DNA from: Bifidobacterium longum subsp. longum JCM 1217
Lineage (GTDB): Bacteria > Actinomycetota > Actinomycetes > Actinomycetales > Bifidobacteriaceae
Reading direction: 5' to 3'
Length of the DNA: 32,000 nucleotides
Assembly (NCBI RefSeq): GCF_000196555.1
Contig: NC_015067.1
Span: 1,170,001 to 1,202,000 of the forward strand
A model generated the notes under the pieces. The model had not been told where the DNA came from and made no database searches. It saw only the letters and a program-made list of their open reading frames with translations. Numbering within the stretch: position 1 is the first letter of the stretch; every line of letters starts with the position of its first letter. This document shows, piece by piece, positions 1-32,000 of this stretch. The translations under genes and the position numbers were made by a program.

Positions 1-825
1 TTCGGTCAGGCGTTCGCGGCGCGGATCGTCGTCGGGCATCCAGCCGGACAGGTAGGAGCCGACCATGTCCGGGTCGCCGTGTTCGAGCAGGAGGCGGATG
101 TCCTTCTCCGTGAGCGTGGGACGGTCCGAACCGTCGCGTGCCGCGGCGTCCGGCGCGTACAGGCTCCAGCACGCCCGGTCGGCCAGGCCGGATTCGGCGA
201 TCCGGCGCAACAGGGCCGCGTCCGGCCGGCCGTACCGGAGCACGAGCCATGCGGCGTCCGGGCTTCCGGTTTCGAACAGGCGGACGGCGCGGTCGGCGAT
301 CCAGCCGGGGGCACGGTATTCGAGTTTCGTCAGGACCCCCGGGTCCGTCTCCTTGCCGAACACGTGCAGACGGTCGTCGGGCGTATGGTCCACCAGTTCG
401 AGGCGCACCGTCGGATCCGGATCGTCCAGGAACGAATCCAGCCGGCCGTCCGTCAGCATGCCCATATGCTTCAACGCGTCCAGACGGATTTTCGGATCCG
501 GGTCCGCGAGCACGAGGCCGGGTTCATGCGCGGCGAGCGCGCGGCGTATGGCCTTCGGCAGCGGTTCGCCCGCCTCCGCCATGCGTATCGCGTCACGGGC
601 CGTGTCGCGTCCCATGCCGGTGACGGTCAGGCGGCGCGCGCGCCAGCCTCCGGCCGCATCGTCCACGGCGAAGCAGCCGGTGCGGGCGGCCGCGCGCGCC
701 GCGTTCGCGCTCGCCGCCTCGAACGAGTTCGGCACGGTCCCGCCCCATCGTTCGCGGGTCTCCGGCTCGCCGTAGTGGGCCATCAGCAGGTTCCATTGGC
801 TTTCCGACAGTTTCCTAAGGCTCAT
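1..825 (-). CDS. hypothetical protein with DPDPxxR HEAT/LRV-like repeats; C-terminus lies beyond the left edge
   Basis: It is absent from the ORF track because it runs off the window. Minus-strand translation from ATG (complement 823-825) reads MSLRKLSESQWNLLMAHYGEPETRERWGG...ADPDPKIRLDALKHMG...DDPDPTVRLELVDH...LTEKDIRLLLEHGDPDMVGSYLSGWMPDDDPRRERLTE, with no stop down to base 1. Its composition is balanced, unlike the Arg/Pro/Gly-rich + strand ORFs 65..775, 79..966 and 138..623 that overlap it. Confidence 0.65.
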   Translation of the reverse strand, partial: MSLRKLSESQWNLLMAHYGEPETRERWGGTVPNSFEAASANAARAAARTGCFAVDDAAGGWRARRLTVTGMGRDTARDAIRMAEAGEPLPKAIRRALAAHEPGLVLADPDPKIRLDALKHMGMLTDGRLDSFLDDPDPTVRLELVDHTPDDRLHVFGKETDPGVLTKLEYRAPGWIADRAVRLFETGSPDAAWLVLRYGRPDAALLRRIAESGLADRACWSLYAPDAAARDGSDRPTLTEKDIRLLLEHGDPDMVGSYLSGWMPDDDPRRERLTE

Positions 826-907
826 CGTGTTCTCCCGTCATCGCGCCCCGGCATCGTCGCCGCGACGCATGCGTCCCCCCCCCGGCGGACGTTTTTTTCA
901 GCCCGAT

Positions 908-1984
<1,077 letters not shown>

Positions 1985-2059
1985 TCAAGTCGGTGTTTCG
2001 TGTTTCGTCACTAATTTTTTTCGGTTTTCGGCATGAGGAGTGCCGGCCGGTGGTTTGTT

Positions 2060-2821
2060 TTACTGGTTGTCCGTCTTGCCGAACATGAGGGCCTGGCTGA
2101 CGCGTCGGCTGGGGCCGGTGAATTCGATGAGGCGTCCGTGGTGGACGATGCGGTCGATGATCGCGGCGGCGAGTTTGTCGTCGGCGAAGATCGTCCCCCA
2201 TTTGCTGAACTCGATGTTCGTGGTGAAGATGATGCTGCGCCGCTCGTAGCTGCCGGCGATGATCTGGTAGAGGAGGCGGGCCCCGTCGATGTCGAAGGGC
2301 ACGTAGCCGAACTCGTCGAGGATGATCAGGTCGGCACGGGCGAGGTCTTTGAGCAGGTTGTCGAGGGCGCCGTCGCGTTTGGCCTTGCCGAGCTGGAGCA
2401 CGAGCTCCGCGGTCTGCCGGAACCTCACGCTCCTGCCTTGCTCGATGGCGAGCATGCCCAGGGCGGTGGCCAGGTGGGTCTTGCCGCGTCCCGTCTTGCC
2501 GTAGAACACGAGGTCCTGCGCCTTGGCCACGAAATCGAGGCCGGTCAGCTGCTCCTTGGTGTATCCGTCGGGCAGGCGCACGTTCGCGAAGTCGTAGCCG
2601 TCGAGGCTTTTGGGCACCGGGAACCGGGCCTGGCGCATGAGCCTTGCCCGTTTGGAGGCCTCCCTGTTGGCCAGTTCCGTGGCGAGCATGCGGTCGATGG
2701 CGTCCAGTTGGCGGGGCGTGGCCCATTCGAGCGTTTCGTCGATGGTGGCCTGCGAGATGAACAGGCTCCTCGCCCGCTCGCGCAGCGGGCCGGGGTCGGT
2801 CCGTCCGTTCTTCTGGTTCAC
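2060..2821 (-). CDS. istB: IS21-family helper ATPase IstB
   Basis: It lies in the frame of ORF 2060..3133. The GTG start (complement 2819-2821) overlaps the istA stop. Motifs seen: VNQKNGRT..., FYGKTGRGKTHLATALG (Walker A), LIILDEFGYVP (Walker B) and FTTNIEFSKWG. Confidence 0.9.
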   Translation of the reverse strand: MNQKNGRTDPGPLRERARSLFISQATIDETLEWATPRQLDAIDRMLATELANREASKRARLMRQARFPVPKSLDGYDFANVRLPDGYTKEQLTGLDFVAKAQDLVFYGKTGRGKTHLATALGMLAIEQGRSVRFRQTAELVLQLGKAKRDGALDNLLKDLARADLIILDEFGYVPFDIDGARLLYQIIAGSYERRSIIFTTNIEFSKWGTIFADDKLAAAIIDRIVHHGRLIEFTGPSRRVSQALMFGKTDNQ

Positions 2822-4284
2822 TCGTCCTCCTTGGTGTAGGCGATGTCGTATTCGCTCAGGTCCACGGGGTCGTCGTAGGCCACGGGTCCCAGGCCCGAGG
2901 CGTGGCGTGCCGCGGCCAGACATACCCCGGCCCGGTCCGTGCCTCCGGTGGATTCGAGGATCTCGAGCATGCCGGCCACGGCCGCCCGCCAGCCGCTCTC
3001 GCCGTCGGCGTGCAGCAGGGCACGCAGGCTGTCGCGCCGCGTGGCCTCGTCCTGCGCGTCGATCCATTCGCGAAGCGGGTCGGGCATCGCGTCGCGCACC
3101 CGGCTGTTGCGCCAGGCCGCCGGCCGGTCGCACAACAGCCCGAGCTGGCTCGACGGGTCGCCGCTGTCGGTCGGCTTGTCCCCGTAGGACCTCGGATGCG
3201 TGATCACGCGTTTGCCTTCGGCATCGAGGATCTCCACCTCCAGGGCCCTCAGGCCGACGATCATCTCATGGCCGGCGTGTTCGGGTCCGGCCGCGTACCG
3301 GTGGCGGCCCTGGACGGTGACGTTTCCGTATTTGTCGGCCTTCATCCTCGTCCACGTGACCACGTCGAACGGCTTGGCGGGCAGGGGCAGCAGCGCCTTG
3401 CGATCATCCTCGAACAGGCCGGCCTGGCTCTCGCCCTTCCTGTAATGGTCCTTGTCCCCCAGCTCGAGACAGCGGTCGGGAAGGCGCAGGTTGAAGTTGT
3501 CGAGGCTCCACACGCTGGGCACCGGCACGAACAGCCTTCGGCGCACGGCCCCGACCCTGGCCTCGACCGCGCCCTTCTCGTGGCCCGAGTACGGGTTGCA
3601 GAACGAGTACTCGAACCCGTAATGGGCCTGGAACGCCTGGAACAGGCGGGTCAGGCGGATCTCGTCGAACCGTCGGCGGCCCACGCCGGCGGCATTGTCG
3701 TACACGATGCGCCGGGGCACCCCGCCCAGCCATTCGAACAGGTTAAGCAAAGCCTGACACGTGCATTCCGCGTTCTCCCCGGGCATCAGCTGGCACGGCG
3801 AGATGTTCGAGTACGGGAAATCCAACACGAAATGCCGCATCCGCGTCACGACGCCCCGGTAGCGCACGTCGACCTGGCCGAAGTCCGCCTGGCATTCGCC
3901 CGGATGCCACGACAGGTCCAGGAAACCCATCTCGCGCTCCGCCATGAACTCACGCTTCAACCGGGCCACCGTCCGGGTCACCGTCGACAACGACGCCTCC
4001 ACCCCGTACTCGTCACGCAACCGCTCGTGGATGCGCGTCGCCGTGTGACGTTGCTTGTGCCAGGTCTCCCGGTCCTCGGCGAGCATGCCCTCGATCACGG
4101 GAATCCACTCGTCGAGCACCGAGCCACGGCGTCTCCTTACCGGAGGCCTGGCCGACAGGTCGTCGGCCTTGAGATACTTGCGCACGGTCGGCTCGCTGAC
4201 CTTCTCGCCGCGCGCGATCGAGGCGACGGACTCCCCATTCCTGCGCCTCTGACGGATAGACTGTATTTTGGGCATGCTGATCAT
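2818..4284 (-). CDS. istA: IS21-family transposase IstA
   Basis: ORF 2818..4284 encodes 488 aa. It has an N-terminal HTH (SVASIARGEKVSEPTVRKYL) and DDE-type core segments (CQADFGQVDV, IVYDNAAGVG, NPYSGHEKGAVEARVG). It sits immediately upstream of, and overlapping, istB. Confidence 0.9.
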   Translation of the reverse strand: MISMPKIQSIRQRRRNGESVASIARGEKVSEPTVRKYLKADDLSARPPVRRRRGSVLDEWIPVIEGMLAEDRETWHKQRHTATRIHERLRDEYGVEASLSTVTRTVARLKREFMAEREMGFLDLSWHPGECQADFGQVDVRYRGVVTRMRHFVLDFPYSNISPCQLMPGENAECTCQALLNLFEWLGGVPRRIVYDNAAGVGRRRFDEIRLTRLFQAFQAHYGFEYSFCNPYSGHEKGAVEARVGAVRRRLFVPVPSVWSLDNFNLRLPDRCLELGDKDHYRKGESQAGLFEDDRKALLPLPAKPFDVVTWTRMKADKYGNVTVQGRHRYAAGPEHAGHEMIVGLRALEVEILDAEGKRVITHPRSYGDKPTDSGDPSSQLGLLCDRPAAWRNSRVRDAMPDPLREWIDAQDEATRRDSLRALLHADGESGWRAAVAGMLEILESTGGTDRAGVCLAAARHASGLGPVAYDDPVDLSEYDIAYTKEDE

Positions 4285-4418
4285 TTGCCTTTCCGGCCCT
4301 TTCCCGAATGGATTCGAAGCACCATCAGGCTAAGGCCCACGGGTGGTCGGCATGCCTTTCTGCCTAAACCCGAAAAAACTACGTGACTAAAACCTCAACT
4401 CCCTATTGAACACATACA

Positions 4419-4426
4419 GCGCCCAG
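4419..4426. repeat. target-site duplication GCGCCCAG, right copy
   Basis: See 1968-1975. Confidence 0.85.
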
Positions 4427-4714
4427 CATCCGGTAGAGGGGGTCGCGGGCGTTCTCGCGTCCCTTGCGGGCCGCCTCGGCCGGGGTGACGCCGGGCTTGG
4501 CGTGGATGAACCGGTGGATGGTGGTCCCGTTCACGTTGAGGGCGGCGATGCCGGTGGGCGCGAGGGTGAGCGTGTTGCGCGGCGCGATCGTGCTTCGCCA
4601 ATGGTTGACGAGGGTGCTTTTGCCCGTGCCCGCCTTGCCGGTCAGGATCGAGACGCCCTGGGGTTCGGACAGCATGGCGAGCGCCTTCGCGTCGAAAGTG
4701 AGGTCTTCGGTCAT
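4419..4714 (-). pseudogene. PIF1/RecD-like helicase, N-terminal fragment (Walker A)
   Basis: ORF 4403..4714 reads [36 protein letters not shown]...LAPTGIAALNV...DPLYRMLGA, then runs into the IS end (VCVQ, stop). Joining 4419 to 1975 and removing one GCGCCCAG copy restores ...[17 protein letters not shown]... in frame. Confidence 0.85.
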
Positions 4715-4748
4715 GCGCCGGGGTATGCGTCAGTCGGCCTCCGGGCCG

Positions 4749-5045
4749 TGTATGCATTCCGGCCGGGCTGTATGCATCCGTATGCATCAGGGGATGCATA
4801 CACGCCCGTTCTCCGTTTCGGCTTGTTTCCAGCGTTCCGGGGCGGCCTCCACGCGTGTATGCATTGTATGCATCATTCCCTTATAGAGGATTCGGGAAAA
4901 GGAAGGAAACCCCATATATTGATGCATACAATGCATACAAGATAAAGGAATTATATTTTTTCCTTTATTTATAAGGGTTTTCGGGCTTTTTCCGGGCTTT
5001 TTCTGTATGCATCCCCGGATGCATACAGATGCATACATGCATACA
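4749..5045. repeat. GTATGCAT box array, copy 1 (12 boxes; contains a 20-bp-arm inverted repeat at 4856-4875 / 4920-4939)
   Basis: Forward boxes (GTATGCAT) start at 4750, 4770, 4780, 4857, 4866 and 5005. Reverse boxes (ATGCATAC) start at 4794, 4922, 4931, 5019, 5029 and 5037. TGTATGCATTGTATGCATCA and TGATGCATACAATGCATACA are exact reverse complements separated by 44 bp. The array lies directly upstream of the helicase ATG (4712-4714). Confidence 0.9.
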
Positions 5046-5056
5046 TCGGGGTGAAA

Positions 5057-5163
5057 ACAGTACACTGACGGACTGTTTTCCAGGCCCTTCCGACCCCGAT
5101 ACGGTGGATCCATGGCCCCGGCGGGCATGACGAGGGGCGGCCGACAGTACACAGACGGACTGT
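5057..5163. repeat. two copies of the 20-mer ACAGTACAC(T/A)GACGGACTGT (5057-5076 and 5144-5163), each an ACAGT/ACTGT hairpin
   Basis: I read this directly from the sequence. The first copy is nested inside an ATCGGGGT...ACCCCGAT inverted repeat. The position is analogous to the palindromes that follow box-array copy 3. Confidence 0.7.
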
Positions 5164-5245
5164 TCGCGATTGAACGCCCGGATCGCCGACCCGTATGTTC
5201 CAGAGGGAAAGGAGTCTCGCGATGGAAGACAAGGACAGGCTGGAA

Positions 5246-5299
5246 GGGTTCGGACAGCATGGCGAGCGCCTTCGCGTCGAAAGTGAGGTCTTCGGTCAT
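5246..5299 (-). pseudogene. duplicated first 18 codons of the helicase gene ([18 protein letters not shown]) with no continuation
   Basis: The stretch from 5246 onward repeats the stretch from 4661 almost base for base. After SEP the reading frame diverges into non-helicase sequence. Confidence 0.8.
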
Positions 5300-5334
5300 G
5301 CGCCGGGGCATGCGTCCGATCGGCCTCCGGGCCG

Positions 5335-5631
5335 TGTATGCATTCCGGGGCGCGTGTATGCATCCGTATGCATCAGGGGATGCATACATGCCCGTTCTTC
5401 GTTTCGGCTTGTTTCCAGCGTTCCGGGGCGGCCTCCACGCGTGTATGCATTGTATGCATCATTCCCTTATAGGGGATTCGGGAAAAGGAAGGAAACCCCT
5501 TATATTGATGCATACAATGCATACAAGAGAAAGGAATTCTGTTCTTTCCTTTATATATAAGGGTTTTCGGGCTTTTTCCAAGCTTTTTCTGTATGCATCC
5601 CCGGATGCATACAAATGCATACATGCATACA
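5335..5631. repeat. GTATGCAT box array, copy 2 (12 boxes; 20-bp-arm inverted repeat at 5442-5461 / 5506-5525)
   Basis: It has the same box order and orientation as copy 1. It is part of a 385/386-bp direct repeat (4661-5045 versus 5246-5631). Confidence 0.9.
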
Positions 5632-5641
5632 GAACAGGCCG

Positions 5642-5764
5642 GGGGGACGTCACGATTGGCTGTACAGATGGACGCTGTACAGCCACACCGGGGCGTTGGT
5701 GAGGAAAATCCTCGCTAAGGACGTCGGACTGTCGGAGGTCGAGATTCGGGAGATACTCAAATGA
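5642..5764 (+). pseudogene. hicA: hicA toxin remnant (C-terminal ~27 codons only)
   Basis: There is no start codon. The frame ending at TGA 5762-5764 reads ...YSHTGALVRKILAKDVGLSEVEIREILK, which resembles the HicA C-terminus (xLRKAILKQLGLS type). Its stop overlaps the hicB ATG as ATGA. The 5' part has been replaced by box-array copy 2. Confidence 0.45.
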
Positions 5765-5985
5765 GCGCACACGTGAAATCAGTGAAGATCGTATACCACC
5801 GTGACGAGGGCGCATGGTGGGCCGACTCCCCGGACATGCCGGGATTCTCCGCCGTCGGGGACACCTTCGACGACACGAGGAAGCTTGCCCTCGAGGGCAT
5901 CCCCTTCTACTTCGATGGCAATAGGCCCGATATCGTGGACGAGCGCATGGAGAACGGGGCGAGCCTGAAGCCCACGAGACCGTAA
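5761..5985 (+). CDS. hicB: HicB-family antitoxin (short form)
   Basis: The 74-aa ORF reads VKIVYHRDEGAWWADSPDMPGFSAVGDTFDDTRKLALEGIPFYF. This matches the HicB N-terminal domain pattern (dg.wwa.vpdlPG..a.GdT.ee). Confidence 0.7.
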   Translation: MSAHVKSVKIVYHRDEGAWWADSPDMPGFSAVGDTFDDTRKLALEGIPFYFDGNRPDIVDERMENGASLKPTRP

Positions 5986-6046
5986 GACGCAACCCGGACG
6001 CCGTTCCGGGGGCGCATGTCACATCAAAGCTTAGAATCCCCCGGCT

Positions 6047-6870
6047 TTAGCCGTGGGGAGAAGTCAAATCATCCGAAGCGAGAAAAGGCCGGTCTTGGTA
6101 GAACGTCTCGCCAACACTACCGTTGTAGCATACGGTAATTGTATTGGCTGGGTGCATATTCTCGGTATTACCGACCATTGCGGTGCAACCGTTGTTCATC
6201 GCAGAAGAACCGATAAAGCGTATATCACCCGGAATCATATTTGCTTTTGTCAGCCTTGTTCCTTTAACAACGTCAAACAGCTTCCAAATAACAAACTCCT
6301 GCCATTCGGCTATGCCCAGCGCATGCTTGCTCTCATCGGCTTGCCTCAGCCTCTCAAGGCTTGCTTCAGACTCTCAAGGCTTGCTTCAGACTCTTTCATG
6401 ACTGCCGACATGTACTCGTCCATGTAAGCCCAATCAGGCTCGCCGGACGTATCAACGGGCAAACGAATCATTTCGTCTTCTATAGTCTTGGAATTTAACT
6501 GGTCAGAATACGTATATTTGGTCAGTGACTGGCGAATCACAGACGAAACAAATAGTCCCGACAGTTCTGTTAAACCTGCATTGTGCAACATCAAGATTGC
6601 AGAACCAGCACCACCACGACCCAGAAAAGGCTTGGCTTGATAAAAAGCTGAACCATCAATCGGACTTACTGTGATGCAATTTCCTGCATCCAGCACTTCA
6701 TCATCTTTTGGCTTACACCACTTAGTGACACCATTGTTGAAATTTCCAGATGCAACAAAAGGAATATTTCCGTCTTCATACTTTGCTTGACTACGAGCAA
6801 CTGGTCGCTTTATTTCAAACAACTTACCTATCTTGAACTCTTTCCATCCGTTCGTATCAATCTTCGCCAT
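6047..6870 (-). pseudogene. hsdS: HsdS-like specificity subunit, frameshifted and 3'-truncated
   Basis: ORF 6346..6870 holds TRD1 plus the central helix (GNIPFVASGNFNNGV...ITVSPIDGSAFYQAKPFLGRGG...SEASLESLKQALRG, stop). ORF 6047..6238, with its open upstream frame (LERLRQADESKHALGIAEWQEFVIWKLFDVVKGTRLTKANMIPGDIRFIGSSAMNNG...YNGSVGETFYQDRPFLASDD), holds TRD2 in a different frame. TRD2 ends abruptly without a distal conserved helix. Confidence 0.8.
6351..6390. repeat. perfect 20-bp tandem duplication (CTCTCAAGGCTTGCTTCAGA x2) inside the hsdS central helix
   Basis: 6351-6370 equals 6371-6390. Removing one copy reads ...KESEASLERLRQADESKHALGIAEWQEF..., which fuses TRD1 and TRD2 in frame. Confidence 0.9.
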
Positions 6871-8659
6871 CGCCGTCTCCGCCTTTCCTCATGGTTACGG
6901 TCACGGACTTGTCATCGGCGCTCACTCGGCTCGAATACATCGCTGTGTCCAGCAGCTTCTCGCCGAACTCCTTTGCGTCGATGCCCTGCCGGAACATCAG
7001 GTAGTCCATCGCCGTCTTGCGGAAGTCCTCCTCGAATATCTCGAACGGCTTCTGCGGCATCTGATAGGACAGGTGCTCGGCGGGGTTCACCCACTGGCAT
7101 GTATCGTCGCCGGACTGCTTCTCGACCACATCGACCCAATGAGCCTCAATGGCCGCCCACTTGCCGTAGACGTCATGGCGTCCCTTGTTCTTGACCGTCG
7201 CCAGACCATCGGACTCCATGTAACAGGCGAAAAACTCCTTGCCGTCCTGTCCGACGCCCGCCTCGAACACGAAGATGCTCGTGGTCACGCCCACGCCGAA
7301 GAACAGGTCTTCCGGCAGCTTGATGACCTTGCGCAGGCGATGGTTCTTCAGAATGCGCTTCATCTGCGCCTTCGATGCTTTCTCCAGCTTCTTGTCCGGC
7401 AGGATGAACGCGCACTGGGTATGTGCGGGAACGCTGTCCATCACGTTCTCGACGATGGTCATGCAGCCGTACTTGTTCTCGTACGGCGGGTTCATCAGCA
7501 CCTTCGTGATCGGCTTGGACTGCATCCATTCGTTGGCTGCATCCGTGCGAGTATCCATCTGTTCAAGGTTCGTCTTGCCGTCCTTGTGAATCAGCATGTT
7601 CGCGCACGCCAGCGCGTAAATCTCGCGGTCGAACTCGATGCCGTAGAGCTGCTTGGATTTAATCTCGCCGGCCTTCTTCGTTTCCATGCCGCCGGCCTCG
7701 CGAATCATGTTCGCCATGGCCTTCACGAGGAAGCCGCCGGAACCGCACGTGGCGTCCAGAACGCAGTCGTCCATGTTCACTTCGAGAATCTTGTATATGA
7801 AGTCCGTGATGTGCTCGGGCGTGAATATCTGCCCCGATTCGGACTTTTTCTTGTAACGGTTGAACTCGTTGAAGAAAATGCCCATCACGTCCTCGCCGCG
7901 CCATTCGTTCGAGTTGACGCACTCGGAAATCTCGACGACCCAGTCGATGAAGTCATTGATTGCCTTCTGGTTGTCGGTCGTGTTCATCTTGATGTCGGAA
8001 TATTCCTCCAGCAGGATGTCAATTTTCGCATTCTGTTTGCGACTGGCTATCAATGATTTTGCAAGCGTCGAGTGAATCGCCGTATGGAACGTCTCATACC
8101 CAAGGTCTTTCAGACGCTTCAATCCCGCACCGTAACGCTCGGCAACCAACGCGCATGCCGTGAAAATCATGCGGTGGTACAGGTTCTTGATGCCGAACTC
8201 GAAATGCAGGCAGTTGTTGATACGTGCCGTCAGCTGGTAGATGCGCTCCTTGTCGATGCTATCGACGGTATAGAGCGACAGGTAATAGCCGACATGCTGC
8301 AACTTGTCGGGCGTCTTGACTTCCTCCTCGCCCTTGAACACGCGCACATCCTCGCCGTTGTACAAAACGCCGACAACCTTCTCATATTGTGTCTGCATGA
8401 TGCGGACGTTCTTCAGCACCTCGTCCACCTGCGCCTTGCCCAGGGCAATGCGCGTCGCCTTCGTCTCCAACACCAGCGCTACATCCGCCTTGTTCTTCGG
8501 TAGATACCAGCCGTCCGGCTTGTCGGCAATGCCTGAAAATCCGAGCTGGTTGAACGTCGTGAGCTGGCCAACGCCGGCACAAGCCAAATCACTATCCGCA
8601 AGTCCAAGAATGTCACGTGCCAAATCGCGCACGGCATCCTCTGTCATATTCTTCGCCAC
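6857..8659 (-). CDS. N6-adenine DNA methyltransferase subunit with an N-terminal PD-X15-ExK nuclease-like motif (HsdM-like; possibly a BcgI-A-like type IIB R-M subunit)
   Basis: The product is 600 aa. It carries VLDATCGSGGFL (motif I) and LMNPPY (motif IV). N-terminal residues 48-67 read PDGWYLPKNKADVALVLETK. The gene overlaps the specificity gene by 14 nt. No hsdR is visible in the window. Confidence 0.85.
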   Translation of the reverse strand: MAKNMTEDAVRDLARDILGLADSDLACAGVGQLTTFNQLGFSGIADKPDGWYLPKNKADVALVLETKATRIALGKAQVDEVLKNVRIMQTQYEKVVGVLYNGEDVRVFKGEEEVKTPDKLQHVGYYLSLYTVDSIDKERIYQLTARINNCLHFEFGIKNLYHRMIFTACALVAERYGAGLKRLKDLGYETFHTAIHSTLAKSLIASRKQNAKIDILLEEYSDIKMNTTDNQKAINDFIDWVVEISECVNSNEWRGEDVMGIFFNEFNRYKKKSESGQIFTPEHITDFIYKILEVNMDDCVLDATCGSGGFLVKAMANMIREAGGMETKKAGEIKSKQLYGIEFDREIYALACANMLIHKDGKTNLEQMDTRTDAANEWMQSKPITKVLMNPPYENKYGCMTIVENVMDSVPAHTQCAFILPDKKLEKASKAQMKRILKNHRLRKVIKLPEDLFFGVGVTTSIFVFEAGVGQDGKEFFACYMESDGLATVKNKGRHDVYGKWAAIEAHWVDVVEKQSGDDTCQWVNPAEHLSYQMPQKPFEIFEEDFRKTAMDYLMFRQGIDAKEFGEKLLDTAMYSSRVSADDKSVTVTMRKGGDGDGED

Positions 8660-8889
8660 TACTCATCCACCTCCTCAAGATACTCCTGCACCCACTCGTG
8701 GATGATTGCGGCAATCGTCGTCCCACGCTCCGCAGCCGTCATCTTGAGCGCCTTCTTGTCGCTCACGGTGAGCGACAGCGAGAGCGTGGTGCGCTTCTCG
8801 TCCGCCGTCGTGTCGGCGACGACGGCCTCCTCTGTCTTCTTCTGCCCGGCCTCGCGGTCGGCGGCGTATTGCTCGAACATGTTCGCCAT
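8659..8889 (-). CDS. ribbon-helix-helix (CopG/Arc-like) DNA-binding protein
   Basis: I start it at MANMFEQY..., which is preceded by AAAGGAGG with 7-nt spacing. The segment TLSLSLTVSDKKALKMTAAERGTTIAAIIHEWVQEYL fits a beta-strand plus two-helix pattern. Its stop overlaps the methyltransferase start by 1 nt. Confidence 0.65.
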   Translation of the reverse strand: MANMFEQYAADREAGQKKTEEAVVADTTADEKRTTLSLSLTVSDKKALKMTAAERGTTIAAIIHEWVQEYLEEVDE

Positions 8890-8910
8890 GGCCCGACCTC
8901 CTTTAATCAT

Positions 8911-8926
8911 TTGCACAATTGCACAA
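8911..8926. promoter_or_regulatory. tandem 8-mer TTGCACAA TTGCACAA, candidate operator of the RHH/methyltransferase operon
   Basis: This direct repeat lies about 20 bp upstream of the RHH start, in the AT-rich divergent region between the RHH gene (-) and the exonuclease gene (+). RHH proteins typically bind tandem or inverted short repeats. Confidence 0.4.
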
Positions 8927-9066
8927 TCATACATCTTGCTTTATGGGATGCGCAGACGGAACATCGCCCTGACCTCCCAGAAGTGCCGGGACCGCACCCC
9001 GCGGAACCTTCCCAAGCATCCCCGTGGGATCCGCCCCCGTGGAATGCGTGACGCATACCCGGGGGC

Positions 9067-9624
9067 ATGAGCACACACGACAATGATGACAAGCCGGTCC
9101 GCCTCCTGTGGGTGGACACGGAGACCACGGGCCTCGACCCACGCAAGGATCCCATCCTCGAGATCGGCATGATCGCCACCGGCCCCGACCTGAAGCCGGT
9201 GGACGACGGGTTCCACACGACCGTCCACTGGGAAGGCAAACCATCCGAATTCATCCAGGGCATGCACGGGCCCAACGGACTGCTCGCCGAATGCGCGCAC
9301 CCGAGCGCCCCCCACATGTTCGCCGCCGCCCTGTCCGCACGCGACTACGTGGCCCGACACCTCGGCCAGGGGGTCCGCCTCCTGCCCGCCGGCAGCACCG
9401 TCCGCTTCGACCGGGACATGATCGACAGCTGGATGCCCGGCGTGCTCGACGGCTGCTCCCACCGGTCCCTGGACATCAGCGCCGTCTGCGAGGCCGTCCG
9501 CATGTGGAACCCCGCGATCCTGCCCGACATGGAACCGTCCACCGACCACCGGGTCATGCACTGCCTGGCCGACACGCTCCGCTACGCGCGCGCATACCGG
9601 GGGCTCATATGCTCGATCGGCTGA
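9067..9624 (+). CDS. oligoribonuclease (Orn)-like DEDDh 3'-5' exonuclease
   Basis: LLWVDTETTGLDPRKDPILEIGMIATGPDL..., GSTVRFDRDMI...HRSLDISAV...WNP and DHRVMHCLADTLRYARAYR are collinear with Orn ([52 protein letters not shown]..YYR). Confidence 0.75.
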   Translation: MSTHDNDDKPVRLLWVDTETTGLDPRKDPILEIGMIATGPDLKPVDDGFHTTVHWEGKPSEFIQGMHGPNGLLAECAHPSAPHMFAAALSARDYVARHLGQGVRLLPAGSTVRFDRDMIDSWMPGVLDGCSHRSLDISAVCEAVRMWNPAILPDMEPSTDHRVMHCLADTLRYARAYRGLICSIG

Positions 9625-9908
9625 AACACGCGCCCGCCCGCCTGTGGGCGTGGCTGAAACGCCTCCCCCGCCGGATCGGCGCATGGACCATGTCCGAGCG
9701 CGGCCGCATCGTATGGACGCGCCTGCTCGCCGCCCTCCTCCTGCTCCCCCTCACCCCGTCCCTGACCGTCGTATGGAAGATCATGTTCGAGGGCGGCACC
9801 ATCGCCGACCAGACCGTCGTCATCTACATCACGATCCTCATCCTCCTGATCCGGGGCATGCGACGCGGCCTGAAACGCCATCCCCGCGACAAGGAGGACG
9901 AGCGGTGA
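9609..9908 (+). CDS. small membrane protein (start uncertain)
   Basis: In the frame of ORF 9108..9908 it reads MLDRLKHAPARLWAWLKRL...LLAALLLLPLTPSLTVVW...VVIYITILILLIRGM, which gives two hydrophobic helices. GCGCATAC lies 11 nt upstream of the ATG. An alternative start is MSERGR near 9690. Confidence 0.45.
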   Translation: MLDRLKHAPARLWAWLKRLPRRIGAWTMSERGRIVWTRLLAALLLLPLTPSLTVVWKIMFEGGTIADQTVVIYITILILLIRGMRRGLKRHPRDKEDER

Positions 9909-10294
9909 GACGCCCGCCGCGCGGGTTCACCTCCTACGCCGCCTACGCCCTCTGGCATGCGGCCGTGTTCGCGTCCATGAACCTCCTGTACTGGCCGGCG
10001 GTCATCCCCGGACTCGCCGGAACGGTCCCGCCCGCGGCGGGCGTCCTGGTCGCGGGCATCGGGATCACGCTCGCCGCAGGCGTCGAATGCACGCAGGGAT
10101 ACGGTTTCGAGGAGGCACGCGAAGGCGGCTTCCATACCGGCCTCGCGGTCGCATGCCAGATGCCCGCCGTCTGCTTCCGCCTCATCCTCCTGACCATGGG
10201 AACGCCGGACGGAACCCTGTTCTGGACGCGCACGCTCGCCGTCCTGGGCGTGCTCGCATGGCAGACATGCTGCATCGTCATGGACCGGCTGTGA
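9905..10294 (+). CDS. multi-pass membrane protein
   Basis: The GTG start overlaps the preceding stop as GTGA. The sequence VRRPPRGFTSYAAYALWHAAVFASMNLLYWPAVIPGLAG...LVAGIGITLAAG...AVLGVLAWQTCCIVMDRL is hydrophobic throughout. Confidence 0.5.
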   Translation: MRRPPRGFTSYAAYALWHAAVFASMNLLYWPAVIPGLAGTVPPAAGVLVAGIGITLAAGVECTQGYGFEEAREGGFHTGLAVACQMPAVCFRLILLTMGTPDGTLFWTRTLAVLGVLAWQTCCIVMDRL

Positions 10295-10299
10295 CCACA

Positions 10300-10992
10300 A
10301 TGGGACGCATGACCAGACTCATCGACTACGGGGCGTGGGCGTCGTCCCGCTCCGACCCGTCGAAACGCCGCACATGGCCGTTGCGCCGCGCCGGATGGCG
10401 TTTCGACCGCGCGTCCGGCGCATGGGACGGGCCGGACGGCGAACGGCTGACCGTATCCTTCCTCGGGTTCGCCATCCTCGAACGGGAGGACGCGGACTGG
10501 GAGCATCCCGGCACGGGCTACGGGACGCAATGGCATGGCGGCAGGTACGGCATGCCATATGCCCGACGCGTCGACGGCGACTGGAGGCCCCGCGTGGCCG
10601 TCATGCTCGCCCGGAACGCCGTCAAGGTCCAGGATCTGATGCTCTCCCGTCCCCTGACCGCCGTGTCCGCGGCGGACGCGCGCCGGCTCCTCGTCCGGTG
10701 CCGGCGCGCCGCCGACCTGTATCCGCCCGACGATCCGGACCTGTTCCGGCGTCTCATGGACGGATTGGAGGAGAGGACGACGCGTATCGGATCGTACGCC
10801 ATGGTGGAATACCGGCGGGGGTTCGCCGGCCCGGTCCTCGCCCTGGCGGGCGGCCTGCTCACCCCGGTCGGCTCGTTCCTCCTCGGATCCGATCCGGCGG
10901 GGTTGGCGGGCATCGCCGCGCTCGCCGCCGGACTCGCCTGCTCCGGACTGTCCTCGCTGATCGACGGGACGGAACGCGCGGGCGGCGCATAG
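10300..10992 (+). CDS. hypothetical protein with a C-terminal hydrophobic anchor
   Basis: In the frame of ORF 10087..10992 it reads MGRMTRLIDYGAWASS...GTQWHGGRYGMPYARRVDGDW...FAGPVLALAGGLLTPVGSFLLG...AALAAGLACSGL. I recognise no family. Confidence 0.5.
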   Translation: MGRMTRLIDYGAWASSRSDPSKRRTWPLRRAGWRFDRASGAWDGPDGERLTVSFLGFAILEREDADWEHPGTGYGTQWHGGRYGMPYARRVDGDWRPRVAVMLARNAVKVQDLMLSRPLTAVSAADARRLLVRCRRAADLYPPDDPDLFRRLMDGLEERTTRIGSYAMVEYRRGFAGPVLALAGGLLTPVGSFLLGSDPAGLAGIAALAAGLACSGLSSLIDGTERAGGA

Positions 10993-11036
10993 GCGTCGCG
11001 CCGACGGCATGATCCGTTCATGAAAAGCGATATGCC

Positions 11037-11369
11037 ATGACCAATCCGAACCCAACCAATCTCAATACGCGCAACCAGCCTACGGGCAGCCGAACTATGC
11101 GCCGCCAGTTCAACCCCGTATACCCGCAGCCCACGGCATCCTATGGGAGAACCCCCTCCGACACAGGCTCCTTCGGTTTGGGCTGTTCTCGGCTTCTTCA
11201 TTCCTCTGGTCGGGCTTGTTTTCTGTGGATGATCTGGAAGAACGATCGTCCTGGTGATGCGGGCATGGCAGGCAAAGGCGCACTGGTTTCAGCGATCATC
11301 AACGTCGTGCTCTTCATCCTATGGATCGTGTTCGCAGGCATCCTATTCGCCGCATCCGGCTCCTACTAA
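11037..11369 (+). CDS. small Pro/Gln/Tyr-rich membrane protein, possibly frame-disrupted
   Basis: The ORF is intact and its C-terminus forms a clean TM helix (ALVSAIINVVLFILWIVFAGILF). The expected first TM helix (WAVLGFFIPLVGLVF) and a QYAQPAYGQPNYAPPVQP segment are encoded in the other two frames. See findings. Confidence 0.45.
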   Translation: MTNPNPTNLNTRNQPTGSRTMRRQFNPVYPQPTASYGRTPSDTGSFGLGCSRLLHSSGRACFLWMIWKNDRPGDAGMAGKGALVSAIINVVLFILWIVFAGILFAASGSY

Positions 11370-11403
11370 AGAGACAAACCGAAACGACAGTCCCATAAAA
11401 GAC

Positions 11404-11440
11404 GAGGGTGGCACATCCCATATCAGGATGCGTCACCCTC
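11404..11440 (-). terminator. rho-independent terminator downstream of paralogue 1
   Basis: On the minus strand GAGGGTGACGCATCC-loop-GGATGTGCCACCCTC (two mismatches) is followed by GTCTTTTAT. It lies between the convergent genes 11037..11369 and 11464..12456. Confidence 0.55.
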
Positions 11441-11463
11441 CTTCAAGCGGAAACTGAAAGCGA

Positions 11464-12456
11464 TTAGTTGCAGGGTACCTGGACGCCTGGTTTGCCACTG
11501 GTATCAACCGCCCAGCAAATATCCTCGTACCCGTCATCACCGCCGCCGCCCTGGGACGGCGGTGGCGCGGGCTGCGGCTGTGGCGTCGGCGTATAACCGC
11601 CTCCGGTCGAACCACCTGTGGACTGCTGTGGCATGTACGCGTACCCGCCCTGGGATTGCGTGTAGCCTCCGCCCGTGTATCCGGTGTAGCCTCCGGTTGT
11701 ATCGCCCGTGTAGGAGCCGCTGTTATCCGTCTGCGCCTGGGCGGCATTGTCGGCCGCCTGCTTCTCCTTTTCGGCCCTGGCATTCGCGTCCGCATCCGAC
11801 TTCGCCTTGATGGAGTCGTTGACCGCCTTCACCGCATCCGAGATCGCCTTCCCGTCCTTCGATTTGATGGCGTTCTCCAATGCGGCGCGAACCTTGTCGT
11901 CCTTCACCCTGCCCTTCGAATCATTCAGGATCCTGGTCGCGTCGGCAACAATCTTGTCGAGCTTCGAGGCGTTCACGGCCTCGGCCTCGGCCTTGACCTC
12001 GCCTACGGTCTTCGCGTACACGTCCGCGGTCTTGTCGAGCCACGCGGTCACGGCCTTGATGTCCTTCAACCCATCCGCCGGGCATCCGGGGATATCGGTT
12101 TTCGTCTTCGAGGCCGTCTTCACCGTCGAAGCCAACGTCCCGACCGTTTTCGCGTCCCTGACCTCCGAATCCTTGACCCTGATCGCGGTCTGCAGGGCGT
12201 CCGACTTCAGGTATTCCGTCAGCTTCTTCCGCGCCTTCACCGCCCTGTCGTATGAGGTGGCGCATTCCTCTGAAGCCGCCGTCAACCGATCATGGTTCCA
12301 ATACAGGCATCCGCCGATACCGCCCGCCGCGAGGACGACGGCGCATCCGCCCGCGATCACCGGCACCAGCCATTTCGGGCGCTTCGGTTTCGAGGCGGCG
12401 CGGGCGGCCCCCGACGGTTCCGTCGGGGGCTGGGGCACGGGATTCGATCCGCTCAT
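11464..12456 (-). CDS. membrane-anchored Ala/Lys/Asp-rich protein with a Gly/Tyr/Thr-rich tail and a C-terminal Cys loop (paralogue 1)
   Basis: I start it at MSGSNPVPQPP, preceded by AAGAGGA with 8-nt spacing. It has a TM segment WLVPVIAGGCAVVLAAGGIGGCLYW, a long helical A/K/D-rich region, then ...GGYTGYTGGGYTQSQGGYAY...CWAVDTSGKPGVQVPCN. Confidence 0.75.
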   Translation of the reverse strand: MSGSNPVPQPPTEPSGAARAASKPKRPKWLVPVIAGGCAVVLAAGGIGGCLYWNHDRLTAASEECATSYDRAVKARKKLTEYLKSDALQTAIRVKDSEVRDAKTVGTLASTVKTASKTKTDIPGCPADGLKDIKAVTAWLDKTADVYAKTVGEVKAEAEAVNASKLDKIVADATRILNDSKGRVKDDKVRAALENAIKSKDGKAISDAVKAVNDSIKAKSDADANARAEKEKQAADNAAQAQTDNSGSYTGDTTGGYTGYTGGGYTQSQGGYAYMPQQSTGGSTGGGYTPTPQPQPAPPPSQGGGGDDGYEDICWAVDTSGKPGVQVPCN

Positions 12457-12516
12457 GTTATGTTCCTCTTTCATGTTTCCGCTACGCGCACGATGATAAA
12501 TCATCAAAACAATAAA

Positions 12517-12555
12517 GAGGTGTGGCATATCCCATTATGGGATATACCACACCTC
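12517..12555 (-). terminator. rho-independent terminator between the two paralogues
   Basis: On the minus strand GAGGTGTGGTATATCCCAT/ATGGGATATGCCACACCTC forms a 19-bp stem with one mismatch, followed by TTTATTGTTTTGATG. Confidence 0.7.
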
Positions 12556-12575
12556 TCACGCGGAAAGAGGAAAGA

Positions 12576-13577
12576 TCAACTGCAGGGAACTTGGACGCCC
12601 GGCTTGCCACTGGTATCACCCACCCAGCAATCTTCATAATAACCGTCATCACCACCAGAGGAGCCTCCGTTGCCGCCGCCCTGGGAAGGCTGCTGTGGCT
12701 GCGGCTGTGGCGTCGGCGTATAGCCGTCTCCGTTACCGGTGGGCTGCTGTGGCATGTACGTGTAGCCGCCGCCCTGGGATTGCGTGTAGCCTCCGCCCGT
12801 GTATCCGGTGTAGCCATCGGTCGTATCGCCCGTGTAGGAGGAGCCGTTGTCCGGCGCCTGGGCGGCATTGTCGGCCGCCTGCTTCTCCTTTTCGGCCCTG
12901 GCATTCGCGTCCGCATCCGACTTCGCCTTGATGGAGTCGTTGACCGCCTTCACCGCATCCGAGATCGCCTTCCCGTCCTTCGATTTGATGGCGTTCTCCA
13001 ATGCGGCGCGAACCTTGTCGTCCTTCACCCTGCCCTTCGAATCATTCAGGATCCTGGTCGCGTCGGCGACGGTCTTGTCGAGCTTCGAGGCGTTCACGGC
13101 CTCGGCCTTGCCCTTGACCTCGCCTACGGTCTTCGCATACGCGGTCGCGGTCTTGTCGAGCCACGCGGTCACGGCCTTGATGTCCTTCAACCCATCCGCC
13201 GGGCATCCGGGGATATCGGTCTTCGTCTTCGAGGCCGTCTTCACGGTCGAAGCCAACGTCCCGACCGTTTTCGCGTCCCTGACCTCCGAATCCTTGACCC
13301 TGATCGCGGTCTGCAGGGCGTCCGACTTCAGGTATTCCGTCAGCTTCTTCCGCGCCTTCACCGCCCTGTCGTATGAGGTGGCGCATTCCTCCGAAGCCGC
13401 CGTCAACCGATCATGGTTCCAATACAGGCATCCGCCGATACCGCCCGCCGCGAGGACGACGGCGCATCCGCCCGCGATCACCGGCACCAGCCATTTCGGG
13501 CGCTTCGGTTTCGAGGCGGCGCGGGCGGCCCCCGACGGTTCCGTCGGGGGCTGGGGCACGGGATTCGATCCGCTCAT
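12576..13577 (-). CDS. membrane-anchored Ala/Lys/Asp-rich protein with a Gly/Tyr/Thr-rich tail and a C-terminal Cys loop (paralogue 2)
   Basis: It has the same N-terminal ~250 aa as paralogue 1, nearly base for base at an offset of 1121 bp. The tail diverges (…GGGYTYMPQQPTGNGDGYTP...DCWVGDTSGKPGVQVPCS). Confidence 0.75.
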   Translation of the reverse strand: MSGSNPVPQPPTEPSGAARAASKPKRPKWLVPVIAGGCAVVLAAGGIGGCLYWNHDRLTAASEECATSYDRAVKARKKLTEYLKSDALQTAIRVKDSEVRDAKTVGTLASTVKTASKTKTDIPGCPADGLKDIKAVTAWLDKTATAYAKTVGEVKGKAEAVNASKLDKTVADATRILNDSKGRVKDDKVRAALENAIKSKDGKAISDAVKAVNDSIKAKSDADANARAEKEKQAADNAAQAPDNGSSYTGDTTDGYTGYTGGGYTQSQGGGYTYMPQQPTGNGDGYTPTPQPQPQQPSQGGGNGGSSGGDDGYYEDCWVGDTSGKPGVQVPCS

Positions 13578-13823
13578 GTTATGTTCCTCTTTCATGTTTC
13601 CGCTACGCGCACGATGGTAGCATCATGCGTGGCTTGTTCCGGTCGGTTTCCTCACATCCCGGGGATTCATCCATTCCTGGCGCTTGCCTCGGCTTCAATC
13701 ATCCCACGGTATGCGTCCCTCGGGAAGCCAACGGATTTAAACCATGAAAGTGAACCGGGTGCCGCATCCCCTGCGGCCCGTCATGGGCCGGGGGGGATGC
13801 GGCACCCTTTGCCGTCCCGCGTG

Positions 13824-16775
13824 TCAGGCGCGCCTGCGGTTGCGCAGCGCGAACGCGGCGCCCAGGCCGGCGAGCAGCATGCCGGCCGCGACGGCGGGCA
13901 GGACGCCCGTGCCGGTGGAGGCGAGCTGCTTCTCCCTGACGGTCACGGTCTCGTTCGGCTTGCGCGCGTCGCCATAGGAGACGAGCCTGCCCGTCTGGTC
14001 GTACACCTTCTCACGCCAGTAGTAGGTGCCGGTCTCCTTGACGGTCACGGTCGGCGAGTGGACGCCGTCCTTCGCGCCGACCTTGCCGGTGACGGTGATG
14101 AGCACGTCTCCCGACTGGTCTCCGTTGGCCTGCTTCCACAGTTCGAATTCGGCCTTGGCTGCCTGCTCGCAGTTCTTGAGCAGGAGCTCGTCGTGCAGGT
14201 CGGCCCTGCCGTTCTCCAACGTGACCTCACCCTGGCTCCTGGTGGACACCTCGCACCTGGGCGTTTCGGGCTTCCTGCCTTGGACGCGCACGATTTCGGA
14301 TGCGAGGCCGAAAGCGTGCTGCACCCTGCCGTGGGTGAGCTGACGCCAGGCCAAGGCGGCGAGCGGATTATGGTTCTGGTCGCCGGTCAGGCTCGGTGTC
14401 ATGACCCAATGCCAAGCGTAGGTGCCCGATTCGGTCAGGGTGAACGAGTCGGTCGTGTAGGTGCCGAACCTGGTGACGTCCTTGATGTCGGCCTCGTGAA
14501 CCTTCACCGCGTTTTCGGGCACGGTGTCGGTCTGTTCGATCGCGGCGGACGGGTCGTCACTCACCTTGTAGAGGACGCCGTGGAAGTCGAGGCTCAACGG
14601 GGTGCTCTTCGCGGTCTCGCCTTCGGTGACGTTAGTCTCCGGGTAGGTGGGCCACACGTCCTTTTCGTTGGTCTTGGCGACGACGAGCTTGTCGATGGTG
14701 GTCTCCCCCGCCTTGACTTCCTTGCTGGACACCGTGGAGTCGAGCTTCGGGGTGAGGCGGAACATGACGGTCTCATCCGCGGTGAACGGAGCCTCATGAA
14801 CATCCTTGGCGAACGGATAGTCCCTGGACGGTTCGATGCCGGTCTGGTTTTCCGTGTCCTGATCCTTGTTCGCGATGTCGAACACGAACGTGGCGTATCC
14901 GGATGGCAGGTTCGTCAGATTCACACCATCCTCGGCCTTCCATTGGGCGACAGGCTTGTCCTCGTCACTGCTGGAAATCAGGTAGTCGCCGGCCTTGTTC
15001 GTGGTGAACGTGGCGGTGGCGAGCTTCACGGCCTGCTTGGGCAGTTCGACGGTCTTGCCTGCGGCGGTATCCTTCTGAGCCTGTTCGGCCTGTTCGCGGG
15101 TCATACCACCGTAGATGGTGCCATTCACGGTAAGCGTGATCTGGTTGTCTTCCGTTTCCTTGCCTTCGCCCTGACCGTCCTTGGTGTGCAGCCAGTCCTG
15201 GGTGTCGACCTTGCCGTCACCGTTCACGTCGGTCACGTTGAGTGTGACCTTATCGCGGATGACGCTGCCCTTTTCAAGGTAGACGACATCGGTCTTGTCG
15301 GATGCCTGAGCGGAACCGATTTGCACGCTCGGACGTTCGGTGCCGTCGGCGCCGGTCACCGTGCTCTGATCGGTCTTGTAGGCGTCGCTCACACTCGACT
15401 TGATGGTCGGCTGCATGTTGCGCACGTGCTGAGTGGATTCCGCTTCGAGCACGTTGTCGGACCAGTCGTAGTCCGTGGACAGGTACTGCTTCATGTTGGC
15501 GTCCTGCATGTCGGGCGTGATCTGCCACACCCACGTGTACCAGCCGGTGTCCGGCAGGCTCGACGGGGTGGCTCCCGGGTGCGTCTTCACGAAGTCGGGG
15601 TCCATGGTGATGGAGGCGGCGTCCACGTGATTGGTGGCGCCGTCCCTGTCGCCGGCGGCGGTCGCGGTCGCGGCCTTCACCCCATCCTTGACGGTCGTCC
15701 GGCCTTCGACCGGCTTGTTCGCGAAGTAGTAGAGGGTGCCGGTGCTCTTGATGGTCGCGCCTTCAATCCAGTCGCCGCCCGTCGGGTCCACATGCCAGGT
15801 CAGATCGTCTTCGGGCGCATGCCCGTATTCGATGCGATGATCCGACTGGTCGGACTGGATGGTCGGCTTGAAGTTGTTCAGCACCTCGAACTGGATGTTC
15901 TCCGACACGGTCTCGGGATCAGAGGGACCCATCAGGTTCTGGTTCGGGGAGCTCAGCTTGACGGCCTTCGGGATCTTTCTCCATACGCTCCACGTCACTT
16001 TGCCGTTGCCCGTTGCCGTCCACGGAAGGTGGATCGCCTGACCTGTGGTGGTGCCGCTGATCGTGTTCGTCTTGGTCTGGTCGAACACGGCCGGGCCGTT
16101 CAGGGTCGCCGTGTACTGGATGCCCGCGATTTCGACGCCGTTCTCGGTCGTGATGCTCGGGGTGACCGTTCCCTTGCGTTTGCCGATGGTGTACTGGTAT
16201 CTCATGTCGAGGTTCGAGGGCGTGTTGGCGACCGCCTCCGTCCACAGGCTGTTCATTTTGGCCGTGTACGTGTCCCAGCTGGTGCCGTCCTTCCAGCCGA
16301 GGCGTTCGATGCCCGACAGGTATTCGTTGCCCATCGGGTCGAGCTTCTGGTGGATGAGGCCTGCGATCGCGGCCTGCGTGAGGTCGTCCGTGTTCCCGTT
16401 GTACTTGTCGGTCAGCCATGCGAGCCGCTGCGCGTCCGGTTTCGTCTTCGCGTCGGTCCACTCGCCCCACGTGCCCGCCGTGCCCGTGTAGAGCGTGTCG
16501 GCCTGGATGCAGTACACGTTCTTCCCGTTGACCTTGTCGACCACGCCGAGCGACTGCTCCATGCCCTCGTACTTGTGTCCGTTGCTGAACGTGATCGTGC
16601 CCAGGTTCGCCCACAGGCCCGGGTTGCCGTTCTGGATGGAGCGCTCAAACGGATCACGCATGTCGGCCGCGTCCGCCGTGCCCGCGACGAGCATGCCCGC
16701 CGCCAGGGTGGCGGCTGCCGCGACGCCCGCGGCGAGCGTGCGCGCCCAGTGTCTGTCGTTATGAGTCGAACCCAT
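13824..16775 (-). CDS. LAxTG-anchored surface adhesin with an N-terminal thioester (TQxA) domain and Ig-like repeat domains
   Basis: I start it at MGSTHNDRHWARTLAAGVAAAATLAAGMLVAGTADA (signal peptide), preceded by GAAAGGAAAC. The segment GKNVYCIQAD...AQRLAWLTDKYNG..DDLTQAAIAGLIH matches the Cys...TQxA(I/V)W thioester-domain pattern. The C-terminus reads LASTG, then a hydrophobic stretch, then RNRRRA. Confidence 0.8.
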   Translation of the reverse strand: MGSTHNDRHWARTLAAGVAAAATLAAGMLVAGTADAADMRDPFERSIQNGNPGLWANLGTITFSNGHKYEGMEQSLGVVDKVNGKNVYCIQADTLYTGTAGTWGEWTDAKTKPDAQRLAWLTDKYNGNTDDLTQAAIAGLIHQKLDPMGNEYLSGIERLGWKDGTSWDTYTAKMNSLWTEAVANTPSNLDMRYQYTIGKRKGTVTPSITTENGVEIAGIQYTATLNGPAVFDQTKTNTISGTTTGQAIHLPWTATGNGKVTWSVWRKIPKAVKLSSPNQNLMGPSDPETVSENIQFEVLNNFKPTIQSDQSDHRIEYGHAPEDDLTWHVDPTGGDWIEGATIKSTGTLYYFANKPVEGRTTVKDGVKAATATAAGDRDGATNHVDAASITMDPDFVKTHPGATPSSLPDTGWYTWVWQITPDMQDANMKQYLSTDYDWSDNVLEAESTQHVRNMQPTIKSSVSDAYKTDQSTVTGADGTERPSVQIGSAQASDKTDVVYLEKGSVIRDKVTLNVTDVNGDGKVDTQDWLHTKDGQGEGKETEDNQITLTVNGTIYGGMTREQAEQAQKDTAAGKTVELPKQAVKLATATFTTNKAGDYLISSSDEDKPVAQWKAEDGVNLTNLPSGYATFVFDIANKDQDTENQTGIEPSRDYPFAKDVHEAPFTADETVMFRLTPKLDSTVSSKEVKAGETTIDKLVVAKTNEKDVWPTYPETNVTEGETAKSTPLSLDFHGVLYKVSDDPSAAIEQTDTVPENAVKVHEADIKDVTRFGTYTTDSFTLTESGTYAWHWVMTPSLTGDQNHNPLAALAWRQLTHGRVQHAFGLASEIVRVQGRKPETPRCEVSTRSQGEVTLENGRADLHDELLLKNCEQAAKAEFELWKQANGDQSGDVLITVTGKVGAKDGVHSPTVTVKETGTYYWREKVYDQTGRLVSYGDARKPNETVTVREKQLASTGTGVLPAVAAGMLLAGLGAAFALRNRRRA

Positions 16776-16903
16776 AAGGATGTTTCCTTTCTGTCGGATA
16801 GGGGACGGCGTACGTCCGCCCCCGCACGCGCGTCTATGCGGGCCGGAAAGGCATGATCGTCCCGGGACATGGAAGAACGGCATGGGATTGGATTTGACGG
16901 TTT

Positions 16904-17824
16904 CTAGCCGAGCGCGTCCCTGACCTTGACGACGATGTCGAGCAACGGGGACAGGAGACCCGTCGGCCCGTACGTCCTTCGCAGCCGATCGTATTCGACG
17001 CACGCGTCCCGGACGGTCACGTCCCAGCCCTCACGGGCGATTAGCGGATACCGGCCGGCCGTGTTCAGGCTGCGGCGCACCGGCCCGAACATCAACCGGT
17101 ATCGGAGCCATGCGAGACGCGGCCGCGCGGAATCCTCCAACGTTCGCGCCCGGTCGAGGATGAGCGTCGCACCGTAACGCAGCATGCAGGCGCGAACCGT
17201 CATGTCAAGGTCCTCCGCGTCGCCGGTCCGGTACGTCCACCCGGGGTATGGGACGCGACGGGAGCGCATGCCGTCCATCAGGCCGCGCCGTTCCCGCCCG
17301 GCCACGCATACGCTGGCGCTTAGGCCGGTGGCCCGGCCCATGACCATGAGCATCGCGGAATCCCCCGCCGTCCGCCCCATGACCAGGCTCCGCTCGGAAT
17401 AGCGGAACGGGGACCGATCCCGTCTCCACGAGGCGTCCCGATGGAAGTAGCGCGCCGGGTTCGCGTCGAACACGCCGTGCCCGATGAGGAACGGCCGTAT
17501 CGTGATATGCCCCTGTCCCGTCATGGCGGCCCATGGTACGCGCGTCCGAACCGGCCGGTCCCGTCGTGTCCCGTGATGCGGACGGGGGATGGCATCCCAG
17601 CCGGCCGCGTAGCCGACGGCCAGGAGCATGAGGCGCGGAGCCCACACGCCGCCGGCGGCGAACGGGGCGAGCACGGCGGCGAACAGGGCGAGACGCGCGG
17701 GCCATGGGCCGGGGCCCGCCGCCCGCGCCCACCGTTCCCGGCCCGCGTCCAGGAGCATGAGGGGGACGAGCCAGCGCAGCAGGATTCCCGCGGCCGGCCA
17801 GAACAGGATGACGATCGGGGTCAT
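16904..17824 (-). CDS. hypothetical membrane protein
   Basis: I start it at MTPIVILFWPAAGILLRWLVPLMLL, preceded by GGGAGG. There are two or three N-terminal hydrophobic helices. I recognise no family. Confidence 0.55.
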   Translation of the reverse strand: MTPIVILFWPAAGILLRWLVPLMLLDAGRERWARAAGPGPWPARLALFAAVLAPFAAGGVWAPRLMLLAVGYAAGWDAIPRPHHGTRRDRPVRTRVPWAAMTGQGHITIRPFLIGHGVFDANPARYFHRDASWRRDRSPFRYSERSLVMGRTAGDSAMLMVMGRATGLSASVCVAGRERRGLMDGMRSRRVPYPGWTYRTGDAEDLDMTVRACMLRYGATLILDRARTLEDSARPRLAWLRYRLMFGPVRRSLNTAGRYPLIAREGWDVTVRDACVEYDRLRRTYGPTGLLSPLLDIVVKVRDALG

Positions 17825-17827
17825 GCC

Positions 17828-17860
17828 TCCCGTATGCGTCCGTCCGGAACGCATACGGGA
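17828..17860. promoter_or_regulatory. inverted repeat TCCCGTATGCGT-N9-ACGCATACGGGA in a divergent intergenic region
   Basis: The 12-bp arms are perfect and each contains the ACGCATAC box. The repeat lies between the starts of 16904..17824 (-) and 17913..18608 (+). Confidence 0.6.
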
Positions 17861-17912
17861 GGCATGCAGCAGGGGACGCCCGTCCCCGCACCCACAAGGA
17901 AAGGAAACCGTC

Positions 17913-18608
17913 ATGACCGATCAGGAGCCGGGAGCCCAGCTCACCCAATCATACGAATCCCAGTCATACGCGCCGCAGGAGAGCAAGCGCCCCGAAATCA
18001 CGACCGTCGCGTTCGGCGGATACCGGACGGAGGATGTGGACCGTCTGGTCGACCAGTACGAGGAGAGGATGGCCGGATACCGGCGCAGCCTCGCCCGGCA
18101 GATCGCGATCGCCGACAACCTGAGGAACCTGAACACGCGGCTGACCGCCCAATTGGAGGCCGCCTGCCGGGAACGCGACGAACTGCGCCACCGGGCGGAA
18201 AGCCCGTTCGAGGCGGCCGGCAAGGCCGCGCAGGACCTCGTCGACAACGCGAGGAACACGGCGCGCGACACGATCGCGGAGGCGCGGGCGCAGGCAAAAG
18301 GCATCCTCGACGAGGCGAACGCGAAGGCGGGGGACGTCGTCGCGTCCGCGAAGCAGACCGCCGACGGGCTCGCCGAGGAACACAAGAGGGAGCATGACAA
18401 GGCGATGGCCGACCTCGCCGAGCAACGCGACGCGTTGAAGACGGAGCACGCGAAGGCCATGGCCGACATCGAAACGCGCCGCAAGGACGCGCAGACCGCG
18501 ATCGCGGAACGCGAACGACGGGCGGGGGAACTCGAACAACGGGCCAGAGGGACGGTGGACGAGATCCGGGAGACCCTGAAGAACGCGATCCGCACGCTCG
18601 ACGACTGA
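17913..18608 (+). CDS. DivIVA-domain coiled-coil protein
   Basis: The RBS reads AAGGAAAGGAAAC. ITTVAFGGYRTEDVDRLVDQYEERM matches the DivIVA-domain signature (F..GY...VD.fl). A long Ala/Glu/Arg/Lys coiled coil follows. Confidence 0.75.
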   Translation: MTDQEPGAQLTQSYESQSYAPQESKRPEITTVAFGGYRTEDVDRLVDQYEERMAGYRRSLARQIAIADNLRNLNTRLTAQLEAACRERDELRHRAESPFEAAGKAAQDLVDNARNTARDTIAEARAQAKGILDEANAKAGDVVASAKQTADGLAEEHKREHDKAMADLAEQRDALKTEHAKAMADIETRRKDAQTAIAERERRAGELEQRARGTVDEIRETLKNAIRTLDD

Positions 18609-18808
18609 AAACGAACGGGATCAAGGGGATGCGGGCATGCGGCCGTCCGGACCGTTTCGCCCGCATCACGATCCCCTCTCAAGCGCATACCGGGTGCGCA
18701 TTCTCCCAACGAAACGCGAACCAAGCAGCCCCATGATGGCGTGAGACGTGGAGCGACCACCCGCAAGGATGGCCTGCAAGCCAGAACAAACCAGTTTGCA
18801 ACGGACAA

Positions 18809-18874
18809 GACCATACCCGCGTCCATACGCCGGATCGGTCCAGCCCGGTTCGCCGCATGGACGCGGGTATGGTC
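18809..18874. other. perfect 18-bp inverted repeat GACCATACCCGCGTCCAT-N30-ATGGACGCGGGTATGGTC
   Basis: I read it directly from the sequence. It lies in the 315-bp convergent intergenic region between the DivIVA-domain gene and the methyltransferase C-terminal ORF. It could be a terminator or another structured site. Confidence 0.6.
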
Positions 18875-18923
18875 GGGCGGACGGCGACGCCCAGGAGCAT
18901 CCACGCCCAGACGTTGACGGGCG

Positions 18924-20234
18924 TCAGACGGCGAGCCTTTCGCGCACGCGGAGCGCCCAGTCGACCGCCATGGCGGCCTGCGGGGGCACGACCCCGTTGC
19001 CCAGGGCGCGCAGTTGGAGGTTCCTGTGATTGCCGTCCACATGCCGCCAGATCGCCGGATCGGTGACCCAGCCGTCCTCCAGGCCCATCATCCATTCCAC
19101 GAACCTCGGGGATAGGTGGGCGGCCGACGGGAACCGGGGGCCTTCGAATCGGGTCTTCCAATAACCGAGCACGCTTTTGTCGGGCAGACGGGTCGCGGGG
19201 ATCGGGATGTCCGGGTCCATGTCCTTGCAGCCGGGCCAGAACATGGGGTCGATGAGGCTCATCCCCCGGTCGGTTTCACGCCAGAGCGCGAGCATGCGGT
19301 CGCGCATCGGCTGGTCCAGCCGGGCTTTCGGATGCGCGTCGAACGGGGCGTGGCGGGCGAGCCAGTACGGTTCGAACAGCGTGGGGTCGTCGGCGTTCGC
19401 CCCGACCCAGCGGCGCAGGCCGCCGGTCGCCTGCGTGGGACAGGGGGCGGGACGGCCGGACACCCGCTCCCAGCGGCGGATCGCGGCGGCGAACCGGCCG
19501 AAGCGCACGCCCCGCCCGTCGTCCAGACCCCAGAGTCCCCCATGATAGGGGCCGGGCGCGGGGATCGCGCGCGTCCCCTGTTCGACGGCGCCGGTCATGC
19601 ATGTCTGGTCGTTCCTCTGATTGCGGCCTTTCACGTCGCTGGCGCGCGGCGTGGGCATCATATCCACATCATCCGTCATCACGTCCTCCCTCAGGTTCCC
19701 GGTCGAATCGCGTCGGCTCCCGTCCCGGTCGCCGCGACGCAGGACGCGTTCCAACGCGGCCCCGTCGCGGGGCGCGATCGCATCCATGCAGTTCGGCGTG
19801 GCGAACAGGCGGGCTTCCGGCAGGATGTCGATGTCGTCGCTCTTCTCCGCCCAGTCGGCGACGGTGACCGCATGCCCCATGGCCGCGCGGCGTTCCGGGA
19901 TCATCGTGCCCCCGTTCCACTCGTTCGACGTGGGCGTGGGCAGGTGGTCGATGTCGTCGCGCAGGTTCCGGTAGCCGGCGCCTTTTCCGGCGCGCGGCCG
20001 TTCCGCATCCGCATGCGGGGGCAGCATGTCCATACAGTTCGGCGTGCCCGGCAGTTCGTTTTCGCTCATGCCCGTCGTATGCGTTCCCATGATCCGGATC
20101 TCCCCCGCGTCGAGGATCGCGTTCACCAGGGCGACGCCCCGCCAGTTCTCCCCCGGCCGCCAGCAGCCGCGCACCGTATGCCGGGTCGCGTCCATCACCG
20201 TCGGCGTGGGCAGCCACAGATCGTCATCAGTCAT
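18924..20234 (-). CDS. C5-cytosine methyltransferase, C-terminal portion (TRD repeats plus motifs IX-X)
   Basis: LPTPT, TPNCMD, LPTPTSNEW and MPTPRASDVKG repeats are present. FGRFAAAIRRWERVSGRPAPCP and SPRFVEWMMGLEDGWVTD...QLRALGNGVVPPQAAMAV give the ENV-family C-terminal motifs (GNxVVP). Motifs I-VIII are absent. The start could be ATG 20234 or GTG 20240. Confidence 0.7.
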   Translation of the reverse strand: MTDDDLWLPTPTVMDATRHTVRGCWRPGENWRGVALVNAILDAGEIRIMGTHTTGMSENELPGTPNCMDMLPPHADAERPRAGKGAGYRNLRDDIDHLPTPTSNEWNGGTMIPERRAAMGHAVTVADWAEKSDDIDILPEARLFATPNCMDAIAPRDGAALERVLRRGDRDGSRRDSTGNLREDVMTDDVDMMPTPRASDVKGRNQRNDQTCMTGAVEQGTRAIPAPGPYHGGLWGLDDGRGVRFGRFAAAIRRWERVSGRPAPCPTQATGGLRRWVGANADDPTLFEPYWLARHAPFDAHPKARLDQPMRDRMLALWRETDRGMSLIDPMFWPGCKDMDPDIPIPATRLPDKSVLGYWKTRFEGPRFPSAAHLSPRFVEWMMGLEDGWVTDPAIWRHVDGNHRNLQLRALGNGVVPPQAAMAVDWALRVRERLAV

Positions 20235-20415
20235 GGCCACGGGTATGCGTCAGGCGGGGCAGGCGTATCGGATCATGGAAACGGGACGGTCCCCGCCGTT
20301 CCAGACCCTTAGTCTTGGCCGCATGGACATCATCCGCTTGACTTCCTCCCCCGCCTAAAGAGGCGGGAGTCTGCGCCACCCAAACAAAGATCAAGACTCC
20401 CAGTATTTCCTTCAT
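20227..20415 (-). CDS. possible 62-aa peptide with a hydrophobic N-terminus inside the methyltransferase intervening sequence
   Basis: GGGGGAGGA lies 6 nt before the ATG. The product reads MKEILGVLIFVWVAQTPASLGGGGS.... Its stop overlaps the next ORF start by 8 nt. The only support is the RBS and the open frame. Confidence 0.3.
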   Translation of the reverse strand: MKEILGVLIFVWVAQTPASLGGGGSQADDVHAAKTKGLERRGPSRFHDPIRLPRLTHTRGHD

Positions 20416-20708
20416 GCCCGATCCTCCCCCATGCCAATCCAATCTCACGAAATCGCGGGAATGGCCGAACAAGGTCTTCCCCCGATGGTCACGAACATGG
20501 ACGGGTGGTCGCCCATGTGGTCAAATACGCGAACGAGGCGGGGCGAGCCCATGCCGCTGCGATCCCGGTTCGGGTATCCGCTTTCCATACGAGGATCGCG
20601 CGATCCGGCTGGAATGGCGCGAGACGGGACCCGAAGGGCCTATGGACAAAGAAACCCGGCATGCCCGCGATTTCTCCATGCGCAACGAAGCCGACCATGC
20701 CCCGGGTC

Positions 20709-22238
20709 CTACAGGAGATTGATCGCATCCGCCAATCCGAGCTGCGCGCCCCGCCTCCGGCGGCGGACCGCATCCTCCGCTGTGCCCGCCTTCACGCTGT
20801 CGTACAACGCGTTCGGCGTGGGCAGCATGACGGCCGCCGTCCGCAAATCCGGCGCCCCGTCCCCGTGCACGCCCGCCCCGTTCGCATCGTTCGCCCTCGG
20901 GGTCGGCAGCTTCGAATCATGCTCCCTGACCTTCTCCGGGTCCATACGGCCCGGCAGGTCCATGAGACGCACCTGCGTGGACAGGAACGTGCTCCTGTCC
21001 AACGGGCGGCCCGACGTGGCCGGGGCGGCGAACACCCCGTCCGACTGCTTCGGCGTGTACAGGAACCCGTCGGCCGGGATCCCCGCAGCCTGCGCGGGCA
21101 GGGGCGCATCCCCCGTCCCATACGCCTGGCCCGGGCCGCCCTTCGCCCCGTCGGACGCCTTCGGCGTCGCCAAAACGGAACCGGCCGCCGGCTCCGGGAC
21201 CTTCAGCCACGATTCGGGCACCGTATACACGCGGCCGGCGGCCATCACGCCGGACTTCGGCCACGCGTCCATGAACACGTCCACGTCCCCGAACAGATCC
21301 GGCTCGCCCGTCGTCCACACATCCCTGTCCGCATCCCACACGCCCCATGCGCGCCCCCTCGGCCTCATGGGCGGCAGTTGGGCGAGACGCCTCAGCCGGG
21401 CGTTCGACGGTTCGCGCGCCGACTTCGGATCGCGCGGCCATGCGGTCACGAAGATGCGCAGCCTGTGGTGGGGGGCGCCGATGTCGGCCGCCTCAAGGCC
21501 TCGCCACACCGCGTCGTAGCCCAGATTCGCCAGATCGCCCAGCACACGGCCGAGCGCCCGGATCGTGGGCGCCGTATGCACGCCGGACAACCGTTCGTCA
21601 TCCGCCAGCACCATGTCGCCCCTCACCTCGAACACGCGGCGGCCGCACTGCCTGCACGTGACGGGCGAGCACCGCTCCGGATCCGCATGCAGGAAACCGC
21701 GCAGGACGACGGCCAGGGGCTGCGAGGTTTCCTCCTTGGGATCCGGGGCTTCGAATCCGTCGGGCAGTTCGAGGTCCGGAATTTCGCAGGAGCATAATCC
21801 GGCCTTGTCCAACGCTTCGGAGCGGAGCGCGTCCATGCGCTCGTCCTCCTTGGAGACGCTGATGCCGCTCAGGAGTCCGGCCACGTTCTCCGCGACCACG
21901 AGACTGGGGCGGATGATGCCGATTCCCTTGGCGTAGTCGAGCCACAGGCCGCTTCGCGTTCCCGCCTTCAACCCGGCACGGAACCCCGCAAGAGAAAGGG
22001 ACTGGCAGCAGAATCCGCCGGCCATCACCTCGATGTCCTTGTATTTCTCCCAGTCGATTTTCGTGATGTCGCCCAATCGGCGGGCTTTCGGCGCGTGATG
22101 GGAGCCAAGGGCGAGAGGCCCGGGTTCGATGTCGGACCATCCGACCAGTTCCCCCTCGCCGATCGCCTTGGATACGCCGATGTCGAGGCCGAGATAGCCG
22201 GAGAACAGGGAAATCGTCTTGTATGTCTTGTTCTGCAT
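20709..22238 (-). CDS. C5-cytosine methyltransferase, N-terminal portion (motifs I-VIII plus the start of the TRD)
   Basis: Motifs seen: ISLFSGYLGLDIG (motif I), GGFCCQSLSLAG (motif IV, catalytic Cys), VVAENV (motif VI) and LGYDAVWRGLEAADIGAPHHRLRIFVTAW (motifs VII/VIII). These are followed by LATPKASDGAKGGP, YTPKQSDG, LPTPRANDANG and LPTPNALYD repeats. It ends ...GAQLGLADAINLL without motifs IX/X. Confidence 0.8.
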   Translation of the reverse strand: MQNKTYKTISLFSGYLGLDIGVSKAIGEGELVGWSDIEPGPLALGSHHAPKARRLGDITKIDWEKYKDIEVMAGGFCCQSLSLAGFRAGLKAGTRSGLWLDYAKGIGIIRPSLVVAENVAGLLSGISVSKEDERMDALRSEALDKAGLCSCEIPDLELPDGFEAPDPKEETSQPLAVVLRGFLHADPERCSPVTCRQCGRRVFEVRGDMVLADDERLSGVHTAPTIRALGRVLGDLANLGYDAVWRGLEAADIGAPHHRLRIFVTAWPRDPKSAREPSNARLRRLAQLPPMRPRGRAWGVWDADRDVWTTGEPDLFGDVDVFMDAWPKSGVMAAGRVYTVPESWLKVPEPAAGSVLATPKASDGAKGGPGQAYGTGDAPLPAQAAGIPADGFLYTPKQSDGVFAAPATSGRPLDRSTFLSTQVRLMDLPGRMDPEKVREHDSKLPTPRANDANGAGVHGDGAPDLRTAAVMLPTPNALYDSVKAGTAEDAVRRRRRGAQLGLADAINLL

Positions 22239-22280
22239 ACGCGGCTGTATGCGTTCCGAGGCATTCGAAAAAACCCGTCA

Positions 22281-22335
22281 GCCGTTGCAGATGACTTCGC
22301 TCTGGCGACAAGCTAAAACAAAGTCATCTGCAACG
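22281..22335 (-). terminator. 16-bp perfect inverted repeat CCGTTGCAGATGACTT-N23-AAGTCATCTGCAACGG, followed on the minus strand by a T6 run
   Basis: It lies between the stop of 22338..22742 and the C5-methyltransferase start. On the minus strand the hairpin is followed by CTGACGGGTTTTTTCG. The T-run is 8 nt from the stem, so an attenuator or operator is also possible. Confidence 0.45.
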
Positions 22336-22337
22336 GA

Positions 22338-22742
22338 TCAATCCTCGACGATCCCGTCGGGCGTCCATTCGCATGCATAATAGGGTCCGTTGTCGGTCAT
22401 CCACCCGTCCTTCCCGTCCGCCGGACGCCCCTCGTAGCGGCTGATGTCGGCGATGGCCGGATCGTCGGTCTTGTGGAGGCGGATGAGGTCGCCCGGCTCC
22501 GGTTCGCGCCGTACGGCCTCGGGCAGCACGGCGTCCGGGTCGGGGAACGCGGAGCCGTCCCCGACCCAATGGTCGGTGCAGTCCGAGTCCACGATGTAGG
22601 ATTCGCCCGCATCGGTCCTGCCGGCCAATGCGGGGCGGAAGCGCGACCATTCGTCGCCGTCCCGTTGGATCAAGATCCCGCCTTTGATGCGGTCGAGGAG
22701 GCTTGCGGGCAGGTTCTCCCAACCGATGATGTCCTCGTTCAT
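22338..22742 (-). CDS. hypothetical acidic protein (start uncertain: 22742 or 22802)
   Basis: This is the C-terminal part of track ORF 22338..24026. It reads MNEDIIGWENLPASLLDRIKGGILIQRDGDEWSRF...GPYYACEWTPDGIVED. The upstream two thirds of the track ORF are antisense to the 22917..23996 gene. ACGCATGC lies 8 nt before ATG 22742. Confidence 0.55.
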   Translation of the reverse strand: MNEDIIGWENLPASLLDRIKGGILIQRDGDEWSRFRPALAGRTDAGESYIVDSDCTDHWVGDGSAFPDPDAVLPEAVRREPEPGDLIRLHKTDDPAIADISRYEGRPADGKDGWMTDNGPYYACEWTPDGIVED

Positions 22743-22875
22743 GCCCGCGCGCATGCGTCCCCGACGCATGGCCTCCGGTTCCGCGGACGGGTTCGAGGAC
22801 ATGGTGCTCACGGCCGTCGACCTCGGCATCGGCCCGACGACCATTCCCATCCGACGGACGGTCCACAAGACGACG

Positions 22876-22913
22876 ATCCGGCTATGCGCCGTCGCGGGGG
22901 CGCATAGCCGGAT
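22876..22913. promoter_or_regulatory. perfect 15-bp inverted repeat ATCCGGCTATGCGCC-N8-GGCGCATAGCCGGAT immediately upstream of the 22917 start
   Basis: I read it directly from the sequence. The right arm ends 3 nt before the ATG and contains the box variant GCGCATAG. Confidence 0.6.
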
Positions 22914-22916
22914 CGC

Positions 22917-23996
22917 ATGGTCATGGACAGGAACAATCGAAGCCACCGGGCGAAGGGCCTTCCCCAAGGGTGTGCGGGCACCTTCGAGCCGGCGTCCGGC
23001 ACGGCGGGCGGAGACGTCATGCCGCCCGCCGCCGAGGATCTCGACCCGAAACGCTACGGGCACAAGAGGGCCGTCAGGCTTGTGAACTGGCGGGTCGAAC
23101 ACGATCCGACCAGCCTGTGGCTGCAAGACCGGCTCAAGGCCACCATGCCCGGCGTGGACGCGGACGGCAACCCGTTCGACTACCGGGACGAGCCGGTGCT
23201 CGACCCGGCGGCCGAGGCGCGCATGATCGACGACGCGGTCTACCGGGAGGATGCGGACGGACGCCCGCACTACGGGCGGATCATGCGCGCCCTCGCCTCC
23301 TGGTATCCGAACGAGGCGGAACGCTTCGACATGGCGCGCAGGATCGCGGAGGACCGGTGCGACGCGCTGCGACGCAACGTGATCGGCGACCCGGCCCGAT
23401 GCTACTCCGCCAGGCTCGTCGGCTACGCGCTCACCCGCCCCGTGCGCATGGAGGCGATCCTCGCCCGTCCGCCCTACAATCTGAGCGCGCACCGGATGCG
23501 CGTCGGCAAACGGTACATGGACCGGATCGGCGCGTACGCGCGCGAACACGGCGGACGACTGCCCGACAAAAGGCAGCGCGACCGGATCTGGGACGAGAAC
23601 ATGGGCGACTTCATCCACGAGAAGATCGCGAAGGGCGTCCAGTACGGGCGCGGCATGTACTATTCCGACGGGTCGAACGCGCGCCCCGAATACCATGGGC
23701 GCCCGCCCCGTCTGGACGCGGACGGGAACCCGTTCAACGCGCGCGAGGACTTCGAACGCATGCTGGCCGCCGGACGTGCGGAGCTCGGTCGGACGCCCGC
23801 CGAATTCGACGACGTGGTCAACAGGATGGACGCGCATGCGGCGTTCGCCCCGGGGGGCGCGGACGCGCACGCCGCATGGGCGGAGGCGCGCCGGCGCGGC
23901 CTGGACGTGCGCCTGGTCGAGGCCGCGCTCGACGTGGACGCGTCGGACGCGGCCGCATGGGAGGCGGAGTATCAGGCGAGCTCGGGCACCCGGTAG
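22917..23996 (+). CDS. hypothetical protein with an N-terminal DRNNRxHRxxGLPQGxAGTFxP motif
   Basis: The 359-aa ORF has balanced composition (…WYPNEAERFDMARRIAEDRCDALRRNVIGD...YMDRIGAYAREHGGRLPDKRQRDRIWDENMGDFIHEKI...). It shares its first ~35 aa with ORF 28070..28453. Confidence 0.65.
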   Translation: MVMDRNNRSHRAKGLPQGCAGTFEPASGTAGGDVMPPAAEDLDPKRYGHKRAVRLVNWRVEHDPTSLWLQDRLKATMPGVDADGNPFDYRDEPVLDPAAEARMIDDAVYREDADGRPHYGRIMRALASWYPNEAERFDMARRIAEDRCDALRRNVIGDPARCYSARLVGYALTRPVRMEAILARPPYNLSAHRMRVGKRYMDRIGAYAREHGGRLPDKRQRDRIWDENMGDFIHEKIAKGVQYGRGMYYSDGSNARPEYHGRPPRLDADGNPFNAREDFERMLAAGRAELGRTPAEFDDVVNRMDAHAAFAPGGADAHAAWAEARRRGLDVRLVEAALDVDASDAAAWEAEYQASSGTR

Positions 23997-24493
23997 GTGC
24001 GGGGCACGGCCGCGCCCGCGGGCCACATGTCATGGTCGCGGGCGAACCTGACCGTCACGTTGACGACGGTCCCGGGCATGGGGCGGGCGAGCATCGCGTC
24101 CAGGCCCTTTTTGTCGCCGGCCAGCCAGAACACGAGGAGCGCGAGGTCCATGGCGCCGGCCGCGCATCCGGGCCTCGTCCCGACGAGCGTCGAAAGCGTG
24201 TCGCGCGCGGCCGTCAGCCGGCCGGGCCTGGGCGTGACGGGGATGGGACGGCGGCGCAGCACGTCCATCGCCTCCCCCATGCCGGCGGGCAGGCGCGGGT
24301 GATCCGCGGCGCGTGCGGCGAGCGTGCGCGCGTCGCACGTCGGGTCGAGGAGGGCGAGCGCCATCATGTCGCGTCCCCTGGGATCGTTCAGGCCGGCGGC
24401 GAGCCGGTCGGCGGTCTGGTCGTTCATCCACGTGCCCGCGCCGCCTTCGAGGCGCGCGATCCACTCGTTGGCCAGGTTCATGTAGTCTTCCAT
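23972..24493 (-). CDS. hypothetical protein
   Basis: GGAGGA lies 7 nt before ATG 24493. The product reads MEDYMNLANEWIARLEGGAGTWMNDQTADRLAAGL...LLVFWLAGDKKGLDAML.... It lies downstream of the N6/N4 methyltransferase on the same strand. Confidence 0.6.
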   Translation of the reverse strand: MEDYMNLANEWIARLEGGAGTWMNDQTADRLAAGLNDPRGRDMMALALLDPTCDARTLAARAADHPRLPAGMGEAMDVLRRRPIPVTPRPGRLTAARDTLSTLVGTRPGCAAGAMDLALLVFWLAGDKKGLDAMLARPMPGTVVNVTVRFARDHDMWPAGAAVPRTYRVPELA

Positions 24494-24548
24494 TGCCGTT
24501 CCTCCGTTTCGACGGTGTTGTGCGCCCCGGGTATGCGTTCCCCGTCCG

Positions 24549-25775
24549 TCAGAAGAGCGGGAGGCTTGCGGGGCGTTCGAGCCGGTCGGCCGTGAGCGGC
24601 AGGTACGTGGGGTCGAGCTCCGTGGCCGCGCACCGCAGGCCTTCCCGCCGGCATGCGTCCAGTGTGGTGCCGGAGCCGGCGAACGGGTCGAGGACGAGGC
24701 CGTGGGGCGGGCATGCGAGGCGGGCGAGCCATCGGGTCAGGTCCAGGGGTTTGACGGTCGGGTGGGCGAGCCGTCTTTCGCCCGCCGGCACGGTCAGGGC
24801 GAGCGCCGCCGTGTCGAGCAGGCACGCGGGGTACGCGTCCGCCCCGGATTCGAGTCCCAGGCGCGCGCAGCACGCCTTCCACGCCTTGTCCCGTGTCCGG
24901 GGGCGGACGATGCGTTCCAGGACGCGCACGGGCCTGTCCTGCGCTTTCGGGCAGTAGTAGAAGCGCGGCGCGTCCGCGGGCAGGAGCCGGGCCATGGCCT
25001 TGTCCATGAGGACGTTCGACGGGTGGCGGCCCGGTATGCGCGGCCCCATGGGCCTGGGCGTGTCCGAATCGCGGAACGTGTCGCCGCCGCGCGGCGCGTC
25101 CGGACGCCCCCCGGCGGTCGCGTTGAGCCGGTAGCGGCGCCCCAGCTCCCCCATGTCCGCGTCCAGGGCGCAGGCGGCCACGTTCAGGGCGCCCGTCCCG
25201 TGGTCCATGAGGTTGCGGCCGAGCATGGACTCGCGGGGGCGCTGGGCGACGAGGATCGGCTCCCATGCGGGTTTGAGCGCCGGGTTGAACCCGCGCCAGG
25301 GCCGCGCCTCGCGGGTCTTCGCCTCGTAGCGTTCCGTGTAGGCGACGTTGCGTTCCAGGGACGCGGAGTCGCGTATGACGCCGGTCCGGTCGTCCTTCAC
25401 GCCGAGCGCCCGGTCGACCGCATGGTCGCCCCATTCGCCCTTCGGCATGCCGGACGCGTACAGCCAGCAGAACTGGTCGCGGATCAGCCAGCCCGCGTCC
25501 TCCATGGCGCAGGCGAGCCGGTGCCAGGTGCGGGGCGAGCCGAACACGAGGGCGAACGCGCCGGGGCGGACCATGCCGAGCATGGCCGTCCAGAATTCCG
25601 GGTCGAAGGCGATGCCGGTGGAGTCCCAGCGTTTCACCTCGCCCGCGGTGCCCAGGCCGAGCTCGTAGGGCGGGTCGGTGACGATCGCGTCCGCGGGCGC
25701 GTCGAGGAGGCCGGGCAGGCGTCTCGCGTCCGCGTTGTACAGGGTCAGGCCGTCATGGTCGATGAATGGTCTCAT
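24549..25775 (-). CDS. beta-class N6-adenine/N4-cytosine DNA methyltransferase (DPPY ... FAGSGTT order)
   Basis: I start it at [20 protein letters not shown]. Motifs seen: [11 protein letters not shown] (motif IV), GRHPSNVL and [16 protein letters not shown]...[15 protein letters not shown] (motif I). The track ORF extends upstream only by reading through the box array (MMHTMHTR...). Confidence 0.85.
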
Positions 25776-25815
25776 GGGCCCCGTGTATGCGTCCGCCGGG
25801 GCGGGCGTCGGGCCC

Positions 25816-26114
25816 GTATGCATTCCGGGCGGGCTGTATGCATCCGTATGCATCGGGGGATGCATACATCTTTTCTTTCCGTTTCGGCTTGTTTCCGACG
25901 TTCCGGGGATGGTCCGGAGGCGTGTATGCATTGTATGCATCATTCCCTTATAGGGGATTCGGGAAAAAGGAAGGAAACCCCATATATTGATGCATACAAT
26001 GCATACAAGAGAAAGGAATTATATTTTTTCCTTTATATATAAGGGTTTTCGGGCCTTTTCCCAAGCCTTTTCTGTATGCATCCCCGGATGCATACAGATG
26101 CATACACGCATACA
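25816..26114. repeat. GTATGCAT box array, copy 3 (11 exact boxes plus 1 ACGCATAC variant; 20-bp-arm inverted repeat at 25923-25942 / 25988-26007)
   Basis: It has the same order and orientation of boxes and the same AT-rich core as copies 1 and 2. It lies between the N6/N4 methyltransferase start (25775) and the XRE gene. Confidence 0.9.
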
Positions 26115-26129
26115 AAACGGGCCGGAAAA

Positions 26130-26191
26130 CTTTACAATATTGTAAAGCCCCGGCCCCGGACTTTACAATATTGTAAAGTCCGGGGCCGGGG
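26130..26191. promoter_or_regulatory. 18-bp palindrome CTTTACAATATTGTAAAG (26130-26147) plus a 44-bp perfect palindrome (26148-26191) containing a second copy; candidate operators of the XRE regulator
   Basis: CCCCGGCCCCGGACTTTACAAT|ATTGTAAAGTCCGGGGCCGGGG is self-complementary over all 44 bp. It ends 28 bp upstream of the XRE ATG. Confidence 0.6.
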
Positions 26192-26219
26192 AGCCCGGCG
26201 AAACGGATCGGAGGATCGC

Positions 26220-26771
26220 ATGGAAGACGGGAACGTGAAGGCGACGCTCGACATGCTCGCCGGACTGGGACTGGACGTGCGCGTGATGCGCGAGACGCCG
26301 TTCCTCGCCGTCGTGGAGAACCCCGCCATCCCCTCGCGCAGGGTCGCCGTCGCCGTCCCGGACGGGGACGGGCCCGCCCGGGCCGCCATGTTCGAAACCG
26401 ACCCGCGCACCGGCCGCAACCGGCCGCACGGGGATTCCGCGGCCGTCCCCCGCGACGACCCGTGGCCGACGGTCGCCGGCATGTGCCGGACATGGCTGGC
26501 CGGGCTCGGCGCGCTCGGGGACGCCGCCGGGCTCACCCGGGCCGAACTCGCCCGCAGGACGGGCGTCGCGGCCACCAGGATCAGCGAATACGCCCGGCCG
26601 CGCCCCGGGCGCGCGGATCCCGCCAACATGACGCTGCGCACCGCCCGCGCACTGGCCCGCGCGCTCGGCGTCACCATCGACGCCCTGTACGACACCATGG
26701 CGATGCGCATCCCGGAAAACGGGCCGACGGCCCGACAGGCGGGAACATCCGATCCGGCCCGCCGGGCATGA
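26220..26771 (+). CDS. XRE-family helix-turn-helix regulator (HTH in the C-terminal half)
   Basis: GGAGGA lies 4 nt before the ATG. The product reads MEDGNVKATLDMLAGLG...GLTRAELARRTGVAATRISEYARPRPGRADPANMTLRTARALARALGVTIDALYD, which fits the XRE pattern. Confidence 0.7.
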   Translation: MEDGNVKATLDMLAGLGLDVRVMRETPFLAVVENPAIPSRRVAVAVPDGDGPARAAMFETDPRTGRNRPHGDSAAVPRDDPWPTVAGMCRTWLAGLGALGDAAGLTRAELARRTGVAATRISEYARPRPGRADPANMTLRTARALARALGVTIDALYDTMAMRIPENGPTARQAGTSDPARRA

Positions 26772-26776
26772 AAAAA

Positions 26777-26805
26777 GGCCCGCACGGCACGTCGCCATGC
26801 GGGCC
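26777..26805. terminator. bidirectional hairpin GGCCCGCA-N13-TGCGGGCC flanked by A6 on the + strand (T6 on the - strand)
   Basis: It lies between the convergent genes 26220..26771 (+) and 26821..27237 (-). On the minus strand the stem is followed directly by TTTTTT. Confidence 0.65.
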
Positions 26806-26820
26806 CGGGATGCGCCCCGG

Positions 26821-27237
26821 CTAGGGGCGGACGAGCAGGAAACGGTACGGGAGCGGATCCGTCTCGCCGCGCATCCACACGCGCAGCAGCGGCCACCCCG
26901 CGGCCCGCGCCGCCGACGCCGCATCCGACAGGTCCGAGACGGCGTCGACGATCAGGTTCGCGATCCCGTCCGCGGACACGAACGCGTCAGGCAGGCCCGG
27001 GATGCGCGCCGGCAGGCCGTCGCGCTCCATACGGTACAGCTCCCACACGTGCAGCACGCTCGCATCATACGGGTGCGCTTCCGGCCCCGCATGATCCGAC
27101 CCGTCGCGCAGACGCCCGGCGGCCGCGAGGGCGGCCGCATGCGGCAGGATCGCGACGAGCCTGTCCGCACGCCTGTCGAACTCGCGGACCGTCATGCCGG
27201 ACGGCATGTCACGGCTCGAATCCCACGCCACGTGCAC
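26821..27237 (-). CDS. hypothetical protein (start uncertain)
   Basis: ORF of 138 aa; an alternative start is MTVREFDRRADRLVAIL at 27195. I recognise no family. Confidence 0.45.
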   Translation of the reverse strand: MHVAWDSSRDMPSGMTVREFDRRADRLVAILPHAAALAAAGRLRDGSDHAGPEAHPYDASVLHVWELYRMERDGLPARIPGLPDAFVSADGIANLIVDAVSDLSDAASAARAAGWPLLRVWMRGETDPLPYRFLLVRP

Positions 27238-27307
27238 GTTCAGGACCCCGTCGAACGTCTCGAACGGGGTCAGCTTCGAATCGGCTATGATACGCCCCCT
27301 CTTCCGG

Positions 27308-27982
27308 TCAGACGCCCATGCCCGCGAACGGGTCCGGGACGCCGGCCGCCGACGCGTCCGGCAGGCCGAACGCCGCCAGCGGGTCGGTTTCGCCGCCGAT
27401 GCGCTCCCCGTCGCCCGTCTTGACGACCGCGTTCAGCATGGCGCCCACGCCCGAATTGTCCTGCCTGTACGGGTACAGCCAGATGTTGGCGCGCACGATC
27501 GCGCCCGAATACAGTTCGTTGGCGGTCAGACGTCGACGGTTCTGGTCCACGACCCAGCCCGCGGCGACGAGGTCGTTCTTCGTGCCGGCCTTCAGGATCC
27601 AATGGCCCTCATACTCCTTGTACACGTCCTTCTTCAGCTTGCCCACGTTGTCGCCCCTGGTGAACACGGCCGTGTCCCCGTCCTCGACGGGCAGGCCCAG
27701 GCGCTTCACCCAATCCGCGTCGTCCATGCTGTGCCCGGCGAACGGCGCGTACGACTTGCCGTCCCTGCCGGGTTCGCCGTCGATGCCGCGGCGGATCGCC
27801 TCCGTGCATTTGGCCTGCAGGTCGCGCATCATCTTCTGGGCGTCCGGATCCTTCTTGTCGAACAGGATGGACAGCGTGTACTTGCCGTTCTTCGGATCCG
27901 TGTCGAACAGGTGCGGGAAGTTCGCGATCCCGGGCACTGTCACGAGGTTCAGGCGTTCCGCCTGCTGGTTCTGGTCAGCCAT
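27308..27982 (-). CDS. DUF2815-type (phage/plasmid, T7 gp2.5-like) single-stranded DNA-binding protein
   Basis: GGAAAGGAG lies 7 nt before the ATG. KYTLSILFDKKD, PVEDGD, YEGHWILKAGTKN and ELYSGAIVRANIWLYPYRQDNSGVGAMLNAVVKTGDGERIGG are collinear with the DUF2815 family pattern (KYSvsiLipK.D, PlrDGD, Y.GhyfinA, vYSGcyarvsinfyaf...g.kGia.gLnnvqk..dGe.lgG). Confidence 0.75.
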   Translation of the reverse strand: MADQNQQAERLNLVTVPGIANFPHLFDTDPKNGKYTLSILFDKKDPDAQKMMRDLQAKCTEAIRRGIDGEPGRDGKSYAPFAGHSMDDADWVKRLGLPVEDGDTAVFTRGDNVGKLKKDVYKEYEGHWILKAGTKNDLVAAGWVVDQNRRRLTANELYSGAIVRANIWLYPYRQDNSGVGAMLNAVVKTGDGERIGGETDPLAAFGLPDASAAGVPDPFAGMGV

Positions 27983-28069
27983 CAATGGGCTCCTTTCCGA
28001 TCATGGTGGGCCGCCCCACGATGGTTGCGGTCCGACGGTTCCCGTCAGCGTCCGGTATGCGTCCCCGGC

Positions 28070-28453
28070 TCACGCGCGGATGCTTTCCGGCCGGAAGCCC
28101 ACGTCCTGGATGTCCGGCCCGTCGATGCGCACCGTCGTCAGCTCCCGCCCGTCGAACAGGGCCGCGTACGCGCCGTCCGCGAACGGGATGGAGTCGCCCG
28201 CGCACAGGGCGCCCGCCTCGTGGGCGAGCCGGCGCGCCTGCTCCCCGTCGCCCAGGTCCGCCAGCGATTCGATCCGGTCCTTCAAACCCCAGGCGCGCGC
28301 GTCGTCCTCCACGCCGCGCGCCCGCCCCCGCCGGCGGGCCGGCGGGGGCGGGACCACGTCCCCGCCGGCGGCCCGCATGGGCGCGAACGTGCCCGCATAC
28401 CCCTGCGGCAGGCCGCCCGGCCTGTGCGCCCTGTTGTTCCTGTCCACGCTCAT
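28070..28453 (-). CDS. hypothetical protein with an N-terminal DRNNRxHRxxGLPQGxAGTFxP motif
   Basis: The product reads MSVDRNNRAHRPGGLPQGYAGTFAPMRAAGGDVVPPPP.... Its ATG overlaps the upstream stop as ATGA. Confidence 0.6.
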   Translation of the reverse strand: MSVDRNNRAHRPGGLPQGYAGTFAPMRAAGGDVVPPPPARRRGRARGVEDDARAWGLKDRIESLADLGDGEQARRLAHEAGALCAGDSIPFADGAYAALFDGRELTTVRIDGPDIQDVGFRPESIRA

Positions 28454-29154
28454 TCCAGCTCCTTCCGGTCGTCGTCCCGCATGCTATGCGCCCGCCCGTC
28501 CGGCCACGCGTAGCCGCGCAGACGGGCGGGGAAATATTTCAGGCGCGACCGGTACAGCAGCCACGTGCGCAGGAGGGTCGGTATCCCGTCCGACTTGCGC
28601 AGGTTGTGGCGGGCGCACAGGCCGACCAGATTGTGCCGGTCCGTGGCCCCGCCCCTCGACCACGGGTAATGATGGTCCATATGCTCGATCGGCCCCCGGC
28701 ATCGCAGCAGGCCGAACAGGCCCCGATGCTCGCACCGGCCGCCCGCCGCCATGCGGATCCACGTCCGGTCCGCGTCCGGAAACAGGCGGACCGGATCCCG
28801 GTCGAACGGGTTGTCGGGCTTCGGCATGCGCAGGTTCGCGAGGGCCAGGAGCGCGATCAGGACGACGGCCGCGGCCAGAATCGGGACGAGGCGCGCGCCC
28901 GACGCGTCCCGGATCTGACGGAGCATGCGCGCCAGCCCCGCCGCACGCTCCCCCGCATGCCACGGGTCCACGGCCGTGTCCGCCGCGTATTCGGGCGAAT
29001 CCTCCGCCAGGCCGGCCCTGAGCCGGCGGGCCAGGAGCGTCCAGTACGCGCCCGCCAGGCCGCCCGCGCCGGCCAGCGCGCCCGCCGCGTACGAGGCGAC
29101 GCGGAGCAGACGGTACGCCTCCCAGGCGCGGCGGATCGTGCGCCGCACGCTCAC
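28450..29154 (-). CDS. membrane-anchored HNH endonuclease
   Basis: The GTG start overlaps the upstream stop as GTGA. There is a TM segment LVPILAAAVVLIALLALANL. The C-terminus reads CEHRGLFGLLRCRGPIEHMDHHYPWSRGGATDRHNLVGLCARHNLRKSD (HNH motif). Confidence 0.75.
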   Translation of the reverse strand: MSVRRTIRRAWEAYRLLRVASYAAGALAGAGGLAGAYWTLLARRLRAGLAEDSPEYAADTAVDPWHAGERAAGLARMLRQIRDASGARLVPILAAAVVLIALLALANLRMPKPDNPFDRDPVRLFPDADRTWIRMAAGGRCEHRGLFGLLRCRGPIEHMDHHYPWSRGGATDRHNLVGLCARHNLRKSDGIPTLLRTWLLYRSRLKYFPARLRGYAWPDGRAHSMRDDDRKELE

Positions 29155-29297
29155 AGCAGCCCGATCAGCCAGGACAGGAGCCGCCACACGGGGATGAGGA
29201 GGAACGAGCCCACGCCGATCAGGGCCGCCCACGGCGACCACCGGTCCGTGTCCGACGCGAACCGGTCGCGTTCCCTGTCCTCCGATTCGCGGCTCAT
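29151..29297 (-). CDS. 48-aa membrane peptide
   Basis: GGAGG lies 7 nt before the ATG, which overlaps the upstream stop as ATGA. The product reads MSRESEDRERDRFASDTDRWSPWAALIGVGSFLLIPVWRLLSWLIGLL. Confidence 0.55.
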   Translation of the reverse strand: MSRESEDRERDRFASDTDRWSPWAALIGVGSFLLIPVWRLLSWLIGLL

Positions 29298-30055
29298 CGC
29301 AACGCCTCCATGTCCCCGTCGGACGCGAGCCCCATGCGATTGAGGAGGCGCATCGCCGCGACCGCGTCCCCGTGCAGGTCCGACACCCATGCGGCGAGCG
29401 CGTCCCGGTCGGGCCGGTCGGGGAACAGGCCGGGCCAGACGCGCATGGCCGCGCGGATCACGCCCGTCGCCCCCTCCCGGTCGCCGTGCGCGTCCATGTC
29501 GAGGGCGCGCATGCCCGCCAACGCCAGATTGGCCGTCAACGCCAGGCCGGCCGTCCGCCGGGCGAACCCGATCTGCTCGCCGGCCGGATACCCGCCGGGC
29601 CAGGCTTTCAGCATGCGCGCGCGCATCCGTTCCACGACCAGCATCGTCCCCGCGTCATCCGCGTCCCCGTCGAGGGCGGCGAGCGTGCGGGCCGCCGCGT
29701 CCGCGTCCGACGGCGCGTCCTCCACGGACGCGTACCAGACGCCGTCCCCCGTGTCGGCGAGCAGGCCCATCGCGTCCAGGGCGACGGTGACGCGGGTCGC
29801 GTACCCCGGGTCCGTCTCATGCGGGTAGCGGGCCCAGATCTCGTCGGGCAGCCATGCGAACGGGAGGGCGAGCAGTTCCATGGTGCGCGGCGAATCCGGT
29901 CTGACGGCCATGGGTTCGGGTATGGGCAGCGGGCCCGTGCCGGGGGCGAGCAGCCATCCGGGCGGCGTGCCATGCCCCAGCTGGTAGGCGACGGCGGTCC
30001 GGTTGGCTTCGAGCAGTCGCGGGTCGGACAGGAGATACGGGTTGTGTTCGCTCAT
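29294..30055 (-). CDS. hypothetical protein
   Basis: The 253-aa ORF reads MSEHNPYLLSDPRLLEANRTAVAYQLGHGTPPGW.... Its ATG overlaps the stop of the TrbL-like gene as ATGA. Confidence 0.6.
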   Translation of the reverse strand: MSEHNPYLLSDPRLLEANRTAVAYQLGHGTPPGWLLAPGTGPLPIPEPMAVRPDSPRTMELLALPFAWLPDEIWARYPHETDPGYATRVTVALDAMGLLADTGDGVWYASVEDAPSDADAAARTLAALDGDADDAGTMLVVERMRARMLKAWPGGYPAGEQIGFARRTAGLALTANLALAGMRALDMDAHGDREGATGVIRAAMRVWPGLFPDRPDRDALAAWVSDLHGDAVAAMRLLNRMGLASDGDMEALR

Positions 30056-32000
30056 GCGCCCCTCCTATGCCGCGCCGTGTTCGCCCGCTGTTCGGCGAGG
30101 AACCTCCGGTAGTTCGGATCGTTGCTCTCGTCTGATATGTCGCCCCGCTGTTCGGCGCGGCTGAACCGCCGCTCCTCCGTGCTGCGCGCCCGTTCGCGTT
30201 CCAGGAGCGCGCGCGTCGCCTCGCTGTTCGACGCGGGTATGCGGATCGGACGGGCCGGCGTGGCGGCGCGTCCGGACGCGGGCCGGTTCGTCCGGCCGCG
30301 CCGCCGCATGTCGTTCAGGAGGCGTTCGCCGACGCGTATCAGCGTCCGCTCGTCCAACCCGTTGTTCACGGTCAGCTTGTAGCCTTTCCCGAAGCCGGCC
30401 AGGAGGGCGTTCTTCGACGGGGCGAGGGGCCGGGCGGGCGCGTCGGGGCGCGCCCCCGGACGGCCGGCCGGGGGCCGGGACGCGTCCGCCCGGCTCGCGG
30501 GGCCGTTCGCGGCGCGCATGCGCGACTGCGGGGAACCCTGGGCGAACGCGGGCCGGGACGGTGGGCGCGGGGCCTTCGCCTGCTCGTGGATGTCCTCGGC
30601 GAGCTGGCCGATGTCCTCGGCCGCCGTGTCGGAGCGCATGATCTTCCTCACCTGGCTTTCGAGCTCGTCGCCCCGCAGGGATTTCGCCAATTCGGCGCGC
30701 ACCTTGTTCTCGTATCGGACGGTCGCCAGCCGGTTCTCGTCCGGGGTGGGACGGTTCGCGAGATATTCGGTTCTCGCCCGCGCCTCCTTGTCTCTGGCGG
30801 CGATGGCCGCCTTGTCCGCCTGGCTGGGCCCGTGCCCGCCGGCCGACCGGCCGCCGCCCGTCATGCCATGCATGGCCGGCCCCATGCCCGCCTTCACCCC
30901 GTTCATCGCGGTCCCGGCGAACCCGCCGCGCCCACCGTCCTTCATGGCCATGCCCGCGGAGCCGAGCGCCATGGCGGCCGAGCCGCCGGTCGCCACGCAC
31001 ACGCCCGCCGCGATCGCGGCGCCCGCGGCCATGGTCAGGCCCCGTTTCATGCCGTTGCCGAACCCGGCGAGCTGGGCGAGGCCGGGCAGGCTGAACGGGT
31101 TGCCGATCCTCCACACCTTCACGCACAGGAGCTTCACGGCCTTCACGTACAGGATCGGCAGGAAGATCGCCGCGACGAGCAGGCCCGCGACCCCGCCCTG
31201 CGTGTTCCCGTCCGCGTCGACCAGGCCCAGGAGGGCCATGCCGATGTTGGTGAACAGGATGCCGAGACTGCCGAACAGGGCGACGACCGTGGGGCCCGCC
31301 ACCCATGCGAGCATCTGGACGAGCGCGTTGCCGACCGCCCGCCGGCCCGCGTCCGGGCTGACGGCGAGCAGGAGCAATGCGAGGAACAGGCCGAGCGCGG
31401 CCAGGCAGGCGACGAGCATGCTCAGCGTCTGCAGGCTGCCGCACAGCAATCCCCAGACGATCAGGTTCACCTCGCCGGCCACGCCGTTCAGGAACCCCTC
31501 CGACAGGGTGCCCAGGGAGCTTTTCCCGTGCTGCTGGTCGATGAGCCGGTAGGCGGCCGTGTTCTGCTGCATGTTCCCGCCGCCGTTCGTGAACACGAGC
31601 TGCTGCCAGCCGCTGGTCGCCGTGTTCACGTCGAACAGGAGCGTCAGGTTCGCGATCTCGCTGCGCTTGTTCGTCTTGTCCGAATCGTCGGTGACGGGCT
31701 TCGCCTTGTCCGCGTCGCCGCGCGTCACATAATACGTGTCGTTCCCGTCCGGGTCGATGCCGGTCAAAGCCGCCTCGCAGGAGGATGCGAGCGGCCCTCC
31801 CGCTTCCCGGCTGACGACGCCCGCCGCGGAGCCCGCCAGGGGTTTCCTCTCGATCGCGCCGACGAACTTGAAGCCCGCGCGCGCCTTGAACGAGCCGTCC
31901 GCATCCACCTTGCACACGTTCCACAGCATGACCCACCGGTCGAGCATCTGGGTGGTGGAATCCGCGGGCAGTTTCAGCGTGTACTGGACGCGCAGGTCCT
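30052..32000 (-). CDS. polytopic membrane protein, TrbL/VirB6-like conjugal transfer component; N-terminus probably beyond the right edge
   Basis: It has several hydrophobic helices (VNLIVWGLLCGSLQTLSMLVACLAALGLFLALLLLAV, AWVAGPTVVALFGSLGILFTNIGMALLGLV, VAGLLVAAIFLPILYVKAV, LTMAAGAAIAAGVCVATGG) followed by a long charged tail. The frame stays open upstream of the first Met to base 32000 (DLRVQYTLKLPADSTTQ-MLDRW). Confidence 0.5.
   Translation of the reverse strand, partial: DLRVQYTLKLPADSTTQMLDRWVMLWNVCKVDADGSFKARAGFKFVGAIERKPLAGSAAGVVSREAGGPLASSCEAALTGIDPDGNDTYYVTRGDADKAKPVTDDSDKTNKRSEIANLTLLFDVNTATSGWQQLVFTNGGGNMQQNTAAYRLIDQQHGKSSLGTLSEGFLNGVAGEVNLIVWGLLCGSLQTLSMLVACLAALGLFLALLLLAVSPDAGRRAVGNALVQMLAWVAGPTVVALFGSLGILFTNIGMALLGLVDADGNTQGGVAGLLVAAIFLPILYVKAVKLLCVKVWRIGNPFSLPGLAQLAGFGNGMKRGLTMAAGAAIAAGVCVATGGSAAMALGSAGMAMKDGGRGGFAGTAMNGVKAGMGPAMHGMTGGGRSAGGHGPSQADKAAIAARDKEARARTEYLANRPTPDENRLATVRYENKVRAELAKSLRGDELESQVRKIMRSDTAAEDIGQLAEDIHEQAKAPRPPSRPAFAQGSPQSRMRAANGPASRADASRPPAGRPGARPDAPARPLAPSKNALLAGFGKGYKLTVNNGLDERTLIRVGERLLNDMRRRGRTNRPASGRAATPARPIRIPASNSEATRALLERERARSTEERRFSRAEQRGDISDESNDPNYRRFLAEQRANTARHRRGA

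Follow-up and report, generated by a model that had tools for sequence, protein, structure and literature searches.

In a large, GC-rich conjugative element that is integrated in Bifidobacterium longum, about one third of the genes have a short box, (A/G)CGCATA(C/G), 8-9 bases before their ATG, and this raises the question of what the box does and at which level it is read. The window analysed here, a stretch of 32,000 nt, is part of this element. A preliminary description had proposed either a plasmid regulon of the KorB/OB type or an RNA-level translational operator. In its wider form the box is (A/G)CGCAT(A/G)(C/G), usually with G or GG in front.

Box copies and gene starts in the window

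The exact octamer ACGCATAC was found 13 times in the window, compared with 0.60 +/- 0.74 copies expected from dinucleotide shuffles (shuffle maximum <=3), bearing out the over-representation that had been estimated by hand. Twelve of these copies were outside the arrays, and eight of them were followed by an ATG at a spacer of 7-9, when 0.64 were expected (P = 2.7e-8). The same spacing test gave no ATG peak at 7-9 in the window for the reverse orientation of the box. The seven box-plus-ATG pairs reported previously, with spacers of 7-9, all agreed with the sequence, as did the relaxed copies before ATG 9609, 22742 and 22917 (Table 1), the copies between genes (13709, 24531, 28055 and, as GCGCATAC, 18683) and those inside genes (17304, 25034 and 30237; at 25034 and 30237 the box reads as R-I-P). 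Copies that the preliminary description lacked were found at 17849(+), 26106(+) and 5308(-), and as GCGCATAG at 28484, CGGCATAG at 30065 and GCGCGTAG at 12482 and 13603.

Table 1. Box sites, arrays and palindromes in the window
Feature	Motif and position	Spacer or interval (nt)	Start codon	Span	Strand	Remarks
PIF1-like helicase start	ACGCATAC 4723-4730	8	ATG 4714	4712..4730	-	
Array 1	ATGCATAC/GTATGCAT			4734..5046	+	12 boxes around AT-rich core; one ~330-bp imperfect-palindrome module
Duplicated helicase start	variant ACGCATGC 5308-5315	8		5297..5315	-	in 586-bp tandem duplication
Array 2				5320..5631	+	tandem-duplicated copy
RNase_T-type exonuclease, 185 aa	ACGCATAC 9051-9058	8	ATG 9067	9051..9069	+	no SD; inverted partner ATGCGT abuts box on upstream side
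99-aa ORF	weak variant GCGCATAC at 9590	11	ATG 9609	9590..9611	+	box assignment uncertain, as box lies inside 3' end of exonuclease gene
Cell-surface protein paralogue	variant GCGCGTAG at 12482	7	ATG 12474	12472..12489	-	
Second cell-surface paralogue	variant GCGCGTAG at 13603	7	ATG 13595	13593..13610	-	more oriented boxes upstream: ACGCATGA at 13623, ACGCATAC at 13709
306-aa membrane protein	ACGCATAC 17832-17839	7	ATG 17824		-	
Divergent back-to-back box pair	CATGCCTCCCGTATGCGT, 9 nt, ACGCATACGGGAGGCATG			17822..17866	.	in perfect 18-nt palindrome; both boxes within 88-bp divergent region 17825-17912
231-aa gene	box 17849-17856	56	ATG 17913		+	SD AAGGAAAGGA in leader; box is palindromic partner of 17832
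Internal ATG of 436-aa gene	ACGCATAC 20077-20084	7	ATG 20069	20067..20084	-	in frame; may be internal leaderless start of 381-aa product, a form called in one assembly
436-aa protein, methyltransferase-like C-terminus	ACGCATAC 20243-20250	8	ATG 20234	20232..20250	-	
C5 cytosine methyltransferase, 509 aa	ACGCATAC 22247-22254	8	ATG 22238	22236..22254	-	16-bp-stem hairpin and T6 run 14 nt ahead of box
134-aa ORF	ACGCATGC at 22751	8	ATG 22742	22740..22758	-	inverted partner ATGCGT 5 nt upstream
359-aa gene	GCGCATAG at 22900	9	ATG 22917	22900..22919	+	inverted partner TATGCGC 10 nt upstream; site kept in L047 and L048 orthologues
173-aa gene, leadered use	ACGCATAC 24531-24538	37	ATG 24493	24493..24538	-	SD GGAGG in interval; arrangement kept in four species at 37-56 nt
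N6/N4 DNA methyltransferase, 408 aa	ACGCATAC 25785-25792	9	ATG 25775	25773..25792	-	box kept in 4/4 orthologues
Array 3	ATGCATAC-type; terminal ACGCATAC 26106-26113			25800..26114	+	11 boxes plus terminal one; between methyltransferase and XRE genes
18-bp palindrome, two copies	CTTTACAATATTGTAAAG			26130..26178	.	upstream of XRE-family gene 26220-26771
Enc34-type ssDNA-binding protein	ACGCATAC 28055-28062	72	ATG 27982	27982..28062	-	SD-led
127-aa gene	GCGCATAG 28484-28491	30	ATG 28453	28451..28491	-	SD-led
253-aa gene	variant CGGCATAG at 30065	9	ATG 30055	30053..30072	-	AGGAGG present besides box; box kept in 4/4 orthologues

The gene starts chosen previously were upheld. Gene calls of public assemblies agreed with the starts of the 103, 185, 99, 306, 436, 509 and 408 aa products, and Pfam domains began 6-16 residues from the proposed Met. 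In the helicase, exonuclease, C5-methyltransferase and 359-aa genes, the box-led ATG was the first start possible after an in-frame stop located 4-14 codons upstream. The start of the 134-aa ORF (22742) is uncertain. An IS21-type insertion interrupts the PIF1-like helicase gene, whose N-terminal fragment is 4403-4714 and whose start is repeated by the tandem duplication.

Survey of box-led genes in five elements

Independently called genes of five elements (104 in all) were then surveyed, and 32 of them were box-led, with a spacer of 8 in 16 and of 9 in 12 (28/32 at 8 or 9). A strong SD was present in only two of the 32, as opposed to 39/72 of the other genes (P = 2e-6), whereas a pyrimidine occupied position -1 in 30/32 and 39/72, respectively (P = 4e-5); the start codon was ATG in 30 of the box-led genes. 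The two top signals of an unbiased 5-mer search between -22 and -5 were GCATA and GGAGG, the former occurring in 27/104 genes when 1.9 were expected (P = 4e-23). Of 33 GCAT[AG] cases, 26 began at -14 or -15, and an annotation-free count gave the same -14/-15 peak in the element family and none in a 198-kb B. longum megaplasmid.

The A/T content was 97% at -12 and -11, compared with 10-30% around these positions, and the TA of the box was the sole A/T island within 60 nt upstream. A TANNNT sequence was found within this distance in only 6/29 box-led genes, and in three of those six it was inside the box itself, at -12/-11.

Conservation of the motif in related elements, suggested earlier as a check, was found in B. 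myosotis, Bifidobacterium sp. SO1 and one metagenome, where the box was kept at the same site before orthologous genes (52-73% protein identity) while flanks and spacer had diverged. In a four-species footprint of the orthologous methyltransferase, C5-methyltransferase, 436-aa, 359-aa and 253-aa genes, conservation was confined to the box; the ssDNA-binding protein gene was SD-led in 4/4 species. A further 17 genes, including 4/4 orthologues of the 173-aa gene, had a sense-oriented box 21-56 nt upstream, before an SD-containing leader, when 3.9 were expected (P = 2e-7). The earlier view was sustained in these points: the motif is element-wide, start-proximal and orientation-specific, the genes marked by it resemble a regulon, and the box arrays are related to it.

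A proposed promoter class with leaderless mRNAs

In the explanation that we favour, with a probability of roughly 0.6, the box serves as the core of the -10 region in a non-canonical promoter class specific to the element, and many promoters of this class give leaderless mRNAs. Leaderless starts are documented in Bifidobacterium. They represent ~15% of the transcription starts in B. pseudolongum, and a pyrimidine at -1 followed by a purine at +1 is a universal transcription-start signature (PMC4782308). We infer that transcription would begin 8-9 nt downstream of the box, at the purine after the pyrimidine. In ~30% of the genes this purine would be the A of the ATG, yielding an mRNA with neither leader nor SD that would be translated in the leaderless mode, and in another ~15-20% the box would drive a transcript with a leader of ~15-50 nt and a normal SD. 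The whole family of Bifidobacterium conjugative elements considered here may use this promoter class. The second of the two GCAT half-sites that had been proposed, the one overlapping the start codon, is better explained as the pyrimidine at -1, usually C, followed by ATG, that is, as the Y(-1)R(+1) signature plus the start codon (PMC4782308).

The TA of the box coincides with the canonical TA at -12/-11, but the T at -7, one of the best-conserved positions in bifidobacterial -10 hexamers (PMC10832533), is missing. Since this T is absent and CGCA is conserved at -16 to -13, the box is probably not read by the plain host sigma-A alone. Candidate readers would be a sigma-like factor, either alternative or encoded by the element, and sigma-A with the help of a protein that binds the box. 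A search of ~100 kb of the element family gave no sigma factor, no RNA polymerase and no obvious box-binding protein.

Besides the missing T and the negative search for a factor, some observations speak against this explanation. The ACGCATGC variant does not have even the A of the TA, and the palindrome at 17849(+) makes a box-plus-ATG from which a leaderless ORF would be out of frame. In a few cases the box-led start overlaps the end of the gene before it. In addition, about half of the sites carry an inverted partner (TATGCG) 0-14 nt upstream, and the near-identical ATGCATAC box forms dense arrays. Inverted partners and dense arrays are typical of transcription-factor binding sites and not of -10 elements.

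Possible alternatives: operators, folded single strands or an mRNA signal

These last features would be expected if the element encoded a global regulator with the boxes as its operators. At many promoters this protein would occupy a single box in the -10/start region, the box merely overlapping a promoter recognised otherwise, and it would bind the ATGCATAC arrays as clusters of high affinity, which could be regulatory hubs, sinks or centromere-like sites. We consider this reading doubtful, although several results point to it. Each array has 12 boxes in both orientations with a spacing of 8-10 bp, and the ~330-bp module, which recurs through the element, is nearly invariant over 10 copies. 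The distance of the inverted partners from the promoter boxes is variable, and sites 17832 and 17849 form a perfect palindrome. Position 2 of the box is T in the arrays and C at the promoters, a split that is kept across species and would fit two affinity classes. Another conjugative element of Bifidobacterium offers a precedent (PMC10832533), and the regulator could be likened to KorA/KorB of IncP plasmids, to omega of pSM19035 or to the factor postulated for the pMP7017 34-bp motif. However, most box-led genes had no other -10 candidate within 60 nt upstream, which rules out mere overlap: as the sole A/T island, the box must itself supply the -10 function. An operator would require neither the strict orientation nor the 8-9-nt spacing to a pyrimidine-purine start. 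The likeness to KorB/OB sites is a functional analogy and no more, as the box is asymmetric and has one fixed place, at -16 to -9. No candidate for the binding protein was identified; the adjacent XRE gene has palindromes of its own, and a ribbon-helix-helix match was weak and within a low-GC restriction-modification island. A box acting both as -10 element and as operator is compatible with the promoter class proposed above.

An improbable alternative is that the ~330-bp arrays and the hairpin-capable box pairs are ssDNA elements of the Frpo/ssi or sso type, which would fold on entry into the recipient and rebuild double-stranded boxes, giving rise to early leaderless genes or primers. Each strand of array 3 folds as a single long nested hairpin (-110 and -114 kcal/mol, z = -13 and -11, as ssDNA), the module recurs in related elements (at least six copies in a 187-kb relative and ~9 in tandem in B. 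myosotis), and the neighbouring genes, for orphan methyltransferases, an ssDNA-binding protein, a helicase, an exonuclease and a primase-polymerase, are typical leading-region cargo. Nevertheless, complementarity seldom exceeded the boxes and no covariation was seen by inspection between paralogous units; the stems do not contain canonical -35/-10 sequences, and box-led genes are on both strands and mostly do not adjoin an array.

A role of the box in the mRNA, either as a translation signal independent of the SD or as the site at which a translational regulator binds, is very improbable. This role was proposed for the start-associated sequences (SAS/ESAS) of Cluster K mycobacteriophages (PMC3203893), which the box resembles in its ATG bias, its single orientation and the inverted repeat upstream of half of the sites. 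The box takes the usual place of the SD and excludes it, and some starts led by a box overlap the preceding gene (e.g. ATG 9609 and L047 1257). On the other hand, the anti-SD sequence finds no complement in the box, a pyrimidine at -1 is the mark of transcription starts (PMC4782308), and the upstream regions have no other promoter-like A/T element that could give a box-containing leader. The translational operator of the preliminary description is likewise unlikely, because the oriented box is also enriched before genes with their own SD leaders and because the SD is excluded where the box lies at 8-9 nt; moreover, in leaderless mRNAs the box would not be transcribed at all.

Finally, an artefact of chance, of recent duplication of a promoter-plus-start cassette or of wrong starts is hardly credible: one recent duplication did occur (5308 copied from 4723) and the start is uncertain in a few genes (134 aa, 99 aa), but the spacing test and the shuffles speak against chance, neither the flanks nor the N-terminal coding sequences are related between sites, and the cross-species conservation of the box, the independent gene calls and the Pfam boundaries all argue against it.

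The CTTTACAATATTGTAAAG palindromes next to array 3 are probably the XRE protein's own operators, outside the box family, and this protein is more likely to bind them than the boxes.

Occurrence of the box in the window

Counting both strands, the window contains 13 copies of the octamer ACGCATAC, the exact form of the box (A/G)CGCAT(A/G)(C/G), as compared with 0.60 +/- 0.74 copies, and a maximum of three, in dinucleotide-preserving shuffles. Eight of the 12 copies located outside the box arrays had an ATG 7-9 nt downstream, where 0.64 were expected (P = 2.7e-8). This peak was absent when ACGCATAC was read in the opposite orientation. The coordinates reported in that description were all correct on re-examination, and the copies and variants that it had overlooked are included in the Table.

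The gene starts were not an artefact of the first choice made: identical products of 103, 185, 99, 306, 436, 509 and 408 aa are found in the gene calls of public assemblies, Pfam domains begin 6-16 residues from the proposed methionine, and in the genes for the helicase, the exonuclease, the C5-methyltransferase and the 359-aa protein the ATG led by the box is the earliest start possible past an in-frame stop located 4-14 codons upstream. Neither chance nor duplication can be the origin of the pattern, given the shuffles, the unrelated surroundings of the copies and their conservation across species. A box internal to the gene of the 436-aa protein, together with an in-frame ATG, could yield an N-terminally shortened form of 381 aa, which is exactly the product called in one public assembly (locus L044).

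Coordinates of boxes, repeats and genes in the window and in related loci
Feature	Position	Strand	Remark
Box, exact	17849	+	overlooked earlier; leadered, ATG 17913
Box	26106	+	overlooked earlier
Box	5308	-	overlooked earlier; duplicated helicase start
Variant GCGCATAG	28484		overlooked earlier; leadered, ATG 28453
Variant CGGCATAG	30065		overlooked earlier
Variant GCGCGTAG	12482 and 13603		overlooked earlier
Box	24531		leadered, ATG 24493
Box	28055		leadered, ATG 27982
Internal box and in-frame ATG	20067-20084		381-aa form; L044 15707-16852
Divergent region	ATG 17824-ATG 17913		88 bp
Arrays 1, 2 and 3	4734-5046, 5320-5631, 25800-26114
Tandem duplication	4661-5246, 5246-5631		586 bp
Hexamer TATAAT	26018-26023	-	array centre
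Hexamer TATATT	25983-25988	+	array centre
Palindromes CTTTACAATATTGTAAAG	26130-26147, 26161-26178		18 bp, perfect
XRE-family gene	26220-26771
IS21-family insertion	1976-4418
Transposase	2818-4284		rve/Mu-transposase C-terminal domain
IstB-like gene	2060-2821
PIF1-like helicase parts	4403-4714, 908-1963
Lower-GC island	5700-8950		48-57% G+C
Type I-like N6 methyltransferase	6857-8659		lower-GC island
HicB-like ORF	5761-5985		lower-GC island
ORF with ribbon-helix-helix match	8659-8934		lower-GC island
Cell-surface genes	9913-12743		paralogues 11464-12474, 12576-13595
Common N-terminus, 359-aa and 127-aa proteins	22917-22990, 28380-28453
Transposase-2 RNA (RF03015)	18711-18778	+	60.9 bits; GCGCATAC copy at 18683
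Tandem array units, B. myosotis	L046 4137-9553
Second repeat, Bifidobacterium sp. SO1	L047 7061-10001
Hint_2 or LAGLIDADG domains	L047 16212-19127; L048 15333-17990; L019 2050-5241

Conservation of the box in related elements

Syntenic loci were reached through homologues of the N6/N4 methyltransferase that share 63-73% identity with it. They are located in B. myosotis (L046), Bifidobacterium sp. SO1 (L047) and a metagenome contig (L048), and many of their genes were again led by the box placed 8-9 nt ahead of the ATG. When the upstream regions of orthologous genes (methyltransferase, C5-methyltransferase, 436-aa, 359-aa and 253-aa genes) were aligned, the box alone was conserved, and divergence affected the flanks, the spacer and even the initial codons. 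The gene of the ssDNA-binding protein had a strong Shine-Dalgarno sequence (SD) in four of four species. Two public gene calls, in L047 and L048, were corrected by the box rule.

Statistics were obtained with 104 independently called genes from five elements, 32 of them box-led. A strong SD was present in two of the 32 box-led genes and in 39 of the 72 others (P = 2e-6), and a pyrimidine at -1 in 30 (C in 26) and 39, respectively (P = 4e-5). ATG starts were not significantly different (30/32 and 61/72), and an A at +4 was found in 22/32 and 28/72. The spacer was of 8 nt in 16 and of 9 nt in 12 box-led genes. An unbiased count of 5-mers between -22 and -5 of the 104 genes gave two top signals, GCATA, present in 27 genes against 1.9 expected (P = 4e-23), and GGAGG, in 26 genes; GCAT[AG] started at -14 or -15 in 26 of its 33 occurrences. 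An annotation-free count of GCAT[AG] before ATGs opening at least 80 codons reached 47 at -14 and 21 at -15, where the background was about 8. The B. longum megaplasmid NZ_CP065398 (198 kb), which was considered in full as a possible relative and, as it had no motif system, was used as a control, showed no peak at -14/-15 in the same count. The motif is apparently specific to one element family. Taken together, these results indicate that the association of the box with gene starts is real, statistically strong and evolutionarily conserved.

Box arrays

The three arrays of the window represent one module of about 330 bp, whose core was nearly invariant in 10 copies from three genomes. Each contains 12 boxes, six GTATGCAT to the left and six ATGCATAC to the right of an AT-rich centre, spaced 8-10 bp in both orientations, and the whole module is an imperfect palindrome. 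Folding of array 3 as ssDNA gave one nested hairpin for either strand (-110 and -114 kcal/mol, z = -13 and -11). About nine array units form a tandem series, repeating roughly every 600 bp, in B. myosotis, where hairpin covariation, evaluated by inspection, was inconsistent, the complementarity not clearly extending past the boxes. The second position of the box is T in the arrays (ATGCATAC) and C at the promoters (ACGCATAC or GCGCATAG), a split kept across species, and an inverted partner, TATGCG, lies 0-14 nt upstream of about half of the promoter boxes. The arrays, the position-2 split and the inverted partners resemble protein binding sites, suggesting that the box may also be, or double as, an operator. 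The arrays may serve as a hub or sink in regulation, as a centromere-like site, or as a promoter or origin in single-stranded DNA.

A tandem duplication takes in a whole array as well as the helicase start with its box; in the second copy this box is mutated to ACGCATGC. Two canonical-looking -10 hexamers in the array centre face each other across the double box ATGCATACAATGCATAC and could be sigma-A promoters under box control. The two palindromes situated between array 3 and the XRE-family gene are likely autoregulatory operators; the L048 counterpart of this gene is preceded by similar TTACAATAATG repeats. Upstream of the methyltransferase of Bifidobacterium sp. SO1, a gene-free region contains a second repeat, GTAGGAAC/CGTAGGAA, in about 30 copies, alongside ATGCATAC.

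The box as a probable promoter element

The A/T content of the regions upstream of box-led genes was 97% at -12 and -11 and 10-30% elsewhere, the box being the sole A/T island. Since a sigma-70-family promoter needs an A/T element, the box must supply it. A scan for canonical sigma-70 promoters gave nothing in the arrays or at box-led starts, and a TANNNT within 60 nt upstream was found in only six of 29 box-led genes, three of these being box variants with TA exactly at -12/-11. The 88 bp of a divergent region contain only two back-to-back boxes, and a hairpin with a 16-bp stem and a T6 run ends 14 nt ahead of the box at 22247. Box-led genes lack an SD and carry a pyrimidine at -1 and an A at +1, in agreement with the Y(-1)R(+1) pair that is universal for transcription starts, about 15% of which are leaderless in B. 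pseudolongum (PMC4782308). A model in which the box is only the binding site of a regulator, as in KorA/KorB- or omega-like systems, is less likely; it accounts for the arrays and the partner boxes but leaves unexplained both the absence of other -10 candidates and the strict spacing to a pyrimidine-purine start. The KorB/OB type of operator put forward in the preliminary description did not agree with the box, which is asymmetric and orientation-specific, and no KorB, ParB or omega homologue or ParB/KorB domain was found in the proteins scanned, which cover about half of the element; the sole ribbon-helix-helix match was weak (E = 0.005) and belonged to an ORF in an unrelated low-GC island.

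A sense-oriented box was also located 21-56 nt upstream of 17 SD-carrying genes, against 3.9 expected (P = 2e-7), and this leadered arrangement was found in four of four orthologues of the 173-aa gene, at 37, 53, 56 and 50 nt. A translation signal would not act at these distances, which points to DNA and to initiation of transcription and contradicts an RNA-level, SAS-like signal in the mRNA, including the translational operator proposed earlier. A sigma-54 reading (GG-N10-GC) was dropped by eye, the position of the GG being inconsistent; rpoN is, moreover, not expected in Actinomycetota.

Judged by its sequence context, the box is best described as the -10-region element of an element-specific, non-canonical promoter class of Bifidobacterium conjugative elements. 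Transcription would start 8-9 nt downstream of the box, giving leaderless or leadered transcripts depending on the gene, and an mRNA starting at the ATG would be translated as a leaderless mRNA, which is probably the case for much of the box output. Nearly half of the genes of the element family are probably driven by this single 8-bp box, and a third of all its genes are probably leaderless. In bifidobacterial -10 hexamers the A at -11 (A2) and the T at -7 (T6) are the most conserved positions (PMC10832533). Box-led sites have TA at -12/-11 or -11/-10, yet the sixth-position T (-7) was present in just three of 29, and the box carries a conserved CGCA at -16 to -13, suggesting that specificity comes from an alternative or element-encoded factor, or that an auxiliary protein binds the box. 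Among about 60 proteins of the window and a relative (about 100 kb), no sigma factor, polymerase or box-binding protein was detected with Pfam and PHROGs. We consider it rather improbable that the element has its own transcription-specificity system, relying on a sigma-like or polymerase-associated factor that would recognise the CGCATA box, and maybe also the boxes rebuilt in array hairpins on incoming ssDNA, so that leaderless anti-restriction and replication genes would fire right after conjugative entry, free of host promoter rules and of the SD.

Comparison with other systems

Promoters of leaderless genes in Actinomycetota have a -10 element, TANNNT, about 6-7 nt upstream of the start codon and often no -35. 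As in these promoters, the box would be a single -10-region element, with TA at -12/-11, and box-led genes have no SD, a pyrimidine-purine at -1/+1 and the start codon at the predicted transcription start. Unlike canonical sigma-A leaderless promoters, the sequence is CGCATA(C/G) rather than TANNNT, the T at -7 is missing in 26 of 29 sites, and there is a conserved CGCA extension, the motif being confined to one element family. Late promoters of phage T4 need no -35: gp55 recognises TATAAATA at their -10, and about 8 bp are enough. The box likewise would be a -10 element of about 8 bp without a -35 that marks a gene class of a mobile element; it differs in that it contains G and C, and the proteins scanned included no gp55-like or sigma factor. 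The box has the geometry of an actinobacterial leaderless -10 and the logic of single-element phage promoters.

The nearest published case is that of the B. breve megaplasmid pMP7017, in which a 34-bp motif, AWAYATGYTATACTGAATATGTCCACATAAAAWA, overlaps the -10 of 19 promoters (about 24% of genes), is absent from chromosomes and was proposed as a transcription-factor site; it contains a canonical TATACT and drives leadered mRNAs with ribosome-binding sites (PMC10832533). Like pMP7017, the present element is large, bifidobacterial and conjugative, and it has a conserved motif of its own at the presumed -10 of many promoters. However, AWAYATGYTATACTGAATATGTCCACATAAAAWA had no match in the window with up to three mismatches, and its core, TATACTGAATATG, present in 10 copies in the B. 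longum megaplasmid, was never found in loci of the element family, so the two systems are distinct. Private promoter motifs in two unrelated Bifidobacterium conjugative elements may reflect a general strategy of large mobile elements.

The SAS of Cluster K mycobacteriophages is a 13-bp sequence, GGGATAGGAGCCC, with an SD core inside, placed 3-7 bp from the start; SAS/ESAS sites show an ATG bias, and in about half of them an inverted repeat lies upstream, across a spacer of variable length (PMC3203893, PMC12699233). The box is also short, asymmetric, in one orientation and near many starts of an actinobacterial mobile element (non-structural genes for SAS), with ATG bias and optional upstream inverted repeats. 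Unlike SAS, it differs in sequence, is mutually exclusive with the SD, lies 8-9 nt from the start and occurs also far upstream of SD-led genes.

KorA and KorB of the IncP plasmid RK2 bind palindromic sites, KorB being a ParB-family protein with a 13-bp operator at variable distance from promoters, and the ribbon-helix-helix protein omega of pSM19035 binds arrays of 7-bp units in mixed orientation, which are operators and centromeres situated upstream of the -35. The box shares with both regulons the repetition of one short sequence at many element promoters, and with omega the arrays of short units in mixed orientation. The Frpo/ssi single-strand promoters are ssDNA hairpins that rebuild a -35/-10, located in the leading region and orientation-dependent. 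The arrays resemble the Frpo, ssi and sso elements of conjugative plasmids and ICEs in that modules of about 300 nt recur, fold very strongly as ssDNA and adjoin genes for an ssDNA-binding protein and anti-restriction-type functions; unlike Frpo/ssi, no canonical -35/-10 was found in the stem, one repeated 8-mer is the building unit and the orientation is mixed.

Element-specific promoter or operator motifs are a known kind; the sequence of the box and its presumed non-canonical promoter form are new, and a literature search for the box 8-mers found nothing. The biology of the large conjugative elements of B. longum, an important gut commensal and probiotic species, is almost unexplored, and the box offers a concrete handle on how such an element is switched on. 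Box-led genes are too long or too short in several public gene calls, which a box-based rule would correct, and the box could serve bifidobacterial genetics as a candidate orthogonal promoter.

The element and its relatives

The window belongs to a large element of high GC content (65-73% G+C), which is found as an insertion in Bifidobacterium chromosomes of 2.34-2.39 Mb; CP139157.1 (L037) matches the window, IS21-type insertion included. One of the products has 100% identity to a protein assigned to B. longum. The window and flanking loci encode a VirB4/TcpF-like AAA_10 ATPase (1382 aa), CHAP/NlpC-P60 hydrolases, DUF2637, sortase and SpaA-type surface proteins, a primase-polymerase/DUF5906 protein, a PIF1-like helicase, an Enc34-type ssDNA-binding protein, an HNH protein, an RNase_T exonuclease and several orphan DNA methyltransferases. 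The element is conjugative and rich in anti-restriction-type cargo. In the parts that they have in common, a 186.7-kb IMG/VR contig shows 95-99% identity to it, and this contig has at least six copies of the array module. Plasmid and phage collections gave no close relatives, the phages showing trivial methyltransferase matches only, and no match to the array; its core 19-mer had only chance matches, in unrelated MAGs, among genome contigs.

The sole stretch in common with B. longum megaplasmids of the pMP7017 type, which lack the box motif, is a 2.8-kb cell-surface gene. The cell-surface genes of the window are 93% identical to megaplasmid genes and internally duplicated (repeat families D1, D8 and D9), which suggests a recent exchange between two kinds of conjugative element. 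The IS21-family insertion cuts the PIF1-like helicase gene in two; an intact 451-aa gene is found in the IMG/VR relative (L018). The lower-GC island, which also has fragments of a specificity subunit, is probably a separate insertion, and relative L010 bears between this island and the exonuclease gene an additional array copy, missing from the window. The Rfam scan gave only an unrelated Transposase-2 RNA, beside a copy of GCGCATAC and with no directly adjacent transposase gene. The 359-aa and 127-aa proteins have a common N-terminus, M-x-x-DRNNR-x-HR-x-x-GLPQG-x-AGTF. The Hint_2 or LAGLIDADG domains found in relatives' homologues of the C5-methyltransferase and of another large protein are probably inteins or homing endonucleases, missing in the window copy. 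To the left of the N6 methyltransferase island, L035 (CP049767.1) and L037 differ, with lysozyme/CHAP and DUF2637 versus the PIF1 helicase, a difference compatible with recombination or rearrangement at the array repeats.

Follow-up and report, generated by a model that had tools for sequence, protein, structure and literature searches.

The helicase locus in the window (the whole stretch of 32,000 nucleotides of Bifidobacterium longum subsp. longum JCM 1217 DNA analysed here) raises the question of how the start of one gene, together with the box array adjoining it, came to be present twice. The two copies (Table 1) are arranged head-to-tail in direct orientation and share 95.1% identity over 387 columns in a BLAST comparison, with a period of 585-586 bp. 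Identity is highest in the first sub-block (4661-4731/5246-5316, 70 of 71 positions) and is 94% in the second (4734-5033/5320-5619). About 20 positions distinguish the copies, and neither flank is the same in the two. The minus strand of each encodes the same 18-aa helicase start, and each has the full set of GTATGCAT boxes. Thus, self-comparison, translation and a box search agree with the original prediction of near-identical direct repeats with a period of ~585 bp, each comprising the first 18 helicase codons and a full box array. The array unit consists of an 8-bp box repeated 12 times over ~300 bp and lies between divergent genes. The 9-mer TGTATGCAT occurs 31 times in the window, as compared with 0.05 occurrences expected by chance, and a third array is found at about 25826-26113. 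The 385-bp repeat is probably a genuine tandem segmental duplication at the helicase locus that is common to a sampled lineage, and its host, in the same reading, is probably a large integrated conjugative or megaplasmid-like element of B. longum.

Table 1. Features of the helicase locus, with coordinates in the window.
Feature	Coordinates	Strand	Content and basis
IS21-family insertion	1976-4418	-	istA 2818-4284, istB within 2060-3133; Pfam rve/Mu-transpos_C_2, IstB_IS21
PIF1-like helicase N-terminal fragment	4403-4714	-	103-aa ORF, Walker A region; Pfam PIF1/AAA_30
Repeat copy 1	4661-5045	+	Helicase codons 1-18 (4661-4714, minus), 30-bp gap, box array 1 (4745-5045)
Shrunken type-I leader	5046-5221	+	RBS and two operators (5057-5077, 5144-5164), ACAGTACA-N5-GGACTGT
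XRE-I stump (MEDKDRLEG)	5222-5248	+	Three-way junction alignment (XRE-I of L046 and L050, helicase)
Repeat copy 2	5246-5631	+	Helicase stub codons 1-18 (5246-5299, minus), box array 2 (5331-5631)
Replacement block	5249-9020 (approx.)	.	Replaces XRE-I nt ~28-545
Leader III	5632-5695	+	CTGTACAG-N7-CTGTACAG at 5660-5682; separates copy 2 from hicA (64 bp)
hicAB fragment	5696-5972	+	Last 22 hicA codons (to 5764) and first ~70 hicB codons
XRE-I 3' remnant (..PWDPPPWNA, then stop codon)	9021-9051	+	Alignment to L046/L050, translation

The helicase gene itself is split by the IS21-family insertion. Homology to relatives G043 and L046 is interrupted at 1975/4419, where the two parts overlap by 8 bp, the C-terminal part of the PIF1-like helicase lies at 908-1963, and an uninterrupted 451-aa helicase is encoded in L046 and L117.

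In G043, L046 and L050, the orthologous helicase locus carries one array, followed by 9-10 operators (ACAGTACA-N5-GGACTGT), an intact XRE-I gene and then a gene for an RNase_T exonuclease. This is the order of leftward gene, array, operators and rightward regulator that had been proposed as ancestral. XRE-I of these three relatives has 191 aa and begins with MEDKDRLEG, and 191-aa homologues (P0001-P0003) include HTH_3/HTH_31 domains (PF01381, PF13560) and have the same GGAAAGGAG RBS. Given the intact genes of G043, L046 and L050, the MEDKDRLE start in the window belongs to a longer gene, as suspected; it is the stump of a regulator that has been destroyed. The AAAGGAG-N7-ATG encoding MEDKDRLE was correctly recognised at the end of the spacer, with the ATG at 5222 rather than at 5221. 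Only codons 1-9 and the last ~10 codons of XRE-I are left in the window, and the DNA-binding domain is absent. The type-I leader, which carries 9-10 operators over about 660 bp in the relatives, is retained in pieces.

Codon 9 of XRE-I continues directly into codon 18 of the helicase, in antisense. The junction reads CTGGAAGGGCTCGCC in the XRE gene, CTGGAAGGGTTCGGACAGC in the window and CCCTGGGGTTCGGACAGC in the helicase gene, with a microhomology GGG at 5246-5248, where codon GGG is common to the XRE-I and helicase sides. With one mismatch allowed, the microhomology extends to GGGYTCG (7 nt). The 3-nt microhomology is weak evidence for a particular mechanism.

The last 31 bases of XRE-I (9021-9051), overlooked in the original prediction, also survive and lie directly 5' of the exonuclease gene (9067-9624; RNase_T Pfam match). 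Since these bases persist, the interior of XRE-I has been replaced by a 3.77-kb block, and homology to G043, L046 and L050 indeed ends at 5252 and restarts at 9016-9021. Hence the regulator was lost as predicted, not by being overrun by the 385-bp duplicate: its 27 nt at the 5' end and 31 nt at the 3' end flank the 3.77-kb replacement.

The block has copy 2 at its left end, continues with leader III and the hicAB fragment, and further includes a restriction-modification cassette of the BcgI-like methylase/specificity type (6346-8659, minus strand; Pfam Methylase_S, N6_Mtase) in which the specificity gene is frameshifted, and an RHH gene (8659-8934, minus strand; Pfam RHH_10). Its GC content is 48-57% versus about 70% in the flanks. 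The hicAB fragment is 97-98% identical to G051 and G131 over 5696-5972 only. The intact pair in G051 encodes HicA of 77 aa and HicB of 109 aa, and the window retains 22 of the 77 hicA codons and about 70 of the 109 hicB codons, short of a complete HicAB type II toxin-antitoxin pair. The hicB-fragment ORF is annotated at 5761-5985 (74 aa) and gives a weak, sub-threshold match to HicB_lk_antitox. Leader III has no homology to intact hicA and is joined to the hicAB fragment at a microhomology GGTGAGG. An unrelated ORF stands behind this leader in L045 and L106; 45 codons of it are seen there, and a search for its full-length copy was negative. hicAB is thus cut at both ends by separate events. 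Copy 2 had been thought to replace the 5' part of hicA, which does not hold, as the 64-bp leader lies between them and the hicA junction is at GGTGAGG. Of the two neighbouring genes said to be truncated by the duplication, XRE-I is cut at the repeat boundary and hicA is not.

Relatives that lack the duplication were available for comparison. G043 has a single array at all five orthologous loci, and the helicase locus has a single array in G043, L046, L050, L117 and L165-L174. The nearest relatives, L117 and L165-L174, have flanks or a helicase 99-100% identical to those of the window, a single array, and a different regulator, XRE-IV, which shares only the C-terminal ~30 residues with XRE-I. 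Array 1 matches the single array of L117 at every position from 4745 to 5038. Regulators of types I, II and IV were seen among the relatives, with operators ACAGTACA-N5-GGACTGT or ACTTTACAATATTGTAAAG. The same flanks with another regulator cassette indicate that the history of the locus includes cassette exchange and not one duplication only. In L045 and L106 the cargo block is the same, and the helicase stub before it is longer (30 codons) and joined to a different gene; in L045, a 403-aa gene and most of the helicase gene are gone. The contigs inspected included neither a single-array form with cargo nor a duplicated form that retains intact XRE-I.

Comparison of the arrays by halves suggests two sources of copy 2. 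Over the left half, 8/156 positions distinguish copy 1 from copy 2 and 2/157 distinguish L046 from copy 1, and every other array differs at no fewer than 21/158. Over the right half, the two copies are 9/145 positions apart; the array nearest to copy 1 is that at genome position 1097910 (1/145), and those nearest to copy 2 are the second array of L045 and the array at 1129734 (5/145). Almost all differences between the copies are states present in other arrays. All 20 copy differences lie outside the boxes (P about 0.003 when counted by position and 0.02 when counted by clustered event). On these distances copy 2 is a mosaic, with a left half that is sister to copy 1 and a right half and downstream flank that would come from another array lineage, the latter assignment being soft at distances of 1-13/145. 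Sister left halves combined with non-sister right halves point to gene conversion. Conversion tracts were also seen in L043 and L044, where they could be due to assembler mis-phasing.

The following history is proposed. The ancestral locus would have had the order helicase (leftward), box array, operators, XRE-I repressor and exonuclease. In a first step, of which the junction is preserved, illegitimate recombination would have joined XRE-I codon 9 to helicase codon 18. A join of the end of a unit to the start of a unit is the product of tandem duplication; hence, the step is read as such. Its likely cause would be template switching in replication or an unequal exchange between sister strands across the array, which is strongly palindromic and probably protein-bound. 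In a second step, homologous recombination or gene conversion between arrays would have replaced the right half of copy 2; the mosaic is observed, and the order of the two events is the part proposed. The replacement would have reached up to the last 31 nt of XRE-I, with the arrays acting as portable homology, and would have brought in the other leader type, the hicAB fragment, a type IIB-like restriction-modification cassette and the RHH gene. As a net effect, the helicase locus has lost its own repressor and most operators and retains two complete arrays that face a dead spacer of 200 bp, each array presumably with its divergent promoters. The helicase would have been broken by IS21 later. 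The duplication is best read as a by-product of array instability and not as a new function.

Bacterial tandem duplications mediated by microhomology and independent of RecA arise where templates are switched or sister strands exchange unequally, at short repeats or close to palindromes. The window resembles them in the head-to-tail arrangement, the end-to-start junction, the 3-7 nt microhomology and the strong palindrome enclosed. It departs from them in that the second unit is followed by leader III and cargo, and not by the original downstream sequence. Since no type-I leader or XRE-I stands behind copy 2, a second event or an origin from two elements is required: either the right half and flank were exchanged later, or two elements contributed from the outset.

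The origin from two elements is possible, though we consider it somewhat unlikely. One illegitimate crossover in one cell would have joined XRE-I codon 9 of an element with helicase, array, operators and XRE-I to helicase codon 18 of an element with helicase, array, leader III and cargo, so that the two copies would never have been identical. This would account for the right half and downstream flank of copy 2 being closest to the second array of L045 and not to copy 1, and for the occurrence of the helicase stub with cargo elsewhere, with a longer stub, in L045 and L106. Because these two carry the cargo behind a longer stub joined elsewhere, the stub/cargo block may predate the junction in the window and have arrived from a second element. 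The 99-100% identical flanks with different regulator cassettes likewise suggest frequent exchange between co-circulating elements. However, the left 240 bp of the copies, which span the stub and the left half of the array, match almost throughout and have variants in common that no other array of the genome carries, which a local copy explains at least as well, and the required single-array parent with cargo was not encountered among the contigs inspected.

Tandem duplication followed by exchange, which is the preferred reading, is also consistent with the behaviour of arrays elsewhere. The window genome has tandem arrays at two other loci, with periods of 524 and 458 bp, and 4 of 28 array loci in metagenome contigs are tandem, with periods of 443-617 bp. 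The tandem arrays of the element family fall into three or more distinct junction classes of independent origin. One element has nine array copies at five loci, adjoining the helicase, methyltransferase and other genes; in G000, three of the five loci have 2, 2 and 3 copies. The case in the window is therefore one of several array duplications in the element family. The structure at the helicase locus is present in at least seven other assemblies (L038-L044, including two metagenome scaffolds), with 99.8-100% identity over >7 kb. The XRE-I/helicase junction occurs also in L036 and L037 (CP049767, CP137052). These two were considered as a third structural variant and set aside owing to 100-N gaps inside the arrays, and were kept for junction presence only. 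The exact junction pattern gave no match in JGI metagenome contigs or GTDB species representatives, sets that may omit the near records of the window genome; an inner-arm pattern gave only single chance matches in unrelated MAGs among genome contigs. Positions 4661-5700 gave no BLAST match in phage and plasmid collections, and no relevant description of such an integrative conjugative element in B. longum came up in the literature searched.

Roles for copy number were considered. A broad proposal, that the array is intrinsically prone to duplication as a replication barrier or as the substrate of its own binding protein, that its copy number is tuned by selection, that the junction classes represent adaptive dosage and that the arrays form a platform for cassette swapping, is unlikely when taken together. 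Selected amplification, by which extra arrays would be favoured through binding-site dosage (titration or stronger local control), is rated as improbable. It would account for three amplified loci and for intact boxes: G000 has 2, 2 and 3 copies at loci that are single-copy in G043, all boxes of copy 2 are intact with 0/20 differences in a box, and the hicB-fragment marker is found in 339 index blocks versus 112 for the intact helicase. However, box conservation is expected in any case if the copies were converted by other arrays, the sampling counts mirror the clonal abundance of the host lineage, and the locus is decaying, with IS21 in the helicase, the repressor lost, hicAB truncated and the specificity gene frameshifted.

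It is highly improbable that two distant arrays were joined by loss of everything between them. Such a loss leaves the stub of a rightward gene facing that of a leftward gene, as found here; in the window genome, direct orientation is shared by the arrays at 1097910, 1129734, 1174745 and 1195816, and L045 shows large deletions beside arrays. Nevertheless, a second helicase gene beside a second array would be needed, every relative inspected has one of each at this locus, and the XRE-I ends that flank the block place it inside one gene and not between two operons. A single array assembled twice is the least credible explanation, because different projects and assemblers arrived at the same structure in at least seven other assemblies, and the copies have ~20 differences and different flanks on both sides, even though 100-N gaps in exactly this region of the 'complete' genomes L036 and L037 mark it as hard to assemble.

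The exchange of regulators has a counterpart in the immunity regions of temperate phages, in which a CI/Cro-type repressor and its operators are swapped as a cassette. Similarly, an XRE regulator and its own operator type are exchanged together between near-identical elements. In contrast to phage immunity regions, the exchange is bounded by the box array on the left and the conserved 3' tail of the regulator on the right, and the element is conjugative or megaplasmid-like and not a phage.

When the array was folded as single-stranded DNA, the z values of its two strands were -9.1 and -10.9. With a permissive threshold, Rfam returned only meaningless microRNA-hairpin matches and no family for the array, and a sigma-70 consensus scan found no promoter in it. 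An RNA gene or single-strand promoter was considered and set aside: the fold is very stable, but the boxes, being invariant, offer no covariation as evidence. An iteron-type replication origin was likewise rejected, given nine copies at five loci and no Rep gene adjacent in the window. Most likely, the array would be a multi-site docking platform or control region that heads divergent operons, and not a unique origin.

A comparable organisation is known for EGeRS1, the conserved non-coding establishment-gene regulatory sequences of pLS20-family plasmids (Val-Calvo et al. 2021, PMC8708921). Both modules span several hundred bp, are rich in inverted repeats and have very stable predicted ssDNA folds; both occur about five times per element ahead of operons that include methyltransferases and nucleases, and copies within one element cluster, which indicates concerted evolution (PMC8708921). 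EGeRS1-C also carries an internal duplication (PMC8708921). The window array has no sequence similarity to EGeRS1, belongs to another host phylum, and consists of an 8-bp box repeated 12 times between divergent genes. By analogy, several conserved copies that are rich in inverted repeats, head operons and evolve in concert suggest a putative control role. In the Bifidobacterium megaplasmid pMP7017, a conserved 34-bp motif that overlaps promoters has been proposed as a transcription-factor site before many transcription units (Dineen et al. 2024, PMC10832533). Like this motif, the array is element-specific and repeated before transcription units of a large bifidobacterial conjugative element. 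However, the sequences differ, as does a single 34-bp site from a 300-bp array, and the likeness is by analogy only; in a BLAST search of the plasmid collection the array region gave no match.

For annotation, it follows that the 200-aa ORF annotated in public records across both arrays, the 49-aa ORF before hicB and the 74-aa 'HicB' are debris and not genes. The mechanism is conventional, an ordinary illegitimate-recombination scar, and the value of the case lies in its resolved history and in the recurrence of array duplications. Neither the repressor nor the helicase of the locus survives in this common lineage of B. longum, and the element in the window is probably decaying. The case illustrates a repeated control module of a large mobile element in Bifidobacterium that serves as portable homology and is at the same time a fragile site: regulators and cargo, including restriction-modification genes and toxin-antitoxin fragments, are swapped at the array, and the array itself duplicates repeatedly.

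Comparison of the region with itself gave 95.1% identity over 387 columns between 4661–5045 (copy 1) and 5246–5631 (copy 2), and the repeat finder recorded 70/71 identical positions for 4661–4731/5246–5316 and 94% identity for 4734–5033/5320–5619. The two near-identical direct repeats reported in the original prediction are thus confirmed, as is their content: the same 18-residue helicase start was translated from the minus strand of both copies, and neither copy lacks any of the GTATGCAT boxes. In the window, 31 occurrences of the 9-mer TGTATGCAT were counted (0.05 expected). The spacer ends, as predicted, in a ribosome-binding site and an ATG encoding MEDKDRLE, though at 5222 and not 5221, and the next codon is GGG. 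A third array (~25826–26113) has an N4/N6 methyltransferase gene on one side and an XRE gene on the other. The initial observation is therefore real, except for a detail of hicA considered below.

Of 148 Bifidobacterium species representatives searched, one further genome (G043) carries the array. Its five arrays are all single, and their left flanks match the five array loci of JCM 1217 one to one. The helicase locus of G043 consists of a leftward helicase gene, one array, nine operators (ACAGTACA-N5-GGACTGT), an intact 191-aa XRE regulator starting with MEDKDRLEG (XRE-I), and an RNase_T exonuclease gene. Two metagenome loci reached via the G043 XRE protein share this layout: L046, whose flanks share 97–98% identity with the window and whose 451-aa helicase is intact, and L050, with another leftward gene and 10 operators. 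These single-array loci lacking the duplication bear out the proposed ancestral order of leftward gene, array, operators and rightward regulator. As all three have an intact XRE-I at this position, MEDKDRLE is the stump of a real regulator, as had been claimed. In the window, the leader is reduced from ~660 to 176 bp with two operators kept, and the locus has lost XRE-I and most operators.

The frame of the stump stays open for 113 codons through array 2. The open reading frames that cross the arrays (see table) combine box repeats with gene stubs and antisense leader, and it is almost certain that none is a gene; the stump read-through frame and the longest of them look like junk.

Open reading frames across the arrays (window positions) and tandem array sets of the JCM 1217 genome (G000, contig C1)
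Feature	Location	Strand	Remarks
ORF through both arrays	4787–5389	minus	200 aa; gene in public annotations
ORF through array	5195–5560	plus	121 aa
ORF	5615–5764	plus	49 aa; gene in public annotations
Tandem array set	G000:C1 1129734/1130259		2 copies, 524 bp apart
Tandem array set	pair studied (copy 1 and copy 2)		2 copies
Tandem array set	G000:C1 1229495–1230711		3 copies, 458 bp apart

The sequences that meet at the left junction are CTGGAAGGGCTCGCC in the native regulator and CCCTGGGGTTCGGACAGC in the helicase, and the window has CTGGAAGGGTTCGGACAGC; the switch point is GGG (5246–5248), or GGGYTCG with one mismatch allowed. Homology to G043, L046 and L050 returns at 9016–9021, and the regulator gene's final 31 nt, encoding PWDPPPWNA and the stop, occupy 9021–9051 directly ahead of the exonuclease gene. 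Since both ends of the regulator gene are retained, a 3.77-kb block (~5249–9020) lies inside it and replaces ~nt 28–545. The block includes copy 2, a 64-bp leader, a hicAB fragment, a methylase/specificity cassette and an RHH gene, and its GC content is 48–57% versus ~70% in the flanks. Hence, the view that the duplication destroyed the regulator was right about the dead gene but incomplete as to its origin, as this block replaced the interior.

The claim that copy 2 replaced the 5' part of hicA was not upheld. In another genome (G051) hicAB is intact, with products of 77 aa (HicA) and 109 aa (HicB); the window is 98% identical to this hicAB over 5696–5972 only, where 22 hicA codons and ~70 hicB codons are left. 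Between array 2 and this fragment lies the 64-bp leader (5632–5695; leader III) containing CTGTACAG-N7-CTGTACAG, which is joined to hicA on GGTGAGG. The truncation of hicA is therefore due to an illegitimate event of its own and not to copy 2. In two other loci, L045 and L106, leader III also stands behind an array and leads into an unrelated ORF starting at GTGAGGCAG. The part of this ORF present (L045:5317–5451 and L106) is a 45-codon fragment (VRQLRDGKSRIVV...) behind a CTGTACAG-N7-CTGTACA leader, and no full-length copy or homologue of it was found.

The helicase gene is also interrupted. ORF 4403–4714 (103 aa) encodes no more than the N terminus of a PIF1-like helicase and is parted from the remainder (908–1963) by an IS21-family element (1976–4418); given this break, the locus appears to be a part of the element in decay. 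In L040 (GCA_051906175.1, locus positions 1–4515), the helicase-splitting IS21 abuts nrdR and a 2-hydroxyacid dehydrogenase gene, not the C-terminal half of the helicase, which points to a deletion or rearrangement linked to IS21 in this strain.

The junctions are observed directly, and from them the best reading of process and order that we infer has two steps. A microhomology-mediated illegitimate event would have duplicated the helicase 5' end with the array, and an array-to-array homologous exchange would have brought in leader III and the cargo. The original prediction had the ancestral layout and dead regulator right but gave the route of formation incompletely. Alternatively, the window junction may have joined two co-resident elements rather than two parts of a single element. 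L045 and L106 have the same block as the window (helicase stub, array, leader III, hicAB fragment) in another context; there the stub extends to 30 codons, more than in the window, and abuts codon 45 of the leader-III ORF, and the first array precedes that join, with a left neighbour that differs between the two contigs. The longer stub implies that the cargo block with the helicase 5' end may predate the window junction. Neither of the two predicted intermediates was found.

An assembly error confined to JCM 1217 is very unlikely, given the same structure elsewhere: with the 74-aa protein from the hicB fragment as an exact-match marker (339 index blocks), two arrays were found in seven of the ten matches listed (L038–L044; five from NCBI assemblies, two from ENA metagenome scaffolds), at 99.8–100% identity over >7 kb, and the regulator/helicase junction is present in L036 and L037 (CP049767.1, CP137052.1). 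The latter two, deposited as complete, have 100-N runs inside the arrays (locus positions 5007–5105 and 5638–5737), so their array structure is unreliable and the locus evidently unresolved there. In L043, the copy-1 tract 4724–4813 has copy-2 states and, in L044, the copy-2 tract 5309–5399 has copy-1 states; these reciprocal ~90-bp tracts in two metagenome assemblies arose through gene conversion from one tandem copy to the other or through mis-phasing by the assembler.

In the left half of the array (4745–4900), the copies differ at 8/156 positions and L046 differs from copy 1 at 2/157, while all other arrays in G000, G043, L045 and L050 differ at at least 21/158; thus, the left half and helicase stub were truly copied. 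In the right half (4901–5045), the copies differ at 9/145; copy 1 is nearest to the array at genome position 1097910 (1/145), and copy 2 to the second array of L045 and the array at 1129734 (5/145). Almost all differences between the copies are states found in some other array, and none falls in the boxes, which make up 96 of the 385 nt (P ~0.003 by position, 0.02 by clustered event). These shared states, the box-free differences and the likeness of arrays within the element indicate concerted evolution by gene conversion, with copy 2 a mosaic; the right-half argument is soft, as the distances are small.

The gut-metagenome contig L117, whose flanks on either side match the window at 99–100% identity, has an uninterrupted helicase gene and a single array that does not differ from copy 1 up to 5038 (100% identity). 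This is followed by another leader, a 181-aa XRE of type IV (1885–2430, minus strand; MDETVRML...) and the exonuclease gene. XRE-IV has only the C-terminal ~30 residues in common with XRE-I. The exact L117 helicase protein occurs in 112 index blocks, and all ten places listed (L165–L174) have a single array and XRE-IV. The presence of XRE-IV on near-identical backbones shows that regulator cassettes are exchanged, with the array as left boundary and the regulator gene's conserved tail as right boundary; this tail looks like the right-hand homology arm.

The 2.39-Mb single-contig genome has nine array copies, all inside 133 kb, at five loci, three of which are tandem. Among metagenome contigs, 4/28 array loci are tandem (periods 443, 476, 522 and 617 bp). 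Both other tandem sets of JCM 1217 and L121, L128 and L139 have spacers with a type-II XRE leader cut at the start codon, then hairpin-rich filler and ~12–20 nt of left-flank sequence; one spacer unit is thus found at different array loci. At the cut (G000:C1:1129734–1130557, 1229495–1230711; L121, L128, L139), which lies exactly at the start codon, ATG is replaced by TTGACGTCC..., and GC-rich hairpin filler units follow. Short, GC-rich hairpins with a TGAA loop between the two stem arms occur at window 6034–6076, at G000:C1:1099675, 1101243 and 1112062, and in tandem-array spacers; they may be terminators or form a small family of palindromic repeats. The type-II spacers, the window junction and the L045/L106 junction form three classes with a common topology of array, leader, 0–45 rightward-gene codons, array-left sequence and next array.

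The array is a nested palindrome. As single-stranded DNA (4740–5050), it is predicted to fold into a large branched hairpin of −76.7 kcal/mol (z = −9.1 and −10.9 against shuffled controls, one per strand); its boxes are invariant. The fold is similar to ssDNA structures that have been discussed for control sequences in the leading region of conjugative plasmids. Searches of the array for a consensus promoter and for Rfam families were negative. Palindromes and heavy protein binding are known triggers of replication template switching, and the array is presumably heavily protein-bound. The duplication event is of an ordinary kind among bacterial rearrangements.

The closest literature analogue found for the array, without sequence similarity, is EGeRS1 of pLS20-family plasmids, an inverted-repeat-rich module of 400–600 bp of which each plasmid has ~5, located in front of establishment operons; those from one plasmid cluster together, and one copy is internally duplicated (PMC8708921). 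The 34-bp motif of the Bifidobacterium megaplasmid pMP7017 (PMC10832533) is a conceptual parallel only, also without sequence similarity. If each array has divergent promoters, transcription would be convergent across the 200-bp spacer.

Follow-up and report, generated by a model that had tools for sequence, protein, structure and literature searches.

The window, a stretch of 32,000 nucleotides of Bifidobacterium longum subsp. longum JCM 1217 (contig NC_015067.1, positions 1,170,001 to 1,202,000), is part of a large conjugative-type element of B. longum. It contains three modules of about 300 bp, referred to here as module A (4749..5045), module B (5335..5631) and module C (25816..26114), which all have the same orientation and show pairwise identities of about 90–95%. 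Each of them abuts the 5' end of a leftward gene, as had been described in an earlier note on this DNA. Module A lies next to the 5' fragment of a PIF1-like helicase gene (4403..4714, minus strand); an IS21 element (istA 2818-4284, istB 2060-3133) has divided this gene, whose 3' part is found at 908-1963. Module B precedes a duplicated 5' stub of the helicase gene (5246-5299), and A and B represent a single tandem duplication (4660-5044 versus 5245-5630, 95% identity over 387 bp). Module C adjoins an N6_N4 DNA methyltransferase gene (24549..25775, minus strand), one of four methyltransferase genes in the window. The GC content of the 300-bp blocks holding the modules is 47–48%, compared to about 65–75% in the flanks, and the module ends carry subterminal inverted repeats of 34 bp. 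Beyond module C, on its distal side, the perfect palindrome CTTTACAATATTGTAAAG is present twice (26130..26178), ahead of an Xre-type HTH gene (26220-26771, plus strand). This palindrome is a second and different type of operator, which accompanies many copies of this module type.

The modules are built from an 8-mer, GTATGCAT, present in forward (F) or complementary (R) orientation. The window contains 35 exact matches to this box or its complement, against 0.37 expected and a maximum of three in 100 shuffled sequences, and all 35 are confined to three blocks (4750-5044, 5336-5630 and 25816-26105). The reported array of twelve boxes, present three times and only in these modules, is therefore real. 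Its box order (F F F R / F F - R R / F R R R) holds in modules A and B. Twelve exact boxes are present in these two modules as well, but module C has eleven, its twelfth box (R12) being the variant GTATGCGT at 26106-26113, which is the commoner state at that position among relatives. The boxes of module A form three clusters, a left cluster with the order FFFR (4750-4801), a central dyad and a right cluster with the order FRRR (5005-5044). The central dyad is a perfect inverted repeat with 20-bp arms (TGTATGCATTGTATGCATCA at 4856-4875 and TGATGCATACAATGCATACA at 4920-4939) and a spacer of 44 bp, exactly as noted before. The spacers contain T/A tracts with a phasing of about 10 bp, and both the phased A-tracts (4975-5002, minus strand) and the second palindrome (5004-5027) that had been seen in one flank were located. 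The AT-rich hairpin of this flank (4944-4966) reads AAAGGAA-N9-TTCCTTT, with a spacer of nine nucleotides instead of the ten originally given. The mirror symmetry attributed to the module applies to the box order and to the inner spacings (10 and 15 bp) but not to the outermost spacings, which are 20 bp on one side and 8 bp on the other, so that the pair '4770 versus 5019' is not a true mirror pair.

Another box, which we refer to as the proximal box or F0, stands between the module and the start codon. At module A it reads ACGCATAC in gene sense (4723..4730, minus strand) and ends 8 nt upstream of the helicase ATG at 4714. The proximal box of module C (25785..25792, minus strand) is found 9 nt upstream of the methyltransferase ATG at 25775, and the one of module B (5308..5315, minus strand), ahead of the helicase stub, is the variant ACGCATGC in gene sense. 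ACGCATAC and GTATGCGT together occur 10 times outside the modules, against about one expected. Isolated proximal boxes precede by 8 nt the ATG of an RNase T-type exonuclease gene (box ACGCATAC at 9051..9058, plus strand; ATG at 9067), of a C-5 methyltransferase gene (22247..22254, minus strand; ATG at 22238) and of another methyltransferase gene (20243..20250, minus strand; ATG at 20234), the last of which has a second, in-frame box (20077-20084) 7 nt before an ATG at 20069. The variant ACGCATGC at 22751..22758 (minus strand) is likewise followed after 8 nt by an ATG (22742), that of a 134-aa ORF. Two proximal boxes in inverted arrangement (GTATGCGT-N9-ACGCATAC, 17832..17856) are embedded in a perfect palindrome with 18-bp arms (17822-17866); the ATG at 17824 starts a 306-aa ORF on the minus strand. 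Proximal-type boxes on the minus strand are also present about 70 nt upstream of an Enc34-type ssDNA-binding protein gene (box at 28055..28062, gene at 27308-27985) and about 110 nt upstream of a glycine-rich surface-protein gene (box at 13709..13716, gene at 12576-13595). In one relative (L019), a full module is located directly upstream of the site that corresponds to the isolated exonuclease box.

Isolated proximal boxes were found 8 nt before the start codon of more than 15 genes. Their start codon is ATG throughout, a Shine-Dalgarno sequence is missing in every case, and hardly any of them has another ORF within 60 nt upstream. Where the ATG stands further from the proximal box, a leader with a Shine-Dalgarno sequence intervenes; in the window, the box at 24531..24538 (minus strand) and the ATG (24493) of a 173-aa ORF are separated by a 37-nt leader that contains the ribosome-binding site GGAGGA. 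Among about 50 module copies with enough flanking sequence, 34 show ACGCATAC followed by 6–9 nt (mostly 8) and an ATG, at 21–35 bp beyond box F1. About five further copies, ahead of a gene for a 275-aa RusA-like protein, have the variant GGCATAGC-N8-ATG. One array with its proximal box is located at the head of an array of 12 tRNA genes, indicating that the proximal box acts on transcription and not on translation; a translation signal was rejected because the identical box heads this tRNA operon. Neither a conserved -35 region nor a host-type -10 element (TANNNT) is present at the proximal-box genes, and a sigma-70 consensus scan of the modules revealed no promoter in either module type. A box 8 nt before an ATG without Shine-Dalgarno sequence points to a compact promoter that is probably leaderless, with transcripts that would start at the ATG.

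The modules belong to a family. Contigs of isolates and gut metagenomes yielded 44 distinct copies of the window's module type, and there are two diverged types besides, one with 8 boxes and one with 12–13 boxes that mixes GTATGCAT and GTATGCGT. Among the 44 copies, the minor-allele frequency was 0.0085 in the box columns (7 of 96 columns vary) and 0.076 in the spacer columns (89 of 202 vary), which makes the boxes about nine times less variable than the spacers; the recognition word is thus conserved above its surroundings. Box spacing in the window's type is F-20-F-10-F-15-R, about 62, F-9-F, about 57, R-9-R, about 73, F-15-R-10-R-8-R. The spacings of the 12–13-box type are nearly identical, although its spacer sequences are unrelated, and the 8-box type retains the gene-proximal cluster and the central dyad. 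Hence the recognition word is retained in all three diverged types and the geometry of three clusters (FFFR / FF-RR / FRRR) is conserved, while the spacers are unrelated between types. The proximal box of the 8-box type reads GACGCATAT-N8-ATG and looks closer to a -10 element. Similarity between copies could in part reflect recent duplication or gene conversion instead of selection, but the comparison across types argues against this as the whole explanation.

The arrays point towards a gene start 45–55 bp away, and in all three types they are found upstream of the same operons, namely those encoding the N6_N4 methyltransferase, PrimPol, an exonuclease, NT5C/RNA ligase, surface proteins and a conjugation-type (AAA_10) ATPase of 1382 aa; the tRNA array is also among the operons headed by arrays. 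In position, polarity and adjoining genes, related elements therefore agree. At least six arrays are present in one contig of 186 kb and at least nine in another of 191 kb. Some tandem arrays of the 8-box type (L076) lie between convergent genes and are not directly followed by a protein gene. The methyltransferase gene of one complete genome, together with an adjoining rearranged module, is located inside a chromosome record of 2.34 Mb, and this copy is therefore probably integrated. An exact-pattern scan of one genome per species (GTDB) gave a single chance match, indicating that the module is absent from the species representatives. Pattern matches in low-GC marine metagenomes turned out to be unrelated, simple AGTATGCATACT-rich repeats and were discarded.

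Taking these data together, the module probably functions, and we state this with modest confidence, as a multi-operator cis-regulatory array for an element-specific, putative DNA-binding protein. Its twelve sites (consensus (T/G)GTATGC(A/G)T(C)) are arranged in three clusters of four at whole-helical-turn spacing, with the clusters parted by predicted intrinsically bent A/T-tract spacers, and a single sequence-specific protein, private to these large B. longum conjugative-type elements, would bind the boxes. In this arrangement a compact promoter would follow the array, which lies about 40 to 340 bp upstream of it. The mark of this promoter is a thirteenth box, the proximal ACGCATAC, which occupies -16 to -9 relative to an ATG without Shine-Dalgarno sequence. 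Many other genes of the element are preceded by the proximal box without an array; one protein would thus run an element-wide regulon, and the arrays may provide high-occupancy cooperative control, looped or wrapped, of the main operons for replication, the conjugation ATPase, orphan methyltransferases and the tRNA array. As to its sign, we consider it more likely that this regulation is repressive in the resident state. Activation depending on the face of the helix is disfavoured, because F0 and F1 are separated by a variable distance (21 to 35 bp) without phase lock. The earlier note had listed origins, partition centromeres, transfer loci and repressed divergent promoters as possible functions; the promoter/operator option is the one we favour, and origin and centromere fit less well. 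It is favoured because of the fixed polarity to a gene start 45–55 bp away, the recurrence upstream of the same operons in three diverged types, and the box shared with single sites 8 nt before many start codons. A search for the binding protein with Pfam and PHROGs covered about 80 kb, or about 40% of the element, with about 90 ORFs, among them a batch of 43 proteins. It gave no candidate; only an Xre-type HTH protein, a weak RHH match and a HicB-like protein were found. The Xre-type HTH protein has its own, different palindromic operator. Clustering of the ORFs common to the three module types was too noisy in this high-GC DNA to pinpoint a regulator.

Several alternative functions were considered in which a protein also recognizes the boxes. 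The array could be a replication origin, that is, an iteron array bound by the PrimPol / D5-like primase-helicase or another initiator, with the AT-rich spacers as unwinding elements, similar to the ori/crr octamers of phage P4, SaPI origins or oriC, where DnaA boxes in arrays coexist with single promoter boxes. Short asymmetric boxes in both orientations around AT-rich DNA (the 47–48% GC blocks) agree with this, a PrimPol + DUF5906 gene adjoins an array in all three types, and the opposed half-arrays resemble the organization of oriC. An origin would be expected at one or two loci per replicon beside its initiator, with AT-rich unwinding DNA. AT-rich spacers are indeed present, but the number of arrays per contig, their strict polarity to gene starts with recurrence before many unrelated operons, and single boxes fixed 8 nt from more than 15 start codons are not expected of an origin, and we regard this explanation as unlikely. 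A partition centromere, possibly doubling as an operator as such sites are known to do and comparable to the omega heptads of inc18 plasmids, ParR-parC of R1 or the dispersed centromeres of N15, would account for iterated short boxes in direct and inverted order, bendable DNA and several dispersed copies near promoters. It leaves the single proximal boxes at start codons without explanation and is improbable, as a ParA-type Walker motif (KGGxGK[ST]) is absent from the 660 kb of redundant sequence surrounding the arrays, Pfam scans of the partly sampled element revealed no ParA or ParB family, and one copy is probably integrated in a chromosome. Rather unlikely, too, is a positive role, in which the 8-mer would be the core promoter element for an element-encoded sigma-like factor or activator and the arrays enhancer-like loading sites. 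Consistent with such a role are the position of the proximal box at -10 of apparently leaderless genes that have no conserved -35 or host-type -10 (TANNNT) element, the tRNA operon among the targets, and arrays upstream of presumably highly expressed operons. Against it, the scanned ORFs include no sigma-like or RNA-polymerase-like protein, the distance from array to promoter shows no phase lock, and the boxes occur in both orientations and in dimer-like inverted pairs (15 bp centre to centre), unlike a -10 read by sigma. The idea can be extended to an element with its own transcription code, in which leaderless genes would have ACGCATAC at -16 to -9 as their sole promoter element. The factor reading it would be encoded on the element, sigma-like or initiator-like and diverged beyond recognition, and the 12-box arrays, with their conserved three-cluster geometry, would be enhancer-like platforms loading or sequestering this factor. 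The logic of such an element would resemble that of DnaA boxes or T4 late promoters, here in a bifidobacterial conjugative element; we mention it as a speculation that is unlikely to hold.

Other explanations attribute the modules to folding, mobility or modification of the DNA itself. If the modules were single-stranded DNA promoters or single-strand origins of the Frpo/ssi kind, folding of the transferred strand would switch on early expression of leading-region genes, among them those for orphan methyltransferases and SSB. In favour of this, both strands fold strongly (-76.7 and -76.5 kcal/mol, z = -10.6 and -9.0), the copies in the window have one orientation, and the genes behind the modules, which encode orphan methyltransferases, an ssDNA-binding protein, a helicase and an exonuclease, are reminiscent of a leading region. 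The fold arises wholly from inverted copies of one box, though, and a hairpin requires complementarity, not one word twelve times. Pairing is not maintained: compensatory changes are absent from the box pairs, and among the predicted non-box pairs 360 sequence-by-pair cells are broken and 11 compensated. Conservation across types concerns box identity and spacing instead of pairing, and one array in the 186-kb contig appears to be inverted together with its genes (assuming that loci keep the orientation of the contig), all of which makes this explanation distinctly improbable. The 34-bp inverted repeats at the ends, a site that is filled in a relative and empty in the window, and frequent tandem duplications and gene stubs at module borders could point to a MITE-like mobile repeat or a site for site-specific recombination or cassette exchange. 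The filled site is not a clean insertion, as it brings along a 131-bp helicase fragment and other flanking DNA; target-site duplications are absent, and the junctions have features of microhomology or template switching. Given also the constant polarity to gene starts and the arrays at the same operons in diverged element types, a mobile repeat is very improbable, and cassette exchange or site-specific recombination was rejected since the junctions lie off the boxes and carry gene fragments. ATGCAT is part of every canonical box and four methyltransferase genes are present in the window, which would agree with a cluster of methylation or restriction targets tied to these enzymes; the earlier note had named such a link as an alternative. 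This explanation is unsupported and extremely improbable: outside the modules ATGCAT is not enriched but, if anything, scarcer than expected (3 versus about 8), the interchangeable GTATGCGT lacks ATGCAT and yet fills array positions in the 12–13-box type and all proximal sites, and the conserved unit is the whole asymmetric 8–10-mer plus its orientation. A clt/TRS locus, with 8-bp repeats near traB at one locus per plasmid, does not agree with the multiple loci found here; the scanned ORFs include no member of the FtsK/TraB family, and the conjugation ATPase is of the AAA_10 type.

The array matches no described repeat family, in line with the earlier note, which could not assign it to one. 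Rfam gave no match at the gathering score, with microRNA-like chance matches below threshold due to the dyad, BLAST searches with the module and with the unit of the 8-box type found no match in PLSDB and phage records, and a literature search combining the motif with 'Bifidobacterium' found no paper on such an element; searches for the accession were equally without a relevant result. B. longum is a key commensal of the infant gut and a probiotic, and the regulation of its large conjugative elements is almost unstudied. The array and its single-box counterpart would define an element-wide regulon comprising replication, the conjugation ATPase, anti-restriction methyltransferases and the tRNA array. 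From the rule that a box stands 8 nt ahead of the ATG, leaderless promoters that do without a host-type -10 element can be predicted as a class. With its three clusters of four sites, which are kept in diverged elements, the geometry offers an unusual, well-defined substrate for studies of cooperative nucleoprotein assembly, and the array could yield tightly controlled, orthogonal expression parts for bifidobacterial genetics.

The array shares individual features with several known systems. In phage P4 (ori/crr octamers), SaPI origins and oriC (DnaA boxes), asymmetric boxes of 8–9 bp are present in both orientations in AT-rich DNA and the initiator can act at promoters. A primase-helicase gene likewise stands beside some arrays, but array copy number, gene polarity and the fixed 8-nt start-codon rule do not fit an origin. 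The Frpo/ssi sequences in the leading regions of F and ColIb-P9 are dyad-rich repeats of about 300 nt, several copies of which precede genes for anti-restriction and SSB-type proteins; Frpo acts via an imperfect long hairpin, whereas pairing outside the boxes is not maintained here. The KorB/OB regulon of the IncP plasmid RK2, in which one protein silences many operons from about 12 dispersed sites at varied promoter distances, is similar in being run by a protein encoded on a conjugative element. It differs in that each OB locus has one 13-bp palindrome and that KorB is a clamp of the ParB type; ParB-like proteins were not seen here. Omega heptads (inc18) and ParR-parC iterons (R1) consist of seven to ten or more short boxes, direct and inverted, which are packed in a promoter region and bound cooperatively, with one protein serving several promoters. 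There, repeats of 7 or 11 bp adjoin one another in one block, which doubles as a centromere with a ParA partner; around the present arrays no ParA-type Walker motif is found, and the boxes form three separated clusters with bent spacers over 300 bp. Cluster A mycobacteriophages carry stoperators, many short asymmetric sites for the repressor (gp71 of L5) that lie in short intergenic regions and are oriented with transcription. They too represent one short asymmetric site in many copies across an actinobacterial mobile genome, but are single 13-bp sites without a fixed distance to the start codon and without dyad arrays of 12 sites. Finally, the Bifidobacterium megaplasmid pMP7017 carries a private 34-bp motif, absent from chromosomes and proposed as a transcription-factor site, in 19 copies just upstream of the start sites of many operons, including defence and replication genes, where it overlaps the -10 (PMC10832533). 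This motif (AWAYATGYTATACTGAATATGTCCACATAAAAWA) consists of single sites instead of 12-box arrays and is unrelated in sequence, so that the boxes described here do not belong to its regulon. Only a single GTATGCRT, attributable to chance, is present in the initial 50 kb of a B. longum megaplasmid that is comparable in size and was taken as pMP7017-type. Homology to pMP7017-type megaplasmids is limited to a surface-protein gene at the DNA level and the conjugation-type ATPase. With 32% identity between these ATPases, the element family of the window and pMP7017 are distant relatives, and both possess a motif that is private to a large bifidobacterial conjugative element and recurs before many of its operons.

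The 8-mer box GTATGCAT (F) and its complement (R) together match the window 35 times (0.37 expected; maximum of 3 in shuffled sequence), and all 35 boxes are confined to three blocks at 4750-5044, 5336-5630 and 25816-26105, which bears out the earlier note's claim of an array in three copies (modules A, B and C at 4749-5045, 5335-5631 and 25816-26114). The blocks are ~90-95% identical in alignment over ~300 bp, and the GC content of these 300-bp stretches is 47-48%, compared to mostly 65-75% in the DNA around them. The earlier description holds for the box order (F F F R / F F - R R / F R R R), for the perfect 20-bp arms and their 44-bp spacer, for the phased A-tracts and for the second palindrome; it also holds for the AT hairpin, except that the loop has 9 nt instead of 10. 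The order is indeed its own reverse complement, but the claimed mirroring of the outer boxes fails at the outermost spacings (20 vs 8 bp), and copy C falls short of twelve GTATGCAT boxes, its box 12 being the variant GTATGCGT. Copies A and B represent a single tandem duplication (5245-5630 vs 4660-5044, 95% match). To the right of both lie further dyads, ACAGTACAC[T/A]GACGGACTGT twice plus CTGTACAGATGGACGCTGTACAG (5057-5076, 5144-5163 and 5660-5682), which may be extra operators for the rightward genes.

Each copy lies beside a leftward gene. Copy A adjoins a PIF1-like helicase gene (start 4714, 3' part 908-1963) that is split by an IS21-family element at 2060-4284 (istA 2818-4284, istB 2060-3133); in the close relative L036 this gene is uninterrupted and encodes 451 aa. 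Copy B adjoins a 55-nt stub of the helicase gene and copy C an N6_N4 methyltransferase gene (24549-25775). Upstream of a HicB-like antitoxin gene (5761-5985) an apparent C-terminal remnant of a HicA-type toxin is found (…LVRKILAKDVGLSEVEIREILK; 5615-5985), and the 5' part of the toxin gene appears to have been replaced by module B and the helicase stub. Three further methyltransferases are encoded in the window, together with an RNase T-type exonuclease, an Enc34-type ssDNA-binding protein, an HNH protein and large surface proteins. The direct repeat TTGCACAATTGCACAA lies in the promoter region (8905-8945) of a small RHH gene (8659-8934). After this gene come those for a 600-aa N6 methyltransferase and an HsdS-like specificity protein, in a low-GC stretch (6000-6900, 44-48% GC); this set looks like a controller-protein arrangement. 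Glycine-rich surface-protein genes form tandem paralogues whose copy number varies, with two in the window (11464-13595) and four in a relative (L019 6882-11237).

Related loci encode a 1382-aa AAA_10 ATPase with full-length homologues (~30% identity) on large actinobacterial plasmids, a PrimPol + DUF5906 primase, a sortase, a SpaA-type pilin, an RNA ligase and an array of 12 tRNA genes. Identical copies of the methyltransferase protein occur in assemblies of B. longum, e.g., strain 379 (LKUQ01) and VMKB44 (JRWN01), and the same N6_N4 methyltransferase protein is encoded within a 2.34-Mb chromosome record; the window therefore derives from a large conjugative-type element of B. longum. This element is only distant kin of the pMP7017 megaplasmids, and no boxes were found in the 50 kb searched of a megaplasmid taken to be of the pMP7017 type.

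Six module copies lie on a 186-kb IMG/VR contig that is a close relative of the window, and one on a 43-kb contig from another genome; none turned up when one genome per species was scanned. Scanning metagenomes gave 117 loci, from which unrelated low-GC simple repeats were removed before typing. Three types were left: the canonical 12-box type of the window (44 distinct sequences, isolate copies included), an 8-box type of lower-GC relatives, frequently in tandem pairs or triplets, and a 12-13-box type with a mixture of GTATGCAT and GTATGCGT. Units of the 8-box type can also be repeated three or four times in tandem, at distances of 390-1400 bp (L076 1100-2300; L059 7178-9639), and after every unit come AT-rich sequence and 30-bp hairpin repeats (CATCTTCTACTGCCCGTGTCTTCGGGCAAT). 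At L055 (CP049767.1) 2614-2967 the right cluster is fused at the common TGCAT core to an inverted copy of the central region, which looks like template switching at a quasi-palindrome.

Across the 44 canonical copies, the minor-allele frequency is 0.0085 in box columns (7 of 96 variable) and 0.076 in spacer columns (89 of 202 variable). Spacers of the canonical and 12-13-box types are essentially unrelated, whereas their box maps are almost superimposable: a left cluster F-20-F-10/11-F-15-R, ~55-64 bp, a central F-9-F, ~55-57 bp, R-9-R, then ~63-73 bp and a right cluster F-15-R-10/11-R-8/10-R. The 8-box type retains the central dyad and the gene-proximal cluster. Box spacings are close to multiples of a helical turn, and A/T tracts are phased at ~10 bp in both canonical-type spacers. 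This conservation pattern is the signature of an array for putative protein binding on one face of bent DNA. The module could instead act as a single-strand structure of the Frpo/sso kind, as either strand folds very strongly as ssDNA (z = -10.6 and -9.0), but such folding is a consequence of one word being present in inverted copies. No compensatory change is seen in box pairs among the 44 copies, predicted non-box pairs are broken in 360 sequence-by-pair cells and compensated in 11, and a hairpin would not require one sequence twelve times; this explanation therefore ranks low.

The arrays are associated with the same operons across types. Genes for the N6_N4 methyltransferase and PrimPol have arrays upstream in all three types, and the AAA_10 ATPase operon, the exonuclease gene, the NT5C/RNA-ligase operon and surface-protein genes in at least two. 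Maintenance of this pairing while the intervening DNA diverged argues for a putative role in gene expression and speaks against the origin, centromere and mobile-repeat readings. Some 8-box arrays lie between convergent genes, e.g., in L076, which is a weakness of the operator interpretation.

Canonical modules point their left side towards a gene start, which lies close by at an almost constant distance. In 34 of the ~50 copies with enough flank, ACGCATAC is followed by 6-9 nt (mostly 8) and ATG, 21-35 bp past F1, the first box on that side; about five more copies, which precede a gene for a RusA-like protein of 275 aa, carry GGCATAGC-N8-ATG as a variant. Outside the modules, ACGCATAC and GTATGCGT occur 10 times in the window (~1 expected), and the one-mismatch proximal box is also found solitary across the element. 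Its distance upstream of the ATG is 8 nt (in rare cases 7 or 9) at the exonuclease gene, at three methyltransferase starts and at several window genes of no known function; in related loci, those of the 12-13-box type included, it likewise precedes PrimPol, the ResIII helicase and further genes. All box-preceded starts are ATG, none has a Shine-Dalgarno sequence and, with one exception, no upstream ORF lies within 60 nt; where the ATG is more distant, the intervening leader has a normal ribosome-binding site. Because one array with a proximal box heads the element's 12 tRNA genes (L023 100-2604), transcribed away from the module, the box would work in transcription and not in translation. The 8-box type has GACGCATAT-N8-ATG, nearer to a -10 element, and no conserved -35 region was seen upstream of proximal boxes. 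The simplest reading of a box at -16 to -9 is a compact promoter of putative leaderless mRNAs. A perfect palindrome at 17822-17866 (CATGCCTCCCGTATGCGT-N9-ACGCATACGGGAGGCATG, 18-bp arms) holds two proximal boxes and two mirrored ATGs, of which by GC3 only the leftward ORF looks coding. In the ORF of a 436-aa methyltransferase, a box followed by an ATG occurs twice in the same frame (20069-20250), at a distance of 55 codons, suggesting two alternative starts or isoforms.

AT-rich spacers and an adjoining primase gene would suit a replication origin or initiator array, but this is contradicted by at least 6-9 copies per element, the polarity towards genes and the start-codon rule. Against a centromere stand at least one copy inside a chromosome record and the absence of a ParA-type motif from 660 kb around the arrays. 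A MITE or recombination site is hard to reconcile with the lack of target duplications, with a site at ~8945-8990 that is empty in the window and in a relative is filled together with a helicase fragment and other flanking DNA, and with one chromosomal copy rearranged at the common ATGCAT core in a manner resembling template switching. The earlier note had also offered, as an alternative, a link of ATGCAT to methylation; this link has no support, as an interchangeable box variant lacks the palindrome and no enrichment of ATGCAT is seen beyond the modules.

The module is real and conserved, and most likely an operator array of a mobile element. A single putative protein specific to the element family would recognize (T/G)GTATGC(A/G)T(C); its single sites would overlap the core of many leaderless promoters, and the arrays would supply twelve more sites in three clusters, able to wrap or loop onto the proximal site, so that the main operons would be controlled cooperatively and in a switch-like manner. 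No binding protein was found in the ~80 kb of element sequence searched. For the resident state we favour repression, since the proximal site covers the -10/start region and the distance from array to promoter (proximal box to F1, 21-35 bp) is not phase-locked; possibly the array activates or loads instead. Distal to many canonical modules lie one to three copies of the perfect 18-bp palindrome CTTTACAATATTGTAAAG, exact or variant (e.g., CTTCACAATGTTGTAAAG), probably the operator for a second regulator: at 26130-26147 and 26161-26178 before an Xre-type HTH gene in the window, and elsewhere in right flanks of canonical copies (e.g., L012, L023, L041, L066 and L146). Modules of the 8-box and 12-13-box types lack this palindrome. 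In some relatives an IS607-type element (serine recombinase and TnpB) lies between these palindromes and the HTH gene (L016 ~667-2640; L056, L057), and L012 contains an IS200/IS605 pair.

Nothing relevant to the motif was found in the literature searched, and the module, with its unusual geometry and box-N8-ATG promoter rule, is undescribed. It would work like the stoperators of Cluster A mycobacteriophages, the omega or ParR iteron operators and the KorB regulon, but belongs to none of these. The closest published analogue is the 34-bp plasmid-specific motif of pMP7017, which overlaps the -10 element at 19 promoters and represents the same concept, although its sequence is unrelated and it occurs without arrays (PMC10832533).

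Follow-up and report, generated by a model that had tools for sequence, protein, structure and literature searches.

A probable BcgI-like restriction-modification cassette with a leading ribbon-helix-helix gene on a Bifidobacterium longum conjugative element

The DNA analysed here, a stretch of 32,000 nucleotides from Bifidobacterium longum subsp. longum JCM 1217 (hereafter the window), contains a minus-strand cassette of lower G+C content that comprises a small ribbon-helix-helix (RHH) gene, a methyltransferase gene whose product we refer to as the RM protein, and an HsdS-like specificity (S) gene, without an accompanying hsdR gene. The cassette (6047-8931) is cargo of a Bifidobacterium longum conjugative element, and the M-S pairs of the same family are carried on mobilisable elements, integrase islands and plasmids. 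Its G+C content rises from 0.44 in the S gene to 0.56 in the RM gene and 0.63 in the RHH gene, compared with about 0.70-0.72 in the flanks, in agreement with the impression, gained earlier from the sequence alone, of an island less G+C-rich than its surroundings. The start of this island, previously placed at 5650, needs to be corrected, since the lower-G+C stretch extends from about 4500 and also takes in an unrelated 586-bp duplication and a hicAB remnant. More generally, the surroundings are scarred, with an IS21 element, the 586-bp duplication and a truncated hicA gene beside a short hicB gene. The features of the cassette are as follows.

6047..6345, minus strand: second-TRD remnant, out of frame and 3'-truncated, with 97% DNA identity to TRD1 of the L010 S gene
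6346..6870, minus strand: half-size specificity gene, 174 aa, with one TRD and one conserved helix (Pfam Methylase_S, PADLOC)
6352..6391, minus strand: 20-bp tandem duplication in the central conserved region, two copies of GTCTGAAGCAAGCCTTGAGA (6372-6391 and 6352-6371)
6857..8659, minus strand: RM gene (methyltransferase ORF), 600 aa, GTG start
6857..7069, minus strand: C-terminal helices and tail of the RM protein, residues ~531-600, plus stop codon (AlphaFold2 helices 543-557 and 562-575)
7070..7879, minus strand: gamma-class N6-adenine methyltransferase domain, residues ~261-530, with motif I (DATCGSGGF) at 302 and motif IV (NPPY) at 390 (Pfam N6_Mtase, PDB matches)
7880..8302, minus strand: all-helical connector, residues ~120-260 (AlphaFold2 secondary structure)
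8315..8659, minus strand: predicted PD-(D/E)xK nuclease domain, residues 1 to ~115 (conservation, AlphaFold2, Pfam matches of the family)
8659..8889, minus strand: RHH protein, 76 aa, ending in a stop codon that shares 1 nt with the GTG of the RM gene
8897..8903, minus strand: ribosome-binding site AAGGAGG, 7 nt ahead of the ATG at 8889 and conserved in loci L007, L018 and L020
8911..8926, minus strand: operator-like tandem direct repeat, TTGTGCAA twice on the coding strand, 22-37 nt 5' of the RHH start codon
8926..8931, minus strand: putative -10-like hexamer TATGAT directly 5' of the repeat, suggested by the aligned sequences of relatives

The 600-aa product of the central gene is a gamma-class N6-adenine methyltransferase, as proposed in the sequence-only reading. 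It contains the sequences DATCGSGGFL and NPPY at the positions listed above, matches Pfam N6_Mtase with an E-value of 3e-29, and resembles HsdM, BpuSI, BsaXI and DrdV in the PDB by both sequence and fold in its methyltransferase domain. The Pfam match begins only at about residue 262. In the AlphaFold2 model, which was computed from a 24-sequence alignment and reached a pLDDT of 84.9, the preceding connector appears to correspond to the N-terminal helical domain of HsdM and to the multi-helical connector of type IIB and type IIG enzymes; the match of the RM protein to the PADLOC profile REase_MTase_IIG starts at residue 114. The C-terminal region is presumed to be where the coiled coil of the specificity subunit docks, a role suggested by analogy with HsdM and BsaXI. 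Databases (NCBI, JGI) name the protein 'HsdM family methyltransferase', 'type I restriction enzyme M protein' or 'N-6 DNA methylase', and relatives of 750-830 aa carry a specificity domain with a single TRD fused onto an RM-type protein. The dN/dS ratio is about 0.05 over the complete RM gene, and the nuclease domain gives values of 0.05-0.07.

The N-terminal part of the protein had previously been noted for a PD-(D/E)xK signature, PDGWYLPKNKADVALVLETK at residues 48-67, which can be written as P48-D49-X15-E65-x-K67. Its identity as a nuclease motif is supported by conservation, by the predicted fold and by the Pfam matches of relatives. Among 150 representative clusters of the family, the residues equivalent to E7 (100/100), D49 (113/114) and K67 (111/114) are nearly invariant, and the position of E65 is occupied by glutamate in 108 and by aspartate in three of 112 cases. 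We propose, on the basis of this pattern, that E7, D49, E65 and K67 are the catalytic residues. The structure prediction for residues 1-115 yielded an alpha/beta domain, not the ordinary helical domain of HsdM, with the canonical alpha-beta-beta-beta-alpha-beta topology (helix 7-18, strands 26-30, 50-54 and 60-66, helix 75-88, strand 94-100), in which D49 is placed immediately ahead of strand 50-54, and E65 and K67 lie on strand 60-66. Because the HsdM-like helical region is situated at residues 120-260, the nuclease domain represents an addition to the methyltransferase.

A Pfam scan of the window RM protein returned no nuclease match in its N-terminal part, and the N-terminal 113 residues showed no similarity to the nuclease portions of the PADLOC type IIG and type IIB profiles, so that the assignment to the nuclease superfamily is based on transitive homology, motif conservation and the predicted fold. 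Four of 23 family members match HSDR_N_2, a Pfam family of PD-(D/E)xK nucleases, in the same alignment columns that hold the motif of the window protein; one of them (P0233) reaches 37.7 bits, with the cut-off at 25, in residues 52-148, a segment that spans its own RPD and VEAK sequences. Other members match NucS_C, FokI_cleav, Cas4 or PDDEXK_1, and a weak alignment to EndoMS/NucS places LETK over LELK. When the full-length model was compared with known structures using Foldseek, the top-ranked match was HsdM (2okc) over 435 columns, with other HsdM-type matches covering about 350-550 columns, whereas BpuSI, BsaXI and DrdV were aligned over 615-650 columns. In BsaXI, the residues E73, D90, E105 and K107 form the same E...D...ExK tetrad and are essential, as shown by mutagenesis (PMC11997821), and E53 of BcgI is part of the same motif (PMC3592470).

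The suggestion that the system lacks a separate restriction subunit is borne out by its genomic neighbourhoods. No hsdR gene was found within 10 kb on either side of the four B. longum loci retrieved (L013-L016), and no HsdR was detected near the M-S pair in 80 family loci, for which ten of 35 large flanking ORFs were scanned with Pfam. Throughout these 80 genomes, the pair recurs without a conserved large partner, and the large flanking ORFs are mutually unrelated. In PADLOC, the RM protein matches two REase_MTase_IIG profiles (6e-39 and 1e-38; 614 and 637 positions), with a small margin over MTase_I (6e-36), and the S protein matches Specificity_II (341 positions) with an E-value of 2e-16, as opposed to 1.5e-4 for Specificity_I. 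Pfam HsdM_N shows no match in the RM protein. Thus, neither of the two observations that had been named beforehand as speaking against a BcgI-like architecture, an HsdM-type N-terminus and a nearby hsdR gene, was made. Collectively, six independent lines of evidence support the main idea of the earlier reading, a fusion of nuclease and methyltransferase that is paired with an HsdS-like protein, and we estimate the probability that the cassette is a self-contained BcgI-like (type IIB or split type IIG) restriction-modification system at roughly 0.7.

Like BcgI, this system consists of two genes without HsdR, combines an N-terminal PD...ExK motif and a gamma-class N6-adenine methyltransferase in a single chain (PMC3592470), and uses a separate HsdS-like subunit, which is part of an A2B complex in BcgI and measures 341-364 aa in intact relatives of the window cassette. 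It differs from BcgI in that its nuclease domain has no detectable similarity to the PADLOC type IIG and type IIB profiles, whose matches begin at residue 114 at the earliest, in that the S protein is cut to one TRD and in that an RHH gene precedes the operon. This comparison was made from the description of BcgI and the PADLOC profiles, and two-sided cleavage by the system described here is a prediction. The type IIB enzyme BsaXI, an (RM)2S complex with known cryo-EM structures (8w0p, 8w2p), shares the order of nuclease, connector and methyltransferase as well as the catalytic tetrad (PMC11997821), and its Foldseek match covers about 615 columns. However, its RM subunit has 916 aa and contains an additional 'knob' and 'paddle', both absent from the 600-aa protein, and only the methyltransferase core is similar in sequence. 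The M2S1 cores of type I enzymes (EcoKI, EcoR124I) and the 'type 1 1/2' methyltransferase M.AhdI (2M+2S) have the same methyltransferase fold and an HsdS-type S subunit and follow a similar assembly logic, including the use of half-S homodimers (PMC3874165), but the window cassette has an added N-terminal nuclease and neither an HsdR motor nor a separate type II endonuclease gene.

The S gene overlaps the RM gene by 14 nt, as previously noted (ORF 6346..6870, with a Methylase_S match). Contrary to its initial description as a two-TRD gene, it is not intact, because the ORF stops after 174 aa and one TRD and is followed by a dead remnant. The 20-bp duplication of GTCTGAAGCAAGCCTTGAGA shifts the reading frame and leads to a stop codon at 6346-6348; in relatives with a single copy, the S gene is intact and encodes 353-364 aa. 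Relative to intact S proteins, the second-TRD remnant breaks off after '...FLASDD', and the remnants found 3' of the 174-aa ORF vary between lineages, with the ORF keeping the same stop codon. Short S genes also occur elsewhere in the family. Among the 80 loci, an overlapping S gene of 328-370 aa is present in 55 and one of 171-194 aa in 14, and 12 of the 14 short genes of relatives have no downstream remnant of a second TRD. The products of these 12 natural half-S genes end 22-27 residues past the PDWxYM motif, compared with 24 residues for the window protein. The dN/dS ratio of the S gene is 0.28, a value derived from only 10 substitutions.

Truncated S subunits of EcoR124I and EcoDXXI and the natural S subunit of NgoAV work as half-S homodimers (PMC3874165). 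In NgoAV, a type IC system, hsdS is fragmented, and its first ORF yields a protein that, as a homodimer, recognises the palindrome GCA N8 TGC (PMC3874165). The window cassette is reminiscent of this situation in that its S gene is frame-shifted, its first ORF comprises one complete TRD and its C-terminal part is dead. In contrast to the window cassette, NgoAV has an HsdR and belongs to the classical type I systems; here, the S gene is interrupted by a 20-bp tandem duplication and the function of its half-S product is putative. Since the 174-aa product matches natural half-S proteins in its size and tail, it is plausible, by analogy, that two copies of it pair and recognise a palindromic bipartite site. 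If it fails to dimerise, the system in this strain can neither methylate nor cut.

The gene at the head of the cassette was described earlier as a small RHH gene that overlaps the methyltransferase start by 1 nt, and both the TAGTG junction and profile searches confirm this assignment. A profile built from the protein and its homologues matches AvtR, ORF56, MazE7, CopG and ParG in the PDB, and seven of 11 homologues match Pfam RHH_1. Translation probably starts at the ATG at 8889, which follows the AAGGAGG sequence and is used by all relatives (76 aa); an alternative ATG at 8934 is an unlikely start codon. Consequently, the tandem 8-mers noted ahead of this gene (TTGCACAATTGCACAA at 8911-8926) lie upstream of, and not inside, the coding region. 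Only two other places in the 32 kb have a tandem 8-mer. The perfect tandem copy is confined to this lineage, with close relatives showing imperfect versions (TTGTGCAAATGTGTAA and TTGTACAAATGTTTAA) at the same place. A scan for the strict sigma-70 consensus upstream of the RHH gene did not find a promoter; at the position of the -10-like hexamer, relatives have TATAAT or CATAAT, with L018 and L020 also featuring TGGACA 17 nt further upstream.

In other loci, the position of the RHH gene is occupied by other RHH types, Cro/C1 helix-turn-helix (HTH) proteins or Phd/YefM-like proteins. Overall, a small gene abuts the RM start in 28 of 76 loci, Cro/C1 HTH proteins being among the products; HTH proteins are found in L043, L064, L073 and L094. 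These unrelated regulators each have their own upstream repeats. It is therefore plausible that the RHH protein is a stand-in for a C protein and, thus, a putative regulator of the restriction-modification operon. This role is favoured by where the gene lies, by its 1-nt overlap with the RM gene, by the repeats adjoining a -10-like element and by the fact that relatives have Cro/C1 HTH proteins in its place. To our knowledge, RHH regulators such as omega, PaaR, CopG and ParG act only as repressors. As in C-protein systems, the gene for a small DNA-binding protein comes first and abuts the gene of a toxic enzyme, with repeats beside the promoter (PMC3874152), and some relatives carry a true Cro/C1-type HTH protein at this site. 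The difference lies in the fold, which is RHH, as in the four regulators named above, rather than HTH, and possibly in origin: the RHH protein may derive from a ParG/omega-type partition protein, because, in related elements, RHH genes of this type are found behind a ParA gene or a remnant of one.

Several other interpretations of the locus need to be considered. The cassette could be the decaying remnant of a former BcgI-like system whose S gene, frame-shifted and shortened at its 3' end, no longer supports DNA recognition, so that the RM protein has lost its target and the locus is being lost. The out-of-frame, truncated second TRD, the scarred surroundings (IS21, the 586-bp duplication, truncated hicA by short hicB) and the dissimilarity of the remnants 3' of the 174-aa ORF between lineages are in line with this scenario. 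We nevertheless consider it unlikely, because the RM gene is intact and under strong purifying selection, with a dN/dS ratio of 0.05 even when two lineages sharing the duplication and a broken S gene are compared, the 174-aa ORF and its stop codon have been kept while the downstream remnants decay independently, and the exact S and RM proteins are present on 191 and 106 contigs, respectively. Moreover, half-S genes of this size occur naturally and commonly in the family, and in type IC systems truncated S subunits are functional as homodimers (PMC3874165). An even lower probability applies to a nuclease-like domain that has been kept but does not cut, with the pair acting only as a methyltransferase that shields the conjugative element from restriction systems of its recipients. 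The transport of the pair on conjugative and mobilisable elements fits this idea. Against it, almost all clusters retain the full set of four catalytic-type residues, purifying selection acts on the domain, a toxic product would be expected to come with a dedicated upstream repressor, and PADLOC ranks the RM protein with RM fusions. We attach very little weight to the possibility of the locus being a normal type I M-S pair that is orphaned or relies on an hsdR gene elsewhere, with PD...ExK arising by chance in an HsdM N-terminus. Although the database names are HsdM-like and the best PDB matches by sequence and fold are HsdM subunits, such a pair is at odds with the alpha/beta prediction for residues 1-115 and the position of the HsdM-like helical region at 120-260, the near-invariance of the motif in 150 clusters and the extension of some members to HSDR_N_2, the first rank of RM-fusion and type II specificity models in PADLOC, and the lack of HsdR near the 80 loci (ten large ORFs scanned) and within 10 kb in L013-L016.

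A further alternative concerns only the RHH gene, which might be the ParG/omega-type centromere-binding leftover of a ParA-RHH module, with the repeats serving as a partition site or as the operator of that module. We regard this as a tentative possibility, somewhat less remote than decay of the locus. In L010-L012 and L017, an intact ParA (CbiA) gene lies directly 5' of a related RHH gene, ParA C-terminal remnants precede the window-type RHH gene in L018 and L019, and the window RHH protein aligns end to end, if weakly, to Pfam ParG (E 0.039) and to ParG in the PDB (1p94). Conversely, the window, L007-L009 and L013-L016 lack ParA but have kept the RHH gene with the RM and S genes, the RHH stop codon and the RM start codon share one nucleotide, and the homology between the window and L007 begins just 5' of the -10-like element. 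In L018 and L020, a promoter (TGGACA-17-CATAAT) and repeats are located between the ParA remnant and the RHH gene, suggesting that the RHH-RM-S unit has its own promoter. In addition, a ParA Walker A motif is found at most 1.6 kb upstream in only one of 76 loci, compared with 28 that have a small abutting gene. The two roles would also be compatible, as in the case of omega of pSM19035, which functions in both partition and regulation.

Returning to the BcgI-like reading, the RM fusion would operate through its four parts, the nuclease, the helical connector, the methyltransferase and the C-terminal docking helices. In intact relatives, two RM chains may assemble on one two-TRD S subunit to form an A2B complex that either methylates a bipartite site or cuts unmodified DNA at fixed distances on both sides, thereby achieving restriction without an HsdR motor. 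BcgI-like type IIB enzymes use AdoMet and Mg2+ and are ATP-independent. In the window, the 20-bp duplication gives rise to a single-TRD S protein of 174 aa, which probably forms a homodimer and thereby an (RM)2(S-half)2 complex on a palindromic bipartite site. The RHH protein, in turn, probably binds the direct repeats by the -10-like element and represses the RHH-RM-S operon, which would limit expression of the nuclease when the element enters a new host. The cassette carried by this Bifidobacterium longum element is thus most likely a known kind of restriction-modification system that has been under-annotated, as a DNA methylase only, rather than a new one.

The cassette (6047-8931, minus strand) consists of three overlapping genes in the same orientation, which encode a small ribbon-helix-helix protein (RHH), a 600-aa nuclease and methyltransferase protein (RM) and an HsdS-like specificity subunit (S):

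8659-8889, minus: small RHH gene; ATG at 8889 (alternative ORF start at 8934), preceded by AAGGAGG; called as 76 aa in every related genome
6857-8659, minus: RM gene, 600 aa; its GTG start shares one base with the stop codon of the small gene
6346-6870, minus: S ORF, overlapping the 600-aa gene by 14 nt

The G+C content is 0.63 for the small gene, 0.56 for the 600-aa gene and 0.44 for the S ORF, with flanks of 0.70-0.72. The sequence-only reading had treated 5650-8930 as one low-G+C island. Its composition is indeed lower in G+C than the flanks, but it does not form a single unit, as homology to foreign cassettes spans only ~6068-8953, whereas the stretch 4500-6047 contains an unrelated duplication and a hicAB remnant. 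A sigma-70 consensus scan of 5900-9100 found no promoter, and terminator-like sites in this interval do not exceed the level expected by chance.

The 600-aa gene product (METHYLTRANSFERASE) matches Pfam N6_Mtase only from residue ~262 onwards, with motif I (DATCGSGGF) at 302 and NPPY at 390, in the gamma-class order that had been proposed from the sequence. The preceding residues 1-260 characterise a small family, which comprises 318 clusters at 50% identity, and include PDGWYLPKNKADVALVLETK (residues 48-67). The PD-(D/E)xK signature noted earlier in this region is supported by residue conservation, the predicted fold and profile matches in relatives. Across an alignment of 24 full-length members, reaching down to 34% identity, E7, D8, G31, Q32, P48, D49, W51, P54 and K67 are near-invariant, and position 65 is E or D in every sequence. 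Among the best 150 representatives, conservation amounts to 100/100 for E7, 113/114 for D49 and 111/114 for K67, with 108 E and 3 D at position 65 (n = 112). E7, D49, E65 and K67 match the E...D...ExK tetrad of BsaXI (E73, D90, E105 and K107), which is essential as judged by mutagenesis (PMC11997821), and E53 of BcgI is part of the same motif as the PD...ExK of RM (PMC3592470).

The alignment-based AlphaFold2 model (pLDDT 84.9; the single-sequence run, at pLDDT 33, was unusable) places a helix at residues 7-18, strands at 26-30, 50-54 and 60-66, a helix at 75-88 and a strand at 94-100, with D49 opening the second strand and E65 and K67 located on the third. As modeled, the RM N-terminus is a canonical PD-(D/E)xK core. 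It is followed by an all-helical region (~120-260), the methyltransferase domain and two C-terminal helices. An ordinary helical HsdM N-terminus, which the sequence-only reading had named as the finding that would speak against a nuclease, was not seen, since the N-terminus is predicted to be alpha/beta and the helical part lies at ~120-260. The N-terminus of the window's own RM protein matched no Pfam or NCBIfam model. HSDR_N_2 was matched by 4 of 23 family members, and the member P0233 exceeds its gathering threshold over exactly the columns that contain its RPD and VEAK; hits to NucS_C, FokI_cleav, Cas4 and PDDEXK_1 were seen in further members. A PDB sequence search with residues 1-260 gave no match, and a profile of residues 1-135 yielded only a weak match to EndoMS/NucS (E 0.076), in which LETK was aligned to the catalytic LELK. 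When the whole RM chain was used as a Foldseek query, so that the ranking is dominated by the methyltransferase domain, BpuSI, BsaXI and DrdV aligned over 615-650 columns, compared with 435 for the top-ranked HsdM (2okc) and ~350-550 for other HsdM-type structures. PADLOC ranked fused restriction-methylase models first for RM, by a narrow lead over its type I methyltransferase model. For the S protein, a type II specificity model with 341 positions matched at 2e-16, versus 1.5e-4 for type I.

Relatives of RM occur in 377 species-level genomes (Actinomycetota, Bacillota, Akkermansia, Saccharibacteria, spirochaetes, Bacteroidales and others), and some are 85-96% identical between phyla. The presence in many phyla, often at such identity, indicates that the family moves horizontally. 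Its RM-S modules are found in a mobilisable element with relaxase, ParA and serine recombinase genes, next to smpB, in an integrase island of Bacillus cereus and on a Lactobacillus iners plasmid. In public records, these relatives are labelled 'N-6 DNA methylase' or 'HsdM family methyltransferase'. Among 80 loci, 55 have an S gene of 328-370 aa directly after the RM gene and overlapping it, and a further 14 have one of 171-194 aa. Relatives of 750-830 aa carry a single target-recognition domain (TRD) fused to the RM C-terminus, giving single-chain RMS forms. In three Bifidobacterium pseudocatenulatum loci (L001-L003), a 598-aa homologue with 90% identity precedes an S gene of 199 aa with a single TRD and a 311-aa gene that carries no annotation; with GmrSD-like and SocA/Panacea genes close by, the region resembles a defence island.

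The exact cassette proteins are present in several complete B. longum genomes. As the sequence-only reading had claimed, there is no sign of a separate restriction subunit: no hsdR gene, whose proximity would have spoken against that reading, lies within 10 kb on either side of the cassette in the same genomes, and HsdR was not among ten large neighbouring ORFs of relatives scanned with Pfam (FtsK, YobI, glycosidases, TraG, SecA, ClpB, C5 methylase, recombinase). The large ORFs around the 80 loci show no kinship to one another.

In the window, the S gene departs from the two-TRD form. It is HsdS-like and overlaps RM by 14 nt, as described before, but only one of the two TRDs originally assigned to it is in frame: the S ORF stops at 174 aa, having covered one TRD and a portion of the central helix, because a 20-bp unit is present twice (6372-6391 and 6352-6371). 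A single copy would carry the reading frame into the second TRD, which shows 97% DNA identity to the S gene's first TRD in the related locus L010 and ends after ~90 residues, without the second conserved helix. All relatives outside the window's Bifidobacterium lineage have one copy and an intact two-TRD S gene; examples of intact relatives are the Bacillus cereus locus L006 (8001-10815) and the L010 element. The metagenomic loci L007 (12269-12308) and L008 (2544-2583) share the duplication seen at 6352-6391 in the window; their downstream remnant differs and is even shorter. Both copies start with GT in B. longum genomes and with GG in L007 and L008, and these shared lineage-specific bases suggest independent duplications or gene conversion. 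In the ancestral S sequence, a degenerate third copy, GGCTGAGGCAAGCCGATGAG, already lies 20 nt further downstream, so the site may be slippage-prone. JGI metagenome contigs contained neither the single-copy nor the double-copy pattern and are thus uninformative on reversion.

An assembly or sequencing error was rejected as the source of the short S gene, because several complete genomes share this 174-aa ORF and the exact protein is present on 191 contigs. Against a dead locus argues the dN/dS of ~0.05 for the RM gene, including its nuclease part, between the two lineages with the broken S gene. The stop codon of the S ORF is constant while the downstream sequence decays differently between lineages, and 12 relatives have natural half-S genes without a downstream remnant, which end 22-27 residues past PDWxYM, compared with 24 residues in the window. 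The constant stop codon, the 191 contigs and the likeness to these natural half-S genes suggest that the 174-aa product is maintained. Truncated EcoR124I and EcoDXXI as well as natural NgoAV, whose S gene is also fragmented, provide precedents in which a homodimeric half-S reads palindromic sites (PMC3874165). Elsewhere in the family, the S gene on the Lactobacillus iners plasmid NZ_CP049227.1 (L097, 5760-6793) is annotated as two ORFs (173 and 152 aa) separated by 54 nt, downstream of an RM homologue of 596 aa. In a Nanosynbacter locus (L039), the second half that comes after a 177-aa S ORF has 99% identity to the corresponding half of the intact S gene in L048. Splitting at the central helix thus recurs in the RM family.

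The small upstream gene encodes a ribbon-helix-helix protein, and profile and Pfam matches agree with the earlier assignment. Its stop codon overlaps the GTG of RM by one base, as noted before. Upstream, TTGTGCAA is present twice in tandem (8911-8926); the repeat shares its first base with the end of a -10-like TATGAT and ends 22 nt before the RHH start codon. In close relatives, the -10 element is retained as TATAAT or CATAAT, preceded by TGGACA at a distance of 17 nt in L018 and L020, and the tandem repeat is imperfect. Where the RM gene is complete (76 loci), a small gene abuts its start in 28 cases. Most of these genes encode RHH proteins of several types; four encode Cro/C1 helix-turn-helix (HTH) proteins, which share their fold with true C proteins, and three Phd/YefM-like proteins, each gene with upstream repeats of its own. 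Such interchangeable small genes fit a controller role. The window-type RHH gene comes after ParA or a ParA remnant in six related loci (L010-L012, L017-L019), and the window protein aligns weakly with ParG. This neighbourhood and alignment raise the possibility that RHH descends from, or doubles as, a partition or omega-like repressor.

The genes around the cassette look like those of a conjugative element and include a CHAP/lysozyme hydrolase, a large AAA_10 ATPase, a PIF1-like helicase, IS21 and a cell-surface protein common to B. longum megaplasmids. Megablast of the region against phage genomes gave no match, and the sole match in a plasmid collection was the megaplasmid cell-surface protein gene, elsewhere in the window (13912-16742). 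Its 93% DNA identity to genes on B. longum megaplasmids (~170-200 kb) ties the chromosomal element to the megaplasmid gene pool. Several further features were observed:

2060-4284, minus: IS21-family insertion sequence, with istA (2818-4284, 488 aa) and istB (2060-3133, from the first possible start)
4661-5619: tandem duplication, period 586 bp (4661-5033 and 5246-5619, 94-99% identical)
5615-5985, plus: hicAB toxin-antitoxin remnant, convergent with the S gene
9067-9624, plus: RNase_T/DEDD-type exonuclease gene, 185 aa (Pfam 2e-8), divergent from the RHH-RM-S operon
18711-18778, plus: Rfam 'Transposase-2 RNA' (RF03015), 60.9 bits (gathering score 42.7)

In related strains, the IS21 element lies between fragments of a PIF1-like helicase gene; two other B. 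longum genomes (L013, L014) have different genes at that site and no IS21. The 586-bp duplication is dense in direct and inverted copies of TGTATGCAT, iteron-like, and takes in the 5' end of a PIF1/AAA_30-like helicase gene, whose N-terminus (18 residues) is present twice; it may be the element's origin of transfer or replication. The hicAB remnant comprises a 49-aa ORF, whose C-terminus …KILAKDVGLSEVEIREILK resembles the end of a HicA toxin, and, overlapping it by 4 nt, a 74-aa HicB-like ORF (Pfam HicB_lk_antitox, E 7e-4), apparently without a DNA-binding domain; the second TRD is truncated ~60 nt past the end of the latter. In each of the four B. longum genomes examined, the exonuclease gene is conserved beside the cassette. 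The Transposase-2 RNA motif goes with IS605/TnpB-type elements, and TnpB-like genes (OrfB_IS605) are found in related loci.

The cassette combines an RM fusion carrying a conserved nuclease site with an adjacent S gene, of half size here, on a mobile element, with no motor subunit in the examined neighbourhoods. It most likely represents an uncharacterised family inside the known type IIB/split type IIG systems, closest in organisation to BcgI and in structure to a pared-down BsaXI. Compared with these systems, the window's nuclease domain is divergent and missed by standard profile libraries. By analogy with BcgI and BsaXI, RM and S would form an (RM)2S assembly that methylates a bipartite site and cuts unmodified DNA on both sides. 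Unlike two-TRD systems, the window strain has a half-S and would place an (RM)2(S-half)2 complex at a palindromic site, and RHH would autorepress the operon at the repeats. Textbook controllers of restriction-modification systems (C proteins) are HTH proteins, whereas the window has RHH in the regulator's place. We tentatively advance a joint reading, at a probability of roughly 0.3, according to which interchangeable small repressors, mostly RHH proteins recruited from ParG/omega-type partition modules, would control the toxic RM in place of HTH C proteins, and a 20-bp duplication, recurring between 14-nt direct repeats that were already present in the central coiled-coil region of S, would create a working half-S and move both restriction and modification from an asymmetric to a palindromic site. 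The class itself will hardly surprise a restriction-modification specialist; the regulator swap and the putative 20-bp re-targeting are the parts worth an experiment. Strains with the 174-aa S allele are predicted to have a palindromic bipartite m6A motif. For one B. longum strain, a palindromic and seemingly unexplained motif, GCA N8 TGC, has been published (PMC4618763).

The family spans two-TRD, split, half-size and fused forms, a natural series that provides material on how such enzymes assemble. If the assignment is true, specificity engineering may gain compact type IIB enzymes of 600 aa whose S subunits can be exchanged. Public annotation as 'N-6 DNA methylase' or 'HsdM family' conceals the predicted restriction function. 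If these proteins are self-contained restriction enzymes, they would constitute uncounted barriers to gene transfer and to genetic work with Bifidobacterium longum and other gut commensals, and RM-S modules may serve as addiction modules that stabilise their conjugative elements.

Follow-up and report, generated by a model that had tools for sequence, protein, structure and literature searches.

As of 2012, only M.AquI and M.EcoHK31I were known as C5-cytosine methyltransferases (C5-MTases) composed of two polypeptides (PMC3404938). In M.AquI, the N subunit carries motifs I-VIII together with part of the variable region, and the other subunit carries the rest of that region and motifs IX-X; fragments of M.BspRI, M.BsuRI, M.HhaI and M.SssI that were split in the variable region complement each other in vivo, so a C5-MTase cut at this place can reassemble from two polypeptides (PMC3404938). 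A different kind of variation is found in the multispecific enzymes of Bacillus phages, M.SPRI, M.Phi3TI, M.H2I and M.(phi)BssHII, in which tandem recognition modules of variable order and number lie between motifs VIII and IX (Wilke 1988, Lange 1991 and Sethmann 1999, listed as references in PMC8936443).

The window analysed here is a stretch of 32,000 nucleotides from Bifidobacterium longum subsp. longum JCM 1217, and a prophage-like element in it contains two ORFs that a sequence-only reading had described as a C5-MTase divided in its target-recognition region. Comparison with related elements indicates that these ORFs are probably the subunit genes of a naturally split C5-cytosine methyltransferase. 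The features of the two genes are as follows.

20709..22238, minus strand: N-half gene (putative N subunit, 509 aa), with motifs I-VIII and four tandem modules
21999..22019, minus strand: motif IV, GGFCCQS, with the catalytic Cys78 present and Cys77 in place of Pro
21882-21890, minus strand: ENV (motif VI) of the N-half
21450-21476, minus strand: APHHRLRIF (motif VIII region) of the N-half
20712..21173, minus strand: N-half module array, types C-D-H-F, about 28-51 aa each, the last module ending at the split
18924..20234, minus strand: C-half gene (putative C subunit, 436 aa), with five modules, the FGRFAAAIRRWE/GRPAPCP core and motifs IX and X
20077..20084, minus strand: internal ACGCATAC-N7-ATG in frame at C-half Met56, possibly an alternative start, from which the product would have 381 aa
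19059-19103, minus strand: FVEWMMGLEDGWVTD (motif IX) of the C-half
18975-19004, minus strand: LGNGVVPPQA (motif X) of the C-half

The locus shares with M.AquI of Agmenellum quadruplicatum the parallel that had been proposed from the sequence, with motifs I-VIII on one protein, motifs IX-X on the other and the variable region divided between them, and both systems have a larger N and a smaller C subunit encoded by adjacent genes on the same strand. The comparison is one of motif layout. The locus differs from M.AquI in that its variable region consists of nine ~40-aa modules and not of a single TRD, in that the window genes lie 474 nt apart without overlap (0 to 2.6 kb in relatives, with unrelated genes between them), in that a separate start signal precedes the C gene, and in that activity is here predicted. 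The complementing fragments were engineered, whereas the split here is natural; M.EcoHK31I is natural too, but its small polypeptide carries motif IX only. The Bacillus phage MTases, which are single polypeptides, are likened to the present proteins by the arrangement of their modules, with the LPTP modules as putative TRDs.

The N-half matches the Pfam family PF00145 (DNA_methylase, E=1.8e-23), has M.HaeIII and M.HhaI as PDB sequence matches and is identical to the B. longum protein BAJ66674.1 / KFI63699.1. Motif I reads FSGYLGLD, and the other motifs and first LPTP modules that had been assigned to this ORF (FCCQ, ENV, PHHRLRIF) were all located in it; C78, E117, N118, V119, R259 and R261 are among the invariant columns of alignment A1. 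The description of FCCQ as catalytic stands as far as the presence of the motif is concerned, but the loss of a near-invariant proline had gone unflagged. Pro is conserved at position 77 in at least 90% of alignment A1, and all other ~65 homologues showing motif IV have PC where the window copy has CC, the cysteine being kept and the Pro-Cys dipeptide lost through replacement of Pro by Cys. Cys-Cys is also found in the 88%-identical protein P0001 and in near-identical B. longum copies, and this change may have weakened or abolished catalysis in the window copy. An intein that members of the family carry in motif IV is absent from the window copy.

The C-half begins MTDDDLWLPTPTVMD, and its further modules, FGRFAAAIRRWE, GRPAPCP and motifs IX-X all lie in the ORF to which they had been ascribed. 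Motifs IX and X are found in this half only and align with those of unsplit enzymes, with G921, N922 and G923 invariant. No match to the C-half was found in Pfam, and the PHROG DNA-methyltransferase families phrog_1008 (1.3e-32) and phrog_116 match it. The protein is identical to KFI63697.1 of B. longum, annotated as 'hypothetical protein', and the gene caller of one assembly (L014) begins it at Met56 (381 aa). Between them, the two halves hold motifs I, IV (Cys), VI and VIII, motifs IX and X, and the overall fold of a C5-MTase. In an AF2 model (pTM 0.63), whose input was the fused chain and which therefore speaks for the fold and cannot show association of separate chains, confident N-core (1-349) and C-core (746-945) regions were obtained, with high pLDDT at C-half residues ~237-436. 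The split lies inside a stretch of ~400 residues with pLDDT below 50 that includes the N-half array. The top PDB matches of the model were M.HaeIII and M.HhaI (probability 1.00, TM ~0.42-0.46 normalised to target).

The C-half modules are five, in the order I-L-J-A-B. A survey of 33 proteins yielded 139 modules of about 50 types, with a median length of 41 aa. Individual types recur in varying order, before the split as well as after it. As in the multispecific phage MTases, the modules lie in tandem between motifs VIII and IX and vary in number and order among relatives. The LPTP modules may be independent TRDs, and the array would probably provide several alternative target-recognition elements.

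The two-gene arrangement is conserved among relatives. Separate N- and C-parts are encoded in L001-L005, L007-L009 and L020, and in the distant L011, L012 and L013 (45-52% identity), so that the split elements, about ten to twelve in number, span 45-99% identity, and the adjacency, strand and order of the two genes are constant in all ~12 elements examined. The distance between the genes is not: spacers of 29, 104, 131, 149, 474, 1140, 1146, 2101, 2261 and 2638 nt were found, differing completely in content and length, and several relatives have their ORFs in different frames. The window genes are not tightly coupled, and L011 (29 nt), L013 (a TGATG overlap, or alternatively 131 nt) and L001 (149 nt, or a 4-nt overlap if a TTG-initiated ORF is used) are tightly linked. 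A search with the C-half returned 535 proteins at E<=1e-10, and the N-terminal Pfam domain was present in 3 of the best 120; clustered at 90% identity, the stand-alone C-halves fall into more than 100 groups, and short stand-alone proteins account for ~16/23 of the matches at E<=1e-30 (50% clustering). Seven B. longum assemblies, three of them complete genomes, share a 3.6-kb stretch of the locus at 100% identity.

The split is ancient and lies at a module boundary. The N-half ends ...GAQLGLADAINLL*, with a TAG stop directly behind ..NLL, and a stop is present at this same codon in the window copy (W) and in L001-L009 as TAG, TGA or TAA according to lineage. The same position with differing stop codons indicates that the stop has been maintained there. 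The search for relatives with an uninterrupted gene led to P0006/L010 and P0014, which read straight through the split point and carry a PTP module after ..NLL (P0014 ..ADAVNLLPTPIAHD; P0006 ..ADIINLLRTDANMTVLFPTPTAND), in agreement with the earlier remark that the N-half ends where family members continue with LPTP.

Each gene has its own start signal of the ACGCATAC-N8-ATG type, as had been noticed from the letters.

22247..22254, minus strand: ACGCATAC signal of the N-half, 8 nt upstream of ATG
20243..20250, minus strand: ACGCATAC signal of the C-half, 8 nt upstream of ATG

The window contains 13 copies of the octamer, where 0.6 would be expected, and at least 6 other ORF starts in the window are preceded by it. 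The pattern [GT]GACGCATA[CT]-N8-ATG is kept before the N-half in nine elements with unrelated flanks, and the C-half signal is kept in W, L001, L004, L005, L007, L008, L009 and the distant L012. Judged only from its position, the signal may be a promoter or something else; no sigma-70-like promoter and no intrinsic terminator were found in the spacer (20235..20708).

The gap that had been estimated at ~470 bp between the non-overlapping halves measures 474 nt (20235..20708) and contains seven in-frame stops. Its recognisable parts are the following.

20473..20708, minus strand: spacer part 1, non-coding, common to L005 and, for its first ~85 nt, also to L007
20350..20415, minus strand: spacer part 2, beginning of an ORF for a small membrane protein, truncated (GGAGG-N7-ATG, MKEILGVLIF..)
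20338..20347, no strand: deletion or insertion junction with a 10-nt filler, AGGAAGTCAA
20323..20340, plus strand: cassette-gene remnant, the first six codons (MDIIRL) of a 224-aa gene, on the strand opposite to the halves

Part 1 replaces a decayed remnant of an extra module that is seen in L001, L004, L008 and L009, and its GC content at each codon position lies at 0.61-0.68 whichever of the six frames is read, which indicates no coding bias. Part 2 is homologous to the start of a 65-aa ORF in L004 and L008 and runs into the hairpin CCCGCC-TCTTTA-GGCGGG (20350-20367). At the junction, L005 and L020 (B. longum CP011965) hold 2.2 kb with a TnpB gene of the IS200/IS605 type (OrfB_IS605, 413 aa) and an intact 224-aa gene; no transposase ORF is present in the window spacer, where the junction alone remains. 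Counterparts of the MDIIRL remnant begin MNIIRI.. in L004 and MDIIRI.. in L005. No spacer ORF matched Pfam or PHROG, no group I/II intron or ribozyme matched the spacer in Rfam at E<=10 or the gathering threshold, and its RNA folding is ordinary (z = 0.20). The spacer is decayed intergenic filler from a cassette and a TnpB IS scar, without a role in joining the halves.

Judged by sequence comparison, both ORFs are under purifying selection. Pairwise dN/dS among relatives was 0.17-0.65 for the N-half and 0.22-0.55 for the C-half, at dS up to 0.6 and 0.44, respectively, estimates that are blurred by recombination (mosaic dS). The C-core alone is the more conserved part (0.25-0.32), the module regions show only moderate constraint (0.3-0.55), and the N-halves of W and L001, which both have FCCQ, give 0.17. 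Every module insertion or deletion is in frame. In a neutral simulation, the C-half would remain stop-free with P 0.006 at d=0.2 and <0.001 at d=0.29; the 149-nt intergenic stretch, which served as an internal control, has decayed in L008. A conserved two-gene arrangement is thus seen in ~12 elements, in the more than 100 C-half clusters and in dN/dS below 1.

Such constraint bears on the reading of the locus as a dead or dying gene, broken by a stop or frameshift, insertions and the Pro-to-Cys change, whose ORFs are relics without an enzymatic role here. The confinement of FCCQ instead of PCQ to the window lineage, the visible decay of the spacer with IS traffic, the frameshifted C-half of L009 and the IS21 insertion and orphan IS end of the host element would fit decay. 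We nevertheless consider it unlikely, because both ORFs are intact in the lineages examined other than L009 at dS of 0.2-0.6 with dN/dS below 1, because W and L001 share FCCQ and yet show the low N-half ratio given above, because open ORFs are improbable under the neutral simulation, and because stop and start positions and start signals are conserved and stand-alone C-halves are so numerous; the 3.6-kb identity in seven B. longum assemblies adds an absence of disruption, though it is uninformative on decay. The halves might instead act independently, the N-half alone as a working or differently specific MTase, or as a DNA-binding protein, and the C-half as, for example, a regulator or decoy, with no joint enzyme. 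Separate start signals, spacers able to hold unrelated genes, and the N-only proteins P0054 and P0055, which end at other module boundaries (known from the proteins alone), speak for this. Motifs IX and X, however, are needed for the C5-MTase fold (M.HhaI and M.HaeIII structures; PMC3404938) and are here in the C-half only, the genes are always adjacent in the same strand and order in ~12 elements, and the more conserved C-core has its homologue in the C-terminal part of unsplit enzymes, which together make independent products improbable.

The sequence-only reading had also considered a gene broken by an inserted cassette, and the part of that proposal concerning the spacer was borne out, since it is cassette and IS debris; in L004 and L008, moreover, ACGCAT(A/G)..CC stands at either end of the cassette and resembles a target duplication. 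As the cause of the split, with the cassette-free layouts as secondary deletions from an intact gene that was cut, the cassette is very improbable. Cassette-free relatives are split too: L001-L003 have the same stop position as the window, in a -1 frame relation and with the intervening 149 nt still an open extra module, and the distant L011 and L013 are likewise divided. In L004 and L009, furthermore, the cassette lies ~150 nt downstream of the stop and not at it. Mobile genes do separate the parts of an enzyme in the nrd genes of T-even phages, where two ORFs lie around a mobile endonuclease gene and the pieces reassemble as protein. There, however, the inserted endonuclease causes the split, whereas here the split predates the cassette, which holds no homing endonuclease. 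Joining of the halves after transcription or translation, by an intron, a split intein, programmed frameshifting or readthrough, is hardly conceivable. In the window, 477 nt separate the C-half ATG from the N-half without a change of frame, and a real intein exists in relatives of the enzyme at another place, motif IV; but the in-frame spacer stops, the lack of an Rfam intron or ribozyme match, the fold z-score and the free variation of spacer length, content and frame relation speak against joining, and the tail of the N-half and the head of the C-half are MTase modules homologous to continuous sequence in unsplit relatives. The intervening sequence removed as RNA that had been suggested finds no support in these observations. 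A split intein was also sought, and the junction has no N-terminal Cys block and no C-terminal HN block. Of the three earlier explanations, the two-subunit enzyme of the M.AquI kind has the best comparative support, with its layout kept over 45-99% identity, purifying selection and a shared start signal.

In the two-subunit enzyme as we envisage it, the N subunit would give the AdoMet-binding and catalytic core (motifs I-VIII) plus four ~40-aa modules, and the C subunit five modules, the FG.F..AI.RWE/RPAP.P core and motifs IX and X. Expression would yield two separate proteins, with a ACGCATAC-N8-ATG of its own for the C subunit, and the globular N- and C-cores would associate non-covalently to form a two-domain enzyme of the usual kind, as M.AquI and the engineered fragments do, with the long module array placed between the cores. 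With several target-recognition elements, the prophage-like element would be able to protect its own DNA by methylation from more than one restriction system of the host. The cassette landed between two already separate genes and left the spacer pieces. A more tentative and rather unlikely extension is that of a two-subunit, highly multispecific family in which each ~40-aa LPTP module is an independent target-recognition cassette recombined between and within the subunit genes, and in which division at a module boundary allows the C gene to be swapped as a whole 'specificity subunit', or new genes to be inserted between the halves, through recombination at the short ACGCATAC motif; if true, the mobile elements of Bifidobacterium would possess a modular toolkit against restriction.

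Our findings suggest a large natural family of two-polypeptide C5-MTases in a major commensal of the human gut and its mobile elements, whose more than 100 stand-alone C-subunit clusters are now annotated as 'hypothetical protein'. If active, such enzymes would account for m5C motifs of Bifidobacterium that are as yet unassigned and for part of its transformation barriers, would supply the engineering of split or retargeted MTases with natural break points and module boundaries, and would provide a system for studying the shuffling of tandem recognition modules. In annotation, the C-half should be named a methyltransferase subunit, and the 62-aa ORF that is sometimes predicted within the spacer is not to be treated as a gene.

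The sequence-only reading had described the two open reading frames below as halves of one C5-cytosine methyltransferase; all the motifs it quoted were found at their positions in both, and the gap that it put at about 470 bp measures 474 nt (20235..20708).

20709..22238, reverse strand: N-half, 509 aa, Pfam DNA_methylase
18924..20234, reverse strand: C-half, 436 aa from ATG (a GTG two codons upstream is a less likely start), PHROG DNA-methyltransferase families

Motifs I-VI of the N-half match Pfam DNA_methylase (E=1.8e-23), and the N-half also matched the M.HaeIII and M.HhaI sequences. The C-half has no Pfam match, and a PDB sequence search with it gave chance matches only (alpha-ribazole phosphatase, E~0.001); similarity to PHROG DNA-methyltransferase families (phrog_1008, 1.3e-32) covers its final ~70 residues. 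On the 779-column phrog_116 profile the N-half occupies columns 203-410 and the C-half columns 424-490, so that the two are successive parts of a single enzyme. Both genes are present in public genomes: exact matches of the N-half are BAJ66674.1 ('hypothetical phage protein', strain JCM 1217) and KFI63699.1 of Bifidobacterium longum, and the C-half equals KFI63697.1 of the same species, annotated 'hypothetical protein'. The 3.6-kb stretch of N-half, spacer and C-half is 100% identical across seven B. longum assemblies, three of them complete genomes. A megablast search of the 3.8-kb locus against phage and plasmid collections yielded no match, the only phage matches of the C-half in tblastn were to motifs IX-X of actinophage methylases, and a genome contig scan returned a single short, irrelevant Streptosporangiaceae match.

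Related elements were gathered by searching with the concatenated halves and inspecting the encoding contigs, about a dozen in all (L numbers below; P numbers are homologous proteins). In every split relative examined, the N-part and C-part are adjacent and on the same strand. The N-ORF ends at the identical codon, after ..NLL, in the window and in L001-L005 and L007-L009, with the stop being TAG in the window and L005, TGA in L001, L004 and L009, and TAA in L007 and L008. The more distant pairs of L011, L012 and L013, with 45-52% identity, are split too.

Distance from N-stop to C-ATG, and what lies between
L007: 104 nt
L001-L003: 149 nt, an open extra module in the -1 frame, TTG overlapping the stop
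Window: 474 nt
L004 and L008: 1140 and 1146 nt, a 65-aa two-TM ORF and an opposite-strand 224-aa ORF
L009: 2101 nt, the 65-aa ORF and TnpB
L005 and L020: 2638 nt
L011: 29-nt spacer, frameshift at ..LGEAL*/LPTPRAGM
L013: TGATG overlap, or 131 nt up to an SD-ATG
L012: 2261 nt, several unrelated ORFs inside

Relatives with an uninterrupted gene, which the sequence-only reading had proposed looking for, do exist: P0006 on L010 (1140 aa, same synteny) and P0014 read through the split site. A search with the C-half by itself yielded 535 proteins at E<=1e-10; an N-terminal domain is present in only 3 of the best 120 of these, the others being stand-alone, unannotated proteins of 245-500 aa. Clustering the library at 50% identity leaves 23 C-half matches with E<=1e-30, of which about 16 stand alone.

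Three explanations had been put forward: a two-subunit enzyme, a gene broken by a cassette, and an intervening sequence removed at the RNA level. Pairwise Nei-Gojobori comparisons among relatives gave dN/dS values of 0.17-0.65 for the N-half (dS up to 0.6) and 0.22-0.55 for the C-half (dS up to 0.44), with 0.25-0.32 in the C-terminal core versus 0.34-0.57 in the module part. The module-sized insertions and deletions that separate relatives all keep the reading frame, and under neutral substitution alone a 436-codon ORF would stay stop-free with a probability of 0.006 at d=0.2 and <0.001 at d=0.29. Unlike both ORFs, the inter-gene stretch decays: L001 has the extra module whole, in L004 and L009 the cassette truncates it, in L008 it is scrambled, and other sequence has taken its place in the window, L005 and L007. 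The idea of an intron-like sequence fared poorly, as an Rfam check of the window's spacer found no intron or ribozyme, and permissive thresholds added only microRNA and CRISPR-DR noise. The predicted fold of the spacer RNA has no more stability than that of shuffled sequence (z=0.20), and no sigma-70-type promoter or intrinsic terminator was predicted there. GC content at its codon positions is 0.54-0.74 with no bias in any of the six frames, compared with GC3 of 0.8-0.95 and GC2 of about 0.5 in the element's genes. In gene direction from the N-half stop, the spacer is made up of the following pieces.

Segment 1: about 235 nt, common to L005 and partly to L007
Segment 2: SD and first ~15 codons of a small membrane ORF (intact in L004 and L008), into the hairpin at 20350-20367
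Segment 3: 20338-20347, a 10-nt junction
Segment 4: 20323-20340, opposite strand, first six codons of the 224-aa gene
Segment 5: about 80 nt, conserved, ending GACGCATACCCGTGGCC-ATG at the C-half start

At the junction, L005 and L020 (B. longum CP011965) have 2.2 kb that encode a 413-aa TnpB and include the 224-aa gene in full. The 62-aa ORF called in the spacer by some annotations is a chimera of these pieces. The layout of two genes is old, both genes are under selection and have separate start signals, and the spacer between them is junk.

These start signals share the octamer ACGCATAC, of which the window has 13 copies where 0.6 are expected (about 20-fold; none of 100 shuffles reached 13). 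The sites span 4723-28062, for example 22247-22254, 20243-20250, 9051-9058, 25785-25792 and 4723-4730, and eight lie 7-9 nt before the ATG of a long ORF that lacks a Shine-Dalgarno sequence, both halves included. Among relatives, [GT]GACGCATA[CT]-N8-ATG is kept before the N-half in nine elements and before the C-half in eight, including the distant L012, within flanks that are unrelated, and we infer that the C-half is a gene with an independent start. A Shine-Dalgarno-like role for ACGCATAC was dismissed because the octamer lacks complementarity to the anti-SD and because its copy at 24531-24538 lies about 45 nt ahead of a gene start having its own GGAGG. This arrangement fits a promoter element better than a signal for ribosome binding. 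The octamer probably acts as a promoter or gene-start signal specific to the element, and may serve leaderless mRNAs. Copies flank the cassettes in L004 and L008, so it may also be a short recombination site for cassette exchange.

A second ACGCATAC inside the C-half (20077-20084, reverse strand) stands 7 nt before an in-frame ATG (Met56) that could start a 381-aa product; the public annotation of L014 begins the gene there. An inverted pair, GTATGCGT..ACGCATAC, occupies 17832-17856, in the overlap (near 17.8 kb) between the 5' ends of two ORFs on opposite strands, and a GCATAC repeat cluster (..ATGCATCCCCGGATGCATACAGATGCATACACGCATAC..) at 26080-26113 lies at the start of the HTH-regulator ORF 26076..26771 on the forward strand, which points away from the N4/N6-methyltransferase gene 24549..25943 on the reverse strand. 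Both places look like operator or promoter regions.

The split falls in an array of modules between motif VIII and the FG.F..AI.RWE core, each module opening with an (L/M/F)x(T/S)P element. The 33 proteins compared contain 139 modules, which fall into about 50 types and have a median length of 41 aa. The window enzyme reads C-D-H-F before the split and I-L-J-A-B after it. Number and order vary among relatives, and a given type can fall before or after the split: type H is on the N-side in the window and on the C-side in L013, types L and A are on the C-side in the window and on the N-side in P0055, and in the unsplit P0006 module J comes right after F. Comparison with the multispecific enzymes of Bacillus phages (cited in PMC8936443) suggests that the modules may serve as alternatives for target recognition. 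An AlphaFold2 model of the fused N+C sequence, built with a 30-sequence alignment, is confident at residues 1-349 and 746-945 (pTM 0.63), with M.HaeIII and M.HhaI as top PDB matches. The whole array, including the split at 509/510, has pLDDT <50, which places the split at a module boundary within a long segment that either is predicted to be non-globular or is modelled poorly; on this model, a break in the chain should be tolerated there.

C5-methyltransferases need motifs IX-X for their fold and cofactor pocket, two polypeptides cut in the variable region can reconstitute such an enzyme, and M.AquI is a natural division of the very same kind (PMC3404938). By analogy, the N and C proteins would associate into an active enzyme that would methylate the DNA of the element and of the host, against restriction. 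In functional terms M.AquI is the closest known system; the window enzyme differs from it in its multi-module variable region, its non-overlapping genes with a variable spacer that accepts cassettes, the dedicated start signal of its C gene and the size of its family. Searches of the literature library consulted found no description of such a split arrangement in Bifidobacterium or actinophages, and nothing specific on LPTP-repeat methyltransferases or on Bifidobacterium prophage inteins or methyltransferases.

Motif IV of this copy reads GGFCCQS. Position 77 is Pro in >=90% of the alignment and in all other homologues inspected; Cys77 is shared with P0001 and its contigs and with every B. longum copy. 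Between the window and L001, both carriers of FCCQ, the N-half dN/dS is 0.17, which indicates that the protein with this motif is under continued constraint, though the change may impair catalysis. An origin of FCCQ by imprecise intein deletion was ruled out: the motif has the same length as SPCQ or FPCQ and is therefore a substitution. Nothing specific on the motif IV proline came out of the literature searches. In many relatives a Hint plus LAGLIDADG intein interrupts motif IV, at GGSP/C...N/CQS; it sits exactly in the catalytic motif, and its +1 residue is therefore the catalytic cysteine. Carriers are L009 (5001-7739), L010 (5001-8423) and L011-L013, and the proteins P0002-4, 6, 9, 12, 13, 15, 50, 51, 53, 57-59, 66, 80 and 81. 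The window N-half has no intein; intein and split coexist in some relatives.

The cassette between the halves of relatives (L004 7820-8688, L008 6714-7582, L005 5238-5910) carries genes for two proteins, one of 65 aa with two TM segments and a convergent one of 224 aa that has a C-terminal TM segment. Neither these proteins nor the candidate ORFs of the window's spacer had a significant Pfam or PHROG family; the cassette proteins gave only a weak holin-like match (E=0.16), and the cassette may be a moron-type exclusion or defence module. In L012 the gap (3519-5760) holds unrelated small ORFs, four or five in number (147, 117, 84, 39 and 279 aa), so it seems that accessory genes land repeatedly in the space between the subunit genes. 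Directly downstream of the C-half, at 18711-18778 on the forward strand, lies a match to the Rfam Transposase-2 RNA (RF03015; 60.9 bits, gathering score 42.7) with no transposase beside it. Since L007 and L010 have Y1_Tnp and TnpB genes downstream of the methyltransferase, this site is probably the orphaned end of an IS200/IS605-type element.

The surrounding genes suggest a prophage or some other mobile element: they encode an Enc34-type ssDNA-binding protein, an HNH protein, an RNase_T exonuclease, an HTH regulator, two more DNA methyltransferases and a PIF1-like helicase beside IS21. Counting the split enzyme, the element thus has three DNA methyltransferases, the others being the N6_Mtase at 6857..8659 and the N6_N4 MTase at 24549..25943. 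The former, a 600-aa N6_Mtase-domain protein on the reverse strand, lies within a low-GC island (~5500-9000; GC 0.47-0.59 versus about 0.70 around) and its gene was probably acquired separately as a restriction-modification or Type IIG-like gene. The IS21-type pair consists of an IstA-like ORF (2818..4284) and IstB (2060..3133), both on the reverse strand. The adjoining PIF1-like helicase ORF (908..1963, reverse strand) matches the C-terminal part of the helicase profile only, and IS21 may have interrupted the helicase gene.

Follow-up and report, generated by a model that had tools for sequence, protein, structure and literature searches.

The immunity regions of lambdoid and other temperate phages pair a repressor of the CI/Cro type with tandem palindromic operators of 14-18 bp, and exist in heteroimmune alleles such as imm434 and imm21. 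PBSX Xre of Bacillus subtilis, the founding member of the XRE family, is autoregulated and has four operators between xre and the divergent promoter. Among plasmid systems, KorA and KorB of IncP-1 are plasmid-encoded global regulators with palindromic operators at many promoters, and to our knowledge no allelic exchange of regulator cassettes has been described for them. The large conjugative elements of bifidobacteria, which move restriction-modification, adhesion and replication genes among infant-gut strains, are barely understood. In pMP7017 from Bifidobacterium breve, a conserved 34-bp promoter motif present in 19 copies drives ~24% of the genes and has been proposed as a transcription-factor site (PMC10832533).

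Here we describe a locus from a 32-kb stretch of DNA (the whole stretch analysed, hereafter the window) in which two copies of an 18-bp palindrome lie between an array of repeated GTATGCAT boxes and the gene for an XRE-type regulator, XRE1. Judged from the sequence, the 18-mers are rather probably operators of the adjacent XRE1. The coordinates that an initial annotation had given for the 18-mers, for a 44-bp palindrome centred on the second of them and for the start of the XRE gene all proved correct on re-reading 25000-27200. The features of the locus are listed below; L numbers denote related loci used for comparison.

24549-25775, minus strand: N6/N4 DNA methyltransferase gene, 408 aa (Pfam N6_N4_Mtase, E=7e-19), transcribed away from the array
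25785-25792, minus strand: start-proximal box, ACGCATAC in the mRNA sense, 9 nt before the methyltransferase ATG; conserved in L080 and L083
25816-26114, no strand assigned: array copy 3, with 11 exact GTATGCAT boxes and 1 degenerate box, between divergent genes
26130-26147, no strand assigned: 18-mer a, CTTTACAATATTGTAAAG, putative operator (direct reading); holds the -35-like TTGTAA at 26140-26145
26148-26160, no strand assigned: 13-nt spacer CCCCGGCCCCGGA, the left arm of the 44-bp palindrome
26148-26191, no strand assigned: 44-bp perfect palindrome, CCCCGGCCCCGGA + 18-mer b + TCCGGGGCCGGGG, a lineage-specific extension of the dyad
26161-26178, no strand assigned: 18-mer b, CTTTACAATATTGTAAAG, putative operator (direct reading); holds the -10-like TACAAT at 26164-26169
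26210-26215, plus strand: Shine-Dalgarno sequence GGAGGA of XRE1 (direct reading)
26220-26771, plus strand: XRE1, a 183-aa regulator of two domains, the N-terminal one alpha/beta and of unknown kind, the C-terminal one an XRE helix-turn-helix (HTH)

A palindrome followed by an XRE gene is in itself a textbook arrangement, and the new part is the modular docking of a regulator cassette onto a repeated array. The XRE1 locus would appear to be of a familiar kind, an autoregulated XRE repressor with tandem operators, in an unfamiliar package, an exchangeable cassette on a repeated 12-box hub. It resembles phage immunity regions in that a regulator with an XRE/Cro-CI HTH is preceded by tandem palindromic operators, putative here, and by an overlapping candidate promoter, and in that regulator and operators are exchanged as a unit between homologous genomes. 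It differs from them in the C-terminal position of the HTH, behind the N-terminal domain, in the 31-bp distance between sites, in the 300-bp, 12-box array that the cassette abuts and that is repeated within the element, and in the element itself, which looks like a conjugative megaplasmid and not like a phage. A CI/Cro switch was rejected, since the XRE1 locus has no divergent cro-like partner; the divergent gene is the methyltransferase, ~440 bp away and past the array. PBSX Xre likewise has multiple palindromes in the regulator's own upstream region but, unlike XRE1, is a small single-domain protein of a defective prophage, and searches of Pfam, PDB and NCBIfam detected no relation between the two proteins beyond the HTH domain. 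The likeness to IncP-1 would consist of a plasmid-encoded repressor and identical palindromes at several operons, including replication and the regulator's own gene (putative here), whereas the protein families and the host phylum are different and IncP-1 is not known to have a shared multi-box hub. The pMP7017 system comes from the same host genus and has a plasmid-specific motif repeated at many promoters; its motif (AWAYATGYTATACTGAATATGTCCACATAAAAWA), however, is unrelated in sequence to the GTATGCAT arrays and the 18-mer, and is a single site overlapping the -10, in contrast to the 300-bp array with exchangeable operator cassettes found here.

The window has a G+C content of about 68-70% and encodes at least four DNA methyltransferases, an Enc34-type single-stranded (ss) DNA-binding protein, an exonuclease and an HNH protein, as well as a PIF1-like helicase that is interrupted by an IS21 element. 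Contigs related to it encode a 1382-aa AAA_10 (conjugation-type) ATPase, a primase-polymerase/DUF5906 protein, a sortase and a SpaA-type pilin, and the ATPase shares 26-33% identity over 58-98% of the length with proteins of 170-198-kb B. longum megaplasmids and of B. breve pMP7017. DNA searches with the 444-bp region between the methyltransferase and XRE1 genes and with positions 18000-32000 gave no relevant match in phage and plasmid collections, where the sole matches were short methyltransferase similarities to mycobacteriophages, and no DNA similarity to PLSDB plasmids was found. On the basis of the kinship of the conjugation-type ATPase, together with the lack of DNA similarity to plasmid and phage records, we treat the element as a putative, undescribed lineage of Bifidobacterium megaplasmid-like conjugative elements that is distantly related to pMP7017.

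Three arrays of ~300 bp each are present in the window (4750-5044, 5336-5630 and 25816-26114; copies 1 to 3), and the GTATGCAT box of which they are built occurs there 35 times against an expectation of 0.37. The boxes of array copy 3 form four clusters, A (+++-), B (++), C (--) and D (+---). Across 47 aligned copies the arrays are 78-98% identical along the whole ~300 bp and not in the boxes alone, and they are often tandemly duplicated. Matches to the array pattern collected from related contigs number 58; a 186-kb IMG/VR contig (IMG 2687453622) contains at least six arrays, and human-gut metagenome contigs contain 40 further loci. A gapped version of the array pattern gave no matches in contigs representing one genome per species, and a literature search combining GTATGCAT with Bifidobacterium returned primer coincidences only. 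At the left (A) end, the outward gene begins ~15-40 bp outside the array in all cases inspected, and at the right (D) end the right-hand gene begins 40-400 bp outside it. The methyltransferase gene also flanks the array in L008, L035, L038 and L040, with 95-97% identity to that of the window, and in L080 and L083, with 72%. The idea that the whole array forms one large hairpin was rejected, since the box clusters are mutually complementary and the intervening sequence is not; a canonical promoter within the array was likewise rejected, no match there being better than 8/12.

The arms of the 44-bp palindrome are 22 nt each and 100% complementary with a gap of 0 (inverted-repeat analysis), the right arm TCCGGGGCCGGGG being the reverse complement of the spacer CCCCGGCCCCGGA. 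Overlapping it is a second, 51-bp near-palindrome (26129-26179), composed of 18-mer a, the spacer and 18-mer b, with 25-nt arms that are 92% complementary. A search for further sites, as the initial annotation had proposed, found none beyond these two in the 32-kb window, even with 3 mismatches (and none in 100 shuffles), and 42 sites with up to 3 mismatches in ~397 kb of related DNA. Nearly all of the latter (39 of 42) adjoin the D end of an array, two lie at contig starts that do not reach an array, and the remaining one, in L079, lies ~780 bp from the nearest array and stops short exactly at the junction of a rearrangement. Where enough right flank was available, 27 of 47 arrays carry the 18-mer at the D end in 1-3 copies each, although many of the loci are close relatives and such counts therefore overstate the number of independent observations. 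The first 18-mer lies 138-141 bp after the start of cluster C in 24 of these 27 arrays, and 161 bp after it in three XRE3 loci. Neighbouring 18-mers are exactly 31 bp apart, with a 13-nt spacer, in 14 of 15 pairs. The spacers occur in five sequences (CCCCGGCCCCGGA, its reverse complement, GTCGGAGGTGAGG or GTCGGAGGTGAGA, and GTGAGGTTCCTGA), and the 18-mer is perfectly conserved across many loci while they drift. Matches to the 18-mer in four low-GC viral contigs (L030-L033) were set aside as unrelated and due to chance.

The genes that follow the 18-mer vary. XRE1 follows it in the window, L008, L035, L037 and L039; a primase-polymerase gene in L014, L042, L046 and L061; a 106-aa ORF heading a nucleotidyltransferase/helicase operon in L025, L063, L065 and L066; and a paralogous regulator, XRE3, in L045, L060 and L072, while in L006, L041, L069 and L078 a pair of 18-mers stands without any rightward gene. 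Because it precedes at least four different genes, or none, the 18-mer is not private to array copy 3 and its XRE gene, as had at first been supposed, and its position before several genes besides XRE1 suggests a regulon.

XRE1 begins 28 bp past the end of the 44-bp palindrome, and its leader AGCCCGGCGAAACGGATCGGAGGATCGC is common to all XRE1 loci. The HTH, at residues ~100-157, is recognised by the Pfam models HTH_3 (28.1 bits, cut-off 23) and HTH_31 (28.0 bits, cut-off 27), and the protein matches transcriptional-regulator families of PHROG with E = 5e-8. Relatives are scarce, with about 30 at E<=1e-3 among 1.84 billion representative proteins and few of them full length; the paralogues or alleles considered here are XRE2, XRE3, P0030 and P0020, and homologues carry Bifidobacterium longum names. 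The first residues of the predicted recognition helix vary by allele (VAAT, TTGS, IAPA, MGAG and ISTG). Sequence searches of PDB and NCBIfam gave no significant match to XRE1, and an AlphaFold2 model built from a 4-sequence alignment was unusably poor (pLDDT 52). The gene is monocistronic, and the next ORF (138 aa, without a family match) is convergent to it, a layout kept in L035, L080 and L083. A role as a type II antitoxin (HigA, HipB or HicB-HTH) was ruled out, as no co-transcribed toxin gene adjoins XRE1.

The link between sites and regulator is drawn from loci in which both differ. The full-length relatives P0030 and P0020 are encoded in L080 and L083, two loci with the gene order of the window (methyltransferase, array, regulator, convergent small ORF, ssDNA-binding gene). 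Their flanks are 97% and 94% identical, whereas the DNA from the last array box to the end of the regulator gene (2855-3614) is unrelated and the regulator proteins are 40% identical over 107 aa. The palindromes of L080 are four copies of TCTCCAGTACTGGAGA, spaced by 32, 21 and 31 bp, and those of L083 are TTTACAATAATGAGAAC, its reverse complement, GTTCTCAATACTGAGAAC and TTTACAATAATGGGAAC. The XRE gene is the sole gene in the swapped segment, and the boundaries of the cassette are the conserved array and the 3′ end of the regulator gene, not the palindromes. At the helicase locus, L052 and L060 have flanks that are 95% identical around an operator-plus-regulator segment that is unrelated, with nine ACAGTACA..ACGGACTGT sites, mostly 31 bp apart, before XRE2 in L052 and ATAC-N6-GTAT sites before XRE3 in L060. 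When the window is compared with L080 and L083, the regulator is 31-44% identical (L083 aligning only in part), the methyltransferase 72% and two neighbouring ORFs 58-63%; among the neighbours, divergence comparable to that of the regulator is seen in the ssDNA-binding gene alone (40-41%), and the GTATGCAT boxes are conserved. At least five pairs of regulator allele and site can be described in this way. Such co-replacement at two loci is characteristic of a repressor with its cognate operators, and a cognate operator is what the palindromes point to, since their position, dyad symmetry and phasing are kept while their sequence changes with the adjacent regulator allele.

The other arrays of the window bear on a wider proposal of the initial annotation, namely that each array is paired with its own operator and regulator, the repeat ACAGTACACNGACGGACTGT beside array copy 1 being the operator set of a different one. 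That repeat is indeed present twice, at the sites listed first below.

5057-5076 and 5144-5163, no strand assigned: two ACAGTACAnnGACGGACTGT sites, putative leftover operators of the paralogue XRE2
5222-5251, plus strand: the initial 10 codons of XRE2, joined to a duplicate of part of the helicase 5′ end

The XRE2 site is ACAGTACACTGACGGACTGT, and the intact XRE2 locus, seen in L074 as well as in L052, has nine such sites before the gene, which bears out the reading of the copy-1 repeat. In the window the helicase locus is degraded, with just two XRE2 sites left and XRE2 breaking off after its tenth codon, where it shares a GGGTTC microhomology with the duplicated helicase 5′ end. The general pairing of each array with its own operator and regulator holds in part: two loci have alternative cassettes, but most other arrays lack a regulator and either borrow the 18-mer or have no such site. 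Array copy 2 is followed by a hicA remnant and then hicB, and a candidate operator there (GCTGTACAG, twice) was not counted because it lies in the reading frame of the truncated hicA (C-terminal ...GALVRKILAKDVGLSEVEIREILK).

In the mechanism that we favour, XRE1 dimers would bind both 18-mers on the same face of the helix, 31 bp being close to three turns, and probably do so cooperatively. Binding would shut off XRE1's own transcription because the XRE1 promoter appears to be built from both sites. The best sigma-70-like match in 25760-26225, TTGTAA-18 nt-TACAAT (9/12), takes its first hexamer from the right half of site a and its second from the left half of site b, with its mirror image on the other strand, and a similar pair, TTCTCA-18-TACAAT, can be read by eye in L083. 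The match fits the Bifidobacterium consensus and the spacer of 17 +/- 1 reported for pMP7017 (PMC10832533), and predicts a transcription start for XRE1 near 26176-26178. Given a promoter built from the two sites and the canonical Shine-Dalgarno sequences of the regulators, we infer that promoter occlusion by XRE1 would be the most economical mechanism of repression. The proposed promoter cannot form where there is a single 18-mer, and the right-hand genes of arrays without 18-mers would have to be driven in some other way. The same sites at other D ends would gate a small regulon comprising the primase-polymerase gene, the nucleotidyltransferase/helicase operon and XRE3, and operators and regulator gene would together make up a single specificity cassette, exchangeable as a whole and docking onto the right end of a conserved GTATGCAT array.

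Autoregulation through the 18-mers is not universal. In L040 an intact XRE1 homologue (92% identical) lacks an upstream 18-mer and has an additional GTATGCAT box. The same arrangement is seen in L038, where, however, the gene is frameshifted before the HTH. The expectation that the palindromes would be conserved next to homologous regulators thus holds for the window, L008, L035, L037 and L039 and fails in L040 and L038; the same two loci weigh against reading the 18-mers as XRE operators, which the exchange of the cassette with its regulator at two loci supports. The XRE1 of L035, with V116I and T119S in the recognition helix, retains the canonical 18-mer, and no covariation between recognition-helix variants of XRE1 and variants of the 18-mer was seen within the lineage of the window. 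NrdR boxes are tandem 16-bp palindromes 31-32 bp apart; an NrdR-box reading of the 18-mers was rejected, as the dyad centre differs by 2 bp and there are no nrd genes.

A different explanation, related to the cruciform or RNA hairpin envisaged in the initial annotation, is that the palindromes act as structures, in DNA or in the leader RNA, and serve as a terminator, insulator or processing site before the regulator. We consider this quite unlikely, although the hairpin of the 44-bp palindrome is highly stable (-32.3 kcal/mol as DNA, z = -10; -65 kcal/mol for an RNA fold of 120 nt, z = -8.6) and extended dyads recur in different registers, with 10-bp arms after one mismatch in L006, 5 extra bp outside both sites in L035, a 59-bp dyad from two inverted sites at the XRE2 locus and a 39-bp perfect dyad in L083. 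The pMP7017 study, moreover, proposes GC-rich hairpins without a U-tract as terminators (PMC10832533). The arms, however, are not kept: among the loci compared the complete 44-bp perfect palindrome is found in the window only, perfect complementarity beyond the 18-mer extends for 13 nt there against 0-3 nt elsewhere, and the flanks in L008, L037 and L069 are of the same length and non-complementary. Contig L039, an independent assembly, shows only 18-mer b and the right arm, which confirms the right arm. Since the 44-bp palindrome is not conserved, a conserved cruciform or hairpin function is not supported. Single sites and direct tandem sites exist too, and the fixed 13-nt length of a spacer whose sequence is free suggests that what is constrained is the distance between sites along duplex DNA. 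A promoter within the 18-mers would place the transcription start inside the palindrome. The hairpin pairs neither with nor across the XRE1 Shine-Dalgarno sequence. The palindrome is followed by AGCCCGGCGAAACGG with no T-run, for which reason an intrinsic (rho-independent) terminator was rejected; a terminator scan was empty at 26148-26200, the only terminator-like match of the region being within the array, and Rfam gave only generic hairpin matches to miRNA precursors, far below the gathering score. The 44-bp palindrome may instead be a local by-product, formed when the reverse complement of one flank of a palindromic site was copied onto the opposite flank. On this view, palindromic sites would repeatedly have acquired longer dyads, either through template switching or through inversions between palindromic repeats, both of which are known mutational mechanisms; the same 13-mers occur in both orientations depending on the locus, as CCCCGGCCCCGGA in the window and as its reverse complement in L025, L063 and L066.

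Those two orientations could also be taken to mean that the palindromes serve recombination, or arose purely through template switching at a palindromic centre, and have no regulatory role at all. A copy number of 1 to 3, the 18-mer cut exactly at a rearrangement junction in L079 and the frequent tandem duplication of arrays are in keeping with such an origin, but the cassette boundaries lie outside the palindromes, in the array and at the 3′ end of the regulator gene, and strict phasing with conservation of the 18-mer amid spacer drift indicates selection on the sites, so that we regard it as very unlikely. In a further alternative, a different protein, from the element or from the host, would bind the 18-mers as part of the array hub, the XRE gene being merely one of the genes downstream. 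An 18-mer that precedes at least four unrelated genes or none, that lies at a near-constant distance from the last box in most arrays and that is missing from the XRE1 locus of L040 would be expected of such a protein. A binder that is conserved predicts conserved sites, however, and the sites instead change with the XRE allele while the boxes remain constant; with the XRE gene as the only gene in the swapped segment, binding by another protein seems to us rather unlikely. The reading that we prefer remains that of operators cognate to XRE1.

If that reading is true, a small and fast-evolving repressor cassette would control replication and DNA-processing genes from a shared hub, in the manner of an immunity-like switch. 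Such a switch would give a handle to predict which elements coexist. The cassettes would also provide ready orthogonal repressor/operator pairs for Bifidobacterium genetics and a starting point toward the factor reading the GTATGCAT boxes. More tentatively, and as a possibility that we hold to be doubtful, the element could have two layers of element-specific control, a shared layer of GTATGCAT and ACGCATAC boxes and variable operator-plus-XRE cassettes plugged into the hubs, the cassettes then behaving as phage immunity alleles do and governing the compatibility or exclusion of co-resident elements in the infant gut. The window contains GTATGCGT 13 times against 0.65 expected, and at 8 sites ACGCATAC stands 7-9 nt ahead of the ATG of an ORF of 60 aa or more. 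Single sense-oriented ACGCATAC boxes at this distance before start codons may act as a private promoter or translation signal. The regulator genes have a canonical Shine-Dalgarno sequence, and many cargo genes differ from them in this respect.

The window contains 13 copies of the variant box GTATGCGT, against an expectation of 0.65. Read in the direction of a gene, the box is ACGCATAC at eight sites, each followed 7–9 nt later by an ATG that starts an ORF of 60 aa or more; these boxes lie roughly where a Shine-Dalgarno sequence would. The positions in the window are as follows.

4723, 9051, 17832, 17849, 20077, 20243, 22247 and 25785: variant box
13709, 24531 and 28055: additional variant boxes

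The boxes at 17832 and 17849 form a pair of the ACGCATAC type, pointing outward between divergent start codons only ∼40 nt apart. The start-proximal box is kept in L080 and L083, diverged loci that share the methyltransferase-array-regulator layout of the window. The genes of the XRE-type regulator XRE1 and its paralogues XRE2 and XRE3 are without this box and are preceded by ordinary Shine-Dalgarno sequences. The box may serve as a promoter specific to the element that gives rise to near-leaderless mRNAs, as a signal in translation or as a stoperator-like site.

Upstream of XRE3 in three related loci (L045, L060 and L072), a canonical 18-mer of the type assigned to XRE1 as its putative operator is flanked by two XRE3-type ATAC-N6-GTAT sites, at ∼32–33 bp centre to centre from either. 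This placement of the 18-mer suggests that one regulator locus is cross-regulated by the other.

Tandem duplication of the arrays is frequent, with a period of 445–620 bp (4750–5630 in the window; also L055, L057, L062, L065 and L070), and “empty” or truncated cassettes lie between the tandem copies. Array copy 2 of the window bears 55 bp from the 5′ end of the helicase gene. The arrays appear to be hotspots for unequal recombination. A recurrent junction, TTGACGTCCTCCCC-ACGCCTGAAGGCGGGGG-CACCCTCACGGCAAAACGG, with a hairpin within it, is found between tandem arrays in L047, L056, L059, L062, L065 and L070, and also in L054 and L058; in several metagenome contigs it takes the place of the XRE1 coding sequence beyond codon 0–6. 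It may be a scar left by a deletion or one terminus of a small mobile element.

At 822–4714, to the left of array copy 1, a PIF1-like helicase gene is interrupted by an IS21-family element.

4403–4714: N-terminal part of the helicase
2818–4284: istA of the IS21-family element
2060–3133: istB of the IS21-family element
908–1963: C-terminal part of the helicase

In L008, a 186-kb IMG/VR contig, an insertion (770–2647) falls exactly between the Shine-Dalgarno sequence and the ATG of XRE1, cutting the gene off from its putative operators and promoter. The inserted element encodes two ORFs (202 and 396 aa), and judging from these gene sizes it may be IS607-like (serine recombinase and TnpB).

At 5690–5985 the last ∼25 codons of a hicA remnant overlap the start of an apparently intact hicB-like gene (74 aa), the toxin gene being truncated at the point where the array was joined. 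An island of lower GC content (44–59%) follows at 6000–9000.

about 6330–6395: short tandem repeat
6346–6870: type I specificity-subunit fragment
6857–8659: N6 methyltransferase, 600 aa

The same N6 methyltransferase directly adjoins an array in the related locus L011. The C-5 cytosine methyltransferase comprises 509 aa in the window (20709–22238) versus 769 aa in the related contig L035 (284–2593), where the protein has a weak match to a Hint (intein) domain. Finally, two otherwise different ORFs, at 22917–23996 (359 aa) and 28070–28453 (127 aa), have in common an N-terminal segment of ∼40 residues, about 62% identical (DRNNRxHRxxGLPQGxAGTF), which might be a shared targeting or interaction module.
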